Below are positions 1-64,000 of a stretch of 64,000 bases of DNA, piece by piece (the stretch's first letter is position 1; every line of letters begins with the position of its first letter). This DNA is from Stegostoma tigrinum. Its lineage: Eukaryota. The stretch spans positions 4,744,163 through 4,808,162 of the forward strand of contig NC_081394.1 of the NCBI RefSeq assembly GCF_030684315.1. The letters run 5' to 3'. Under the pieces are notes generated by a model. The model did not search any database. It saw only the letters and a program-made list of their open reading frames with translations, and was not told the origin of the DNA. Both the position numbers and the translations under genes were made by a program.

Positions 1-320
1 TTTGCCTGCATTTGGCTCATATCCCTCCAAAACTTTCTTATTCATACACTTATCCAAATATCTTTTAAACATTGTAACTGTGCCACATCCACCACTTCCT
101 CTGGGAGTTCATTCCACACAGCAACCACTCTCTATTTAAAATAAAATTGCAGCCCCCATGTCTTTTCTAAAACTTTCTCCCCCCAGTTTAAAAATATTAC
201 CTCTGGTCTTGAAATAGGGGAAAACCATTCATCTTATCCATCCCCTGAAGATTTTACAAACATCACCCCTCAACCTCCTACGCTCCAGCAAGAGAAAGTT
301 CCCAGCCTATCCCACCATTC
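1..320 (-). mobile_element. CR1/HER1-like LINE 3' fragment
   Basis: CCACCACTTCCTCTGG..TTCATTCCA shared with the other CR1 fragments. Confidence 0.7.
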
Positions 321-545
321 TCAGCAATTCGATTCAGCACATTCATGGTTGCTCACAGAAAACCCCTGCAGTGTGGAAAGAGGCCATTAATTCTGCATCA
401 ACTGTCTGAAAAGGATTCCACCCAGGACCACCCTACCTCCCACAACCCCACATTGACCACAAATGATGCATCTAAGCTACACATCCCTGAACACTACCGG
501 TCAATTTTTAGCACGGCCAATCCACCTAACCTGCACGTCTTCGCA

Positions 546-645
546 CACAAGAACAGAAGTTGCTGGAAAAGCTCAGCAGGTCCGGCAGCATCTGTGAAGG
601 AAAAAACAGGGTTAACGTTTCGGGTCCAGTGACCCTTCCTCAGCA
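546..645 (-). mobile_element. Second Penelope-type terminal-repeat family with hammerhead motif (related copies near 26120-26260, 53965-54075, 54640-54740)
   Basis: Minus strand 643-612 reads CTGAGGA-a-GGGTC-actg-GACCC-GAAAC-GTT-aa, followed by GATGCTGCCGGACCTGCTGAGCTTTTCCAGC. Confidence 0.6.
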
Positions 646-1414
646 CATCTCGGAGGAAACCCTTCCATCTCCAGAAACAGTTTACTCGGAAAGAATTATC
701 GCTGGTTCTTTCAATCCATGGAGCAGGTGAATTAGTGAAGTCTTCACAAACATCATCCCCTCTGTCTCTGAGATCCGCACGCTCCCTCAGCCTCATCCAT
801 TTCCCAACGTTTTTGATTGTGATTTATTATTGTCACATGTCCCGAGATAGAGTGAAAAGTATAGTTCTGCGGGCCAACTGGAGAAATTGTACCTGACATA
901 AGTGCAAACTCCACACAGACAGTCACACGAGGCTGGAACCAAACCCAGGCCCCTAATGCCGTGAGGCAGCAGTGCTAACCACTAAGCCACCTACTTCATC
1001 CATCCCATTCCCCTGTTCCTGTTTCCTCTACCCTTCAGTCCCAAGATCTGTAATCTATCTCCTTATGGAAAATAGTCAATGTTTCCTGTGGCAGAGAAAT
1101 CCATGCCACTCTCCGGCTGAGGTGTCCCTCTCTCCTCTTTGCAGATCACTGGCTAACTTAGTGTCGTGTCTCATGGTCAGTGTGTAGGTATAGCTCTGAG
1201 CCTCACACACACTGGGCTGGATTTTAACAGCAAACCACCGATGAATCCCAACCCCACCACCCCACAACTCACCACATCTCTCGTCAATACATACCCTCAG
1301 TCTACATCTTCATCCCCTCTATGAATCTCCACTATATCAAGTCCTCGTCGCTCTCCTCCCTATTTCGGGTAAATAAGCTCAATCTACCTTTAATTCGGCC
1401 TCTTATTGAGAAAT

Positions 1415-1725
1415 GATTAGATTAGACTCCCTACAGTGTGGAAACAGGCCCTTCGGCCCAACAAATCCACACCACCCCATGCAGTATCCCACCCAGACCC
1501 ACCCCCCTGTAACCCACGCACCCCTGAACACTACAGGCAATTTAGCACAGCCGATCCACCTAACCTGCATATCTTTGGACTGTGGGAGGAAACCGGAGCA
1601 CCCGGAGGAAACCCATGCAGACACAGGGAGAATGTGCAAACTCACACAGTCAGTGGCCCGAGGCTGGAATCCAACCTGAGTCCCTGGCACTGTGAGGCTG
1701 CAGTGCTAACCACTGAACCGCCTGC
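1415..1725 (-). mobile_element. tRNA-derived HE1/V-SINE-like element (partial copies about 340-545, 900-990, 18690-18960)
   Basis: Minus strand shows a Pol III box A/B-like head, GTTTGCACATTCTCCC..TCTGC.TGGGTTTCCTCCGGGTGCTCCGG core and CR1-like tail. Confidence 0.8.
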
Positions 1726-2557
1726 AGACATTATTAATGTCACGTGTCCTGAGATAGAGTGAAAAGCATTGCTCTATGTGCTAACCAGACAAATTGTACC
1801 TGACATAAGTGCACCAGGGCCAGAGAACAGAATGCAGAGCATGGTTTTACAGGGACAGACAAAGATCATCTCCGATATATGGGAGGCTCATCTAGAAATC
1901 TCAGAACAGCAGGAAAGAAGCTGTTCATCAAACTGTTCGGGCAGATGACCCACAAATACAACAAAACAAAAAGTCACACACACAGGCAAATAAACCTCAA
2001 ATGAGGCAGTAAAAAAACTCGCGGAGCTGACCGTGATCCGCTCTGCCCTGGATTGGAGGGGGATGGTCACCTCACGTCGAACTCACTCCCCTTCCAGACC
2101 TGGCCACCTCCTGGCAGATATCCAAGAGTGCCAAAGCGGGATGGCAGAGGATGCCCTCGAGGGACCACGCTGGGACTCTGCCCAGACTGGCAAAGTCTTC
2201 CCCCTTGGGTTTTACGCGGGTCGTATGAATTTGTGATGTTATCATTTCACTGATGCCATGTGTCAGAGCATTGGCCAACCGACCAACGCAGAAATCGGAG
2301 ATTGGCAAAGCGCACTCCCAGGCAGAGACCACGTCCACCCCCGTCCAGATAACCAGGACCAAGCTGTTTGTGTCGATGAGAGAGAGTGGAAATTCTTCGC
2401 TTTGGTTAATGGGGCACATGGTAAAGACGGAAAGGACAGATGTTGTGAGGAACAAAGCTGGCAAAAAGTGAGGACACATGAACAGAGCGGGCAACGAGCC
2501 CAGAGGGACAACCTGGTCCAACCTAACATCAGCCACGGTGCGCAAAGGATAAACAGA

Positions 2558-3190
2558 CGGAGCTTCACTCTGTATCTAACCCCATGCTGTCCCTGTGCTG
2601 GCAGTGTTTGATGGGGGAATAGTGTAGAGGGAGCTTCACTCTGTATCGAACCCCGTGCTGTCCCTGTGCTGGCAGTGTTTGATGGGGGAATAGTGTAGAG
2701 GGAGCTTCACTCTGTATCGAACCCCGTGCTGTCCCTGTGCTGGCAGTGTTTGATGGGGGAATAGTGTAGAGGGAGCTTCACTCTGTATCGAACCCCCTGC
2801 TGTCCCTGTGCTGGCAGTGTTTGATGGGGGAATAGTGTAGAGGGAGCTTCACTCTGTATCGAACCCCGTGCTGTCCCTGTGCTGGCAGTGTTTGATGGGG
2901 GAATAGTGTAGAGGGAGCTTCACTCTGTATCGAACCCCGTGCTGTCCCTGTGCTGGCAGTGTTTGATGGGGGAATAGTGTAGAGGGAGCTTCACTCTGTA
3001 TCGAACCCCGTGCTGCCCCTGTGCCGGCAGTGTGTGATGGGGGAAAGAGTGTAGAGGGAGCTTTACTCTTTATCGAACCCCGTGCTGCCCCTGTGCTGGC
3101 AGTGTGTGATGGGGGAAAGAGTGTAGAGGGAGCTTTACTCTTTATCTAACCCCGTGCTGTCCCTGTGCTGGCAGTGTGTGATGGGCGACA
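2558..3190 (+). repeat. ~71-bp minisatellite (AGTGTAGAGGGAGCTTCACTCTGTATC..ACCCCGTGCTGTCCCTGT...); further arrays about 26795-27165, 31845-32105, 47920-48137, 49080-49360
   Basis: Period 71 measured from units starting at 2620, 2691 and 2762. Confidence 0.93.
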
Positions 3191-3689
3191 GTTGCAGTGT
3201 GCGACTGTGTGGGGTTGGATGATGTGCTGTTTAGCAGGTTATCAGTGTGTGGACTGTGTCGCTGTAATCCCTTCCTGCCACTGCGTGCGGGATTTTGACG
3301 GCGATTGAAGCTGAGGTCAACCAAAAGTAAATTATTTTTCAGGAGCATTTACTGACTATTTCTGCTCTTTTACAAAACCTGCACAAATATTATTCACAAA
3401 ACCTGTACCAATATTACTTTTAAACATACAACTGTCACTTACAAACATACAAATATTATTTACAAAAAGTACATTTAATTCACAGACTGGTAGGTCAGTT
3501 CTCGGGTGACATCAGCTCCCATCATCGACAGTCGCAAACAACAAATACATCAGCAATTCCATCTCAGGTCCTAACCTGACTCCAAATGTTAGTTTCACAT
3601 CCTCGATGGAAATCCCCAGCGTTCTGGAGTGGTGGTCAAACGGGTAAAGTGTCTCTCAGAGGTCACTGGACATCAACCTGCTTACACTG

Positions 3690-4500
3690 TCACTGTAGGA
3701 GGGTCAGTGCTGAGGGAGCAGGCACTGTCGGAGGGTCAGTGCTGAGGGAGCGGGCACTGTCAGAGGGTCAGTGCTGAGGCAGCGCCACAGTGTCCGAGGG
3801 TCAGTGCTGAGGGAGCGCCGCACTGTCCGAGTGTCAGTGCTGAGGGAGCGCCGCACTGTCCGAGGGTCAGTGCTGAGGAAGCGGACACTGTCAGAGGGTC
3901 AGTGCTGAAGGTGCGGGCACGGGCGGAGGATCAGTGCTGAGGGAGCGCCGCACTGTCGGAGGGTCAGTGCTGAGGGAACGGGCACTGTCGGAGGGTCAGT
4001 GCTGAGGGAGCGCTGCACTGTCGGAGGGTCAGTGCTGAGGGAGTGGGTACTGACGGAGGGTCAGTGCTGAAGGAGTAGGCACTGTCGGAGGGTCAGTGCT
4101 GAGGGAGCAGGCACTGTCGGAGGGTCAGTGCTGAGGGAGTGGGCACTGTCGGAGGGTCAGTGCTGAGGGAGCAGGCACTGTCGAGGGTCAGTGCTGAGGG
4201 AGTGCTGCACTTTCGGAGGGTCAGTGCTGAGGGATTGGGCACTGTTGGAGTGTCAGTGCTGAGGGAGTGGGCACTGTCGAGGGTCAGTGCTGAGGGAGTG
4301 GGCACTGTCGGAGGGTCAGTGCTGAGGGAGCAGGCACTGTCAAGGGTCAGTGCTGAGGGAGTGCTGCACTTTCGGAGGGTCAGTGCTGAGGGATTGGGCA
4401 CTGTTGGAGTGTCAGTGCTGAGGGAGTGGGCACTGTCGAGGGTCAGTGCTGAGGGAGCAGGCACTGTCGAGGGTCAGTGCTGAGGGATTGGGCACTGTCG
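3690..4500 (+). repeat. 32-bp minisatellite array (GGGCACTGTCGGAGGGTCAGTGCTGAGGGAGC)n
   Basis: Direct tandem repeats. Confidence 0.95.
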
Positions 4501-4953
4501 TAGGGCCAGCGTTGATGGTACCTTCCTCTTCCAGGGATGTGAATGATCCCACTGCCACGACGTGGAAAGGCAGGTTCTCTCGTTCAACTGATGTCACATC
4601 ATTTCATCTGAATAAATAATGTCATTTCACAAGAGGCAGGTGCTCGGAATCCTGTTAACATTGCTTCAACGTGGGATCTTGCTGTGTACAAATCGACCCC
4701 ACTCCCCGAATCGTTCTCTTCATCTGCGTGGTAGGCTCACTCGGAAATATATTAGCTGGGCTGTGGGCTGTGAGGAGGTAGGGAAAGGGGCTAGACAAAT
4801 GCAGCGTCATTTATGCCTCGCTTCCTTCGCTATCCCTCCATCTGTTCCTTACTTCCCAATGCTCCAGGCCTGATCCGAGCAATTCTGTGGCTTTTGGCTC
4901 TTCCGCAGCTCCCAGGAGTTGGATGTGAGGGTCTCCTTCCTTGCCTGGTCCAG

Positions 4954-5069
4954 CTACTGATCCAGATTTTGGGGAGTGAGGGGGTTGGGGAGCATCATTT
5001 GCTGTTCCAGCCCGTAATTCCCAACAAAGGTGTTTTGATCTCCCAGTGTCCATTCCAAAGTTTCCTCAG
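4954..5069 (-). CDS. Gene A terminal coding exon (AEETLEW...PQNLDQ*)
   Basis: Long (CT)n tract plus cacag acceptor; phase 1 continues the frame to TAG at 4956-4954. Confidence 0.62.
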
Positions 5070-8000
5070 CTGTGCCAGGGGAGAGAGAGAGAGGGAGAGG
5101 GAGAGAGAGAGAGGGAGGACCATGTTCATTGTCAGACACAGTGTGTACGCGCCACCTGGTGGGTGTAAGTGGACTTGCATGAGTCCAACAACACCCCAAA
5201 ACACCGACAAAACTCACTCAGGCACTTCACCGAGATAACACAGTGTGGAGCTGGATGAACACAGCAGGCCAAGCAGCATCTCAGGAGCACAAAAGCTGAC
5301 GTTTCGGGACTTACCCTTCATCCGAAACGTCAACTTTCGTGCTCCTGAGATGCTGCTTGGCCTGCTGCGTTCATCCAGCCTCACATTTTATTATCTTGGA
5401 ATTCTCCAGCATCTGCAGTTCCCATTATCACAGGCACTTCAACAACACATTTCTCTCGAATCTAGCCATCGCACACCACTTCGTCATTCATGCTGCCCAG
5501 GACGGGAGGGGCTGGAGGGGGTTACAGAGATAGGGAGGGGGTGTAGGGGCTGGAGGGGGTTACAGAGATAGGGAGGGGGTGTAGGGGCTGGAGGGGGTTA
5601 CAGAGATAGGGAGGGGGTGTAGGGGTGGAGGGGGTTACAGAGATCGGGAGGGGGTGTAGGGGCTGGAGGGGGTTACAGAGATAGGGAGGGGTGTTGGGGC
5701 TGGAGGGGGTTACAGAGAAAGGGAGGGGGTGTAGGGGTGGAGGGGGTTACAGAGATAGGGATGAGGAGGGGGTGGAGGGGTTACTGAGATAGGGAGGGAG
5801 GGGGTGACAGAGGTCGGAGTGGGAGGGAGATGAGCTGTTAAACACAGGAGTGACTGCTGCAGCTGACGTGAAAAGTTGATGCTGAGCTGTGATGCTCCAC
5901 GTAGTCAAACAGCTCTAACACTAACTTTACGTGTGAACGACGCACTGCCTGATGAAATGGGGGCGGGTCAAGCGGTGGCGCCCCCTACGTAGGGGAGAGG
6001 ACCCTGCTGGTCACTGGGAACAGCACAGGGAGAGCACACTCACTGAACACCCAGGGCCATCATCAAACTAAATAATCAGCCCCCTCTGACCAACTCACCC
6101 CTCACCCGAAAGCGCAGAGCCGTCCCTCAGCCANNNNNNNNNNNNNNNNNNNNNNNNNNNNNNNNNNNNNNNNNNNNNNNNNNNNNNNNNNNNNNNNNNN
6201 NNNNNNNNNNNNNNNNNNNNNNNNNNNNNNNNNNNNNNNNNNNNNNNNNNNNNNNNNNNNNNNNNNNNNNNNNNNNNNNNNNNNNNNNNNNNNNNNNNNN
6301 NNNNNNNNNNNNNNNNNNNNNNNNNNNNNNNNNNNNNNNNNNNNNCATACATTCACAAACGAAGAAAGATTTGGGGAGCCAGAGAGAGGGCTGGGATGAG
6401 AGACAGACAGACTGAAAGAGGGTCAGTCATAGATATTGAGAGAGAGAGAGAGAGACGGGGAAGGGAGGGGGGCTACAGGAGGAGGAGGGAGGCACAAAAG
6501 GAAGGAGATGGGGGAGAGGAGGACAAAGAGAGAGGGTCAAACAGAGGAAGAATGGAGAAGAGATGTAGCACAAAGGAGTGGGAGTGTGACAAGAGGATTT
6601 TCGAGAAGGGGAGAGAGAGACAGAGGGGTGGAGAAACATGATACTAAATAGAGAGGGGATGAGGTTAAACGACTGAGCAAAACAAGTTACCTGTTGCAGA
6701 GCGATCAACCTCGATGTGGTTCTGCCGGGCTGCAGAGCGCACACCTGTGTGTGAGAGAGAGAGACTGTGAAAGGAGTCAGAGAGGAGGGGGGAGGAGCAG
6801 CTGTTCGAAGCCCTAAACCCCAGAGAGACTGCCACAGCCACCTTCCCACGCCCCCGCCCACCCCCACTCCGAAAGCCACCCCACGGCCCACTCTCTCCAG
6901 AGAGAAAAGCCAGCCTATGCTTCCCTCTGATGAAGGGTCTAGGCCCGAAACGTCAGCTTTTGTGCTCCTGAGATGCTGCTTGGCCTGCTGTGTTCATCCA
7001 GCCTCACATTTTATTATCTATGCTTCCTCTGTCAGCTTTTGTGCTCAGTCCCTTCGGAAATCAAACCATAAAATCTACTGAGTTGATGACTGTGACACAG
7101 AATGGGCCATCAGTAAAACAAACGGGCCATATGGCCTCCTCCTGGTTAGTGGTACCAGCTCCGTGACCCAAGCAGGGGCTGGGGGTTGGGGGGGAGGTGG
7201 CTGAGGGGGTGGGGGGGTTGTTTTAGTGGGGGAAGGACAAGGAAGAGGTCTAGGCAGAGCCAGGCAGCACAGAAACAGGATCTTCGGTCCATCCTGTCCA
7301 TTCCAACCAGGCTTCTCAAAGTAAACTTGGCCCCTATCCCTCTAAACCCTTCCCTATCCATGTCCCCAATCTCTTAAATGCTGTAACCTGTACCAGCCCC
7401 CACCACTTCCTCTGGCAGCTCATTCCATACACGCACCACCCTCTGTGTGAAAAAGCTGCCCCTCAGGTCCCTTTTCAATCTTTCCCCTCTCACCTTTAAC
7501 CTATGCCCCTCTGGTTTTGGACTCCCCCCAACCTCTGCAGGGAAAAGATCTTGTCTATTCACCCTATCCATGGCCCTCATGGTTTTGTAAACCTCTATAA
7601 GGTCACCCATGAGTCTGACACTCCGAAGGAAAAATTCTCAGCTTTTCCAGCCTCAAACCTTCCAATCCCAAGATCATCCTGGTGAACCTTTTCCACACTC
7701 TTCCCAGTTTAATAGCATCCTTCCTGTAGCAGGGTGTCCAGAACTGAACACTGTCCTCCAGAAGTGACCTCTTACCTCTGAATTTTTTGTTCCATATCCA
7801 GACGATTGCAATCAGAAGGCACACACAGGCTATGACAGCAACTGTCACATAGAGAGCGATGAGGTAGTGAGGGTTAGCAGTTCTAAAAGGCAAGCTGGTG
7901 TTGCTGGAGGCATCTGCAGGAGAACGGGCAGAAAGGGGCAACTTTCAGCTCAAGGATAAAATTGTATCAGAGACAGTGGGAACTGCAGATGCTGGAGAAT

Positions 8001-11000
8001 CCGCGATAACAAAGTGTGGGGCTGGATGAACACAGCAGGCCAAGCAGCATCTCAGGAAGCCAAAAGCTGATGTTTCGGGCCTAGACCCTTCATCAGGGGG
8101 TCTAGGCATGAAACGTCAGCTTTCTTGCTCCTCTGATGCTGCTTGGCCTGCTGTGTTCATCCAGCCCTACACTTTGTTATCTCAACTTACAACTCAATGT
8201 GTTTTTTTTCCCGTGATAAAGCACTGTAACATGGTGCAGCTGTTCCTTCACAGCAGTGACACAATGAAGCCAACACATACAGTGACCATCCGTTAGCGAT
8301 GCGCTATTCGCGCTCACAGTTACTGAGCCTTGCCCTGGGACGTTGCATGGACTGGGCGGGACACATTCTCCACGCACACCCCCAGCAACCCTCAACTTCA
8401 CTCCACTCTGAGGGAGCACATCAGTTTCCAGAGCGCACACCGTGCTCTGAGCTAATCAATATCCCCATACATGGTGTCTGATTAGAATCCAGCAACATTC
8501 CCAGCGTAGAAGGAGCTTTACTCTGTGCTGTCCCTGCCCCAGGAGTGTTTGATGGGGGACAGTGTCGAGAGTGCTTTACTCTTATTTTTCCATCCTTTAT
8601 TCATTAACAGCCTGAGGGTGTTGCTGGCCGGACAGCATATATTTCCCATCCCTAATTGCCCAGACGGCAGTTAAGAGTCAACCACATCGCTGGGGTCTGG
8701 AGTCACATGTAGGCCAGACCAGTTAAGGATGGCAGTTTCTTTCCCTAAAGAACATTGGTGAACCAGTTGGGTTTTTTTTCCTGACAATTGACAATGGATT
8801 CACGGTCTTAGATTCTTAATTCCAGATATTTTTATTGAATTCAAATTCCACCATCTGCTGTGGCAGGATTCGAACCCAGGTCCCCAGAATGTTATCTGGG
8901 TCTCTGGATTAACAGTCCAGCCATAATACCACCAGGCCATTGCCTCCCCTCCCTCCCCCTCTGTATCTAACCCTGTGTTGTCTCTATCCTGGGAGTGTTT
9001 TAATAGGGTTGGGAGGGGAGAATGTTGAGTGAGTTTTACTCTTCAAAAATCCCGTGCTGACCCTGTACTCTCTCCCTACTGGAAGCCAGTGTGAGCGCTG
9101 AAAAGAATGATATTGAGGTCTGGAGCTCAGGTCCCTGTGTTTTGGAGTGACAGTTCACCGCTCTGCAACAGCGAGCTCACTTTGAAATCACTTACATGCC
9201 CAAACAATGGAATCCAGGCGCTGCTGAATCCTGCTGTTAAAGACAGAACAGCGGACTGACGTTCCCACAGCAGCAACGATCCTGAGGCTGCTGGTGACAT
9301 TGTACAGGCCAGAGACAGGATCCTGTTCCACTGAGGTGTTCACCTCAGCATCTCGGCCCAGAGGTCTCCCAGCATCATCCGTCCAGTTCACAACTGGAGC
9401 CGGGAAGCCTCCAAAGGAATGGCAGCTCAAATTCACGGCCAGACCCGCACCCAGAGATTCTCCTTGTGAAGCCGATAACACAGGAGGCTGGTAGGGAGCT
9501 AAAGCAGGGAAAGAGATATCTCAGTTTCAGACATTCACAGCGACCTGTGTTACTGACTGTATCCCTACTGATGTTAATCCCTCTCCCTCACACTGTCACT
9601 CAGTAACCCCTCTCCCCCCCAGGACCCTGTGTTACTGACTGTATCCCTACTGATGTTAATCCGTCTCCCTCAGACTGTCACTCAGTAACACTTCTCCCCA
9701 CCAAGGGCCCTGTGTTACTGACTGTATCCCTACTGATGTTAATCCCTCTCCCTCACACTGTCACTCAGTAACCCCTCTCCCCCCCAGGACCCTGTGTTAC
9801 TGACTGTATCTGTACTGATGTTAATCCCTCTCCCTCACACTGTCACTCAGTAACCCCTCTCCCCCCCAGCGCCCTGTGTTACTGACTGTATCCCTACTGA
9901 TGTTAATCCGTCTCCCTCAGACTGTCACTCAGTAACCCTTCTCCCCACCAAGGGCCCTGTGTTACTGACTGTATCCCTACTGATGTTAATCCCTCTCCCT
10001 CACACTGTCACTCAGTGACCCCTCTCCCCCCTCTGCCCCCCCCCCCCCCCCCCCGGGCCCTGTGTTACTGACTGTATCTCTACTGATGTTAATCCCTCTC
10101 CCTCACACTGTCACTCAGTAACTCCTCTCCCCCACAGCGCCCTGTGTTACTGACTGTATCCCTACTGATGTTAATCCCTCTCCCTCACACTGTCACTCAG
10201 TGACCCCTCTCCCCCCACAGCACGCTCTGTTACTGGCTGTTTTCCAGGATGGATGAGAGTGTGGAGGAGAGAAGACTTCCCCTACCTAAGAGGTATGGCC
10301 CGTTCTAAAGCCAGTGCCTACCAGCTATATACAGTCGCAGGTGACATGCATGAACCTTCTTGTCGTTGAGGAAGAAATAGCAGTGATATTCCACATCATC
10401 TTTCACAGTGAGGTTGCTCAGTTGCAGGGAGAGGTTTCCTCTGACTAACTCAGTCTTGGGGACTGTAGTTCTTCCTCTGTAATAACTTTCCACGTATTGT
10501 TCTTCAGGCTTCCCATTGGAAAAGACATAGGCAACCTTTTCGGGAGAAAACTGCCAATAAATTCGGGCTGACGTGAGAGAGACAGGCCCCATCACCTCGT
10601 AAATACAGGGTAATAATGCTTGACCTCGAACCAACCCAGTCACAGCACGGCCCGGTGCAGAGTCTGAAAGCACAGGCAATGACAGCAGAATTAAAGCCTA
10701 TTCTCAGCATGTTCAATCCCACAACATTCCCCAGCCCCACACCTCCCTGAGGGAGCAAGCCCCGCCACCACTCCGCTGAGCGTGTAACCCCCACACCATT
10801 CCCCCACCACCCTCCCTGCGAAAGTGACCTCCACACCATTCCACCCCCACTCCCTGTGAGAGTGTAGCCCCCACACCATGCCCCCCAACTCCCCGCGAAA
10901 GTGACCCCGACACCATTCCCCTCCCCCACTCCCTGCGAAAGTGACCCCCACACCATTCCCCCACCACACTCCCTGCAAAAGTGACCTCCATACCATTCCC

Positions 11001-11882
11001 CTCCCCCACTCCCTGCGAGAGTGACCCCCACACCATTCCCCTCCCCCACTCCCTGCGAAAGTGACCCCCGCACCATTCCCCTCCCCCACTCCCTGCGAGA
11101 GTGACTCCCACACCATTCCCCTCCCCCACTCCCTGCGAGAGTGACCCCCACACCATTTCCCTCCCCCACTCCCTGCAAAAGTGACCCCGACACCATTCCC
11201 CTCCCCCACTCCCTGCGAGGGTGACCCCCACACTATTCCCCCCCCGCGAGAGTAACCCCCACACAATTCCACCCCTCCCTGAGAGAGTGACTTCCACACT
11301 ACTCACCTCCCCACTCACTGCAAGAGTGAATCCACACCATTACCCACCACCCACTCAAATCCCAGTGGGAGCAGGTCTCGCACTGTCAGCTTCCAGACCT
11401 CCATCAGGTGACCCCTCAGCCTCCTCTTTCTGGGACAATGATCCAGGGCTCGATCCCGAGAATCGGAATCACTGATACGGGACGAGACGATCATGTGTCC
11501 AGTCCCAGCACCACAGCCAGATGCGGCCAACGTGAACACACTGCCTGTTCCCACAGACCCTCCCCACTGACCCACACCTCAGCTTCTCTCCCTTGTCCTC
11601 TCTTTGATCCCCATATTCCTCCTTACTCTCGCCTTCCGGCCATACACAGCTCAAGTCTTGGCTGCACCGACAGGGATGGCGATGCCACCCCTGGTCTAAT
11701 TACAGCTGCAACACCGGCTGGGCGAATTCATGCGGGCTATGCCCAGCCCAGCCATGGGATCGCGCTGTGCAGGAAGCAGCAAACATTGGAAGGAAGACTT
11801 TGGCACTGACTGTGTTACACCCACCTGAGCAGGCCCGAAGGACTTGCAGAAGGAAGACAGCAACAGCTGGAAACAGCTTCAT
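4954..11882 (-). CDS. Gene A: B7-family type I membrane protein (ICOSL/CD80/CD86-like), spliced CDS join(11882-11825,10663-10322,9498-9196,7913-7776,6744-6691,5069-4954), about 336 aa
   Basis: Six exons with AG/GT boundaries, all phase 1, total 1011 nt in one open frame: leader, IgV, IgC, TM, two tail exons. This is the classical B7 architecture. About 7 N-x-S/T sequons in the ectodomain. Confidence 0.88.
5233..5430. mobile_element. Inverted pair of Penelope terminal repeats (mini-element)
   Basis: GCTGGATGAACACAGCAGGCCAAGCAGCATC... followed by its reverse complement plus a one-sided tail. Confidence 0.75.
5500..5810 (+). repeat. 38-bp G-rich minisatellite (GTTACAGAGATAGGGAGGGGGTGTAGGGGCTGGAGGGG)n
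   Basis: Tandem repeats. Confidence 0.93.
6134..6345. other. Assembly gap
   Basis: Run of N. Confidence 1.
6691..6744 (-). CDS. Gene A cytoplasmic exon 1 (GVRSAARQNHIEVDRSAT)
   Basis: Pyrimidine tract plus cacag acceptor, donor CAG|GTAACT, 54 nt, phase 1-1, open in frame. Confidence 0.7.
6927..6956 (+). ncRNA. Minimal hammerhead-ribozyme motif in a solo Penelope terminal repeat (about 6925-7020)
   Basis: CTGATGA-a-GGGTCTAGGCCC-GAAAC-GTC-ag; CTATGCTTCC repeated at 6915-6924 and 7018-7027. Confidence 0.68.
7255..7770 (-). mobile_element. CR1/HER1-like LINE 3' fragment abutting the gene A TM donor
   Basis: VQFWTPCYRKD...RFTRM and GDLIEVYK...FFTQRVVRVWNELP. Confidence 0.85.
7776..7913 (-). 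CDS. Gene A stalk/transmembrane exon
   Basis: ctgcag| ... |gtaaga, 138 nt. LIALYVTVAVIACVCLLIAIVWIW followed by basic stop-transfer NKKFR. Confidence 0.9.
7968..8183. mobile_element. Inverted Penelope mini-element in gene A intron
   Basis: Same inverted structure, tail on the left side. Confidence 0.75.
8595..8950 (-). mobile_element. SINE-like interspersed repeat with L2-type 3' end (second copy about 61090-61440)
   Basis: Shared GGGTCTGGAGTCAC.TGTAGGCC.AGACC..TAAGGATGGCAGTTTC sequence. Confidence 0.6.
9196..9498 (-). CDS. Gene A IgC exon
   Basis: ctttag| ... |gtaagt, 303 nt. APYQPP, NLSCHSFGGFPAPVVNW, GLYNVTSSLRI, VRCSVFN match a B7 membrane-proximal C-type domain. Confidence 0.93.
9545..10245. 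repeat. ~82-bp minisatellite filling the gene A IgV-IgC intron
   Basis: About 8 copies of CTGTGTTACTGACTGTATCCCTACTGATGTTAATCC... Confidence 0.92.
10322..10663 (-). CDS. Gene A IgV exon
   Basis: ctttcag| ... |gtaggc, 342 nt. Motifs GQALLPC, RIYWQ, YRGRT, GNLSLQLSNLTVKDDVEYHC are typical of a B7 V-set domain. Confidence 0.93.
10790..11350. repeat. 40-bp minisatellite in the gene A leader-IgV intron
   Basis: (CCACACCATTCCCCTCCCCCACTCCCTGCGAGAGTGACCC)n. Confidence 0.92.
11825..11882 (-). CDS. Gene A signal-peptide exon (MKLFPAVAVFLLQVLRACS)
   Basis: Acceptor ttacag at 11889-11888, ATG at 11882, hydrophobic leader, phase-1 donor G|GTGGGT. Confidence 0.82.
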
Positions 11883-12281
11883 TCCACCTGTAAGACCAGG
11901 CAACAGGCTATTAGTGATCAGGGTCACAGGCAGACCGCACACCTGCTCACATGTCTCACACACACACTAACTCACAGAGAGAGCCACAAACCGACCGCTG
12001 CAATGACATTCAGGAAAAATGTTTGAGTTGGAAGAGGAACAGGTCAGTCATGAATTGAATTACAACAATTTCCACCTTAGAGCCTGAGAGTGGTGTGTTG
12101 GAGTCAACCCAGACAGGCAGGAGGTGCAGCATGAACAAACTCCCAGCAGAGGGCTGTGTGGGCACACTGTTTGGGATCAGAGCTCACAATGCAGAGATCC
12201 CACCTGAGCATTCCACACATTACAAAGAGCGGGCACTGGGCACGCTACAGTCTCAGTCACAACTCCTTCAACAATTGGTCA

Positions 12282-14430
12282 GGGGTCAGTGCTGAGGGAG
12301 CGGGCACTGTCGGAGGGTCAGTGCTGAGGGAGCGGGCACTGTTGGAGGGTCAGTGCTGAGGGAGTGGGCACTGACAGAGGGTCAGTGCTGAGGGAGCGGG
12401 CACTGTCGGAGGGTCAGTGCTGAGGGAGCGGGTACTGTCGGAGGGTCAGTGCTGAGGGAGTGCCGCACTGTTGGAGGGTCAGTGCTGAGGGAGCGGGCAC
12501 TGTCGGAGGGTCAGTGCTGAGGGAGCGGGTACTGTCGGAGGGTCAGTGCTGAGGGAGTGCCGCACTGTCGGGGGGTCAGTGCTGAGGGAGCGGGCACTGT
12601 CGGAGGGTCAGTGCTGAGGAAGCGGGCGCTGTCGGAGGGTCAGTGCTGAGGGAGCGGGCACTGTCGGAGGGTCAGTGCTGAGGGAGCGGGCACTGTCGGA
12701 GGGTCAGTGTTGAGGGAGTGGGCACTGTCCGAGGGTCAGTGCTGAGGGAGTGGGCACTGTCGGAGGGTCAGTGCTGAGGGAGCGGGAACTGTCGGAGGGT
12801 CAGTGTTGAGGGAGTGGGCACTGTCCGAGGGTCAGTGCTGAGGGAGTGGGCACTGTTGGAGGGTCAGTGCTGAGGGAGTGGGCACTGTCGGAGGGTCAGT
12901 GTTGAGGGAGTGCTGCACTGTCGGAGGGTCAGTGCTGAGGGAGCGGACACTGTCGGAGGGTCAGTGCTGAGGGAGCGGGCACTGTCGGAGGGTCAGTGCT
13001 GAGGGAGCGGGCACTGTCGGAGGGTCAGTGCTGAGGGAGTGGGCACCGTCGGAGGGTCAGTGCTGAGGGAGCGGGCACTGTCGGAGGGTCAGTGCTGAGG
13101 GAGTGCCGCACTGTCGGAGGGTCAGTGCTGAGGGAGCAGGCACTGTCGGAGGGTCAGTGCTGAGGGAGCGGGCACTGTCGGAGGGTCAGTGCTGAGGGAG
13201 TGGGCACCGTCGGAGGGTCAGTGCTGAGGGAGCGGGCACTGTCGGAGGGTCAGTGCTGAGGGAGTGCCGCACTGTCGGAGGGTCAGTGCTGAGGGAGCAG
13301 GCACTGTCGGAGGGTCAGTGCTGAGGGAGCGGGCATTGTCGGAGGGTCAGTGCTGAGGGAGCGGGCACTGTCGCAGGGTCAGTGCTGAGGGAGCGGGCAC
13401 TGTTGGAGGGTCAGTGCTGAGGGAGTGGGCACTGTCGGAGGGTCAGTGTTGAGGGAGTGCTGCACTGTTGGAGGGTCAGTGCTGAGGGAGCGGGCACTGT
13501 CGGAGGGTCAGTGCTGAGGGAGCGGGCGCTGTAGGAGGGTCAGTGCTGAGGGAGCAGGCACTGTCGGAGGGTCAGTGCTGAGGGAGTGCGCACCGTCGGA
13601 GGGTCAGTGCTGAGGGAGCGGGCACTGTCGGAGGGTCAGTGCTGAGGGAGCGGGCACTGTCGGAGGGTCAGTGCTGAGGGAGTGGGCACTGTTGAGGGTC
13701 AGGGCTGAGGGAGTGGGCACTGTTGGAGGGTCAGTGCTGAGGGAGTGCGCACCGTCGGAGGGTCAGTGCTGAGGGAGCGGGCACTGTCGGAGGGTCAGTG
13801 CTGAGGGAGCGGGCACTGTCGGAGGGTCAGTGCTGAGGGAGTGGGCACTGTTGAGGGTCAGGGCTGAGGGAGTGGGCACTGTTGGAGGGTCAGTGCTGAG
13901 GGAGTGCGCACCGTCGGAGGGTCAGTGCTGAGGGAGCGGGCACTGTCGGAGGGTCAGTGCTGAGGGAGTGGGCACTGTCGGAGGGTCAGTGCTGAGGGAG
14001 TGCGCACCGTCGGAGGGTCAGTGCTGAGGGAGCGGGCACTGTCGGAGGGTCAGTGCTGAGGGAGCGGGCACTGTCGGAGGGTCAGTGCTGAGGGAGCGGG
14101 CACTGTCGGAGGGATCAGTGCTGAGGGAGCGGGCACTGTCGGAGGGTCAGTGCTGAGGGAGTGCGCACCGTCGGAGGGTCAGTGCTGAGGGAGCGGGCAC
14201 TGTCGGAGGGTCAGCGCTGAGGGAGCGGGCACTGTCGGAGGGTCAGTGCTGAGGGAGTGCCGCACTGTCGGAGGGTCAGTGCTGAGGGAGCGGGCACTGT
14301 TAGAGGGTCAGTGCTGAGGGAGCGGGCACTGTCGGAGGGTCAGTGCTGAGGGAGCGGGCACTGTCGGAGGGTCAGCGCTGAGGGAGCGGGCACTGTCGGA
14401 GGGTCAGTGCTGAGGGAGTGGACACTGTCG
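12282..14430 (+). repeat. 32-bp minisatellite array, about 2.1 kb, in gene A intron 1
   Basis: Direct tandem repeats. Confidence 0.95.
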
Positions 14431-14477
14431 GTTTAATGTAACAGATCCCCACAGCCTGGACCCGGTGTGTACGTGAG

Positions 14478-14675
14478 GCAGTAGGAGCTGCAGATGCTGG
14501 AGAATCTGCGATAACAAGGTGTGGAGCTGGATGAACACGGGAGGCCCAGCAGCATCAGAGGAGCAGGAAAGCTGACGTTTTCTGAAGAAGAGTCTCGACC
14601 CGAAACCTCTGCTTTCCTGCTCCTCTGATGCTGCCTGGCCGGCTGCGTTCCTCCAGCTGTACACTGTGTTCTCTC
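14478..14675. mobile_element. Inverted Penelope mini-element in gene A intron 1
   Basis: Same family, diverged. Confidence 0.7.
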
Positions 14676-14763
14676 TGATGTGGTTTGGCGGGGCTGGTGT
14701 GGTGTTTTGGGACACTGGGAACGGTTGGGTCTCTGCGTAACACCAAGAAGAACAAGCACTCAC

Positions 14764-14840
14764 CTCCGTACTCCTAGATGAGAGGATTCTGACTGCGCTC
14801 AGCGGCCGGTTTCTTCTAACAGTGCCACAAGGCTCCCTCA
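14764..14840 (-). other. Probable non-coding first exon (5' UTR) of gene A
   Basis: Consensus donor GAG|GTGAGT at 14764/14763, about 100 nt downstream of a minus-strand TATAAAA; no ATG in the interval. Start is estimated. Confidence 0.6.
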
Positions 14841-14859
14841 CTCCTCTCTGAAGGGTTGC

Positions 14860-15050
14860 TTTGTTTTATAATCGCTCCGGAAGTTCAGAACCGCTGCGTT
14901 CTCGGTGACAGACCAATCACCTTTTGGATGTGTCAGCCCTCCCCACACTACCACCACACCACCCTCCCCTCCTCCTCTCCCCAGGGAGAATGTGGTGAAC
15001 GCACTGACCGTGGTGCAGTGGTGTCTGGACTGCAATGGGATCTTCCTGAT
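14860..15050 (-). promoter_or_regulatory. Candidate promoter of gene A (TATA, CCAAT, NF-kB motif)
   Basis: TATAAAA on minus strand at 14870-14864, GACCAATCA at 14911-14919, GGGATCTTCC (fits GGGRNNYYCC) at 15037-15046; locally CpG-rich. Confidence 0.55.
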
Positions 15051-15239
15051 CCTGTCACTTACACACTCTGGGGAGCTGTGAGGTCGGAGCTCAGTGTGAA
15101 CGCGAAAGCCCCAGCGCCAGCTTCCAGGCGCAGCGAGGGCGAAGCCCCGGCTCGAACATTAAACTCGCAAAGGGATCACACATCTCCCGGTCACTTTGTG
15201 TCCGAACACGTTAACCTCACGCATGAGAGACCAGGTGTA

Positions 15240-18200
15240 ACAGAGAGAGAGTCAGAGAGAGGGACAGAGAGAGAGAGAGAGATACAGTAACCGAGAGAGC
15301 GAGAGACAGTCAGAGAGAGGGACAGAGAGAGAGAGAGAGAGAGACAGTAACCGAGAGAGCGAGAGACAGTCAGAGAGAGAGAGAGAGAGAGAGAGGCAGA
15401 GTCAGAGAGACAGAGGGAGAGGGACAGAGTCAGAGAGAGATAATCACAGAGAGAGAGAGAGAGAGAGAGAGGCAGAGTCAGAGAGACAGAGGGAGAGGGA
15501 CAGAGTCAGAGAGAGATAATCACAGAGAGAGATAATCACAGAGAGAGAGAGAGAGGCAGAGTCAGAGAGACAGAGGGAGAGGGACAGAGTCAGAGAGAGA
15601 TAATCACAGAGAGAGAGAGAGGCAGAGTCAGAGAGACAGAGGGAGAGGGACAGAGTCAGAGAGAGATAATCACAGAGAGAGAGAGAGAGGCAGAGTCAGA
15701 GAGACAGAGGGAGAGGGACAGAGTCAGAGAGAGATAATCACAGAGAGAGAGAGAGAGGCAGAGTCAGAGAGACAGAGGGAGAGGGACAGAGTCAGAGAGA
15801 GATAATCACAGAGAGAGATAATCACAGAGAGAGAGAGAGAGGCAGAGTCAGAGAGACAGAGGGAGAGGGACAGAGTCAGAGAGAGATAATCACAGAGAGA
15901 GAGAGAGGCAGAGTCAGAGAGACAGAGGGAGAGGGACAGAGTCAGAGAGAGATAATCACAGAGAGAGAGAGAGAGGCAGAGTCAGAGAGACAGAGGGAGA
16001 GGGACAGAGTCAGAGAGAGATAATCACAGAGAGAGAGAGAGAGGCAGAGTCAGAGAGACAGAGGGAGAGGGACAGAGTCAGAGAGAGATAATCACAGAGA
16101 GAGAGAGAGAGGCAGAGTCAGAGAGACAGAGGGAGAGGGACAGAGTCAGAGAGAGATAATCACTGAGAGAGAGAGAGAGAGAGAGGCAGAGTCAGAGAGA
16201 CAGAGGGAGAGGGACAGAGTCAGAGAGAGATAATCACTGAGAGATGGTGGGGGGGAATAGAGTCAGAGAGAGCGGAATAGAGCAAGGAAGAGAGAAAGAT
16301 AGCGATCGAGAGAGAGGGACAGAGTCAGAAAGAGTGGTAGAGAGAGTGTGATAGAGAGAGAGAGAGAGAGAGCCAGAGAGAGTGATAGAGAGAGAGACAG
16401 AATCAGAGAGAGAGGGATTGAGTCAGAGAAAGAGACACAGAGAGACAGAGAGGGACACAGTCAGAAAGAGAGAGGCATACAGTCAGAGAGGGGGACAGAG
16501 TCAGAGAGAGAGACAGGCACACTGTCAGAGAGAGAGAGGCACACAGTCAGAGAGAGACAGGCACACACAGAGAGACAAAGAGAGAAAGACAGGGACAGAG
16601 TCAGAGAGAGAGAGAGAGGGGGAGAGGGACAGAGTCAGTGAAAGATAATCACTGAGAGAGGGAGAGGGACAGAGTCAGAGAGAGATAATCAGGGACAGAA
16701 GGAGAGGGACAGAGTCAGAGAGACAGAGGGAGAGGGACAGAGTCAGAGAGAGATAATCACAGAGAGACAGGTGGGGGGGAACAGAGTCAGAGAGAGTGGG
16801 ACAGAGCAAGGGAGAGAGAAAGATAGCGATCGAGAGAGAGAGAGTGATAGATAGAGAGCGAGATAGAGAGAGAGAGAGAGCCAGAGAAAGTGATAGAGAG
16901 AGAGAGACAGAATCAGAGAGAGAGGAACAGAGTCAGAGAAAGTGAGAGAGAGAGAGACAGCGTCAGAGAGAAAGAGGCAGACACAGAGAGACAGAGAGAG
17001 AAAGACAGGGACAGAGTCAAGAGAGAGAGAGAGGGACACAGTCAGAGAGAGAGAGAGGGATACAGTCAGAGAGAGAGAAAGACAGAGGGGGACAGAGAAA
17101 GGGAGAGAGAGAGAGACAATGACTGAGAGAAAGGACAGAGTCAGAGAGAGAGAGAGTGAGAGGGACAGAGTCAGAGAGAGAGAGAGTGAGAGGGACAGAG
17201 CAAGGAAGCGAGAGAGATAATGACTGAGAGAGAGACAGATTCAGAGAGAGAGAGGGACAGAGTCAGAGAGAGACTATTTGAGAGAGAGAGAGAGAAAGAG
17301 AGAGAGAGATACAGTCAGAGAGAGAGTTTGTGAGAGAGAAGCAGAGAGAGAGAGATGAAAAAGGAAAGAGACACAGAGATAGAAGCAGAGAGAGAGTTGG
17401 AGACAGAGAAGGAGGCAGAAAGAGGGCCAGATGGAGACAGAGAGAGTCACCCACAGAGATAAAGAGGGTGGCAGAGTGTGTGTGAGAGAGAGAGAGACAC
17501 ACACACATCAACAGATGCCTAGGTAGAGTCGGAGCGAAGAAGCAGAGGGAATGCAATGCACTCACAGAAACAGAGATAAACAAACAGAAAGGAAGAGAGA
17601 CATAGAGATAGTGATAAAGACCAAGAGACAGGAACAGCGTCAGAGAGACACAGACAGTGAGATAGAGAGAGAGAGGGAGAGAGAGACATGGATAGAGATG
17701 GAGAGGCATAGAGAGAGAAAATCAGAGAGCGATAGTCAGACAGAGAGAAGGAGGGACAGGGAGAGATACAGAAACAGAGTGGTACAGTCAGAGAGAGAGA
17801 GATACAGTAAAGGAGAAACAGAGAAAGAGAGAGAGAGAAACATAGAGCTAGAGAAATAGAATAAAAGACAGAGAACCACAGTGAGAGGCAACAGGAGACA
17901 GAGGCAGAGAGATAAAATCAGAGAGGGAGACTGAGAGAGAGAGAGATGGAGGGAGGGAGGGAGGGGCAGAGCGATGCACACTTAGAGATAGAGAGATAGA
18001 TTCAGAGAGTGAAGAAGAGAGAGACACATAGAAATAAGAGAGATACACAGAGATTAAGAGATGTAAAATCAGAGGGATAAGGAGACAGAGGGAGAGCGAT
18101 GGGTACAGAGACAGAGAGATAGAATCAGAGAGAGATAGACGGAGAGAGAGGAGTTTCAGTCAGAGAGAGAAAGAGAGTGAGAGAGGGAGAGATAGAGTCA

Positions 18201-18260
18201 GAGGGAGAAACGATACAGTCAAAGGGAGAGATAGAGGGAGAAGGGGGGACAGAGCTGATA
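15240..18260. repeat. 3-kb GA-rich polypurine low-complexity tract with a higher-order ~65-70-bp unit
   Basis: Repeated GGCAGAGTCAGAGAGACAGAGGGAGAGGGACAGAGTCAGAGAGAGATAATCACA separated by (GA)n. Confidence 0.92.
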
Positions 18261-19589
18261 GAAATGCTGCTAAATCATTAGCTACATACAGCCTCCGTAA
18301 TCTTGTCCCCACCCCAGCCTGAGTGAAATCTGCCTGTCTCTTGGGATCATTAACAGAAAGTACTTCATGTAGACATTTGAAAGGGCTTGCTATCTTAAGA
18401 ACATTAAGACTGAATCATTGCTCTGGGGCTCACTGAGGCGTTCCCCTGAAACCTCACTGTCAAACACGGAGTGATCCTGGCTCAGAGTCACAGGGGAAAT
18501 CCCAGATCGGGCTGAGTTCACAATCTCTCTGACTGGATTTCCCTCTGTTCCACCCTGTGGCATCAGGCCATTCGCTCCCTCTGCATCAATACGCGCCTCC
18601 TCCAAACCCCCCTCATTCATCTCCACAACCATCACCTCATAGAGATGATGTCTGGGGATTGTGGGGAGGGGCACAGTGCAGAGGTCAATCACCGAATCCC
18701 TACAGTGTGGAAGCAGGCCACTCAGCCCATCGAGTCCACCCTAGCCCTGTAACCCAGCATTAACCCCAAGGCTAACCCACCTCGCTTGCACATCACCTGG
18801 CACGAGGTCTACTTTCCCAAGGCCAGTTCAAATAAACCCACACATCTTTGGCAGGGAAAGGAAAGTGGGGCGCACAGATAGGCGATCCCAGGCAGAGAGG
18901 ACCAACACAGTTAACCGAGGCCAGACTCGAACCCAGGGTCCCGCAGAGCACTGTGCAGCCCAGAAAATCCTCATTCTTGGAGCAACGAGTGTTTATTTTC
19001 ATTTTCACAAACACAAAGAAATCAGGATTTGAAAAGCGCTTGGTGTTCCTTGGGCCAGCTGCTCATTAAATGAGACTTCCCCTTTCAAAGGGGTTCCAGA
19101 CGATTGTCCCCATCACAGCCCCTCACCGAGACCATAGGGGATGACCATGACTCAGAGAATCCAGGAAAGTCCCAGGCTCCATTTCGGACCTGCATTTGAA
19201 AGGAAAAATGGCAGAAATAGAGGCAGACAGGAGGATCCAAATGGGCTCAGAAAGGGAGACGTCAGCTAGACCTTCTTTTGCTATTCTGCAGACTTGCTTC
19301 CAGGCTTACAAAGACTGTGCATTTCTATAGCGCCCACCCCACAAGCAGAACATCTCAAACCTCTGTGCAGCCAATGAGCTGCTTCCTTTTACAATAGGTG
19401 CGAGGCACAAGAAAGATCTCATAATTGACTCTGCCACAGTGATGCAGAGGATCATGTCACACACTGGCATTGTTTCAGGGATACATTTCAGGCCCAGGAC
19501 ATGGGAAAGAATTCCTGACTTTTCGTCTTCCCAGCAAAAGCCCCATGATTTGTTTCATCCAGCTAAGAGGGCAAATATCGACACCGTTA

Positions 19590-19975
19590 TGCTCCCTCAG
19601 CACTGACCCTCCGACAGTGTGGCGCTCCCTCAGCACTGACCCTCCGACAGTGCCCACTCCCTCAGCACTGACCCTCCGACAATGCGGTGCTCCCTCAGCA
19701 CTGACCCTCTGACAGTGCGGCGCTCCCTCAGCACCGACCCTCTGACAGTGCCCACTCCCTCAGCACTGACCCTCCGACAGTGCCCACTCCCTCAGCACTG
19801 GCCCTCCGACAGTGCCCACTCCCTCAGCACTGGCCCTCCGACAGTGCCCGCTCCCTCAGCACTGACCCTCCGACAGTGCAGCGCTCCCTCAGCACTGACC
19901 GTCCGACAGTGCCCGCTCCCTCAGCACTGACCCTCCGACAGTGCCCGCTCCCTCAGCACTGACCCTCCGACAGTG
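19590..19975 (-). repeat. 32-bp minisatellite array
   Basis: Reverse-orientation copies. Confidence 0.95.
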
Positions 19976-20119
19976 AAAGTGTACCTTGAGCCAATATATA
20001 TTTCGTCAGCGTGTCTTCATATTCATTAGGGTGACCCTCACTGTTTCCTGAGGATAAACATACTTCGTAATCAATTCATGAGAAATTGAACTGGACCCAC
20101 CACATAAACTGACTTCACA

Positions 20120-20750
20120 ATCAGGTCAGAGGCTGGGAATCCTGCAGCGAGTAATTCCCCTCCCGGCTCCCCCCAAAGCCTGTCCCACCATCCCCAAGGC
20201 ATAAGTCAGGAGGGGGATGGAATACTCCCCACTTGCCCCTGGATGGGGGCAGCTCCAACAACACTCAAGAAGCTCGACACCATCCAGGACAGAGCAGCCC
20301 CCGCTCGATTGGCCCCACATCCACAAACATCCCACTCCCTCCCCCCACCGACGCTCAGTCGCAGCAGTGTGTACCATCTACAAGACGCGTTGCAGAAATT
20401 CACCAAAGATCCTCAGGCAGCATCTTCCAAACCCACGACCCACTTCCATCCAGAACGACAAGGGGCAGCAGATACATGGGAACACCAGCCCCCTGCAAGT
20501 TCCCCTCCACTCCCCATCCTGACTTGGGAATATATCGCCGTTCCTTCAGTGTCGCTGGGTCAGAATCCTGGAATTCCCTCCCTAAGGGGACATTGTGGGT
20601 CAACCCACAGCACATGGGGACCGCAGCGGCTCAAGAAGCCAGCTCACCCCCACCTCCTCAGGGCGAGGCAACTAGGAATCGGGGGCAAGAAATACTGGGT
20701 TGAACCAGCCATTCCCAATGCCCATGAAAGCGCCAAAAGAGTTCGTGTGG
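20120..20750 (+). mobile_element. L2/CR1-clade LINE 3' fragment
   Basis: MEYSPLA...TLKKLDTIQDRAA...HRRSVAAVCTIYK...SWNSLP; similar copies at 41500-42090 (+) and 51270-51880 (-). Confidence 0.75.
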
Positions 20751-20974
20751 GTTAATGGTTGAAACCACAGTAACTCGGAGCTCCAAATGTGAGAGACAAA
20801 CAGTTACTATTGAGTGAACAAGGCATACAATGAGAACCTATTCCCCAACCAAAGCCTCACGCACACATTACAGATCCATCGTCACGCTCTCGCGTTCAGC
20901 GTACAGCCATATTGGCAATGAGGTCGGCAAAATGTTGCTCGTTTCAAGGGTTTGTGAGTGATCTCGGAGATATG

Positions 20975-21685
20975 GCAGGGGAATTGAGTATAAGATCTGT
21001 GGAGTTATGCTGCAGCTCTATAAAACTCTGGTTAGATCACACTTGGAATATTGTGTTCAGTTCTGGTCACCTCATTGTCGGAAAGATATGGAAGCTTTAG
21101 AGAGGGTGCAGAGGAGATTTACCAGGATGCTGCTTGGCCTGGAGGGCAGGTCTTATGAGGAAAGTTTGAGGAGCTTGGGCTTTTCTCATTGGGGTGAAGA
21201 AGGATGAGAGGTGACTTGACAAAGGTTTACAAGGTGATGAGAGGCATAGATCGAGTGCATAGCTGGAGACTTTTTCCCGGGGTGGAAATGACTGTTATGA
21301 GGGGGCATAATTTTAAGGTGATTGGAGGAAGGTATAGGGGAGACGTCAGAGGTAGGATCTTTACACAGAGGGTGGTGGGTGTGTGGAATGTGCTGCCGGC
21401 TGTGGTAATGGAATCAGATACTTTAGAGACCTTTAAGCGACTCTTGGATAGGCACATGGAGGATAGTAAAATGTAGGGTATGCAGTGTAGATTGATCTTA
21501 GTAGGATGATAGGTCAGCACAATATCGTGGGCTGAAGGGCCTGTACTGTGCTGTACTGTTCTATGTTCTATGTTCTATGTTCTATGTTCTATGTTCTACG
21601 TTCTATGTTCTATGTTCTATGTTCTAAATTCTACGTTCTACGTTCTATGTTCTATGTTCTATGTACTGTGTTCTATGTTCTATTC
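20975..21685 (+). mobile_element. CR1-type LINE 3' end with expanded (TTCTATG)n tail
   Basis: LYKTLVRSHLEYCVQFWSPH, RGDLTKVYK, FTQRVVGVWNVLP; 7-mer tail at about 21558-21685. Confidence 0.88.
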
Positions 21686-21969
21686 TGGCACTGGCAGCTG
21701 GGATTTTACATTACTCACATACTCCCTGTCAAATTCCAGAGAAAGAAAGTTCTTAGGGCAGCCTGGCCTCGTGCCTAGCCTCTGGGGATAGGCCCATCCC
21801 CTTCCCACCACAGTGATAAGATGTTCAAACCCTCCCACCTTCCCATGACTGAATCTTGAGCACTCACGATCCACCGATCACTCACTGATTCCACTGGCTT
21901 CCAGGCAGGAAATAAGCTCAGGGGTCAAATTATCCTCCTACTGTTCGACTCCTGCTATTGGCTATCTCA

Positions 21970-22795
21970 CTATCTCTGTAACCCCCTCCAGCCCCTACAC
22001 TCCCTCCCTATCTCTATAACCTCCTCCAGCCCCTACACCCCCTCCCTATCTCTGTAACCCCCTCCAGCCCCTACACCCCCTCCATATCTCTGTAAACCCC
22101 TCCAGCCCCTACACCCCCTCCCTATCTCTGTAACCCCCTACGGCCCCTACACCCCCTCCCCATCTCTGTAACCCCCTCCAGCCCCTACACTCCCTCACAA
22201 TCTCTGTAACCTCCTCCAGCTCCTACACCCCCTCCCTATCTCTGTGACCTCCTCCAGCCCCTACACCCCCTCCCTATCTCAGTAACTCCCTCCAGCCTCT
22301 ACACCCTTTCCCTATCTCTGTAACCCCTCTCCAGCCCCTACACCCCCTCCCTATCTCTGTAACCCCCTACGGCCCCTACACCCCCTCCCTACCTCTGTAA
22401 CTCCCTCCAAACCCTACACCCCCTCCCCATCTCTGTGACCCCCTCCAGCTCCTACACCCCCTCCCCATCTCTGTAACCCCCTCCAGCCCCTACACTCCCT
22501 CACAATCTCTGTAACCTCCTCCAGCTCCTACACCCCCTCCCTATCTCTGTGACCTCCTCCAGCCCCTACACCCCCTCCCTATCTCAGTAACTCCCTCCAG
22601 CCTCTACACCCTTTCCCTATCTCTGTAACCCCTCTCCAGCCCCTACACCCCCTCCCTATCTCTGTAACCCCCTTCAGCCCCTACACCCCCTCCCTATCCC
22701 TGTAACCCTTCTCCAGCCCCTACACCCCCTCCCTATCTCTGTAACCCCCTCCAGCCCCTAATCCCCCTTCCTATCCCTGTAACACCCTCCAGCCC
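21970..22795 (-). repeat. 38-bp minisatellite, C-rich orientation
   Basis: Tandem repeats. Confidence 0.93.
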
Positions 22796-23099
22796 ATCCT
22801 AAACATTTGTCTCTCCCTCTCTCTCTCACACACGCATGTCTTCTTCCAGGAGTTCATTTGAAATGAAGATCAGCTTTGGGCAATCCATCCGAATATTGCT
22901 TCTGACTTTTCCTGACTTGGCTCGCCTGGAACAGCCTGGGATTTTACACTCAGCGAGGACTGGGAATGACTGAGGTTTCTATGTTGGCTTTTCTCATCTT
23001 CCTGGAGGATGCCATTTTGGATCACATGCGTCATTTCATTTTCCAGGCACCACCAGGTTCATGGCTGGGATCTAAATCTCCAATTTGATTGACTGGATA

Positions 23100-24625
23100 A
23101 CTATTAGAACAAGGAACAGGCCACTCGGCCCACTAAGACTGTGCTAACACATCATTGTCTTTCTGAACTGAAAACCTTTTTAGCGTCCACAGCGCCTGTA
23201 CCTCTCTATTCCTTGCCTGTTCATATGTCATCTCTTAAACTTTGTGCGGAGCTGGATGAACACAGCAGGCCAAGCAGCATCAGAGGAGCAGGAAAGCTGA
23301 CGTTTCCAGTCTGGAGCCTTCTTCATTCTTCGGAAGCCAGGCCCGAAACGTCAGCTTTCCTGCTCCTCTGATGACGCTTGGCCTGCCACGTTCATCCAGC
23401 TCTGCACCTTGTTATCTCAGATTCTCCAACATCGGCAGTTCCTACCATCTCTTAAACCTTCCACCTCTACCATGTCCTCTGGTCGCATGTTCCGGGCACC
23501 CACGAGCCTCTGTGTAAAAATCTGCCTCTCACATCTCCTTTGAACCTACCTTAGACCCTGGTAACTGACATCTCTGTCCTGAATCAAAGACTCTGACTAT
23601 CCATCCCTCTTGATCAGATTGTACGCCCCACTCCAACCCCATCCTTCAAAGTTTAAGTGGAAACATAAAGGGTTTGTTCAACCACTTCAAACAGCTAATA
23701 TCGCGCCCCCAACACCCTCCACCACCCTCCCCCCCTCCCCCGGTACCAGACAACATCCTGGTAAATCGTTCCTGCCTCCTTACCAAAGCCTCCACCTACT
23801 TCTGATAATCTGGCAATATTCCAAATGTGGTCTCACTCAAATTCAACACAGCCTGCCTACAACATGGCTCGGCAATTTTCATACCCAAACACCCTGTCCG
23901 GTGAAGACAAGGCTGCCAAATCCCCTTGAGCCCCTTATCAACTTGAGATTGGACTTTGTACTGTGGACCTGCTCGCTCTGTCGATGCTGCCCACCGTATT
24001 ACTGTCCATTTCTCTCCTGCATTGCATCTTCCAAAATGCATCGTCTGGCCTTTGCCCAGACTAAACTCCGTCTGCTATTCCTCCACCTGACGTCTCCAGC
24101 CCGTCGAAATCCTGCCGTCCCCTCTGCCCAATCACCCTCACAGCTTCCCCAACCTTTGTGCCATCCACAGACGCATTAATTGTGTCACCTACATTCTGCT
24201 CCAAACCATCGATATAAATATTACAAACAACCAGAGGCCCCAGCACTGATCCCTGCCGAGCACCACTGGTCGCACATCTCCAGCCAGAAAAATGCTCTCC
24301 CGCTGCCTCAATCTGTCTTCCAACACCAGACCTGTTCTGCATCCAACTTCGCAGCTCATTCCAGATTACATGGGATTCCATCACATCCTCTGGCAGCTCA
24401 TTCCATACATGCACCACCGTCTGCCTGAACAGGCTACTCCTTAAGTCCCTATCCACGCCCCTCACTATTTTATAAACGACTATAAGGTAATCCTTCAGCC
24501 TCCAATGCTCCAGGGAAAATAGCATCAGCCTATTTAGCCTTTCCCTGTAGCTCAAACCCTTCAACATCCTTAAATCTTAGCTGAACCCTTTCAAATTTAA
24601 CAACATCCTTCCAATAGCAGGGAGA
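23100..24625 (-). mobile_element. Old CR1-type LINE fragments
   Basis: SGARQGSVLGPL, MHFGR, LSYRERLNRL motifs, degenerate. Confidence 0.7.
23240..23452. mobile_element. Inverted Penelope mini-element nested in a CR1 fragment
   Basis: Same family; CATCTCTTAAAC occurs on both flanks. Confidence 0.7.
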
Positions 24626-24634
24626 CCAGAATTG

Positions 24635-25445
24635 AAGATAATAAAATGTGAGGCTGGATGAACACAGCAGGCCCAGCAGCATCTCAGGAACACAGAAGCT
24701 GACGTTTCGGGCCTAGACCCTTCATTAGAGAGGGGGATGGGGTGAGGATTCTGGAATAAATAGGGAGAGAGGGGGAGGCGGACCGAAGATGGAGAAGAGA
24801 AGATAGGTGGAGAGGAGAGTATAGGTGGGAAGGTAGGGAGGGGATAGGTCAGTCCAGGGAAGATGGACAGGTCAAGGAGGTGGGATGAGGTTAGTAGGTA
24901 GGAGATGGAGGTGCGGCTTGGGGTGGGAGGAAGGGATGGGTGAGAGGAAGAACAGGTTAGGGAGGCAGAAACAGGTTGGACTGGCTTTGGGATGCAGTGG
25001 GTGGAGGGGATGAGCTGGGCTGGTTTTGGGATGCAGTGGGGGGAGGGGACCAACTGGGCTGGTTTTGGGATGCGGTGGGGGAAGGGGAGATTTTGAAGCT
25101 GGTGAAGTTCACATTGATGCCATTGGGCTGCAGGGTTCCCAAGCGGAATATGAGTTGCTGTTCCTGCAACCTTCGGATGGCATCATTGTGGCACTGCAGG
25201 AGGCCCATGATGGACATGTCATCTAAAGAATGGGAGGGGGAGTGGAAATGGTTTGCGACTGGAGGTTCAGTTGTTTATTGCGAACCGAGCGGAGGTGTAC
25301 TGCAAAGCGGTCCCCAAGCCTCCGCTTGGTTTCCCCAATGTAGAGGATGCCACACCGGGTACAGTGGATGCAGTATACCACATTGGCAGATGTGCAGGTG
25401 AACCTCTGCTTAATATGGAATGTCATCTTGGGGCCTGGGATGGGG
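24635..25445 (-). mobile_element. Penelope-like element 3' fragment (GIY-YIG endonuclease plus terminal repeat)
   Basis: NVVYCIHCTRCGILYIGETKRRLGDRF and EQQLIFRLGTLQPNGIN; ends in the hammerhead-bearing repeat (core mutated to CTAATGA). Confidence 0.85.
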
Positions 25446-28400
25446 GTGACCAGAATTGAAGACCATTTCTGAAGAAGGGTCTAGGCCCGACAGGTCAGCT
25501 TTCCTGCTCCTCTGATGCTGCTTGGCCTGCTGTGTTCATCCAGCTCTGCACCTTTGCAGACCAGAATTGAAGGCAGTTTTCCAAAAGTGACCTAACCAAT
25601 GTCCTGTGCAGATGCAACATGACCCTCCCAACTCCTTTACTCAAGGCACTGACCAATAACGGCAAGCGTACCTAACACCACCTTGATTGTTAATATTTTG
25701 GGTCTGGGGACGCTTCCTCAGAGCTCCTGGTAGCTGGGAAAATCAGACACAGCAAGAACTGCCAATGATGGAGTCAGAGATAACAAGGTGTGGACCTGGA
25801 GGAACACAGCAGGCCAAGCAGCATCAGAGGAGCAGGAAAGCTGACGTTTTGGGGTGAGGGCCCTTCTTTGGGAGATTACACACTTACAAAAGCTCCACGC
25901 TGTGCTATACCTGTAGCTGGGAAAATGTTGGTTTAAACAGGGAAGTAGATGGGGTACAGAGTAAATGATGGGATAAGGGATGGAGCTTGAAGAGAGACAA
26001 GGGCAGTTAGACAGACAAAGGAGTTGATGGTGATCTGGCTGGGAGAGTGAATAGTTGTTAGTGACTAAGAACCAGAAACATGTAACGACAGATTACTAAC
26101 ATTTTCCCAGCTACCATCAGTTCTGAGGAAGGGTCAGTGGACACGAAACATGACCTCTGATTTTTTTATCCTTCACAGATGCTGCCAGACCTGCTGAGCT
26201 TTTCTAGCAACTTCTGTTTCTGTTCCTGATTTCCAGCATCTGCAGTTCTTTCGGTTTTTATCCACATTTTTGTATTAACATGCCCTGGAATATCAACGTC
26301 TCCCCACTGAGACTCACCATCAACATGTCCTGCTCTGTGAATGCCAGTGTAAAATATTTACTAAGAATTTCCCCAATTTCCTGGACATCCATGTATAATT
26401 TCCCTCCTTTGTTTCTGAGCAGACCCACCCTTTCCTCAGCGACCTCTCACTCAACAGATACGGAGAAAATGCTTCGAGATTTTATCCAACTCCTGTTTTT
26501 CAAGGAAATTTCATGGATTCTCTGAGCTCTCCCAACTCTGTATTTCAGCTGATTCCAGCTTTCTCCGTATTCTTTGATAGTTCTGTCTTCCTAAACCTGA
26601 CGTATGCCTCCTTTTTTTCTCATTTCAAAGTCCTTGGCTACAGTTATCCTTGCGCTAAAGCGGCAATGCAATTGCTGTGCCAATAAATGAGCTGGGGAAT
26701 TTATCATTCCTAGAAGAGTCAGATCCAGAAATCCCTCAGCAATGTTCCAATGCAAAACAGCATGGGGTTAGAAATGCTTTCAACGATAGATACGGTGTAG
26801 AGGCAGCTTTACTGTGTATCTAACCCCGTGCTGTCTCTGTCCTCGGAGTGTTTGATGGGGAACTGTGTAGAGGGAGCTTCACCCTGTATCTAACCCCGTA
26901 ATGTCCCTGTGCTGGTAGTGTGTGATGAGGGACAGTGTAGAGGTAGCTTCACCCTGTAGCTAATCCCATAATGTCCCTGTGCTGGTAGTGTGTGATGAGG
27001 GACAGTGTAGAGGTAGCTTCACCCTGTATCTAACCCCATAATGCTCCTGTGCTGGGAGTGTTTGAGGGGGGACAGTGTAGAGGAAGTTTTACTCTCTATC
27101 TAACCCCGTGCTGTCCCTGTCCCTGGGAGTGTTTGATGGGAGGACAGTGTAGAGTGAGCTTTACTTTCTGCTTAAGAGTCGAAAATACTTTACGTGGAGC
27201 TTTACAATGCGTTTAAATGTTTGCACCCGATGTCTGCGCCAGTGAAAATTTCCAGGCTTTATTTGTTGGCTAAGCTAACATGGTCTGTTTAGGGAAACGG
27301 TTATGCGGCCTATCGAAGCAGAGATCTGAATCTCAGCGTGCGACCTGATTGTTCAGGGCCAACAGACGGACGAGTGTGCTATGAGCTGGAGAGTTTGTAC
27401 TGTGGAGGATGAGAATCTCAACGCACCTTGTGGGATACTGTGGGACTTCTCCAGTAGGGAGCTGCGTCTGAGCACGGGGACTAAAAATTCTGTGCCCAGA
27501 TCGCTTGGTCTGATCTGGGTTAATCAGTGGTTCACTGTGCCCAATTGTGTCTCAGTATCTGAGCCGCTCAGGGGAGCTCTGAATTGTGAATGTCTCGCGT
27601 AACCCCATGCCCGCCCATTACTGAAGTGGGGGTTGAACAGTTCCTCGAGTGGATTTTCGGGCCGTGCTGCTCGGGGACCGATCTCTCGGACCAGCAAGTT
27701 TGCAAAAGTGTATCCTGGCTCAGGATTCATAGAATGACAGATTGGCTCAACTTTACAGGGAACCTACGGGTAGGGACATTCCCAAATACAACGCAAATAA
27801 AAAATAAAAAAATCCCTGACCGAGAGACAAACAGTCGGTTCTGCCATGTGCCGCAGGAATTCCTCGCACACCCATAATAGGAGTCAGAATCTTACTTCGG
27901 CCTAATTGGCTCACTGCCCAGTTTCAGCTGAGCGAGACCTCAATGAAGAGAGAGTGAGGTCTCCTGGAGATTTTCATCTGCTAGTTCAGCACTGAGAGGC
28001 TTCCTGACATTCGCTAGGTTCGTGGGATTTTGCTGAACGTCTCCTTTCACCCCCTTGAAATTTCCTCCATGTGGCCCAAAGATGGGTTCACATTGATCGA
28101 GAGATGGTATGAACTGCAGATGCTGGAGAAGCTGAGATAACAAGGTGGAGAGCTGGATGAAAGCAGCAGGCCAGGCAGCATCAGAGGAGCAGGAAAGCTG
28201 ACATTTCAGGTCTGGTCCAGACCTGATTTATCGAGATATATTTCGATGAAATTGCCTCTCGTTCTGCTAAACTGCAGAGTGTAGAAACCCAACCCATTTC
28301 ACCTTTCCTCCTCAGATGATCCCTCCATCCTAGGACCATCCGGGGTGAACCTTCTCTGAAGTGCCTCCAATGAAATGATACCTTTTGTAAAATAGGGACC

Positions 28401-28962
28401 AAAGCTGCTCACAGTACTCCAGGTGTAGTCTCACCAGACCTTTGTACAGATGAAGTCAAGTGCCCTTCCTATTATGCTCCAAATCCCTCCAATTCCAGAC
28501 AATTAATCACTCCACAGGACAGTCAGGAAGCGTGGCAAACAAAAAGGGCACAGCAGGATCCCACCTATAAGACCCAAATACATTTTCTTCTTTGCAGAAG
28601 TAGGCAGGGGTTTGAATATTGTCTGCAGATCTCCAGAAGAAAAAACCTCCCACGGACACACCCCAGCCTGACACACCAGTGAGCTCGTAACCCCACCGTT
28701 CCTCCACATAGTATCTCTGGGATGTGTCACTCACAGGGACACAGGTCAATGAAACATACAAAACATGGCAACTTGGGAGATAGGAGCTGGAGGAGGACAT
28801 TCAGCCCTTCGAGCATGCTCCATCATTCATTATGATCATGGTTGATCATTCAATTCAGTCCTGACTTCCCCAATTCTCCGCAGGGACACTTTGAACGGTT
28901 TGGCCTGAAAAGCTGAATCAAACTCTGCCTTTGAGCCATTCGATATTTTGGCCGTAGCCGGC

Positions 28963-30758
28963 CCTCCCTCAGCATAGACCCTCCGACAGTGCCCACTCCC
29001 TCAGCACTGACCCTCCGACAGTGCCCACTCCCTCAGCACTGACCCTCCGACAGTGCCCATTCCCTTAGCACTGACCCTCCGACACTGCCCGCTCCCTCAG
29101 CACTGACCCTCCGACAGTGCCCACTCACTCAGCTCTGACCCTCCAACAGTGCAGTGCTCCCTCAGCACTGACCCTCAGACAGTGCCCGCTCCCTCAGCAC
29201 TGACCCTTCAACAGTGCCCGCTCCCTCAGCACTGACCTTCCAACAGTGCCCGCTCCCTCAGCACTGACCCTCTGCCAGTGCCCACTCCCACAGCACTGAC
29301 CCTCCGACAGTGCTGCGCTCTCTCAGCACTGACCCTCCAACAGTGCCCGCTCCCTCAGCACTGACCCTCTGACAGTGCGGAGTTCCCTCAGCACTGACCC
29401 TCCGACAGTGCTGCGCTCCGTCAGCACTGACCCTCCAACAGTGCCCACTCCCTCAGCACTGACCTTCCGACAGTGCCCGCTCCCTCAGCACTGACCCTCC
29501 AACAGTGTGGCACTCCCTCAGCACTGACCCTCCGACAGAGCGGCGTTCCCTCAGCACTGACCCTCCAACAGTGCCCACTCCCGCAGCACTGATTCTCTGA
29601 CAGTGCCCACTCCCTCAGCACTGACCCTCCAACAGTGCCAGCTCCCTCAGCACTGACCCTCTGAGAGTGCCCACTCCCTCAGCACTGAACCTGCAACAGT
29701 GCCCGCTCCCTCAGCACTGACCCTCTGACAGTACCCATTCCCTCAGCACTGACTCTCCAACAGTGCCCACTCCCTCAGCACTGACACTCTGACAGTGCCC
29801 ACTCCCTGAGCACTGAACCTCCGACAGTGCCCGCTCCCTCAGTTCTGACCCTCCAACAGTGCCCGCTCCCTCAGCACTGACCCTCCGACAGTGCGGTGCT
29901 CCCTCAGCACTGACCTTCCGACATGTAGAACTCCCTCAGCACTGACCCTCTGACAGTGCCCACTCCCTCAGCACTGACCCTCCGACAGTGCCCACTCCCT
30001 CAGCACTGACCCTCCGAAAGTGCCCGCTCCCTCAGTACTGACCCTCCAACAGTGCCCGCTCCCTCAGCTCTGACCCTCCAACAGTGCCCACTCCCTCAGC
30101 ACTGACACTCTGACAGTGCCCACTCCCTCAGCACTGACCCTCCGACAGTGCTCGCACCCTCAGCACTGACCCTCTGACAGTGCCTCAGCACTGACCCTCT
30201 GAAAGTGACCGCTCCCTCAGCACTGACCCTCCGACAGTGCCCGCTCCCTCAGCACTGACCCTCCAACAGTGCCCACTCCGTCAGCACTGACCCTCCGACA
30301 GTGCCCATTCGCTCTGCACTGACCCTCTGACAGTGCCCGCTCCCTCAGCACTGATCCTCCGACAGTGCCCGTACCCTCAGCACTGACCCTCCGACAGTGC
30401 CCATTCGCTCTGTACTGACCCTCTGACAGTGCCCGCTCCCTCAGCACTGACCCTCCGACAGTGCCCGCACCCTCAGCACTGACCCTCTGACAGTGCCCAC
30501 TCCCTCAGCACTGACCCTCCGACAGTGCCCACTCCCTCAGCACTGACCCTCCGACAGTGCGGCGCTCCCTCAGCACTGACCCTCCGACAGTGCCCGCTCC
30601 CTCAGCACTGACCCTCCGACAGTGCAGCGCTCCCTCAGCACTGACCTTCCGACAGTGCCCACTCCCTCAGCACTGACCCTCCGACTGTGCCCACTCCCTC
30701 AGCACTGACCCTCCGACAGTACGGCGCTCCTTCAGCACTGACCCTCCGACAGTGCGGC
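28963..30758 (-). repeat. 32-bp minisatellite array
   Basis: Reverse-orientation copies. Confidence 0.95.
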
Positions 30759-31029
30759 AATAACAGTGTGGAATTTTTACTTTGGACTTTGGTTCTTTTT
30801 CCCCATTTGCCGTGTTTGGCACGGCTGGCACTTATCGCAATCATTAATTGCCACTGAACTGCAGACCTGGCTGGACTCTTTCAGAGCTAAACACCTTCAG
30901 TTGTTGTGTGAAATGACTTAGGGGCCAGATTTGGAATCGGCCTCAACAAAGATTTCCTTCCCTAAAAGGCATTTATGAAACTCAACCAGCTTTCAATTCT
31001 CAATTTCTAAATTCAGGGCTTGTTCAACA

Positions 31030-31490
31030 TGAAATGGCGCAGAAAATATTCACCAGGATTCACCAGTTGCTGGGAACGAAAGGAAGAACTATAGGGAGGG
31101 GCTGGATGGGCTGGGGCTATTTTCCCTGGAGCGTCGGAGGCTGAGGGTTGACATTGTAAAATCATGAAGGGCATTTAGAGGGAAACCAGTTATGGTCTTT
31201 ATCTCCGAAGTAGGGGAGTCCAAAACTAGTGGGGCATAAGTTTGAGGTGAGAGAGGAAAGACTTAAAAGAGATCTAAGGAACAACATTTTCACACAGAGG
31301 GTGGTGTGTGTATGGAATGAGCTGCCAGAGGAAGTGGTGGGGGCTGGTACAATTACAGCATTTAAAAGTTGGGTACATGGATAGGAAGTGTTTGGAGGGA
31401 TATGGGCCAAATGCTAACTAATTTAGTTTGGGAATGTGGTCAGCAAGGACGAGTTGGGCCGAAGGGTCTGTTCCCGGGCTGTACAGCTCA
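31030..31490 (+). mobile_element. CR1/HER1-like LINE 3' fragment
   Basis: TTTTCACACAGAGGGTGGTG...TGGAATGAGCTGCCAGAGGAAGTGGTG. Confidence 0.75.
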
Positions 31491-32417
31491 ACAGTGTCAG
31501 CTGCTGGGATTGGTTTTGCTGGGTAGCATAGGCTAAGGGTCATATAGAACCAGCAGCATAGTTTTTGGGATCTCGGTGTAATAGAACTTGATGAGATGTA
31601 TTATTATTCTGACCAAATGTCACAGGTTCCCACTTCCTGAGGCAGAAATTCTAAAATGGTGACTTGTAATTTCGGGGAGCGGCAGGGGAGTGGACTGGGA
31701 GGTTGTGGCGAGAGACGGTGTCTCTGTTCTTTCTCAGACAGAACTTTAAGGTCAGGAGAAAAGGGAACAGAGAGCGAGAGAAGTTAGATCGTTTCCGTGG
31801 GTGCGTGGGAGATAGGTCAACGAGAGCCAGCAGCACCAAGAGGGCCCCGTGCTGTCCCTGTCCCTGTCCCTGGGAGGGTTTGCTGGGGGACAGTGTAGAG
31901 AGAGCTTCACTCTGTATCTAACCCTATGCTGTCCCTGTCCCTGGGAGTGTTTGATGGGGGACAGTGTAGAGAGAGCTTCACTCTGTATCTAAACCCATCC
32001 TGTGCCTGTCCAAAGAGGACAGTGTAGAGGGAGCTTTACTCTGTCTCTAACCCTGTGCTGTCCCTGTCGAGGGAGTGTTTGATAGGGGGACAGTGTAGAG
32101 GGAGACTAACTTCTGCAGTAGGTTAACTTTTTTCTTTCAAAGTGTAGAGCAAGCTTTACGAAGAGTGTGAAAGAGTCACAGGGAGATTTACTCCATGCCT
32201 AACATGTGTGCTGGAGAGGTGGGTGATCTCAGGTGGTCTGGCGGAGTCTGTGTCAGAGAGAGATACACAGTATAATACTGGAGCTCAGTGACCCTTCCCA
32301 GAGATGTCCTGGACTCTGTGTGGGACCCATGTTTTCGCCCAGCATCCCTCCCCACAGACACAAACGCAGCCAGTGCACCCATAAAGCACCATTTCATGTT
32401 TACAACAGTAATTCGAT

Positions 32418-33190
32418 GAGTGTAGGGGCTGGAGGGGGTTACAGAGATAGGGAGGGGTGTAGGGGCTGGAGGGGGTTACACAGATGGGGAGGGGGTGTAG
32501 GGGCTGGAGGGGGTTACAGAGATAGGGAGGGGGTGTTGGGGCTGGAGGGGGTTACAGAGATAGGGAGGGGGTGTAGGGGCTGGAGGGGGTTACAGAGATA
32601 GGCAGCGTTGTAGGGGCTGGAGGGGGTTACAGAGGTAGGGAGGGGTGTAGGGGCTGGAGGGGGTTACAGAGATAGGGAGGGTTGTAGGGGCTGGAGGGGG
32701 TTACAGAGATAGGGAGGGGGTGTTGGGGCTGGAGGGGGTTACAGAGATAGGGAGGGTTGTAGGGGCTGGAGGGGGTTACAGAGATAGGGAGGGGGTGTAG
32801 GGGCTGGAGGGGGTTACAGCGATAGGGAGGGGGTGTTGGGGCTGGAGGGGGTTACAGAGATAGGGAGGGGGTGTAGGGGCTGGAGGGGGTTACAGAGATA
32901 GGGAGGGGGTGCAGGGGCTGGAGGGGGTTACATAGATAGGGAGGGGGTGTAGGGGCTGGAGGGGGTTACAGAGATAGGGAGGGGGTGCAGGGGCTGGAGG
33001 GGGTTACAGAGATAGGGAGGGGGTGTAGGGGCTGGAGGGGCTTACAGAGGTAGGGAGAGGGAGTAGGGGCTGGAGGGGGTTACAGAGATAGGGAGGGGGT
33101 GTAGGGGATGGAGGGGGCTACAGAGATAGGGAGGGGTGTAGGAGCTGGAGGGGGTTACAGAAATAGGGAGGAAGTGTAGGGGCTACTGGG
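32418..33190 (+). repeat. 38-bp G-rich minisatellite (another array at 34248-34465)
   Basis: Tandem repeats. Confidence 0.93.
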
Positions 33191-34974
33191 GGTGGGATTG
33201 CGGGACTACTTCCCACTGAGTTAAGGTGAATGATGTTGCAGTGTTGGAAAGGAGGAATGCTGGATTGGGAGGGGACGGAATGGTCACTTTCGTTTAGGAC
33301 CGCAGTCTTCCGTCGATTCCCCGAGCCTGGTCCAACACGTGACTCCAGGCCCACAGCAATGAGATTGACTGTGAAGTGCCATCTGTGTTTTGGGGTGTGT
33401 CAGCAAACCTTGGCTCACACCCCCCTCCTCCCTGTACCCCCTCCCATCCCCCCAGGTCCCATCTCCTTGTCACGACCACTAACACCCTCACCCTGGCTCC
33501 TTGATCCATCCCACACGGTCTTGGTCTCTCTTCCATAGCCTCTCTACAGTTACCTCCACCCCGCTCCTGTTTCCCCTCTCTATTTTGCCCCCCCCCCACC
33601 CCTCTAACCCCTCTCCCCCACTGTTTTTATGGCGCTTGTCCCATTTCCCCCATTAATTGCTGCTCCTTCGTCCCTCGGGCATTTTAAACCCTTGCCCACG
33701 CCCGACCCTCTCAGTCACCCCTAACCTTAAGAGATCAGCAGGGTGGTAGATACCCAATCCCCCCCCCCCACCCCCTGCTGAGATCATCCACCCAGATCCA
33801 GCGTGACGTCAGCCCCTGGTGTCACCCCGTCCACCCCGCCCTCAGCTGTGACGACGATGGGGACGCACGTTGAGCAATGCAGACAGCACGCCTCTAAAAC
33901 TGGCAAGAACAGTCAGACAGAGGCACAGAGCCAGCGTCACTTCCCCATTTGCAAAGGGAGCATGGCCACAGAGTATTTCCACTTTGCTGTGTTCGAAAGT
34001 CTGCCTCGGTGATCCGTTTCTCAGAAAGCTCTCACCAGAGGGATGCCTGACAGAGAGAGAGAGAGAGACTCACATGAAACAGGACTCCCTGACCAGGAGA
34101 GGGAAATAACTCCTCACTGTCACCCTTCATTTACATAGGAGCGTCTTGACCCACCTCCCTCAGAGTGAGCTGGACCTCAGACCCTCCCATGACTATCAGC
34201 CAGGGCTCCCTGATTGCACCAGGTGAACAGGCTCAATCAGGAGGTCATAGAGATAGGGAGGGGGTGTAGGGGATGGAGGTGGTTACAGAGATAGGGAGGG
34301 GGTGTCGGGGCTGGAGGGGGTTACAGAGATAGGGAGGGGGTGTAGGGGCTGGAGGGGGTTACAGAGATAGGGAGGGGGTGTAGGGGCTGGAGGGGGTTAC
34401 AGAGATAGGGAGGGGGTGTAGGGGCTGGAGGGGGTTACAGAGATAGGGAGGGGGTGTAGTGGATAGAGGACGTCCACATGACTGACCTTGTTACAATTAC
34501 TAAACCCCTCCCCCTCTATGTCTGAGGATGTAGACCAGTCTTCTTTTTTGGTAGTTCCTTCTGGGGCATTTTAGCAGTAGATCAGGTGCCTGCAACTCTG
34601 CCTCTGATACATGTAATGCACAGGAGCTCGCCTCTTGTACCCAGCACATCTCAGAAGAAATTCATTCTCCTCTTCAGGGAGCAGAGGCAGTGACAGCGGC
34701 CATGTCCACCTCCAATTCCAAAGTATTTTCAATGCTTGACGGAAATGGAGAACCCACGAGTTGCCGAATAGTTGGAAAGGCTTCCGAGGAGCCAGGCACA
34801 ATTTGCTCCTCCACGATTTACAAATTTTCACCATCCATGTTATCTGTGTACTTATTCAGGGCCATCAGCCCTACTCGGACCTCGGGAACTGACCTCGCAT
34901 TGGCCAGGTCTCTTCCCCACGCAGGACCGTTCCTGTGGTTCCTGCACCAAACTTTGTCTCCTGGAGCAAACCAA

Positions 34975-35648
34975 CTCTCTCACCAACCTCCGCTCAGTTC
35001 GCAACAAACAACTGCACCTCCCAGTCGCAAACCATTTCCACTCCCCCTCCCATTCTTCAGATGACATGTCCATCATGGGCCTCCTGCAGTGCCACAATGA
35101 TGCCACCCGAAGGTTGCAGGAACAGCAACTCATATTCCGCCTGGGAACCCTGCAGCCATATGGTATCAATGTGGACTTCACCAGTTTCAAAATCTCCCCT
35201 TCCCCCACTGCATCCCTCAACCAGCCCAATTCGTCCCCTCCCCCCACTGCACCACACAACCAGCCCAGCTCCTCCCCCCCACCCACTGCATCCCAAAACC
35301 AGTCCAACCTGTCTCTGCCTCCCTAACCTGTTCTTCCTCTCACCCATCCCTTCCTCCCACCCCAAGCCGCACCCCCAGCTACCTACTAACCTCATCCCAC
35401 CTCCTTGACCTGTCCGTCTTCCCTGGACTGACCTACCCCTCCCTACCTCCCCACCTATACTCTCCTCTCCACTTATCTTCTTTACTCTCCATCTTCGGTC
35501 CGCCTCCCCCTCTCTCCCTATTCATTCCAGAACCCTCCCCCCATCCCCCTCTCTGATGAAGGGTCTAGGCCCGAAACGTCAGCTTTTGTGCTCCTGAGAT
35601 GCTGCTGGGCCTGCTGTGTTCATCCAGCCTCACACTTTATTATCTCTC
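34975..35648 (+). mobile_element. Penelope-like element 3' fragment, same family as 24635-25445
   Basis: LRSVRNKQLHLPVANHF...EQQLIFRLGTLQPYGINVDF followed by a terminal repeat with an intact hammerhead core. Confidence 0.85.
35553..35582 (+). ncRNA. Minimal hammerhead-ribozyme motif
   Basis: CTGATGA-a-GGGTC-ta-GGCCC-GAAAC-GTC-ag. Confidence 0.7.
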
Positions 35649-35659
35649 ATCAACTCTAC

Positions 35660-35940
35660 TAGGGCGGCACGGTGGCTCAGTGGTAAGCACCTGATGGCGT
35701 CAGGGACCCAGGTTCAATCCCACCCTCAGGCAACCGTCCGTGTGGAGCTTTCACGTTCTCCCAGTGTCTGCGTGGGTTTTCTCCCACAGTCTAAAGATGT
35801 CCAGGTTAGGGTGGGTCAGCTGTACTCTCGTGCCCAGGGATGTGTGTGTTTGACATGGGAAATGCTGAGTTACAACAGCAGAGTCAGAGCAGGATGCCCT
35901 CTGCAGGGTCAGTGTGGGCGGAATGGCCTGCTTTCACCCT
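35660..35940 (+). mobile_element. HE1/V-SINE-like element
   Basis: GGCGGCACGGTGGCTCAGTGGT head, GGTTCAATCCC box B, V-domain core. Confidence 0.7.
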
Positions 35941-37332
35941 GCAAATATCCTGCAATTTTCTCGGTGTTTCGAATATCATTTCACCCTCTCCAATGCGAAG
36001 CTCAGATTTACTGAAAACAAGAATTGCGAGAGATCCCAGTGGGCCAGGCAACATTCATGGCCGGAGAGAGCAAGCTAATGTTTTGACTCGAGATGGCTGT
36101 TCATCAGATTTAACCCGGAAAAGATCCATGCGATCCTCATCTCCGCGTTTGACAAAAGAACTCCAGGTGCATCCAGCCACTTTGAGTGGGTGCCCACGAT
36201 GACCAGGAACGTTGAGCCCAGGAATGGACCTGCATGCACAATGTGTAGCTGAGTCCCGGGTCTATTCCTACAAGTGCGGGGCAGCTGCTGCCAGTAATGT
36301 CTGTCCTTGATGGCACTCTGGGCACTGCCCCACCAAAGCGGCTATGTCACCATCCAGTCCTGGCCAATGGACATAAATCTTCATTGTGGAGACCCCTCGA
36401 AAACCCTGGTGGAGTTCAGCCAGTATCTGGTAGTGTCCTTTGCTCGGGACAACCACTCTTGCTCCCCATAATAATCTGCCTCTGGTGTCTCTCTGCATCC
36501 AAAAATGTCTCAGTTCTGGTTGTGATGGCCCTTTGGTTTCTCCACGATCACCAGCTGATTCAGTTTTGCCAGGATCGGATCTTCCTGCATCTAAAGTCTA
36601 GTATTGTCAGCTGTGAGTGGAAGGATGACAGAAAATTTAAAACCATTACAATCTCTTCCAGTGCTGGTCCATCGGTGGTGTATCTCCCAGCGGGAGGCAG
36701 CTCAGTGCATCCACATTGGCCTCCTGGATGGGTGTTCTAACTCGTGATCATATGCGCATAGTGTTAGAGCCCAGCACCGAGTTCAGCCTGAAGCTGTGGG
36801 TGGCCCTGCCTTGCCCTCTTTCAGCAGACCTTACAGGGATTTGTGGTCTGCAACATTGTAAATTTATGTCCTCAAAGGTATCGGTGGAACTTCCTGCCTC
36901 CAAACGTTTCTTCACGATCTGGGTGTATCTGCATTCGCCAAAGTCCTCGACCCCACGCACTAATGGATGCTCCTCTCCATTTGACCCCCTATGAGCCAGT
37001 ACCATGCCGATGCTGTGCGGGGAAGTATTGCATGTCAGTACCAAATGCCACTTGATACCCTCGTGTGCCAACACCTTAGAGGATGACAGCTGTTTCTTCA
37101 CTTCCCTGAAGGTTACGGCTTGGCTACGCAATAACTTCCAAGGCATATCCTTTTTTAAGGAGTTGGTGCAAAGGTGCCAGGATGGAGTTTTCAGTCATAA
37201 TTCACCAGCCCAAGGAAAGGCCTAAGCTCCAGCACAGACATAGGAGCCAGGGCACCTTTGATCGTCCTCACTTCATCTCTAAACAGGTGTAACCCGGTTT
37301 GTCAACTCTGTAACCCAAGTAGGTCACTTGGG

Positions 37333-37548
37333 GTAACAAAGTGTGGAGCTGGATGAACACAGCAGGCTAAGCAACATCCTAGGAGCACAAAAGCTGACGT
37401 TTCGGGCCTAGACCCTTTTCATCAGAGAGGGGTCTAGGCCCAAAACATCAGCTTTTGTGCTCCTGAGATGCTGCTTGGCCTGCTGTGTTCATCCAGCTCC
37501 ACACTGTGTTATCTTGGATTCTCCAGCATCTGCAGTTCCCATTATCTC
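37333..37548. mobile_element. Inverted Penelope mini-element nested in Gypsy pol
   Basis: 13-bp flanking duplication TAGGTCACTTGGG (37320-37332, 37549-37561). Confidence 0.8.
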
Positions 37549-38319
37549 TAGGTCACTTGGGATGCCTGGAACAGACCTGTTTCCCTTCAAAGGCATATGG
37601 CTGCCTGGGAGAAACATCTAAGAACTACGTCCAAGCTCTCTAAGTGTTCCTTATCAGTCTTCCCTTTTGTTAGCGCGTCATCTAGATAAATGACGAACTG
37701 GAGTAGACCTTGCGAAATGTTCTCGCTCTATAGATAATTCTGAATGTGTATGTGTATACACGCAAACCCTTGTGGGTATTAATTGGAAACAGACTGCTGG
37801 GAGTCCTCATCTAACCACAAACGCGAGTACACATGGCTCATGTCCAGCCTTGTGAAACATAGTGCCAACTCACTATAACGCTCCCACCAACACCCCTGCC
37901 ACCCAAAATCCCGGCCAGCGTTGCCTATAAATCCTGCTGCAAAAAGTGGGCTAGTGTTTGTTTGTTTGAAATCCCCAGGAAGGCGAATTAACCCGTCGGG
38001 CTTCACAATACGTGCCCTCGCACAAAAGATTGAAATTTCCATTCCTGGGATTGCATCACAACGAAATGCCTCTTTCCTCGTCACAGGGTTAATGCGAACA
38101 TTTCCTATCTGCGCCCTCGTGATGAGGTCCTCTCTCCATTCCCATTTAACTCAGCACGACAAGCTGATCCCTGTCAAACTGCTCACTTCCTCCAGGGCTG
38201 ACAACAGGATTTCAGCTTCAAAAACTTTCCATTTCACTGTTTCAAATCCCCCCCTTCCCCTTTCTCAAGAGATCAAGTCCACCCACGCTGCTCGACAGAA
38301 ACTGACCCAGGGCCCAATC

Positions 38320-39510
38320 CAAAACACAGGCCCATACACAAACCGACACACACCCCTAGACACAGGACCACACACAAACCCACACACAACCCTAGACACA
38401 GTCCCAGGCACAGGCCCACACACAAACCCACACACAATCCGAGGCACAGGCACAGACCCACACACAGACCGTGACACAATCCTAGACACAGACACAGACC
38501 CAAGCGCAAACCTACACACATCCTAGACAGTGACCCAGGCACAGACCCACAGACAGACCTCGACACAATCCGAGATACAGACACGGACCCACACACAAAA
38601 CTGATATACAGCCCTCGATGCAGACCCAGGCACAGACCCAAAAACAAACCCTACACACAATCCTAGACACAGACCCACACACAATCATAGATACAGGCCC
38701 ACACACAGACCCACACACAACCCTAGACACAGACCCACACACAATCATAGATACAGGCCCACACACAGACCTACACACAACCCTAGACACAGACCCACAC
38801 ACAATCATAGATACAGGCCCACACACAGACCTACACACAACCCTAGACACAGACCCACACACAGTCCCACACACAAATCTACATACAATCCTCGACACAG
38901 ATCAAGGCACAGACCCACACACAAACCGAGGCACAAAACTACACACAATCCTCGATCTGAACCCAGGCAAAAACCTTTGCACAACCCCTGACACAAACCG
39001 AGACAGAGGCTCACGCACAGACCCAGATACCGACCCACGCACAAATCCACACACAGACACACACACAAACCTACACACAGACCCACACACAGACCCACAC
39101 ACAAATCCACACACAGACCCATGCACAAATCCACACACAGACCCACACACAAACCTACACACAGACCCACACACAGACCCACACTCACACGCCTACACAC
39201 AGACCCACACACAAATCCACACACAGACCCATGCACAAATCCACACACAGACACACACACAAACCTACACACAGACCCACACACAGACCCACACACAGAC
39301 CCATGCACAAATCCACACACAGACACACACACAGGCCTACACACAGACCCACACACAGACCCACACACACACCTACACACAGACCCACACATAGATACAG
39401 CCACAAACAAACATACAGACCCAGACAGTGATCCTGACGCAAACTGGCAGACAGGTACAGACTGACACACTGATCCAGAAACACCCCCAGACACACACCC
39501 ACACCGAGAC
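38320..39510. repeat. CA-rich 12-bp-period repeat (CACACAGACCCA)n
   Basis: Degenerate tandem repeats. Confidence 0.9.
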
Positions 39511-39724
39511 AGGGAAGCAATGCCCTACAGGTAGAGTGTTTATCCAGGACCTGAGTTGAAATCTGAAAAAATCTGGAATTAAGACTCTGATGATGAGCGT
39601 GAAGCAACGTTGTCGGGGTGGCACAGTGGCTCAGTGTTTAGCACTGCAGCCTCACAGCGCGAGGGTCCCAGGTTCGATTCCACCCTCGGGCGACTGTCTC
39701 TGTACAGTTTGCACATTTCTCTCA

Positions 39725-41085
39725 GTCAGTGCTGAGGGAGCAGGCACTGTCGGAGGGTCAGTGCTGAGGGAGCGGGCACTGTCAGAGGGTCAGTGCTGAG
39801 GGAGTGGGCACTGTCGGAGGGTCAGTGCTGAGGGAGCGGGCACTGTCAGAGGGTCAGTGCTGAGGGAGCAGGCACTGTCAGAGGGTCAGTGCTGAGGGAG
39901 TGGGCACTGTCGGAGGGTCAGTGCTGGGGGAGTGGGTGCTGTCAGAGGGTCAGTGCTGAGGGAGCGGGCAGTGTCGGAGGGTCAGTGCTGAGGGAGTGGG
40001 CACTGTCGGAGGGTCAGTGCTGACAGAGCGGGCACTGTCGGAGGGTCAGTGCTGAGGGAGCAGGCACAGTCGGAGGGTCAGTACTGAGGGAGTGGGCACT
40101 GTCAGAGGGTCAGTGCTGGGGGAGTGGGCGCTGTCAGAGGGTCAGTGCTGAGGGAGCGGGCAGTGTCGGAGGGTCAGTGCTGAGGGAGTGGGCACTGTCG
40201 GAGGGTCAGTGCTGACGGAGTAGGCACTGTCGGAGGGTCAGTGCTGAGGGAGCGGGCACTGTCGGAGGGTCAGTGCTGAGGGAGCGGGCACTGTCGGAGG
40301 GTCAGTGCTGAGGGAGTGCCGCACTGTCGGAGGGTCAGTGCTGAGGGAGTGCCACACTGTCCGAGGGTCAGTGCTGAGGGAGCAGGCACAGTCGGAGGGT
40401 CAGTGCTGAGGGAGCGCCGCACTGTCGGAGGGTCAGTGCTGAGGGAGCAGGCACTGTCGGAGGGTCAGTGCTGAGGGAGCGCCGCACTGTCGGAGGGTCA
40501 GTGCTGAGGGAGTGGGCGCTGTTGGAGGGTCAGTGCTGAGGGAACGGGCACTGTCGGAGGGTCAGTGCTGAGGGAGTGGGCGCTGTCGGAGGGTCAGTGC
40601 TGACGGAGCAGGCACTGTCAGAGGGCCAGTGCTGAGGGAGCGGGCACTGTCGGAGGGTCTGTGCTGAGGGAGTGGGCACTGTCGGAGGGTCAGTGCTGAC
40701 GGAGCGGGCACTGTCGGAGGGTCAGTGCTGAGGGAGTGGGCGCTGTCGGAGGGTTAGTGCTGACGGAGCGGGCACTGTCGGAGGGTCAGTGCTGAGGGAG
40801 TGGGCACTGTCGGAGGGTCAGTGCTGACGGAGCAGGCAGTGTCAGAGGGTCAGTGCTGAGGGAGCGGGCACTGTCGGAGGGTCAGTGCTGAGGGAGTGGG
40901 CACTGTTGGAGGGTCAGTGCTGAGGGAGTGGGCACTGTCGGAGGGTCAGAGCTGAGGGTGTGGGCACTGTCGGAGGGTCAGTGCTGAGGGAGCGGGCACT
41001 GTCGGAGGGTCAGAGCTGAGGGAGTGGGCACTGTCGGAGGGTCAGTGCTGACGGAGCAGGCACTGTCGGAGGGTCAGCGCTGAGG
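39725..41085 (+). repeat. 32-bp minisatellite array
   Basis: Direct tandem repeats starting right after a truncated SINE head. Confidence 0.95.
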
Positions 41086-41499
41086 AAATTTACATCCAAA
41101 AACCCGCTTCCCCCCGCCACTCCCTGCCACCAACCCTTCCCCTTCAGTCCCGCGGGCCTTATTTAAACGATAGACTGAGGGCTGCTAGTACAGACTGTCA
41201 GGGCCAATGTTTCATTGCCCTTCCAACATTACTAGCATCAGAGTCGCAATTGCCATGCCATTTGTGGGATCTTGCTGTGCGCAAAATGGCCACCGCATTG
41301 TCTTAGAATTCCGCTGGGGCCACATCTTTTTGTCATATTTCAACCAGCTGCTAGGCTGTTAGTCCCTTCTAACACATCATCCCATTTTATGCGCTTCTTG
41401 GCCTCATTCCTGTCTGTATTCTTCAGCATCAGGTTGTCAAATAATCTCACATCCATCTTGGGGTCATGAGGTGGTCGGCTGCGGTGACGATAGGGTCAG

Positions 41500-42090
41500 T
41501 CATGAAGGTTCGTTTGTACTCCCGCACCCCCCCCCCCCCCGCAACTCCCCCCAGAGCCTGTCCCACCATCGACAAGGTACAAGTCAGGAGGGGGATGGGA
41601 TACTCCCCACTTGCCCCTGGATGGGGGCAGCCCCAACAAGACGCTCAACACCATCCAGGACAGAGCAGCCCCCGCTCGATTGGCCCCACATCCACAAACA
41701 TCCCACTCCCTCCCCCCACCGACGCTCAGTCGCAGCAGTGTGTACCATCTACAAGACGCGCTGCAGAAACTCACCGAAGACCCTCAGGCAGCACCTTCCA
41801 AACCCACGACCCACTTCCATCCAGACGGACAAGGGGCAGCAGATACATGGGAACACAAGCCCCCTGCAAGTTCCCCTCCACTCCTCATCCTGACTTGGGA
41901 ATATATCACCGTTCCTTCAGTGTCGCTGGGTCGAAATCCTGGAATTCCCTCCCAAAGGGACATTGTGGGTCAACCCACAGCACATGGGAAATGCAGCGGC
42001 TCACCCCAACCTTCTCCAGGTGGGCAACAGGGGATGGGGCCAATAAATGCTGGACCCAACCAGAGACACCCACATCCCACAAATGAATGA
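41500..42090 (+). mobile_element. L2/CR1-clade LINE 3' fragment
   Basis: Homologous to 20120-20750; ends CCCACAAATGAATGAA. Confidence 0.75.
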
Positions 42091-42618
42091 AAAAGAATGC
42101 ATGTTTTCTCCAAGGAGAGAGAGGCTCAGTGGGGAATATTCCCTCCCCTCCCGTCAGATTCCCTTATCTCGATGCCCTCAATCCCAAGGAATTTTCCCAT
42201 GAGACATGGAAGCGAGTTTGTCCCTGATGAACTAATTTGCAAATCATGATTCACCAGTCAAAATTTTGATCTTGAAAGTAAGAACAGAGCTGATCTTGTT
42301 CAAAGTTTATTCGTCAGCAATTAAATAGATTCGCGGAACAGAACATGAGATGTGTCAATCGGTCAGAAGCAAGTTGTGGTAAGAAATTTGCTATCGGAAA
42401 CATTCAGCAGAGAGAGACAGAGACTAGATAAAGGTAAATAGTTTGCCATCAGTTGAGAATTTTAGAAATAGGGGCAGACTCTGAGAGCAAGGGACAGGCT
42501 ATTCATTTGAGACGTTTGGGAGAATTTCTGCATGCAAAGCGCAGATGAGGTCTGGAGCTCCCTTCCTCAAACAGCGTCTGGATCTGTTGCTGAGTTGAAA
42601 TCTGAGAGAGATACATGA

Positions 42619-42828
42619 AACATAATGGGAACTGCAGATGCTGGAGAATCCAAGATAATAAAATGTGAGGCTGGATGAACACAGCAGGCCAAGCAGCATC
42701 TCAGGAGCACAAAAGCTGACGTTTCGGGCCTAGACCCTTCATCAGAGGGGTCTAGGCTCGAACCGTCAGCTTTTGTGCTCCTGAGATGCTGCTTGGCCTG
42801 CTGTGCTCATCCAGCCTCACACTTTGTT
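42619..42828. mobile_element. Inverted Penelope mini-element
   Basis: 19-bp flanking duplication ATCTGAGAGAGATACATGA (42600-42618, 42829-42847). Confidence 0.8.
42716..42745 (-). ncRNA. Minimal hammerhead-ribozyme motif in an inverted Penelope mini-element
   Basis: Reverse complement reads CTGATGAAGGGTCTAGGCCCGAAACGTCAG. Confidence 0.68.
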
Positions 42829-43739
42829 ATCTGAGAGAGATACATGATTGCTCAGGGATATGGGCCCAAGGCAGGTAGATGGAGCTCAGCCCCCATGATC
42901 CCATTGAATGGCGGAACTGACCAGAGGGACTGAATGGCCTCGACACAGTCCCCTCTCTGAGCCATTGGAGGGAGGAGTAAGACAAAACTTTTCCCTGGAA
43001 GTATTTTCCGGCTCTCATGACAAAAGTCCAGCTGATTTTTTCTTGATCTTCTTCCATTCTTTTACACTTCACACACAGGTGCTTGGGATGGGTGACTCCT
43101 GGTTTCACTCCCTCTGTGAGCAGGCCAGCCTTAGAATCTGGGGGCCCACATCCAAATGCCTGGGCCAGGCACCCTCCGCGTCCTTGTGGGAAATTCCTGG
43201 GGATTGAGGGCATCCTAGATAAGGAAATCTGAGAGGAGGGGAGGGAATATTCCCCTCTGAGCCTCTCTCTCCTTGGAGAAAAAAATGCATTCTTTTTCAT
43301 TCATTTGTGGGATGTGGGTGTCGCTGGCTGGGCCCAGCATTTATTGTCCCTATCCCCAGTTGCCCCACCTTGAGAAGGTGGGGGTGAGCTGCCTTCTTGG
43401 ACTGCTGCAGTCCTTGAGAAATTCTGCCGAGTTTCGCAGAGATTCACCTGGAAAGGATGGGCCAACTTGGGAGGACAGCCTCAAGGATCGGGGCATGGGG
43501 ATGAGGGTCCGGTCGACCTAGCCGGCACGGTTCAAAAACAAATCCACAATCTTATCGTTGCAATCGGGCCAGGCACAGAGGGGGAGCGAGGAAAACTCCG
43601 AGCAGCCGGGAGAGGAGTTGCCATCTTCTGAGGAGGGAGGTGTGGGCAATGGGCAGGGCACTTCAAGCACAAGGTGTCGAGTAGAATTCAATCCACACAC
43701 CCAGTTGCGGAAGATGTGAGCTGTCAGTGCTCAACAGTT

Positions 43740-44495
43740 GGTGGGTTTGGTGGGGTGGGGGGTGATGGGGTGGGGGAAAGGGGGGTATGCCGGGTTGGGG
43801 GTTGGGAGGGGGGATGGTGGGGTGGGTGGAGGGGGAGGAATGTGGTGTGGGGTGTGGGACTGATGGTGGGGTGGGGAGAGGGGGGATGGGGTGGGGGTTG
43901 GGGGTATGGTGGGGTGGGGGGAGGGGGCGATGGTGGAGTTGGGTTTTGGGAGGCGGGATGGTAGGCTGGGTGGAGCGGGGGATGGTGAGTTGCCGGGCAC
44001 GGGGGTGAAGGGGTGGGTGGAGTGGCAGATGGTGGATTGAGGGGTCTGGGGGTGATGGGATGTGGGGAGGGGGGAATGGTGGGGTGGGGTTTGAGGGGTT
44101 TATGGTGGGGTGGGTGGAGCAGGGGATGGTGGGGTGAGGGGACTGGGGGTGAAGGGTTGGGTGGAGTGGGGATGGTGAGTTGAGGGGTCTGGGCGTGATG
44201 GGATGTGGGGAGGGGGAATGGTGGGGTGGGGGTTTGAGAGGGGGATGACGGGGTGAGGGGACTGGGGGTGATGGGGTAGGTGGAGGGGGAGATGGTGGGG
44301 TGGAGGGGGGATTTGAGGGGGGGGCGGATGGTGGGGTGGGTGGAGCAGGGGATGGTGGGGTGAGGGGACTGGGGGTGGTGGGGTGGGGGGGAATTGGGGG
44401 ATGGTGGGGTGGGGTTTAGGAGGGAGGATGGTGGTGTGGTGGGAGGGGGAATGGGGTGGAGGTTGCGGGGGTGATGTTGGGGTGGGAGGAGGGGG
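43740..44495. repeat. G/T-rich low-complexity tract (a similar G-rich repeat at about 52140-52470)
   Basis: Dense GGGG runs. Confidence 0.9.
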
Positions 44496-44519
44496 CAAAA
44501 AAACAATATCAGCAGTCAG

Positions 44520-45050
44520 TTCAAGAGGGCCGGGACACAAGGCTGGTGTGTACCGCTGAGGCCAGATTGCATTTGGAATCCTGTGGGCCCCGTATCCAAG
44601 GAAGGGTGTTCTGGGAGGGGGTCTGGAGATGTTCTACAAGAACAATCCCAGCGATGAAAGGCATGGGGAGCAGTTGGTGGGTCCTCGATGTCGTTCATAA
44701 GGAGAGTATGGGTGTGCGGATCTGATTGAGACCTACAAGAGGCGTGGATAGAGTACACGTGGAGGAGATGTTCCCACCCGTTGGGAGAGACCAGGGCCCG
44801 AGGGCACAGCCTCAGGGCAAAGGCATGAGGGGGATTTTCTTCAGCCAGGAGAGGGACGAATCTGTGGAACTCATTGTCACAGAAGGGCCTAGTCGTTGAG
44901 TGTCTTAAAGACTCAGATAGATAGGTTCTTGATGAGTGGGCTATTGGGTGACGGCAGGAGAATTGGGTTGAGAAACATATCAGCCATGATAGAATGACGT
45001 GGCTGGCTCAATGGGCCGAATGGCCTAATTATGCTCCTTTATCCTTACAG
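44520..45050 (+). mobile_element. Diverged CR1-type LINE 3' fragment
   Basis: Degenerate RT C-terminal sequence and GGGCCGAATGGCCT 3' UTR motif. Confidence 0.65.
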
Positions 45051-46642
45051 TCTTATTCGCTGCAAATGTGCAGGTGCTCCCAGAGGTGCACGCAGATGCT
45101 GTTGGTTCTGTTTCATTTCGCCCCCACTACTGCTCGGTGATTTCAAGTGATGGAGTGGAAGCTTTCCAGTGTGTGATGATCCCACGCTGAGCGCTGGTGG
45201 GGCTACCCTGGGCACAGGGTGGCAGCATTCCCTTCAGGAAGGATTCCAAGCTGGCACACGGGGAGAAGGGGATGGTGAAGCCAATGTGCAGATCGCTTCC
45301 CTTCAGTTTCCACCTTGCCTGGCAGGAAACCAGGTGAATGGAGGCGAGGTTCGGAGAACAGTGCAAAGAAATCTCACTCGAGGGAGAGAAATGACCCCAG
45401 GTCCCTCCTTCTAAATCTAGGAGGACTATCGATCTGACACTCCCTCCCCCAATAAACACCCCCCCCCCAAATCGCTGCCAACCTCCAACCAAGAGAGATC
45501 ATTGGCAGCATTTACTCCTGAGGACCTGAGGCTCCCAAATATTGCCACCTTGGATGCAGTGTCCCAGTGCCCCCAATACCATCCCACTCAGCTTTCTAAA
45601 CTCAATGACTCACCTCCTCTGTTTTCCTGCCATTCTGGGAGTCCTTAGCATTACGCTGCCTGTCTCCTTCCTGTACTCTATCTCACTACTGTTTGAGATC
45701 CGACCCACTGCAGTGGTGATGTCAACCAATTTGTAACTGGGGTTAGCGCAGAATTTGCTCACACAGTCATACATGCAGGAGGAATGGAGTAAGGGGACTG
45801 AGTGTGCAGCTTCATGGGGCATGCCATGCACACTTGGCCCTTCTCCTACGCACCCTACTTGCACACCACGATACCCATCTCGCCCGTTTCTGACCTACTG
45901 TTGTGGTGCCAGGCTCATGCAGCTTATAATCCAGACCACGCAGTGGCCCCAGCACACTCTCTCTGTTCTGAATGGGCACATGTTTGCCAACCCCAGCTCC
46001 TGGGCAGGTACCAATGTGCCAGGCTTCCAGCTAATCTGGAATGGATAGGATTCTTGGCAGTGTGGAGGAACAGAGGGGCCTTGGTGTACAGATACATAGA
46101 TCCCTTAAAATGGCCACCCAAGTGGACAGGGTTGTTAAGAAAGCATATGGTGTTTTGGCTTTCATTAACGGGGAATTGAGTTTAAGAGTTGTGAGATCTT
46201 GCTGCAGCTCTATAAAACTTTGGTTAGACCGCACTTGGAATACTCCATCCAGTTCTGGGCACCCTATTATAGGAAAGATGTGGATGCTTTGGAGAGGGTT
46301 CAGAGGATGTTTACCAGGATGCTGCCTGGACTGGAGGGCTTATCTTATGAAGAGAGGTTGACTGAGCTCGGACTCTTTTCATTGGAGAAAAGGAGGAGGA
46401 GAGGGGACCTAATTGAGGTATACAAGATAATGAGAGGCATAGATAGAGTTGATAGCCAGAGACTATTTCCCAGGGCAGAAATGGTTAACACGAGGGGTCA
46501 TAGTTTTAAGCTGGTTGGAGAAAGTATAGAGGGGATGTCAGAGGCGGGTTCTTTACACAGAGAGTTGTGAGAGCATGGAATGTGTTGCCAGCAGCACTTG
46601 TGGAAGCAAGGTCATTGGGGTCATTTAAGAGACTGCTGGACA

Positions 46643-47469
46643 TTCTGGATGTGAGTTTGCTCGCTGAGCTGGAAGGTTAGTTTTCAGACGTTTCGTCACC
46701 ATTCTAGGTAACATCATCAGTGAGCCTCTGGTGAAGCACTGGTGTTATGTCTCGCTTTCTATTTATCTGGTTAGGTTTCCTTGGGTTGGTGATGTCATTT
46801 CCTGTTCTTTTTCTCAGGGGATGGTAGATTGGCTCCAAATCAATGTGTTTGTTGATGGAATTCCGGTTGGAATGCTATACTTCTAGGAATTCTCGTGCGT
46901 GACTCTGTTTGGCTTGTCCTAGGATGGATGTGTTGTGCCAATCAAAGTGGTGTCCTTCCTCATCTGTGTGTAAGGATACGAGTGATAGTGGGTCATGTCG
47001 TTTTGTGGCTAGTTGATGTTCATGTATCCTGGTGGCTAGCTTCCTGCCAGGATACATGAACATCAACTAGCCACAAAACGACATGACCCACTATCACTCG
47101 TATCCTTACACACAGATGAGGAAGGACACCACTTTGATTGGCACAACACATCCATCCTAGGACAAGCCAAACAGTGACATGCACGAGAATTCCTAGAAGC
47201 ATGGCATTCCAACCGGAATTCCATCAACAAACACATTGATTTGGAGCCAATCTACCATCCCCTGAGAAAAAGAGCAGGAAATGACATCACCAACCCAAGG
47301 AAACCTAACCAGATAAATAGAAAGCGAGACATAACACCAGCGCTTCACCAGAGGCTCACTGATGATGTTACCTAGAATGGTGACGAAACGTCTGAAAACT
47401 AACCTTCCAGCTCAGCGAGGAAACTCACATCCAGAACATCAACCTGAGCTACAAATCTTCTCAAAACTC
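46643..47469. mobile_element. Penelope-like element inserted as a 390-bp-arm inverted repeat inside a CR1 LINE
   Basis: Arms 46643-47032 and 47047-47436 with a 14-nt spacer and 33-nt tail; flanking duplication ACTGCTGGACAT (46632-46643, 47470-47481); arms translate to a GIY-YIG endonuclease C-terminus (GRKLATRIHEH...AREFLE). Confidence 0.85.
47356..47395 (+). ncRNA. Minimal hammerhead-ribozyme motif in Penelope terminal repeat (mirror copy 46684-46723, minus strand)
   Basis: tca-CTGATGA-t-GTTACC-tagaat-GGTGAC-GAAAC-GTC-tga. Confidence 0.7.
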
Positions 47470-48134
47470 ACTGCTGGACATGCATATGGTCACAGAAATT
47501 TGAGGGTGCAAACATGAGGATCAATGGTCAGCACAACATCGTGGGCTGAAGGACCTGTTCTGTGCTGTACTGTTCTATGTTCTATGTTCTAATCTGCCTT
47601 ACACCCCCACCCACCCACACTGCGCAATCCCTCAGAGGCATTTTCTTTAAGGGAAATACCCTGGTGAGATTTCTCCCTGTTTTAAAAGCTAAAATCCTCC
47701 ATCCAGAAGTTGCCCTTTTAATTCATGTGTCATCAAAATTCTTGAAATCTAAAGTGAACTTTTAACTTCCGTTTCCAACTTCCAACATCTGAATCCATTG
47801 ATACTCCCTCCATTCAGACATTCCCCCAACACCCCCATCCACCGCCCCCACACTCCCAAAATAGACTGCACCTTCTTGGAGTCAACACTGCACAGAGATT
47901 CAGATCAAATATATTCCATATCTAACCCTGTGCTGTCCCTGTCCTGGGAGTGTTTGATGGGGGATAGTGTAGAGGGAGCTTTACTCTGTAGCTAACCCTG
48001 TGCTGTCCCTGTCCTGGGAGTGTTTGATGGGGGATAGTGCAGAGGGAGCTTTACTCTGTATCTAACCCTGTGCTGTCCCTGTCCTGGGGGTGTTTGATGG
48101 GGGATAGTGTACAGAGAGCTTTACTCTGTATCTA

Positions 48135-49070
48135 ACCAGGCCTTTTGGTCCATCCAGTCCATGCTGACCATGTGCCCAAACTAAACTAGTCCCACCTGCC
48201 CGGTCCTGGCCCATGCCCCTCCAAACCTTTCCTCTTCATGTTCTTATCCAAATGTCTTTCAAATGTTGTAACTGAACCCACATCCACCACTTCCTCTGGA
48301 AGTTCATTCCACATGAAAACCATCCTCTCTGCAAAACAAAAATTGCACCAATGCTTTTTTAAAAATACTTCTTCTCTCACCCTAAAAATATTCTCCCCAG
48401 CTGTGAAATCCCCAGCCCTAGGGGAAAGACGCTGGTCATTCACCTTTTACACACCTCTTGTTATTTTATAAACCTCTATAAGGTCACCCCTCAGCTTCCT
48501 TAATTAGAGAGAAAAAAGTCCCAGCCTGTCCAGCCTCTCTTTGTAACTCCATTCCCAGCAACATCCTGGTAAATCACTTCCGAACCCTCTCCAGTTTCCT
48601 AATATCCTTCCTGTAACAGGGCGACCAAAACTGGACACAGTATTCCAGAAGAGGCCTCACCAAGGTCCTGTGCAACCCTAACATAATGTCCCAGCTCCTC
48701 TACTCAAAGGTCTGAGCAATGAAAGCAGGAATGCTAAATGCTTTCTTAGTCACCCTGTCTATATGTGATGCAAACTACCAAAAATTATGTTCCTGAACCC
48801 TTAGTTCTCTCTGTTCAATAACACTGCCCAAGGTCCTACCATTTATTATGTAGTCTTTACCAAAGTCAATATAAACCCTATTTGCATCTCAACGCCCATT
48901 GCCCAGTTGATCATGATCTCATTTTAATCTTGGATAACCTTCTTCACTTTCCACGAAACCACCAATTTAAGGGTCATCCGCAAACTTACTAACCCTACGT
49001 CCGATATTCTCACCCAAATCCTTTAAGTGATGACAAACAAAAGAGGACCCAACACGGACCCCTCTAGAAC
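48135..49070 (-). mobile_element. CR1/HER1-like LINE fragment
   Basis: WNELPEEVV motif and upstream degenerate RT sequence. Confidence 0.7.
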
Positions 49071-49867
49071 ACTGTCAATCTGTGATGGAGGACAGTGTAG
49101 AGGGAGCTTTACTCTGTATCTAACCCCATGCTGGCCCTGTTCTGGGAGTGTTTGATGAGGTCAGTGTAGAGGGAGCTTTACTCTGTATCTAACCCTGTGC
49201 TGTTCCTGTCCTGGGAGTATTTGATGGGGGACAGTGTAGAGAGAGCTTTACCCTGTGTCTAACCCTGTGCTGACCCTGTCCCTGGGAGTGTTTGATAGGA
49301 GCAGTGTTGAGGGAGCTTTACTCTGTATCAAATCCTGTGGGTGTCCTTGTCCTGGGGTTTTGTTGATAAAAGTGAATTTGGGAAGTTTTTAGTCAGTGTT
49401 GTTCTGTTTTGAATTATTTGTCATTGAATGTCAGACACAGAGCTTGATGAAGGGGTTAACCTTTCTGTGAAAGTTTATGTCAATTTGAACACGCCCATCA
49501 TTTAATATGACTTAGAGCTGTGTTCAAACCATTTGGAATGTGGTTTTGAAACTCTGTCAATACAGCATGACTCTCCAAGTTCGGGTCAAATGCAGAAACT
49601 TCTGCTCTGTTCTTGTGTGTGTGTGTGTTCCTGTCTGCTTCCCTGTTGACACTTTGGGTAAGTTTCTCAGATATTTTGTCCCTAGTTTCCTCAGTTGGTG
49701 CCTTTCGCCGCTGAGCTGTTTCAGGGACTGTGCCAGTTTCAGAACGCCACTGCCGTTCTTCATTTCTCTCTCACCGCCCTCCTCTCTGTCTATTTTGCGG
49801 TGTGTTTCACTCCTGTGTCTGTTTTAGTCAGTCTTTGGTCTCTCCTTCAGTTTCAGCGTCCCCTGTA

Positions 49868-50455
49868 TCTGGTGGCTCAGTGGTCAACACTGCAGCCTCA
49901 CAGCACCAGGGTTCTGGGTTCGATTCCAACCTCAGGCGACTGTCTGTGTGGAGTTTGCACATTCTCCCCGCGTCTGCGTGGGTTTCCTCCTACAGTCCAC
50001 AGATGTAAGTCATAGAGTCCCTACAGTGTGGAAACAGGCCCTTCAGCCCAACAAGTCCACACCGATCCTCAGAGCAGCCCCCCCTAATCTACACAGATCC
50101 CTAAACATTATGGGCAATTTTAAGCATGGACAATCCACCCACCCTGTACATCTCTGGACTGTGGGAGGAAACCCGCGCAGACCCGGGGAGAATGTGCAAA
50201 CACCACACAGACAGTCACTCAAAGGTCGAATTGATCCCTGGTGCTGTGAGGCCGCAGTGCCAACTATCATGCCACCCCATGTGTGGTGACAGGGTGGGCT
50301 GGCCAAGTTAAATTGCCTAGTAGTGTCCAGGGGTGTATAGGATAGACATGGGAAATGCAAAGGAAGGGGCAAGGGAGAAGGGGGAAGGGTGTGGTTGGGA
50401 TACTTTTTGGAGTGTCATGGGCTGAGTGGCCTGCTTTCACATTGAAGGGATTCTG
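49868..50455. mobile_element. Nested pair of HE1/V-SINE-like elements (minus copy about 50010-50280 inside a plus copy)
   Basis: Plus-strand head at 49870 is interrupted by an antiparallel copy, then resumes. Confidence 0.7.
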
Positions 50456-50521
50456 TGTGTCTTCTGCTTATGTCTATGTCACTTATTACCTGTGAGTATC
50501 TCTCTTTCCGGCCCTCCATCG

Positions 50522-50553
<32 letters not shown>

Positions 50554-50584
50554 TGTCTGCTACTGTTTCTCTTTTTCCCTGTGT

Positions 50585-50620
<36 letters not shown>

Positions 50621-51269
50621 TAAAGGCATAAATTTTTGTTTCTTTTTATATCTTTCCTTTCTCTCTAGTTTTATTCCGATCTCTCCCTGTCTCTTTCTTG
50701 ATCTGTTTCTCCCCCAAAGCCCCACAGTCCCTCTCCACACAGCCTTTGCTCTCACTGCGTCCTGGGAATGGGTCCAGAGGACCGGGTCCTCAAGCCCATG
50801 ACATCATTCCTGATCTGAGACTTCGTGTGTCTGTGCTTGCCTTGTCCACACCAACACGGGAACTGGGGTCATCCTGACAGATTTAAAACCAGCTGCAGGA
50901 ACAATTTCCTAAAATTCAGTGTGAATGATACTTTATTTCCACATCACTATTGAAAGGTCAGGTCAAAGTTTTAGATGGTAGCACCCTAGCAATTTCTCTG
51001 ACCTCCATATTAATTCCATCTGTTCCCTGTGTACATTTATATCTTCCAGAGCACCAGCATTTCACAGCCTAAATTCCAGAGAGCCTGTGTGAGATCATCA
51101 GTTGACATTTAGAAGCCCAGACAGTTCAGCAATCTTTGACTGTACACGTTCCTGGATTTAAAGAAATGGAACTGAGGTAAGGTCTATTGAATATCCTTCT
51201 GCTCACTCGTCCTCAGGACCTCATCTTTTTATTGCATCACAAATGGTCCATGATGGTCCTGTTTTGAAA

Positions 51270-51880
51270 TACCGCCCTGGGGCGTGGGCGTCATGGGCTG
51301 GGGACCAGCAGCTATTGCCCCTGTCCCCAGTTGCCCCCCTTGAGAAGGTGAGGGTGAGCTGCCTTCTTGAGCCGCTGCAGTCCCCATGTGCTGTGGGTTG
51401 ACCCTTGGGGAGGGAATGCCAGGATTTTGACCCAGTGACACTGAAGGAACGACAATATATTCCCAAGTCAGGATGGGGAGTGGAGGGGAACTTGCAGGGG
51501 GCTGGTGTTCCCATGTATCTGCTGCCCCTTGTCCTTCTGGATGGAAGTGGGTCGTGGGTTTGGAAGGTGCTGCCTGAGGATCTTTGGTGAATCTCTGTAG
51601 CGCGTCTTGTAGATGGTACACACTGCTGCGACTGAGCGTCGGTGGGGGGAGGGAGTGGGATGTTTGTGGATGTGGGACCGATCGAGCGGGGGCTGCCCTG
51701 TCCTGGATGGTGTCGAGCTTCTTGAGTGTGTTGGGGCTGCCCCCAGCCAGGGGCAAGTGGGGAGTATTCCATCCCCCTCCTGACTTGTGCCTTGTCGATG
51801 GTGGGTCAGGGCTTTGGGGGGAGTCAGGACGGGAGTTACTCACTGCAGGATTCCCAGCCCTGGACCTGCACTTATAGTCA
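51270..51880 (-). mobile_element. L2/CR1-clade LINE 3' fragment
   Basis: Reverse complement homologous to 20120-20750. Confidence 0.75.
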
Positions 51881-52519
51881 CAGTAGATCAGCTCACTTTC
51901 TGGTTAATGGTAACTGCCCAGTAAACTCACTGTAGGGCCGTAGATCTGCTCTATCATCGGAGAGAGATGAGAAGTGATGGTGTAACCGCAACACTTCAGG
52001 TGAGAGGAGAAGTTGAGAAAGAGACTATTTCGTGCTAACCTCAGTTGGCTAAATGTCTGCTTTATGTTGTAGAGTGATGCCAACAGAGTGGGCTCCATGC
52101 CCACAATGGCAGGAGTTGAGGTAGGGAAAGGGGTATGAGTGTGGCCTGGGGTGGGGGGTTAGGGAGAGGGGAGTGAGTGAGACCCTTGGGGGGGTTGGTG
52201 GTGGGGTGGATAATAAGTGAGGACCTTGAGGAGGGGCGGGGGGTAGGGAGAGGGGAATGAATGAGGCCCTTGGAGGGATTGATTGTGGGGGGTAATAAGT
52301 GAGGACCTTGAGGAGGGGTGGGGGTTAGGCAGAGGGGAATGAATGAGGCCCTTGGAGGGATTGGTTGGGGAGGGTAATAAGCGAGGACCTTGAGGAGGGG
52401 CGAGGGGGTAGGGAGAGGGGAATGAGTGAGACCCTCAGGGGGATTGGTCGGGGGAGGGGAGTAATGAGTGAGGCGTGAGGCAGAAGAGAGAGTCGAAAGG
52501 TGGAGGACATTGTACTTCA

Positions 52520-52760
52520 GCCAGTGCCGACGCCTGAGTGTGACGCTGCCCGTGGGCGAATAGCCGCCTGGCCAGTCGCCAATGGGAAAGCGAACCCGGG
52601 AATGGCTAACCAGATGCGGAGCATTGGTTCGGAGGTCGAGGGCCGGAAAAGGGGTGTTTGAGTCAGGAACTGAAGGGTGAGAGTCGTTGCTGTGGGAGCC
52701 CAAAGGGCCCTGTATCGTTACAAACCTGAGGCACCAACAGAAACATCCTTTCTCTTTCAG
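52520..52760 (+). promoter_or_regulatory. Candidate CpG-rich promoter of gene B
   Basis: CpG-dense stretch with CCAAT (52579-52583), inverted ATTGG (52623-52627), an IRF-like GAAAGCGAAC and an ETS-like CCGGAA just upstream of the leader ATG. Confidence 0.5.
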
Positions 52761-52761
52761 C

Positions 52762-52813
52762 ATGATGGCTTTTTCCCTCAGCCTCTGCGTGATGGCCCTC
52801 GGCTCTGCAACAG
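52762..52813 (+). CDS. ICOSLG: Gene B signal-peptide exon (MMAFSLSLCVMALGSAT)
   Basis: ATG at 52762, hydrophobic leader, phase-1 donor CAG|GTAGGC; directly downstream of a CpG-rich CCAAT region. Confidence 0.7.
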
Positions 52814-54175
52814 GTAGGCTTCTCAGGGTTCCCTCTCTTTTTGAAGGTCACTGAGGGACTGAGTCAGGATGAGAACATCTCTTCGGAGAAGGACAATCCT
52901 CCTCAGAGTAGGGAAGGCTAAGAAGGAGATTGAAGTGGGGCTGTGGGGTTCAGACTCGCCAGTTTCAATCGGGTCAGTGAGGGAGACACTGTTCCCAGGC
53001 TGGATGGTCAGTCACCAGAGGGACGCAGATTGGAGACAGTAGGGAAAAGGCCTGGAGTGGGGGTGTTGGGGAACGGGGGAGAATTTTGCTTTTCCTTCGA
53101 CCCCGAGAGTTCTTGTCAGCACCTGTCACAGGGAGGGTTCACCAGGAACCGTCCAGAAAGTGAAATACGTAAAAGCAAAAGATTTGCAGGACAGATGGGG
53201 AGAACAGCAGAAGGGGAATGGGAATTCATTGGTGAGNNNNNNNNNNNNNNNNNNNNNNNNNNNNNNNNNNNNNNNNNNNNNNNNNNNNNNNNNNNNNNNN
53301 NNNNNNNNNNNNNNNNNNNNNNNNNNNNNNNNNNNNNNNNNNNNNNNNNNNNNNNNNNNNNNNNNNNNNNNNNNNNNNNNNNNNNNNNNNNNNNNNNNNN
53401 NNNNNNNNNNNNNNNNNNNNNNNNNNNNNNNNNNNNNNNNNNNNNNNNNNNNNNNNNNNNNNNNNNNNNNNNNNNNNNNNNNNNNNNNNNNNNNNNNNNN
53501 NNNNNNNNNNNNNNNNNNNNNNNNNNNNNNNNNNNNNNNNNNNNNNNNNNNNNNNNNNNNNNNNNNNCGTGACTCCAAACCAACAGCGAATGTGGCTGAC
53601 TCTGAACTGGGCAATAATTGCTGCTCAGCCAGTGAAGCCCTCATCCCATGAATGAAAGAAAGACACATCCTGTCTCGTTGCAGTAGGATTGAGCTTGTGA
53701 ACAGCTAGACTACAATTGCAGTGAGATCCAGCGTGTGGATAATTAGAGTCTAGTTGCGAAAAGATGCTTCGGGAGGTTAGTGAGAGATTAATTGCATCTT
53801 CGGGGCGGTTAGAGTTCAAGTGCTTTTAATTGCGTCTGAACAAATGCAATGCACTCAATTTCATTTCCACAGAAATATAGAAAGCCTAACTCCTCAAAGC
53901 TTCCCTTCCAGCCAGCTACTGAACCACTACAGTTTGGCCCAATCCTGTTTTCTCCCAATTAAACCAGTAATTGCTGGAGAAACTCAGCAGGCCTGGCAGC
54001 ATCAGTGGAGAAAGAGAGAGATAGAAACAGAATGAACATTCCTGGTTCAGAGGGTGAAGAAGTGACCCTTCTTCATTGGGATAGTAACTGGGGTAAGGTT
54101 GGTATTTATATGATGACCGGGGGCCGGAGAGAAAAAATAGTGGATCTGGTTGAGACGGATCCCAGAGAGAGAGAG

Positions 54176-54215
<40 letters not shown>

Positions 54216-57200
54216 GGTCAGGCAAACAAAGGGATAAATAATGGTGAGCCAGGGAGAAAGGGAAGCTAATAATGGTGCCCATACAGTGGTGGGAGGGGGC
54301 TGAGGGTGTGAGAGAATGAATTAGCTGTGCTGAAAGCAGGCAGTGGAGAGTGGGGAAAGCTCATGGGCGAAAGTGTTCACGCCCCCAAATTATTGACATA
54401 TTGAGTCCCGAAGTCTGCGGGGTCCCCCAAGCGGAAGATGAGGTGCTGTGAGCCCAGCTGGCACTGAGCTTGGCTGGAGCACCGCAGCAAGCCTAAGACG
54501 GAGGTGTCGACCAAGGGAACACAGGTGAAAGTGGCAAGCAACTGCAAACGTAATGTACTCGATCGCCATCTCAATCCGTTACCCTGCACCCTCTGTTGTC
54601 AGATAAATACCACCCTTTCCCCAGCCCCAGTCAGTTCTGCAGGAGAGTCACTGGGGCCTGAAATGCTCACTCGGTTTCTCCGTCTACCGATGCTGCCAGA
54701 CCTGCTGAGTTTCTCCAGCAATTTCTTTTCTGACTTTCACTGACTTACTTTCATTTTACTGTTAACATCCACTGTCTACATGTTGGCCTGGAACAGGATT
54801 CTCTACTGAGCTTTGGAACTGATCCCAAGCTAATTGTTACTTGTGGATATTTTAGTTGGCAGCATCTTGTGTTTGAAACGTTATTTTATACAGTCCCATG
54901 TAATATACAAATATAACTATTAAGAAGTCAGGCCCAAAGAATTCTCATCAAGCAACAGAAGACAGGATAGAGGTCTCAGTAATGAAATAATGAGACAACA
55001 AGAGGGTGACACAGAACCTGGCTATTTCCATTTTGAGCCCATCATGATGATTGTCAGAATTGTAAACTTCAAACAACTGAGCCAATTTAATTTTGATTTA
55101 TTATCGTCACATGTACCTGGGTAGAGTGAAAAGTTTTGTTTCGCATGGAGTGCAGAAAGATCAATAGGTGGATAGCAAGAACTGCCTATGCTGGTGATCC
55201 TGAGATAACAAGGTGTAGAGCTGGAGGAACGCAGCAGGCCAGGCAGCATCAGAGGAGCAGGAAAGCTGACGTTTCGGGTCGGGACCATTCAACAGTGGTT
55301 GAACAGAGCGAGGAATACAAAGTTACTGCGCAGAGAGGGTGTGTACAACAAGAAGATCAGGGTTAGATTTGAAATTTGAGTGGCCCAGATAGAAGTCTAA
55401 TAACAGCGAGGAAGCACCTGGTCTTCAATCTGTTGGTAACAAGGTGTGGAGCTGGATGAACACAGCAGGCCAAGCAGCATCTCAGGAGCACAAAAGCTGA
55501 CGTTTCGGGCATAGACCCATCTGTTGGTGCTGTTTGAGTTTTAAAAACTGCAGGGATTTGGCTCTGAATTGCTAAAGAGAACAGGAAATTAAAACCTCCT
55601 TGATCGCTGAGTAATTATGATAAAACTACTCAATTATGTTGTTTGCAGGGGATTGAGCATAATCATAATATCTATGCTGTCAAGAAGCTACATATATTCT
55701 CTGAATATAAAGGATGTTCTGACTTACCCCCGAACATACAAAACTTTGTCCACTGCGATAGTTTGAAACTTGGCATTCTTGCAGGGGAGTTAATGTAGGC
55801 CAAATTTTTCTGCTCCCAACAAGGTTTGAGCTATCTGGGCAGCCCAAAGCTGAGCTTTCTGTGACAAAGGCTTGGCAGTGAGGTTTGGCTGATCCCAGCA
55901 AGCATGAAATTGACAAATGTTCTGGGATTGCGGTTCTCAGAGGAGGTTCGGCAGGGCGATAACATCTGGTGATGAAAATGGGGAGGGCCGGCCAGATGGC
56001 TCCCATCTCCGATCGGGTCGATCCCATCCATCGGAAGGGAAATGTAAATCCAGCTGTAAAGGGAACTGCAGATGCTGGAGAATCCGAGATGACAAAGTGT
56101 GGAGCTGGATGAACGCAGCAGGCCAAGCAGCATCTTAGGAGCTCATCCAACCTCATCCAGCTCCGCACTTTGTCATCTCTGTAAACCCAGCTCCCTGGAA
56201 TTTGGGAGAACGTGGTGGCGAGCATCAGACTGTTGAGGAATAACCCAAATCCGCTTCACTGATGCCCGCCAGGGAAGGATATCCCGGTCTGGTCCCACTT
56301 GTGACTCTGGAAGGACGGGAAACAGAGTGGAGAATGCTATCCCAGCTGATTCCGAGCATCATTCCCAGCTTTGCCCAAGTGTAGCGAATGGAGAGCAGTG
56401 CCAGGGAGTTAAAAGGATCAGCTCCAAATTGCCTAGAAGTTTTCCTCCAGCAAAGGGGTAGGGATAGGATCAGTGGGTGAGTGAAGAAATTGGCAAATAG
56501 ATTATAACGTGGGTAGGAGGAGGATTCTGCAAGCTACAGAGCAGAAGTAGACCAGCCAGTCCAGCCTGACCTATGACCTAACTCTACATCCCCAGCCTTG
56601 GCTTCATCTCCCTTCATCATTTTGACTTAACAAGAAAAGGTTATCTCTCCCAGATTTCAAAAACCCAGCACCTGCTGGTACCTGTGGAAGTGAGTTCCAA
56701 ACATCTCCCTGTTGTGTGTCGAAGCGATTCCTAACGTCTCCACTGAACGCCCTGGCCGCCGCTCTCAGGCTCTGCCTCCTATTTCTAGAATCCCCAACCA
56801 GTTTTTATTGGCCCAGGGAGCATTGAAGGGCAGCGAGCACACTATTGAGGTGAAAGAGGGATTATAGACCTCTGCGATTCACAGAGATGTGGAATGCAGC
56901 TCAGCCCATCCCACAAACCAGCCTTCCATCCATTTCCTCTGTCTACATTTCCCCCTGCCTTGGGAAAGCTGGCAACATCATCACCCACCCCACTCTTCCA
57001 ACTTCTGGGCAGAAGATTACAGATAGTTTGAATGCACATACTGTCAGATTGAAAACAGCTTCTTCCCCGCCGTTATTACACTTTTGAGCAGACCTCTCGG
57101 ACGTTAATTCTGACTTCTCTCTGTCTGCACCTTCTCTGTATTCTACTCTCTGTCCTGCTACCCTGATGCACAATATATGTTACAATCTGCCTGCACGCCA

Positions 57201-60200
57201 TGCAAAACAATACTCTTCACTGTGTTGTGGCACATGCGACAACATGGTGGCCGACTGTTTAGCGCTGCTGCCTCACAGCGCCAGGAACCCAGGTTCGATT
57301 CTAACCTCGGGCAGCTGTCAGTGTGGAGTTTGCATGTTCTCCCAAAAGCTGCCAGACCTTCTTCAAGGTCCTCCAGTTTCCTCCAGAGTCCAAAGGAGTG
57401 CAGGATTGGCCATGGGCGGAAATGCAGGGACAGGATAACCGTAGGCAAGGTGGTGTTGGGCTCAACAAGTCGATTTGCCTGCTTCCCACACCGCAGGGAG
57501 TTTTGTTTTGAAAAGAATCGAATGATAGGATAGGACAGGTACAGCGAATGGCTCAGAAGCAAGATGACTTTTTTGGCGTGTACTGCAAGGGAAGTGGGGA
57601 TGTACAAATGGGGAAGTTTTGCTGCAACCTTTCCGAGCTTTGTGGAGACCACAGACAGAGAAACACGTCCTGCTCTTTTTTAGGGAAGGAGATGCTTGCC
57701 TTGGAAATAGTTCAGAGAGGGTTCACCTGGTTCGATCCTGGACCCCTTTCCTCAGACGCAGAAAATATTTGAGAAGAATTTGTTCGCTGGCCCTGGGTGT
57801 CACTTATTTCCCAACCCCTTTGTTGCCTAGGTGCAATGGCTCCATTCGGCCCATTGAGATTCCTCTGCCATTCTATGAGATCGTTGGCAATTCTGATCAC
57901 CCTCTCCTCTTCTCCTCCGTAAACTCGGGTTCCCTCCACCGACTGAAAATCAACCCCGTTGCTATGGATCTGGAGTCACGCGTAGGTGACCCCAGGGATG
58001 GGAGGGAGGTGTTGGGTAAAGGACAGCAGATAACCCAGGCATTCAGAAACAGTGTTTCTAACGAGGCAGTCGAGCTAGCTTTTCTGTTTTTAAAAGTTAA
58101 ATTCAAGTTGCAGGAGGTACCATGACCAAACCCCAGAGCATTAGTCAGGAGCTCTGCTGGGACATTTGAGTTGTAAAAGAGACTGGGACAACACAGTGTG
58201 GAGCTGGAGGAACACGGCAGGCCAGGCAGCATCAGAGGGAGCAGGAAAGCTGACGTTTCGGGTCTGGACCCTGGGGACTGTTTTCCAGTGCGGAATGAAC
58301 TTCCTGAGGAAGTGGTGGATGTGCGTACAATTACAATGTTTGAAAGACCTTGAGATAAGGACATGAATGGGAAAGGTTTGGATGGACGTGGGCCGGGAGC
58401 AGGCAGGTGGGACTGGTTGGGTTTAGGTCTACAGTCGGCATTGACTGGTGGACCAAAGTGTGTGACTACTCCTGCGATAATGTTACTGTCTCGCCATCTT
58501 CAGCCGATGCCCATTGGGGATGAACAAGAAGGAGAGGTGATCTTGTTAAAGGTTAGAGGATCCCGATAGAGCCAATTGAGAGACAGATTCAGAATGAAGC
58601 GTTTTACCTCAAGAAAAATGGAGGTGAACAAGCATCTGTTCTCTCAGACAGTTACGAGTGAAGAGATAGTCTGATGAGCAAAGGTTAAACAGGCTGGCAT
58701 TTTACACATTGGAGTTCAGACAAACGGGAGATTATCTCATTGAAACATATCAGATTCTTTAAGGGCATGACAGGGTAAATGCTGAGAGGATGTTACGCCC
58801 TCATGAGGAGAGTCCCGGACCAGAAGGTGTAGTCACAGAATAAAAGGGCACTAAATGTAAGACTGAGATGAGGAGGAATTTCTTCTCTCAGAGGGCTGTG
58901 AGTCTTTGGAACTCATTGTCTCAGAGAGCCGTTGGTGGCGGTGGGGGGCGGGGGGGTGCAGAGTCCTTGAGTATATTTAAGTCTGAGACAGATTCTTGAT
59001 CAGTTGGGGGCTTATGAGGAAGAGGGGACATGAGGAACATCATAGGAGCAGCCGTGATCCTATTGAATGGGGGAGCAGGCTTGGGGGCCAAACGGCCTAT
59101 TTCTTAAGGAGTGGTTGGCATCCATTCTACCAGCAGCAGACCCCCTAACCGCCTCGCCCCCAACTCCACTTGGAGAGCAGGAGGGATTCTGGGCCATTGG
59201 AGAATGTTGAGAATTGGGAATGTTCCCAAGGAATGTGGTTTCGGGGTGGAGGGGGGGGGGCAGCGGTGGAAGCTGGTGGCGGGGGGAGGAATTTGGGAAG
59301 GGCAGCGTCTGAGAGTGTGGCACGGTCAGTTCAAATGGGGACCTCCAGAAGGGAGTGGGATCCTTAAACCCAGAAGATGAGGGTGGGGTGGGTGGGAGGG
59401 GAGAGAGAAAACAGTGCAGGGGTCAACGGAGAGGGATGGGGATGGTGGCAAGTGGTGGGGGTGGGGCGCTAACGGAGATTGGCACGCAGGGAGCGATGGG
59501 CTGAATGGCCACCCGCCTCGCTGTGCGGCGATCCCATTAAACTTTCCTCCTCTGCTGTTCTGGCCAGCTACCAGTTGCGACGGAGTTCAGGAGCTCAATA
59601 TGACGGGCCCATACGGGGGCGAGGTGATCCTGCCTTGTTACTTGACAGAGGCCTACAGAGCATACTGGCAGACCGAGGCAGAAGATCGACCAGCGCTGGT
59701 GAACGCTTTTTGCCATGAGGAAGTGTCGGGCTGTGACAGCATCAGCGCCCAGTACATCAACCGCTCGTGCTTCGTCCACGCAGAGAAGTCGGGGAATTTC
59801 TCCCTTCGTCTCTGGGACCTCAGGCCCCGCGACGAGATGACCTATCAGTGCGTGCTGCAGTCACAGCAACGGTCCAATGTCAAGTGTTACAGACTCCGAC
59901 TGAGCATCGAAGGTACGGCTCATTTCTGAAGCAGCCCTGAAAGCGGCCCTTTGGTCCCGTTGCCCCCAGACTCGCCCGCTGTGAGGTGCCCACCGAAACA
60001 CTGTAGAAGGGAAGACGGTGGTGGCGACTTCGGCCAACCAAGACAGCGCCCCCAACTCAGACTTCGCCAATGTTACCGAGGCTCCCAGACCTGTTTCCTA
60101 AGCAATGAATTCCAGACACTGACCACCCCCTGGGGTGGAAATCATTTCCCTCGAATCCCCTCATAACCCCTTGCTCCCCGTTGCTCCCTCGCCCTTGTAT

Positions 60201-61939
60201 TTGACCCCTCTGCCAGAGGGAGAGCATTTCTCCCTGCCTGCCCTATCCATCGCCCTCAGAACTATGCACACCACAGTCAGAATGGATTCCAGCCTCAGCT
60301 TTCCGATTTGGAGCTTCATCTAGACCAAAAGCTCATGGTTTTGAGATAAGGCAGATTCAAAACAGAGATGACTTATCTCAAAGGGAGGTGAACCTGGTGG
60401 AATTCACTTGCGCACTACCCCCCACCACCCCAGTGCAGTGGATACTGTAAATTTAAGAAGGAGACAGCTTTTATTTAAATCAGTAATGAGTTATGTAGAG
60501 TAGGCAGGAGAAGAGAGCTGGTGCTGATCAGCTGTGATGTTATGGAATGGGGCAGCAGATTCGTGGGGGCTGAATGGCCTACTCCAGCTCCTAGCTCTGA
60601 TGTTGTTATGTTGTCTGTTCCAGCCTGAACAGTCCGTTCCCACAGCCAAATTGCTCCCTCCCTATCCTGGTGAATCGTCTCTGAGCCCTCTCCAGGGCTG
60701 CCACATCCTCCTCTGTAGCACAGTGACCAGAACTGTGGCTGTCCTCCAGCTGTGATCAAACTCACATCTTACAGCTCCAAACCCAAGCTCCCTCCGCATC
60801 TTACTGCCCCTTTACCGCAGGGAGTAGGCTAGTCGCATCGCAGAGTAGGTTTGGATCCTTGTGGCCCAGGGTGGCTAGCACTGCTGCCTCCTGGCGCCAG
60901 GGACCCGGGTTCGATCCCACCCTCAGGCGACTGTCTGTGTGGAGTTTCCCTGTGTCCGCTTGAGTTTCCTCTGGTTTCCTCCCACAGTCCAGGGATTTGC
61001 AGGCTAGGTGGAAATTGTCCCACAGTGTCCAGGGATGCGGAATTATGGGATGCTGTTTGGAGGGTCAATGTTGCCCAGTTGATCTACTTTTTAAACTCAT
61101 TCATGGAATCAGGGAATCACTGGACAGGCCAGCATCTAATGTCCATCCCTAATTTCCCAAGAGGGCAGCCACATTGCTGTGGGTCTGGAGTCACGTGTAG
61201 GCCCAGACCAGGTAAGGATGGCAGTTTCCTTCCCTAAAGGACATGAGTGAACCAGATGAGTTTTTCCCGACAATTGGCAATGGATTCGTGGTCATCACCT
61301 GACTCTCAATTCCAGATTTTTTTTTAAACTGATTTCAGCATCTGCCGTGTTGGGTATGAACCCCGCCCCAGGCCAGTCCCCAAAATATCACCCAGGTCTC
61401 TGATTAAATAGTCCAGTGATAAGACACAAGGCCATCACCTTCCCTGTTTCCATACTGTAGGGATTCTTCAAGTCGAAGTGGATGAGGACACCAGTTGAGG
61501 AGCTTGTGTGAGAATGGCAGGATGTCAGATTCCCTCTAATCAGGGCAAAGGTCAGGCCCTTCAAATCCGAACAGGGATCTGTGAGCATCCAGTCTCCCAT
61601 CTCCCACTGGTTGGCAAATCCATGACCTCTCTCTCTTCCTCTCTCCAGCCCAGGGGAGTCAGCCAAACATGCATGTCGCAAAGCAAAGACAGGGACAAGA
61701 GACAGTCCTGACCTGCTCAGTCACTGGGATCTACCCCAAGCCAGAGGTGAAGTGGCTCAATGAGACAGACAACAGTGAGCTACCGCTGAGCCTGGTGCAC
61801 ACGAAAGCAGAGAACAGGACAGACGAACGGTACAATGTGAAAAGCACTCTGAGACTAGAGCCGCACAGCATGGATAATATCACCTGTCAAATAATCAACA
61901 ACAGGAGCAAAGAGGTCATTTGGCATGTCAGACACATGG
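52762..61939 (+). CDS. ICOSLG: Gene B: ICOS-ligand-like B7-family protein, 3'-partial, join(52762-52813,59568-59912,61649-61939,...)
   Basis: Leader, IgV and IgC exons, all phase 1. YWQT, YINR, GNFSLRLWDLRPRDE..YQC and GIYPKPEVKWLNETDNSEL closely recall mammalian ICOSL (YWQT, YRNR, GDFSLRL..PQDE..FHC, GYPRPNVYWINKTDNSLL, recalled from memory). Orthology is inferred. Confidence 0.72.
53237..53567. other. Assembly gap
   Basis: Run of N. Confidence 1.
55175..56180. mobile_element. Cluster of three short Penelope terminal-repeat copies (about 55175-55290, 55438-55518, 56060-56180); others near 25466-25560, 25750-25865, 28100-28225, 58185-58272
   Basis: Shared GCTGGATGAACACAGCAGGCCAAGCAGCATC core; ATCTGTTGGT flanks the 55438 copy on both sides. 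Confidence 0.7.
57245..57500 (+). mobile_element. HE1/V-SINE-like element (others about 39613-39722 and 60868-61050)
   Basis: GCTGCCTCACAGCGCCAGG..CC.GGTTCGAT head and core. Confidence 0.65.
57520..59105 (+). mobile_element. Several diverged CR1-type fragments in gene B intron
   Basis: ALEIVQRGFT, GATTATCTCATTGAAACATA, TTCTTCTCTCAGAGGG..TGGAAC motifs. Confidence 0.55.
59568..59912 (+). CDS. ICOSLG: Gene B IgV exon (7 cysteines)
   Basis: Pyrimidine tract + ggccag| ... |gtacgg, 345 nt; GGEVILPC, AYWQ, GNFSLRL, DEMTYQC. Confidence 0.92.
61649..61939 (+). CDS. ICOSLG: Gene B IgC exon
   Basis: (CT)-rich tract + ctccag| ... |gtaagc, 291 nt; VLTCSVTGIYPKPEVKW, YNVKSTLRL, NITCQIIN. Confidence 0.92.
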
Positions 61940-62087
61940 GTAAGCATCTGAGGGAATTCCCCTCCAGGTTACTGACCATTCCCCCTGTCCCCCACTGCCC
62001 ACCTCAGGGCGAGATTCCAGGCTCAGTGGCACAACACTTTCCCAAGGCACTCTCAAAGCCACACAGACCGCTGACTCCACAATCACT

Positions 62088-62312
62088 CTCAGAGGGTCAG
62101 TGCTGAGGGAGCGGGCACTGTCGGAGTGTCAGTGCTGAGGGAGTGGGCACTGTCAGAGGGTCAATGCTGAGGGAGCGGACACTGTAGGAGGGTCAGTGCT
62201 GAGGGAGTGGGCACTGTCGGAAGGTCAGTGCTGAGGGAGTGGGCACTGTCGGAGAGTCAGTGCTGAGGGAGCACCGCACTGTCGGAGGGTCAGTGCTGAG
62301 GGAGCGGGCACT
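62088..62312 (+). repeat. 32-bp minisatellite array
   Basis: About 7 copies. Confidence 0.9.
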
Positions 62313-63129
62313 GGTCCTGACTGATAACATTTGCCTGCTGGGAGTGTTTCCACCCACAACTTCTACCAGTGGGTTCCATTTCAAAGAGAAGGCAGGAAAT
62401 GAGTCTGTAATGTTTCACTGCTGCGGTTAACACAGAGCACATGACAACTCAGATTGGGAAGTGTAAAGTGTTACATTCTGTTCACTTGTTGAGCCTTTAA
62501 GGTAAACGTAAAGCCAAATATAAAGCAGTGATGTGCACCGATCTGAATCCGTGCATAAAAGCTCTCAGAAACAGCGTTTTACAATGGCATTTGGGATTTG
62601 CGATTTGATGAACAGGTGGGAATAAGATGAATGGAAGCCCTTGATGAAATTTTGCAGGGCACGGATTCATATCATGTGTGACTGCAGGCCCCCTACACCT
62701 TTGACCATGAATCTCCAGGCATTTCCCAGGAAACAGAGTTTTCAGTCCTTGGGGGTAGCGACCTGGAGAGGCTGGGATCACTCCTCTCAGAGCTGGCCGG
62801 GATCAGGGAGAGATTGAATCACTACAGAGATGTCAATTGAGTCAATGTGGGAGTCAGGAGAGGACCCACTTGGTGGCGAAGAGGAGGAGAATGTGGTTTT
62901 GGACCCCGCCAGTTCTTCTTGTTTCTGGGACAAGTTGCCCAGAAGGGAACAGATTCCACAGAAACTTCCAAATAGCTGGGGAGGGGGTGAGAGGGAATAT
63001 TGGGGAGACATTGGAGGGAGGAAAAAGTTCAGTGGAGGTAAGAACATGGGAGAGATGGCTCGCAGGGCTAGTACAAGCCAGAGGGCCTGAATGGTGTCCT
63101 CGAGTGCCAGGTGATTTTGTGCACTTTGA

Positions 63130-63491
63130 GTTATACAGCCAGACGGTTGTACCGCACAGGAACAGACCCTTTGGCCCAACTCATCCATACTGACCCAGAT
63201 ATCCTAAAATAATCCAGTCCCATTTGCCAGCATTTGGCCCCTATCCCTCTAAACCCTTCCTATCCACGTCCCCATCCAGATGCCTTTTAAATGCTGTAAC
63301 TGTACCAGTCCCCACCACTTCCTCTGGCAGCTCATTCCATACACGCACCACCCTCAGTGTGAAAAAGTTGCCCCTCAGGTCCCTTTTAAATCTTTCCCCT
63401 CTCACCTGAAACCTTTCATTTTGGGCTCCCCTTTTCTAGGATAAAGACCTTGTCTATTCACCTTATCCATGATTTTATAAACCTCTACAAG
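63130..63491 (-). mobile_element. CR1/HER1-like LINE 3' fragment
   Basis: Near-identical to the 7255-7610 fragment. Confidence 0.8.
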
Positions 63492-64000
63492 TGATGGAAA
63501 ATAAAAATATAGGGGCAGGCGAAAGGTTAAATCTGACAGTGATCAGTAGGATGATGCACTGAATTATAGAATGTTGCAATAATCAATGAAATGCTGTACC
63601 TTAATAGAATGAGGTGCTTGAACAGGTCAAGGGAGTGTAGAGCAATAGTTGTATAACCAGGCTAGCTATTAACAGCAGCTTAATTAGGTTGATTAAAGCA
63701 GGTAACTTAGAAGCAAGAGCTAGCATGATGTAGTCAACCCGAGGCGAAGGACCGTCGTGGCAGATGTAGTAATAGATAATCAGTATCTTATAGACTAAGT
63801 TTGAAGTAGAAGAGACCATTGTGTAGTAATAAATAATCGTTATCTTAGTTTGAAGAAGAAACAGCCATCGTGGCAGAAACAGAAAGATAACATAAACTAA
63901 CAGCATTGACTTCCTGCCTCAGTGTAGAAGGATAACGCCCTACTGACACCGTTGGGCACGCTGGCAGTCTGAGAAAGAGCGTGATAACGGAAAATATATA
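63492..64000 (+). mobile_element. Probable LTR (U3 portion) interrupting a CR1 fragment, truncated by the window end
   Basis: Abrupt switch from CR1 sequence to a TG-initiated A-rich sequence with imperfect ~60-bp direct repeats and a TATA-like run at the window edge. Confidence 0.45.

Follow-up and report, generated by a model that had tools for sequence, protein, structure and literature searches.

Penelope-derived repeats, hammerhead motifs and B7-like genes in the window

The window, a 64-kb stretch of DNA from a likely shark genome, contains two B7-family-like genes and repeats of three families, found as solo copies or in head-to-head pairs (hairpins):

7775-10697, minus strand: B7-family-like gene 1, with an IgV frame (10308-10697), an IgC frame (9191-9520) and a TM exon (~7775-7912)
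59381-62103, plus strand: B7-family-like gene 2, with frames for IgV and IgC, directed away from gene 1
5232-5428: U1, family-1 hairpin, tail on the plus arm, 11-nt target duplication, arm haplotypes differing
6925-7019, plus strand: U2, solo short copy, untailed, intact motif (6927-6954), 10-nt target duplication
7975-8185: U3, hairpin with arms of subfamilies a and b, tail on the minus arm, target duplication not clear
14482-14679: U4, subfamily-b hairpin, tail on the minus arm
23243-23448: U5, subfamily-b hairpin, tail on the plus arm, 12-nt target duplication, short junction filler
24636-25452, minus strand: U6, 5'-truncated putative Neptune-type Penelope-like copy, untailed, 15-nt target duplication, with a pyrimidine-rich 3' UTR and a pLTR carrying a core mutation
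25468-25556, plus strand: U6b, subfamily-b arm, head-to-head with U6
25752-25912: U7, tailed subfamily-b arm and a second arm of ~23 nt, 14-nt target duplication, inserted in a family-2 remnant
28106-28230, minus strand: U8, tailed arm whose 5' end bears a 10-nt mirror
34986-35646, plus strand: U9, 5'-truncated copy, untailed, intact minimal hammerhead motif (35553-35580)
37332-37546: U10, hairpin, tail on the plus arm, 13-nt target duplication, motif (37396-37425) on the untailed minus arm
42622-42833: U11, hairpin, intact motif (42718-42745) on the tailed minus arm, 19-nt target duplication
55176-55294, minus strand: U12, solo tailed subfamily-b copy, mutated core
55436-55522, minus strand: U13, untailed solo copy that begins within the motif, 10-nt target duplication
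56058-56183: U14, short hairpin without hammerhead sequence, 13-nt target duplication with one mismatch
58186-58273, minus strand: U15, untailed solo copy of subfamily b that begins within the motif
548-643, minus strand: family-2 copy, intact core (614-643), stem II of 5 bp, no stem I partner
26095-26250, plus strand: family-2 copy, tailed, cleavage triplet mutated
53959-54073, minus strand: degenerate family-2 copy, recognised by a profile for which it was itself a seed
54638-54733, plus strand: degenerate family-2 copy, recognised likewise by a profile that it helped to seed
46643-47470: family 3, putative Poseidon-type head-to-head pair, tail on the plus arm, 12-nt target duplication, one intact motif per arm (46687-46720, minus; 47359-47392, plus)

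Within the window, family 1 comprises 23 aligned arms in 15-16 insertion units, family 2 four copies and family 3 one inverted pair. The earlier note, which rightly saw a repeat occurring more than a dozen times, called it identical to the terminal repeat at 35553, with which family-1 copies share 77-98% identity; U2 and the minus arm of U11 are identical to each other over 85 columns. Its description of three families of mini-elements needs correcting in two respects: families 1 and 2 are homologous to each other (71-73% across some 80 nt), and family 3 is not a mini-element, its arms being about 390 and 410 nt long, differing at 8 of 390 sites and both encoding the C-terminus of an endonuclease. 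Likewise, of the two elements described as encoding GIY-YIG, U6 does include such a segment, interrupted by a frame break, and U9 begins after the motif.

The repeats had also been placed throughout immune-gene introns, which holds for one unit only: U3 lies within gene 1, in its IgC-TM intron, with the splice acceptor about 60 nt further on. A search for leader exons of the B7-like genes gave only two unconvincing candidates, so the units at 14.5-58.3 kb are not called intronic.

Penelope ancestry and the state of the hammerhead

Homology supports the repeats being pLTR ends of Neptune- and Poseidon-type Penelope-like elements, in line with the Penelope origin already proposed. P0001, to which the U6 segment is 93% identical, has a C-terminus that continues through the family-1 repeat, and family 3 is 89-92% identical to P0039/P0040; a GIY-YIG match at 25226-25480 (minus) reaches a Pfam E-value of 5.8e-4, below the curated cut-off. 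Relatives combine RT with GIY-YIG; P0002, P0032, P0039, P0040 and P0042 match RVT_1, and P0001 gives no such match at E<=0.01. No Penelope RT was found in the window copies, either in reading frames or by Pfam (a sweep with 150 references picked from 201 frames, the remainder being scanned separately or omitted), and these copies are truncated relics. The CX2-5CxxC RT-EN linker is present in P0001, P0002 and P0032, and U6 begins just 3' of it; family 1 would thus be Neptune-type, an assignment made by the linker of its relatives. The Zn-finger-like linker is absent from P0039, P0040 and P0042, which on the same footing would place family 3, whose arms are too short to reach the region, in the Penelope/Poseidon type.

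Exact target-site duplications of at least 10 nt (10-19 nt) flank 9 of 17 units, compared to 1 of 272 mismatched flank pairs, and their variable length supports insertion by retrotransposition. The window units have the pLTR with optional tail and the adjacent inverted copy by which PMC8557442 defines such insertions. A MITE origin was rejected, given that the duplications are not fixed in length, the ends are unequal by a tail and the junctions vary, as was a tRNA-derived SINE, since ARAGORN returned no tRNA genes (a weak test for decayed heads) and the 5' part aligns to the pLTR instead. An exact 30-letter pattern had 0 loci in viral_contigs and 0 in metagenome_contigs. The repeats draw weak Rfam miRNA matches: at E<=1 there were 11, all to miRNA families and far below gathering scores, and none to a hammerhead family.

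A minimal-hammerhead descriptor that includes the ACGT palindrome gave 7 hits in the window, compared to none in 297 of 300 shuffles and one in the other three. All seven motifs combine a minimal type-I core, an extra base, stem II and a palindromic substitute for helix III, which bears out the anatomy proposed earlier, including two further families with the same core (614-643 on the minus strand in family 2 and both arms of family 3) and a stem II, 4 bp long in family 1, that pairs in all three families despite changed sequence. An intact motif occurs in 4 of 23 family-1 arms; three of these are the copies previously listed at 6927, 35553 and 42716 (the last at 42718-42745 on the minus strand), the only arms with the motif as then quoted, and the fourth, at 37396-37425, has three extra bases rather than the single one said to be universal, which the other intact motifs do have. 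Many family-1 arms start within the motif and lack its CTGANGA half.

Minimal hammerheads are known in Neptune- and Poseidon-type Penelope-like elements (PMC4209133), and those described from metazoans share with the window motifs the CUGANGA...GAAA core, one extra base before stem II, the G10.1-C11.1 pair and the palindromic 15.2-16.2, as well as an occurrence mostly as dispersed single motifs on truncated elements with some close opposite-strand pairs (PMC4209133). Helix I measures 2, 2, 2, 2, 3, 3 and 0 bp in the seven motifs, short of 4-5 bp in every case; family 1 has 2 bp, family 3 has 3 bp and copy 614-643 none, whereas Schistosoma has 4-5 bp and D. virilis 2 bp (PMC4209133). As judged from sequence, the window motifs are predicted minimal hammerheads, and in monomer folds the core is paired with the cleavage-site strand or unformed, with scores no better than those of shuffles.

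Private mutations hit the core at least as often as downstream sequence (5/143 vs 23/1382; Fisher p=0.18, a trend opposite to core conservation) and are more frequent in stem II (8/149, p=0.008), whereas columns with a shared subfamily variant number 0 of 10 in the core and 19 of 63 downstream (small numbers). Lack of excess conservation, which the earlier note had named as evidence against its reading, is therefore what the inserted copies display, and is not clear among source lineages. Its proposed hammerhead search gave the seven descriptor hits and, in Rfam at E<=1, no hammerhead match. No arm of 24 starts at the cleavage site, which rules out 5' ends defined by cleavage, and no loose-end pile lies at the cut site among the read rows listed. 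The hammerhead is a passenger in inserted copies, and selection on it is likely confined to source elements; the ribozyme part of the earlier note goes too far.

Hairpin arms and their templates

Head-to-head inverted pairs, which the earlier note overlooked, are formed by seven family-1 units, U7 and family 3, and adjacent copies in the window, wherever found, are always inverted. A tail is present on exactly one arm in 9/9 pairs, and junctions show short overlaps or fillers. Since junction, tail side and arm haplotypes vary from one hairpin to the next, a single hairpin master is ruled out.

The idea of two templates arose by eye, ahead of the tests, which used arm alignments of 85 columns from this one window; the 23-nt arm of U7 and the mirror of U8 were too short and were excluded, the short arm of U14 was omitted from the tree and AU tests, and U6/U6b were not included among hairpins. 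Across six testable hairpins, partner arms lie at a distance of 0.112, compared to 0.102 for random same-subfamily pairs and 0.062 for the nearest non-partner, and forcing the six pairs into sisterhood costs 39.1 lnL (joint AU p=0.0022). Taken singly, sisterhood is rejected for U1 only (p=0.025), the values for U4, U10, U3 and U5 being 0.067, 0.071, 0.147 and 0.296, with U11 outside the test. Both alleles of 24 out of 50 non-CpG arm differences in seven hairpins recur in at least two other units, whereas the null averaged 7.0 and never exceeded 18 in 20,000 runs; 6/7 differences in U1 and 7/13 in U4 are common to other units. Mutation hot spots are unsupported as the cause, because polymorphic columns hold no excess of private mutations (8/34, against 24/79 columns). 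As partner arms are as different as unrelated copies, each hairpin likely derives from two RNA templates. Counting against this, the U14 arms are mutual nearest copies over 26 columns; in addition, the family-3 arms terminate ~14 nt apart inside the endonuclease region, which together with their 8/390 differences fits snap-back on a single template.

Two different templates per hairpin are thus likely, in opposition to the published single-template self-priming, with gene conversion as the alternative. Under that alternative, which we regard as unlikely, snap-back would create arms identical at birth, which ectopic gene conversion at unstable palindromes would later make different, and imperfect hairpins would survive preferentially. 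It draws on a model published for rotifer Penelopes (PMC3846280), on the look of family 3 and U8, on three hairpins that turn at one G-run/stem II overlap and on an abundance of donors, X20 depth over the 3' UTR reaching 15,000-19,000 on one strand; however, a partner distance equal to that of random pairs would demand near whole-arm replacement in most hairpins. Moreover, in U1, U4, U5 and U10 it is the arm extending further 5' that is untailed and its partner that is tailed, so that the tail is not obtainable by simple copying.

Another possible origin of hairpins is a second insertion at the head of a first. U6/U6b, with arms of different subfamilies and a 15-nt target word that occurs three times, the third beyond U6b, speak for it, as does the ability of the anole endonuclease to cleave the pLTR junction of its own element (PMC11167929). 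As a general account it is highly improbable, since U1, U5, U7, U10, U11 and family 3 each have a single duplication around the whole unit and no target copy at the junction, and since all nine pairs have just one tail.

Origin of the short copies and of inverted ends

The 5' starts of 19 of 24 arms, taken by eye from the alignment, fall within one ~30-nt window on the 5' side of the motif, and none of the 24 arms measures 105-600 nt. Genome-wide evidence comes from reads placed on one 721-nt stretch only. Among the loose-end piles listed for run X1 contigs are those at 35552 (698 records, agreement 0.37) and 35645 (852 records), and depth, which in contigs does not equal copy number, rises at 35555 about 3-fold in X1 and 4-10-fold in X5. 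Strand-switch joints listed for X20 raw reads, with coordinates shifted by bisulfite conversion, include 35554-35564 (204 reads, 109 starts) and 35554-35570 (284 reads, 120 starts). The short copies are likely abortive cDNAs running from an internal priming site to the RNA 5' end, and not a self-propagating family.

Self-propagating, non-autonomous, ribozyme-bearing retroelements were what the earlier note had proposed; in such SINE- or retrozyme-like families, an internal promoter, cutting by the hammerhead and re-mobilisation in trans would sustain the repeats. Short arms do exceed long ones (21 vs 2 in the family-1 alignment), the window lacks any long copy of subfamily b, one hairpin junction recurs in reads and an internal promoter lies within the Drosophila pLTR (PMC2377424). 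Nevertheless, the proposal is distinctly improbable: the hairpins differ among themselves in junction, tail side and arm pair, most copies lack an intact motif, the core is not spared, and neither the arm starts nor the monomer folds suggest cleavage. Animal non-LTR retrozymes are likewise non-coding, hammerhead-bearing, pLTR-derived and dispersed as monomers, but they form head-to-tail tandems in which every unit has a ribozyme, whereas the window pairs are inverted and no tandem of repeat units was seen in the window (bioRxiv 10.64898/2026.07.22.740005).

The reading that we prefer, with a probability of about 0.68, is that the end-pieces come from internally primed, short-run reverse transcription and that hairpins are two cDNAs from two templates joined head to head. 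By analogy to the anole element (PMC11167929), priming would occur internally at two sites on uncut RNA; reverse transcription would run only about 100-125 nt to the likely RNA 5' end, transcription presumably starting near the 5' edge of the motif; and both nicked target strands would prime, the two cDNAs being then end-joined head to head. Anolis Poseidon PAc shares with the window units two 3' ends, tailed and untailed, at two internal priming sites, and inserts that cover the uncut hammerhead, and both target strands are extended in vitro (PMC11167929, Frangieh et al. 2024); PAc is a Poseidon element, whereas family 1 is Neptune-type by its relatives' linker. RNA required for activity in the anole element extends past the priming sites and would go uncopied, so that short copies are likely dead on arrival (PMC11167929). 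The main text of the anole paper leaves inverted-pair formation unaddressed and gives a priming site equal on both strands, so the one-tail rule is left without explanation (PMC11167929). A more specific form of the preferred reading, which could as well be wrong as right, is double target-primed reverse transcription, in which one asymmetric complex would use both nicked target strands as primers on separate RNAs, at the tail site of one and the tail-less site of the other, and the short, 'strong-stop-like' cDNAs would be joined at the edge of the hammerhead via the G-run/stem II overlap.

EN+ Penelope-like insertions are described as a pLTR with an adjacent inverted 5'-truncated copy and an optional 30-40 bp tail, and those of the window share their head-to-head inverted ends, one-end tail, variable target duplications, heavy 5' truncation, hammerhead in the pLTR and C-terminal GIY-YIG (PMC8557442; PMC3846280). 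Unlike the insertions described there, whole units here often consist of two ~100-nt arms with sharply clustered 5' ends, and partner arms are of different subfamily haplotypes, a feature not encountered in the passages and searches covered. The literature searched, which lacked most subscription papers, yielded no account of the inverted ends of Penelope by two templates or twin priming.

In summary, as minimal hammerheads on scattered Penelope ends are already known, the finding as first written is ordinary, and the repeats are best annotated as Penelope stubs rather than as SINEs, MITEs, microRNA precursors or working ribozymes. What the hairpins bear on is the origin of Penelope inverted ends and one-sided tails, for which the printed model found is self-priming on a single template. 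That model can be tested directly by comparing partner arms in shark genomes, where there are several subfamilies and many hairpins, and this window already points to two templates; if the double-priming reading is true, shark hairpins would constitute a very large natural record of the step.

Repeat families and their genomic setting

Core scans combined with BLAST and profile searches of the window resolved three groups of Penelope-derived repeats: family 1, with 23 aligned copies (arms) in 15–16 insertion units (U1–U15); family 2, a distant homologue of family 1 with four copies; and family 3, a single inverted pair with arms of ~400 nt. Of the 22 family-1 arms long enough to classify, 12 belong to subfamily a, whose branch has a support of 99/95, and 10 to subfamily b. 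A minimal-hammerhead descriptor matched seven motifs carrying the ACGT palindrome (four in family 1, one in family 2 and two in family 3), compared to none in 297 of 300 shuffled windows; the hammerhead motif that an earlier note had read in three families is real, and its different stem II sequences do still pair, with G10.1–C11.1 retained as the sequence changes between families. The description of the repeats as ribozyme-bearing is nonetheless overstated, the motif being missing or broken in 19 of 23 family-1 arms. Between 25690 and 26250, family-2 fragments lie on both strands, and one of these fragments harbours U7, a hairpin (head-to-head inverted arm pair) flanked by a 14-nt duplication. 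Tandem repeats make up ~17.4 kb of the 64-kb window, where dispersed minisatellite families of 32, 38 and 70–71 nt occupy several sites on both strands.

Two divergent B7-family-like genes, whose best PDB matches are CD276 and ICOS ligand, lie ~49 kb apart (10308–59926), with no other host exons found between them:

about 7775–10697, minus strand: B7-family-like gene 1, with IgV, IgC and TM exons
59381–62103, plus strand: B7-family-like gene 2, with IgV and IgC exons

The proposed location of the repeats in immune-gene introns holds for U3, ~60 nt upstream of the TM-exon splice acceptor of gene 1, and is overstated for the others: U1 and U2 are 3′ of the TM exon, and most remaining units fall in the interval that separates the IgV exons of the two genes, in which a leader exon was looked for and not found. 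U3 (7975–8185) is a near-perfect hairpin with arms of ~90–100 nt, which could alter TM-exon splicing or undergo double-stranded RNA editing.

Source elements and the hammerhead core

The repeats add a further example of Penelope biology that is already known. The copy at 24636–25452 (minus strand; U6) includes a GIY-YIG segment whose reading frame is broken; it is 93% identical to a related protein labeled Stegostoma tigrinum (P0001), through whose C-terminus the same family-1 repeat runs, and 90% identical to a Rhincodon protein. Relatives combine an RT with a CX2-5CxxC linker, a mark of Neptune according to the available text of PMC8557442; because family 3 matches shark proteins that do not have this linker, it is likely to be Penelope/Poseidon. 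Taken together, the protein matches point to a carpet shark as the likely host. The copy at 34986–35646 begins downstream of the GIY-YIG motif, and searches of the window turned up no Penelope RT. A Hemiscyllium ocellatum protein labeled CUE domain-containing protein 2 isoform X1 (P0038) carries a C-terminal family-3 endonuclease fragment (89% identical), which is either an exonisation or an annotation artefact.

Excess conservation of the core was not found among inserted copies: private mutations amount to 5/143 in the core versus 23/1382 downstream (p=0.18), and to 8/149 in stem II, so that the core is not spared after insertion. Shared subfamily variants occur in 0/10 core columns versus 19/63 downstream, a weak sign of selection on the core in source elements. 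Helix I of the motifs has 0–3 bp; in folds predicted with a 200-nt context, the pairing probability of stem II is ≤0.02 for family 1 and 0.8–1.0 for families 2 and 3, and in a 61-nt context stem II of family 1 is predicted to form, with the core pairing with the cleavage-site strand and z ~0. These results are consistent with the weak minimal hammerheads described in the accessible portions of published work, where monomers are inactive and dimers weak (PMC4209133), the anole motif needs protein and is dispensable for insertion (PMC11167929), and one of nine dimers cleaved in a Xenopus test (bioRxiv 10.64898/2026.07.22.740005).

Insertion anatomy and the templates of paired arms

Exact direct repeats of 10–19 nt flank 9/17 units, versus 1/272 mismatched flank pairs. 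Head-to-head pairing is seen in seven family-1 units, in U7 and in family 3; a tail (an optional 3′ extension) is found on exactly one arm in 9/9 of these pairs, like the inverted terminal repeats (pLTRs) with a one-sided tail of the Penelope-like elements described in the available parts of PMC8557442 and PMC3846280. Junctions, read by eye, consist of few-base overlaps or short fillers. At 24624–25572, three occurrences of an identical 15-nt target word surround a long copy and its inverted subfamily-b arm, reflecting either a pair of insertions into a single site or a target jump within one event. Decayed LTR-retrotransposon pol pieces (36271–37194, minus strand; RNase H-like, E 9.5e-9; integrase zinc-binding, E 4.8e-5) adjoin hairpin U10, and the insertion sites of family 3 and U6 lie within or next to reading frames at 46169–46640 and 24064–24576, which have no Pfam match and which we take to resemble CR1/L2 LINE ORF2 ends.

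The printed model for inverted ends, as far as the available text of PMC3846280 goes, is self-priming (snap-back) on one template. In this one window, and in tests that the two-template idea preceded, partner arms are not duplicates of one another. For 24 of 50 non-CpG arm differences in seven hairpins, both alleles are present in at least two other units, whereas 20,000 runs of a single-template null averaged 7.0 such differences and never exceeded 18. Forcing sisterhood on six pairs is likewise rejected (AU p=0.0022), although single-pair tests reject it for U1 only; in six pairs, partners are separated by a distance of 0.112, compared to 0.102 for random same-subfamily pairs and 0.062 for nearest non-partners. 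The tailed arm of U11 equals the solo unit U2 across 85 columns and has five differences from its own partner, the tree places one arm of U3 in subfamily a and the other in b, and private mutations have no hot-spot bias. Against this reading stand the snap-back appearance of family 3 and U8 and the short arms of U14, which are each other's nearest neighbours. No two-template model for Penelope inverted ends was found in the largely non-subscription literature searched.

5′ ends and a proposed route to solo and paired arms

Arm starts, read by eye, fall inside ~30 nt on the motif's 5′ side, upstream of the cut site, in 19/24 cases; three other arms are shorter, two measure 660–816 nt and the 105–600 nt class is empty (n=24), so that a one-rate truncation model yields p ~1e-13 and 6e-7. 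Sequencing runs mapped onto one 721-nt stretch agree with this clustering: among the matches listed, contig loose ends pile up at two positions, 35552, where the flanks are diverse (698 records), and 35645 (852); depth rises in a step at 35555 in runs X1, X5 and X9; and raw bisulfite reads of run X20 contain, among the matches listed and at position 35554, two joints where the strand switches (204 and 284 reads, >100 starts each). Depth over the 3′ UTR in X20 is 15,000–19,000 on one strand, from 1,938 million letters, which implies ~10^4–10^5 longer copies genome-wide if the genome measures 3–4 Gb, as we assume; the repeat density of the window therefore need not be exceptional. Across 34980–35530 in X20, ~96–98% of non-CpG G is converted at positions among the matches listed, and CpG G positions checked by eye are absent among those matches, which hints that the elements are methylated.

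From the available parts of PMC11167929 and PMC2377424, we infer that the transcript would begin within the pLTR, near the 5′ edge of the motif. The element protein would cut nicks in both target strands and prime at two internal sites approximately one tail-length apart; a non-jumping cDNA would then extend ~100–125 nt to the RNA end and be integrated as a solo stub, and a pair of these cDNAs copied from distinct templates (separate RNAs, or the two pLTRs on one tandem RNA), joined head to head, would give a hairpin under one target duplication. Since the RNA that the anole element needs for activity reaches beyond the priming sites, at least in the accessible text of PMC11167929, stubs would by analogy not recruit the element protein again. 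Arms that are probably of mixed template make the mechanism behind the inverted ends directly testable.

Follow-up and report, generated by a model that had tools for sequence, protein, structure and literature searches.

The described B7 proteins closest to the two zebra shark genes reported here, gene A and gene B, are ICOSL (ICOSLG, B7-H2, CD275) and CD80/CD86 (B7-1, B7-2). Human ICOSL is a single gene. Several non-mammalian vertebrates carry more than one ICOSL-like gene and, unlike human ICOSL, the shark set comprises several copies per shark, with A-, B- and C-type records in the whale shark. ICOSL shares with both genes a signal-IgV-IgC plan, an F-strand motif without Gly and a C-strand Tyr and Gln, while CD80 and CD86 fall on the same tree branch as A and B and share their R-x-Y-W-Q C strand. 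The ICOSL residues contacting ICOS include Y51, Y53, Q55, L114, L116, Q118, G121 and F122 among others (PMC7545189). A GPI anchor has been suggested for B7-H4 (VTCN1) because it is partly sensitive to PI-PLC, according to a review (PMC3817299), which makes it a precedent for the GPI-linked B7 protein predicted here for gene B; unlike B7-H4, gene B is ICOSL-like in sequence and no VTCN1 chain is found among its 47 solved matches. On the receptor side, sharks possess two or three CD28/CTLA4/ICOS co-orthologs carrying a P-[P/L]-P motif, which do not match the mammalian receptors one to one and whose ligands that study leaves open (PMC11599192).

Our literature search found no paper on genes A and B, although a 2012 paper on B7 evolution or Hansen 2009 may describe shark ICOSL-like genes. 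We conclude that A and B are additional members of the known B7 family and not a new kind of system. Both genes are intact. With moderate confidence we further consider that they probably arose as old paralogs within the ICOSL lineage and encode putative CD28-family ligands, of which A would be transmembrane and B GPI-anchored or secreted.

Two intact B7 genes in divergent orientation

The window, which is the whole 64,000-nucleotide stretch of DNA analysed, contains two intact genes that each match a zebra shark RefSeq model (Table 1). Gene A lies on the minus strand with six coding exons (11882-4954) and its translation is identical to RefSeq P0001, a 336-residue protein named 'CD276 antigen-like'. 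Gene B lies on the plus strand, and its four coding exons in the window (51166-61939) encode the first 233 residues of RefSeq P0004, named 'ICOS ligand-like' and modelled as isoforms of 272 and 234 residues. All eight introns are GT-AG. Both genes follow the B7 plan of a signal peptide, an IgV and then an IgC domain, with one exon per domain and phase-1 introns, and all four Ig exons score above the cut-offs of Pfam, at 32.2 and 28.6 bits for V-set and 43.8 and 50.2 bits for C2-set_3. The sequence-only reading had described a divergent pair of leader-IgV-IgC genes; this description stands, and all eight motifs that it quoted are present where it placed them. When a B7 profile was run against the six-frame ORFs of the window, 4 of 1831 scored (E<=1e-18; next best 0.32), which indicates that the matches in A and B are not due to chance and that a third B7 gene is absent from the window. 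A Pfam scan of 150 of the 201 filtered ORFs found no other genes in the window and returned three matches, all of them transposon fragments.

The same reading had given about 38 kb as the distance between the promoters. Neither promoter was located; what can be measured is the distance between the two start codons, which is 39,284 bp. A splice acceptor 5 nt ahead of the gene A start codon indicates that this gene begins further upstream. For gene B, four runs over 53600-64000 behaved as DNA and carry no information on splicing; contigs cover both of its Ig exons, where no difference is listed.

Table 1. Coding exons of genes A and B and the interval between them (window coordinates).
Feature	Position	Strand	Remarks
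Gene A last coding exon	4954..5069	-	contains stop codon
Gene A first cytoplasmic exon	6691..6744	-	
Gene A stalk and transmembrane exon	7776..7913	-	3' end encodes F-R-G of the [YF]-x-G-V motif
Gene A IgC exon	9196..9498	-	
Gene A IgV exon	10322..10663	-	C39-C114 pair; C strand R-I-Y-W-Q; additional Cys126 on the G strand
Gene A leader exon	11825..11887	-	signal peptide; acceptor 5 nt before ATG at 11882; upstream non-coding exon implied
Interval between A and B coding regions	11888..51165		39.3 kb; repeat-rich; without further B7 exon
Gene B first coding exon	51166..51176	+	11 nt; phase 2; overlooked in the sequence-only reading
Gene B leader exon	52761..52813	+	
Gene B IgV exon	59568..59912	+	7 Cys (25, 45, 70, 77, 89, 116, 128); R-A-Y-W-Q C strand
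Gene B IgC exon	61649..61939	+	ICOSL-type W-x-N-x-T-D-N motif

Predicted membrane anchors differ between the two genes

Gene A is predicted from its sequence to be a type-I transmembrane protein with an ICOSL-like [YF]-x-G-V tail. Its hydrophobic helix reaches a hydropathy of 3.01 over 17 residues and is followed by a cytoplasmic tail of 62 residues. The juxtamembrane motif, in the wider form [YF]-x-G-[VAC] after the membrane helix, is present in all four tailed gene A orthologs, in both A-type ray proteins and in five of eight tetrapod ICOSL or ICOSL-like rows, with one more of these carrying YAG-D; it is absent from CD80-like (0/3), CD276 (0/2) and bony-fish (0/7) rows. The zebra shark protein has Phe instead of Tyr in this motif.

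Gene B has no transmembrane exon in the window, a point overlooked in the sequence-only reading, and of the 186 AG sites within the final 2 kb none opens one (best hydropathy 1.36). Its last exon lies outside the window, and neither RefSeq model has a type I transmembrane anchor with a cytoplasmic tail; the lack of a modelled tail is a difference from ICOSL. GPI signals consist of a small-residue omega site 20-30 residues from the end, a polar spacer and a terminal hydrophobic stretch, without a tail. In the RefSeq model of the long isoform, inspection and hydropathy reveal small residues, a polar spacer and a 19-residue hydrophobic stretch running to the C-terminus, encoded by a predicted exon beyond the window end. 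Peak hydropathy is 1.71, with three residues after the peak and the small residues S-N-A-A-A before it, compared with 2.31-3.48 in 36 of the 38 rows listed; the second low row belongs to an axolotl ICOSL-like protein whose C-terminus is of this type too. By our own inspection of this exon, the long isoform is thus predicted, with moderate confidence, to end in a GPI-signal-like sequence without a cytoplasmic part.

Gene B could instead be an ordinary transmembrane ICOSL-like ligand or a secreted decoy, with the GPI-like end representing a model error or a minor isoform. The location of the last exon outside the window would allow this, the short isoform ends one residue past the IgC exon, and two whale shark models in the family end in apparent intron read-through, so gene models of this kind do err. 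However, the modelled end presents the whole GPI-signal pattern, which read-through seldom gives, read-through of gene B's own IgC donor is not hydrophobic, and the axolotl protein ends in the same way. We regard this alternative as somewhat unlikely.

Sequence and fold comparisons lean towards ICOSL

The ICOSL affinity proposed in the sequence-only reading holds for both genes when solved-chain scores are set against those for CD80 and CD86 and, for gene B, on group profiles as well. Gene A scores 73.8 bits on ICOSL, 44.3 on CD80 and 31.5 on CD86; the corresponding values for gene B are 65.4, 36.4 and 36.7, making ICOSL its nearest solved relative by sequence. Neither gene has a CD80 or CD86 score above that for ICOSL, unlike a control caecilian CD80, which reaches 104 bits against CD80 and 47.4 against ICOSL. 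Foldseek ranks human ICOSL (6x4t) first for the models of A and B at 26-27% identity; these models were built from alignments that include ICOSL rows, and this may bias the fold search. In the ESM Atlas, gene B fell into generic Ig clusters by features, while gene A by features and gene B by structure fell into ICOSL-named ones; we treat these placements as leads only.

Against group profiles, gene B scores 114.7 bits on tetrapod ICOSL and 40-93 on six others. Profile scores for gene A are close, at 140.1 for ICOSL and 135.7 for amphibian CD80, and its mean identity is 30-31% to CD80-like rows and 28% to ICOSL. Word-based and therefore insensitive searches, run both with gene B's V exon and with its entire protein, returned only its own cluster, including a whale shark V-domain fragment identical at 95 of 104 positions, and one distant carp protein.

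Several motifs bear on these affinities. The C-domain W-x-N-x-T-D motif is present in gene B, absent from gene A and found in three of the six tetrapod ICOSL rows of the tree; in the form W.N.TD[NS] it occurs in 9 of 196 fetched proteins, namely the two gene B isoforms and seven ICOSL records. Loss of the F-strand Gly does separate tetrapod ICOSL (absent in 6/6) from CD80-like (0/4) and CD276 (0/3) rows, and the Gly is also missing from four of the five gene A orthologs. The character is labile, however, since the Gly is kept in the Hemiscyllium ortholog of gene A and in all seven rows of its sister group. The motifs of gene A taken earlier as CD80-like have no diagnostic value: RIYWQ is present in 5 of 47 rows, of which none bears a CD80 label, and GG[FY]P.[PA] in 30 of 47. 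RIYWQ and GGFP.P, both family-wide, were set aside as markers; so was L[YW]NV[TS]S, which is found in 12 of 47 rows including two CD80-like rows and no tetrapod ICOSL ortholog row.

Equivalents of ICOSL Y53 and Q55 are kept in the C strand of both proteins, while Y51 is replaced by Arg in both; the contact positions in the F strand and FG loop differ or are not alignable and are not visibly kept. A further difference from ICOSL is the presence of extra V-domain Cys in both proteins, among them the G-strand Cys that had been read as a common feature. This Cys lies seven residues before the end of the V exon in A and eight in B, so that the two, one residue out of register, probably occupy different positions. 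A C25-C128 disulfide is predicted for gene B, and in gene A C126 would be buried close to the C39-C114 pair. In the gene A register it also occurs in two rays and in five of seven bony-fish rows, a distribution across sharks, rays and bony fish that we record in connection with gene A as a possible unnamed subfamily.

Relationship of genes A and B

A tree of 47 rows, in which mammalian CD80/CD86 and named PD-L1, VTCN1 and HHLA2 are absent, places A and B inside a 39-row ICOSL and CD80/86 clade without CD276 (support 97/90). Orthologs of gene A are present in Rhincodon, Hemiscyllium, Mustelus and Cetorhinus (100/98). The sequence-only reading had suggested that gene A may be an undescribed B7 member; databases do contain it, under a wrong-looking name and with orthologs in these four sharks. 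The best tree pairs gene A with other elasmobranch B7s (95/87) and a V-only tree groups its V domain with Pristis and Hypanus (98/98); the nearest relatives of gene A appear to be other B7 proteins of sharks and rays rather than gene B. Because the ray orthologs of its V domain exclude gene B, the split between A and B is probably older than the shark-ray divergence. Gene B is a long branch (1.83), single-domain trees gave it no placement, and the base of the tree is without resolution. AU tests accept gene B almost equally with ICOSL (p = 0.42), CD80 (p = 0.41) and the gene A group of five sharks (p = 0.33).

Gene B may be the true shark ICOSL ortholog made GPI-anchored and tail-less, and gene A a separate, unnamed and ancient B7 subfamily with an ICOSL-type tail. 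The best tree contains no clade of gene B with tetrapod ICOSL, nor one joining gene A and its sister group to tetrapod ICOSL, although AU does not reject the latter (p = 0.27); a single clade of A, C and fish proteins is likewise neither recovered nor rejected (p = 0.18). We hold this reading only tentatively and think it unlikely. If true, forward and reverse signalling by ICOSL would be divided between two linked shark genes, and this division would run in step with the independently diversified CD28/CTLA4/ICOS-like receptors of sharks.

The sequence-only reading had proposed an old local inverted duplication. A and B would then be mutual closest relatives derived from one ICOSL-like gene, with B evolving fast afterwards. 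The two genes do lie side by side in opposite orientations, uninterrupted by any other B7 gene, the free tree weakly makes gene B sister to gene A plus its elasmobranch relatives (73/75), and AU tests do not reject their union, also when A is restricted to carpet sharks (p = 0.099). Sister pairing is nevertheless unproven, and the supported sister of gene A is another elasmobranch group or, for V only, the ray proteins. The two proteins are 25-29% identical, their gene regions resemble each other at the DNA level only in repeats, a profile built on gene A orthologs gives gene B no more than 84.9 bits, below its tetrapod ICOSL score, and the G-strand Cys residues are out of register. A duplication of this kind is in our view unlikely.

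Slightly more doubtful still is the idea that the pair preserves an ancestral linkage of ICOSL with CD80/86, in which gene B would be the shark ICOSL ortholog and gene A the CD80/86 counterpart. The close profile scores of gene A, its slightly higher mean identity to CD80-like rows and an AU test that does not reject A with CD80 at 5% (p = 0.067) are in its favor, and in the caecilian Rhinatrema an ICOSL-like gene and CD80 lie on an equal-sized contig with accessions about 80 apart, hinting at linkage. The solved-chain order of gene A is, however, the reverse of that of a real CD80, and its ICOSL-type tail motif and missing Gly contrast with the CD80-like rows, three of three lacking the motif and four of four keeping the Gly. 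That gene A is shark CD276 (B7-H3), as its RefSeq name suggests, is very improbable: CD276 is its top solved match by sequence (79.9 bits, above ICOSL), yet real CD276 reaches 314-327 bits on the same single-unit chains, about four times as much (326.5 versus 77.4 on chain 9lme), forms a separate clade and is not united with gene A by the AU test (p = 0.036, rejected). The CD276 label is misleading, and our search found no paper defining the elasmobranch or bony-fish 'CD276-like' and 'ICOS ligand-like' proteins, whose names are automatic only.

Proposed function and significance

As likely old ICOSL-lineage paralogs, A and B are predicted to be surface ligands that engage the CD28-family receptors of shark T cells, gene A as a transmembrane ligand and gene B as a GPI-anchored (long isoform) or secreted (short isoform) one. 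The AGFCC' face of their V domains would bind the P-[P/L]-P loop that these receptors carry, as suggested by the C-strand Tyr and Gln kept in both. GPI addition to gene B may occur near Asn244. The marks of ICOSL would be divided between the two, B keeping the C-domain motif and a short first exon of phase 2 and A the juxtamembrane tail motif, and gene B could signal to T cells but would have no tail for signalling in return.

For the ICOSL lineage, an ICOSL-like ligand with a lipid anchor and no tail would be topologically unusual. Genes A and B are candidate ligands for a shark receptor-ligand binding matrix, and such a matrix would show whether the division of labour between CD80/86 and ICOSL predates the split between sharks and bony fish.

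Two divergent B7 genes and their gene models

Gene A (XP_059497274.1, 336 aa; RefSeq name 'CD276 antigen-like') and gene B (XP_048379904.1 and XP_048379905.1, 272 and 234 aa; RefSeq name 'ICOS ligand-like') have V exons matching zebra shark (Stegostoma tigrinum) RefSeq proteins at 100% in a protein search. The spliced translation of the six coding exons of A equals its RefSeq protein (P0001) exactly, and the four coding exons of B yield residues 1-233 of both isoforms. All eight introns across the two genes are GT-AG, and only 4 of the window's 1831 six-frame ORFs match B7 profiles. The sequence-only reading was therefore right about two divergent B7 genes. It also placed their promoters about 38 kb apart. 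No promoter of either gene was found in the window and a splice acceptor precedes A's leader exon, so this figure measures how far apart the coding regions are. From start codon to start codon the distance is 39,284 bp.

A candidate upstream exon of A, picked by eye, combines an acceptor, a donor and a short frame that opens with ATG but is not in phase with A. Links across two N gaps, one in each gene, depend on the RefSeq models. The ends of whale shark models P0002 and P0005 match intron sequence of the window and therefore look like annotation errors.

Positions of features in the window
Feature	Positions	Strand	Remarks
Gene A, coding exons	11882 to 4954	-	
N gap, last intron of A	6134-6345		
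Intron sequence matching ends of P0002 and P0005	6668-6751 and 60209-60283		
Juxtamembrane motif of A	7776-7790	-	Phe in place of Tyr of Y-x-G-V
Candidate upstream exon of A	19127-19189	-	
Transposon fragment	25226-25480	-	Weak GIY-YIG match, Pfam scan of ORFs
Transposon fragments	36271-37194	-	RNase H-like and integrase zinc-binding pieces, Pfam scan of ORFs
Gene B, coding exons	51166 to 61939	+	
N gap, leader-IgV intron of B	53237-53567		
V domain of B	59568-59912	+	7 Cys
Candidate acceptor, short isoform of B	63923	+	Top of seven that would yield the Val-stop end

Both genes fall in the ICOSL+CD80/86 branch

A search of the full protein library with A gave 2146 matches at E<=0.001, the best 150 of which were listed. 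Among the matches listed, the top source-named single-unit proteins are from Hemiscyllium (51%), Mustelus, Cetorhinus, Heterodontus, Rhincodon, Pristis, Heptranchias, Hypanus and Amia. Trees were built from 114/167 sequences, from 67 (quick tree) and from 47 hand-picked V+C regions (careful tree). Labels of the 47 rows come from the source for 23 and from a solved-structure search for two (ICOSL, CD276); the other 22 are our provisional assignments, guided by tree position. In this set, which was seeded with A and includes no mammalian CD80/CD86, A and B lie inside a 39-row ICOSL+CD80/86 clade (97/90) with CD276 and butyrophilins outside. The five shark orthologs of A group together (100/98) and B is a long, unplaced branch. 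A joins two ray proteins (98/98) in the V-domain-only tree; the C-domain-only tree did not recover the A clade. AU tests gave p=0.036 for A+CD276, 0.067 for A+CD80, 0.099 for carpet-shark A+B, 0.18 for A+sister group+fish group, 0.27 for A+sister group+ICOSL, 0.41 for B+CD80 and 0.42 for B+ICOSL. With one of eight tests below 0.05, the tree alone settles little past the broad branch. A sister pair born of local inversion, as earlier proposed, does not emerge from the tree, in which support joins A's clade to another set of elasmobranch proteins (95/87); the AU test does not reject A+B (p=0.33).

P0026 (Pristis) and P0048 have nearly identical C domains but V domains that belong to separate clades, a pattern suggestive of gene conversion or exchange of domains between ray paralogs. 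In the caecilian Rhinatrema, an ICOSL-like record (P0068/P0180) and CD80 (P0120/P0182) are on contigs of equal length and have accessions about 80 apart, hinting at linkage of the two.

A and B are 29% identical by BLAST (217 columns) and 25% identical in the alignment. Against solved chains, A reaches 79.9 (CD276), 73.8 (ICOSL) and 44.3 (CD80), and B reaches 65.4 (ICOSL), 36.4 (CD80) and 32 (single-unit CD276); as controls, a CD276 protein reaches 326.5 on CD276, and a CD80 from a caecilian reaches 104 on CD80 against 47.4 on ICOSL. On group profiles of 3-7 rows each and unequal sizes, B scores 114.7 (ICOSL), 93.1 (fish), 86.5 (sister group), 84.9 (A orthologs) and 84.2 (CD80), and A scores 193.7 (sister group), 166.2 (fish), 140.1 (ICOSL), 135.7 (CD80) and 99.9 (CD276). 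AlphaFold models reached mean pLDDT of 83.8 (A) and 86.6 (B), and a fold search with these models, whose underlying alignments contained ICOSL rows, ranked human ICOSL first for both, for A with a narrow lead over butyrophilin and CD276. Assignment of both genes to the ICOSL lineage is reasonable.

Sequence marks and the C-terminus of B

A had been read as a CD80/ICOSL mosaic. Its supposed CD80 marks are not such: RIYWQ occurs in 5 of 47 rows, none labelled CD80, and GG[FY]P.[PA] in 30. Absence of the Gly of D-x-G-x-Y-x-C (26 of 47 rows) does extend to all six tetrapod ICOSL rows, but A's Hemiscyllium ortholog and all seven sister-group rows keep it. The extra G-strand Cys is present in each gene but in different registers, 7 (A) and 8 (B) residues from the V-exon end, and this one-residue shift likely puts the two on opposite beta-strand faces. 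A's register is kept in 5/5 A orthologs, two rays and 5/7 bony-fish rows; B's recurs in no other row among the 47.

In two bony-fish proteins, P0035 (Amia) and P0059, the G-strand Cys stands in the same register as in A and the F-strand Cys is missing; the G-strand residue may take its place in the core disulfide. In the V domain of B, the six Cys within the span of a whale shark fragment are all conserved; one Cys of the domain may be free for a dimer.

ICOSL marks are divided between the genes. Among 196 proteins retrieved, the C-domain motif W.N.TD[NS] is confined to 9: both isoforms of B and seven records of ICOSL. Human ICOSL also carries it. A's lineage and tetrapod ICOSL have in common [YF]-x-G-[VAC] directly after the membrane helix, found in none of the CD80-like, CD276 and bony-fish rows compared; its first residue is Tyr in A's orthologs and tetrapod ICOSL but Phe in zebra shark A.

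At the end of B's long isoform, small residues lead into a polar spacer and then into 19 moderately hydrophobic residues that run to the C-terminus. This is the usual layout of a GPI signal, and B's is a putative one, predicted from a RefSeq exon outside the window. Peak hydropathy is 1.71, versus 2.31-3.48 in 36 of 38 rows. Neither RefSeq model of B has a cytoplasmic tail, and none of 186 AG sites in the window's remaining 2 kb opens a transmembrane exon. The axolotl (Ambystoma) 'ICOS ligand-like' protein P0089 has a similar GPI-signal-like end; no tree examined joined it to B with support.

Predicted roles of A and B

No paper on either gene was found in the literature searched, which leaves out most subscription journals. 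Putative B7 genes are annotated in elephant shark, according to PMC6795676; searches of PMC9245511 and of the text of PMC3964593 gave no hits, though tables in the latter may bear on the matter. A and B are real genes and new, database-annotated members of the known B7 family.

B7 ligands use the AGFCC' face of the V domain to bind a proline motif in the FG loop of their CD28-family receptor (PMC7545189). In cartilaginous fish there are two or three receptors of this family, which carry P-[P/L]-P and are not singly orthologous to CD28, CTLA4 or ICOS (PMC11599192). Equivalents of ICOSL Y53 and Q55 are kept in A and B in the alignment, and other parts of the face differ. Following known B7 biology, this face of A or B would contact the receptor's proline motif. 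A would be a ligand that spans the membrane and could signal through its tail; B would be either lipid-anchored or secreted and have no tail signal. What merits testing is B's predicted GPI anchor, together with the way ICOSL marks are shared out between the two genes. That zebra sharks address CD28-family receptors with one predicted transmembrane, tail-signalling ligand and one predicted lipid-anchored or secreted, tail-less ligand is a reading we consider evenly balanced.
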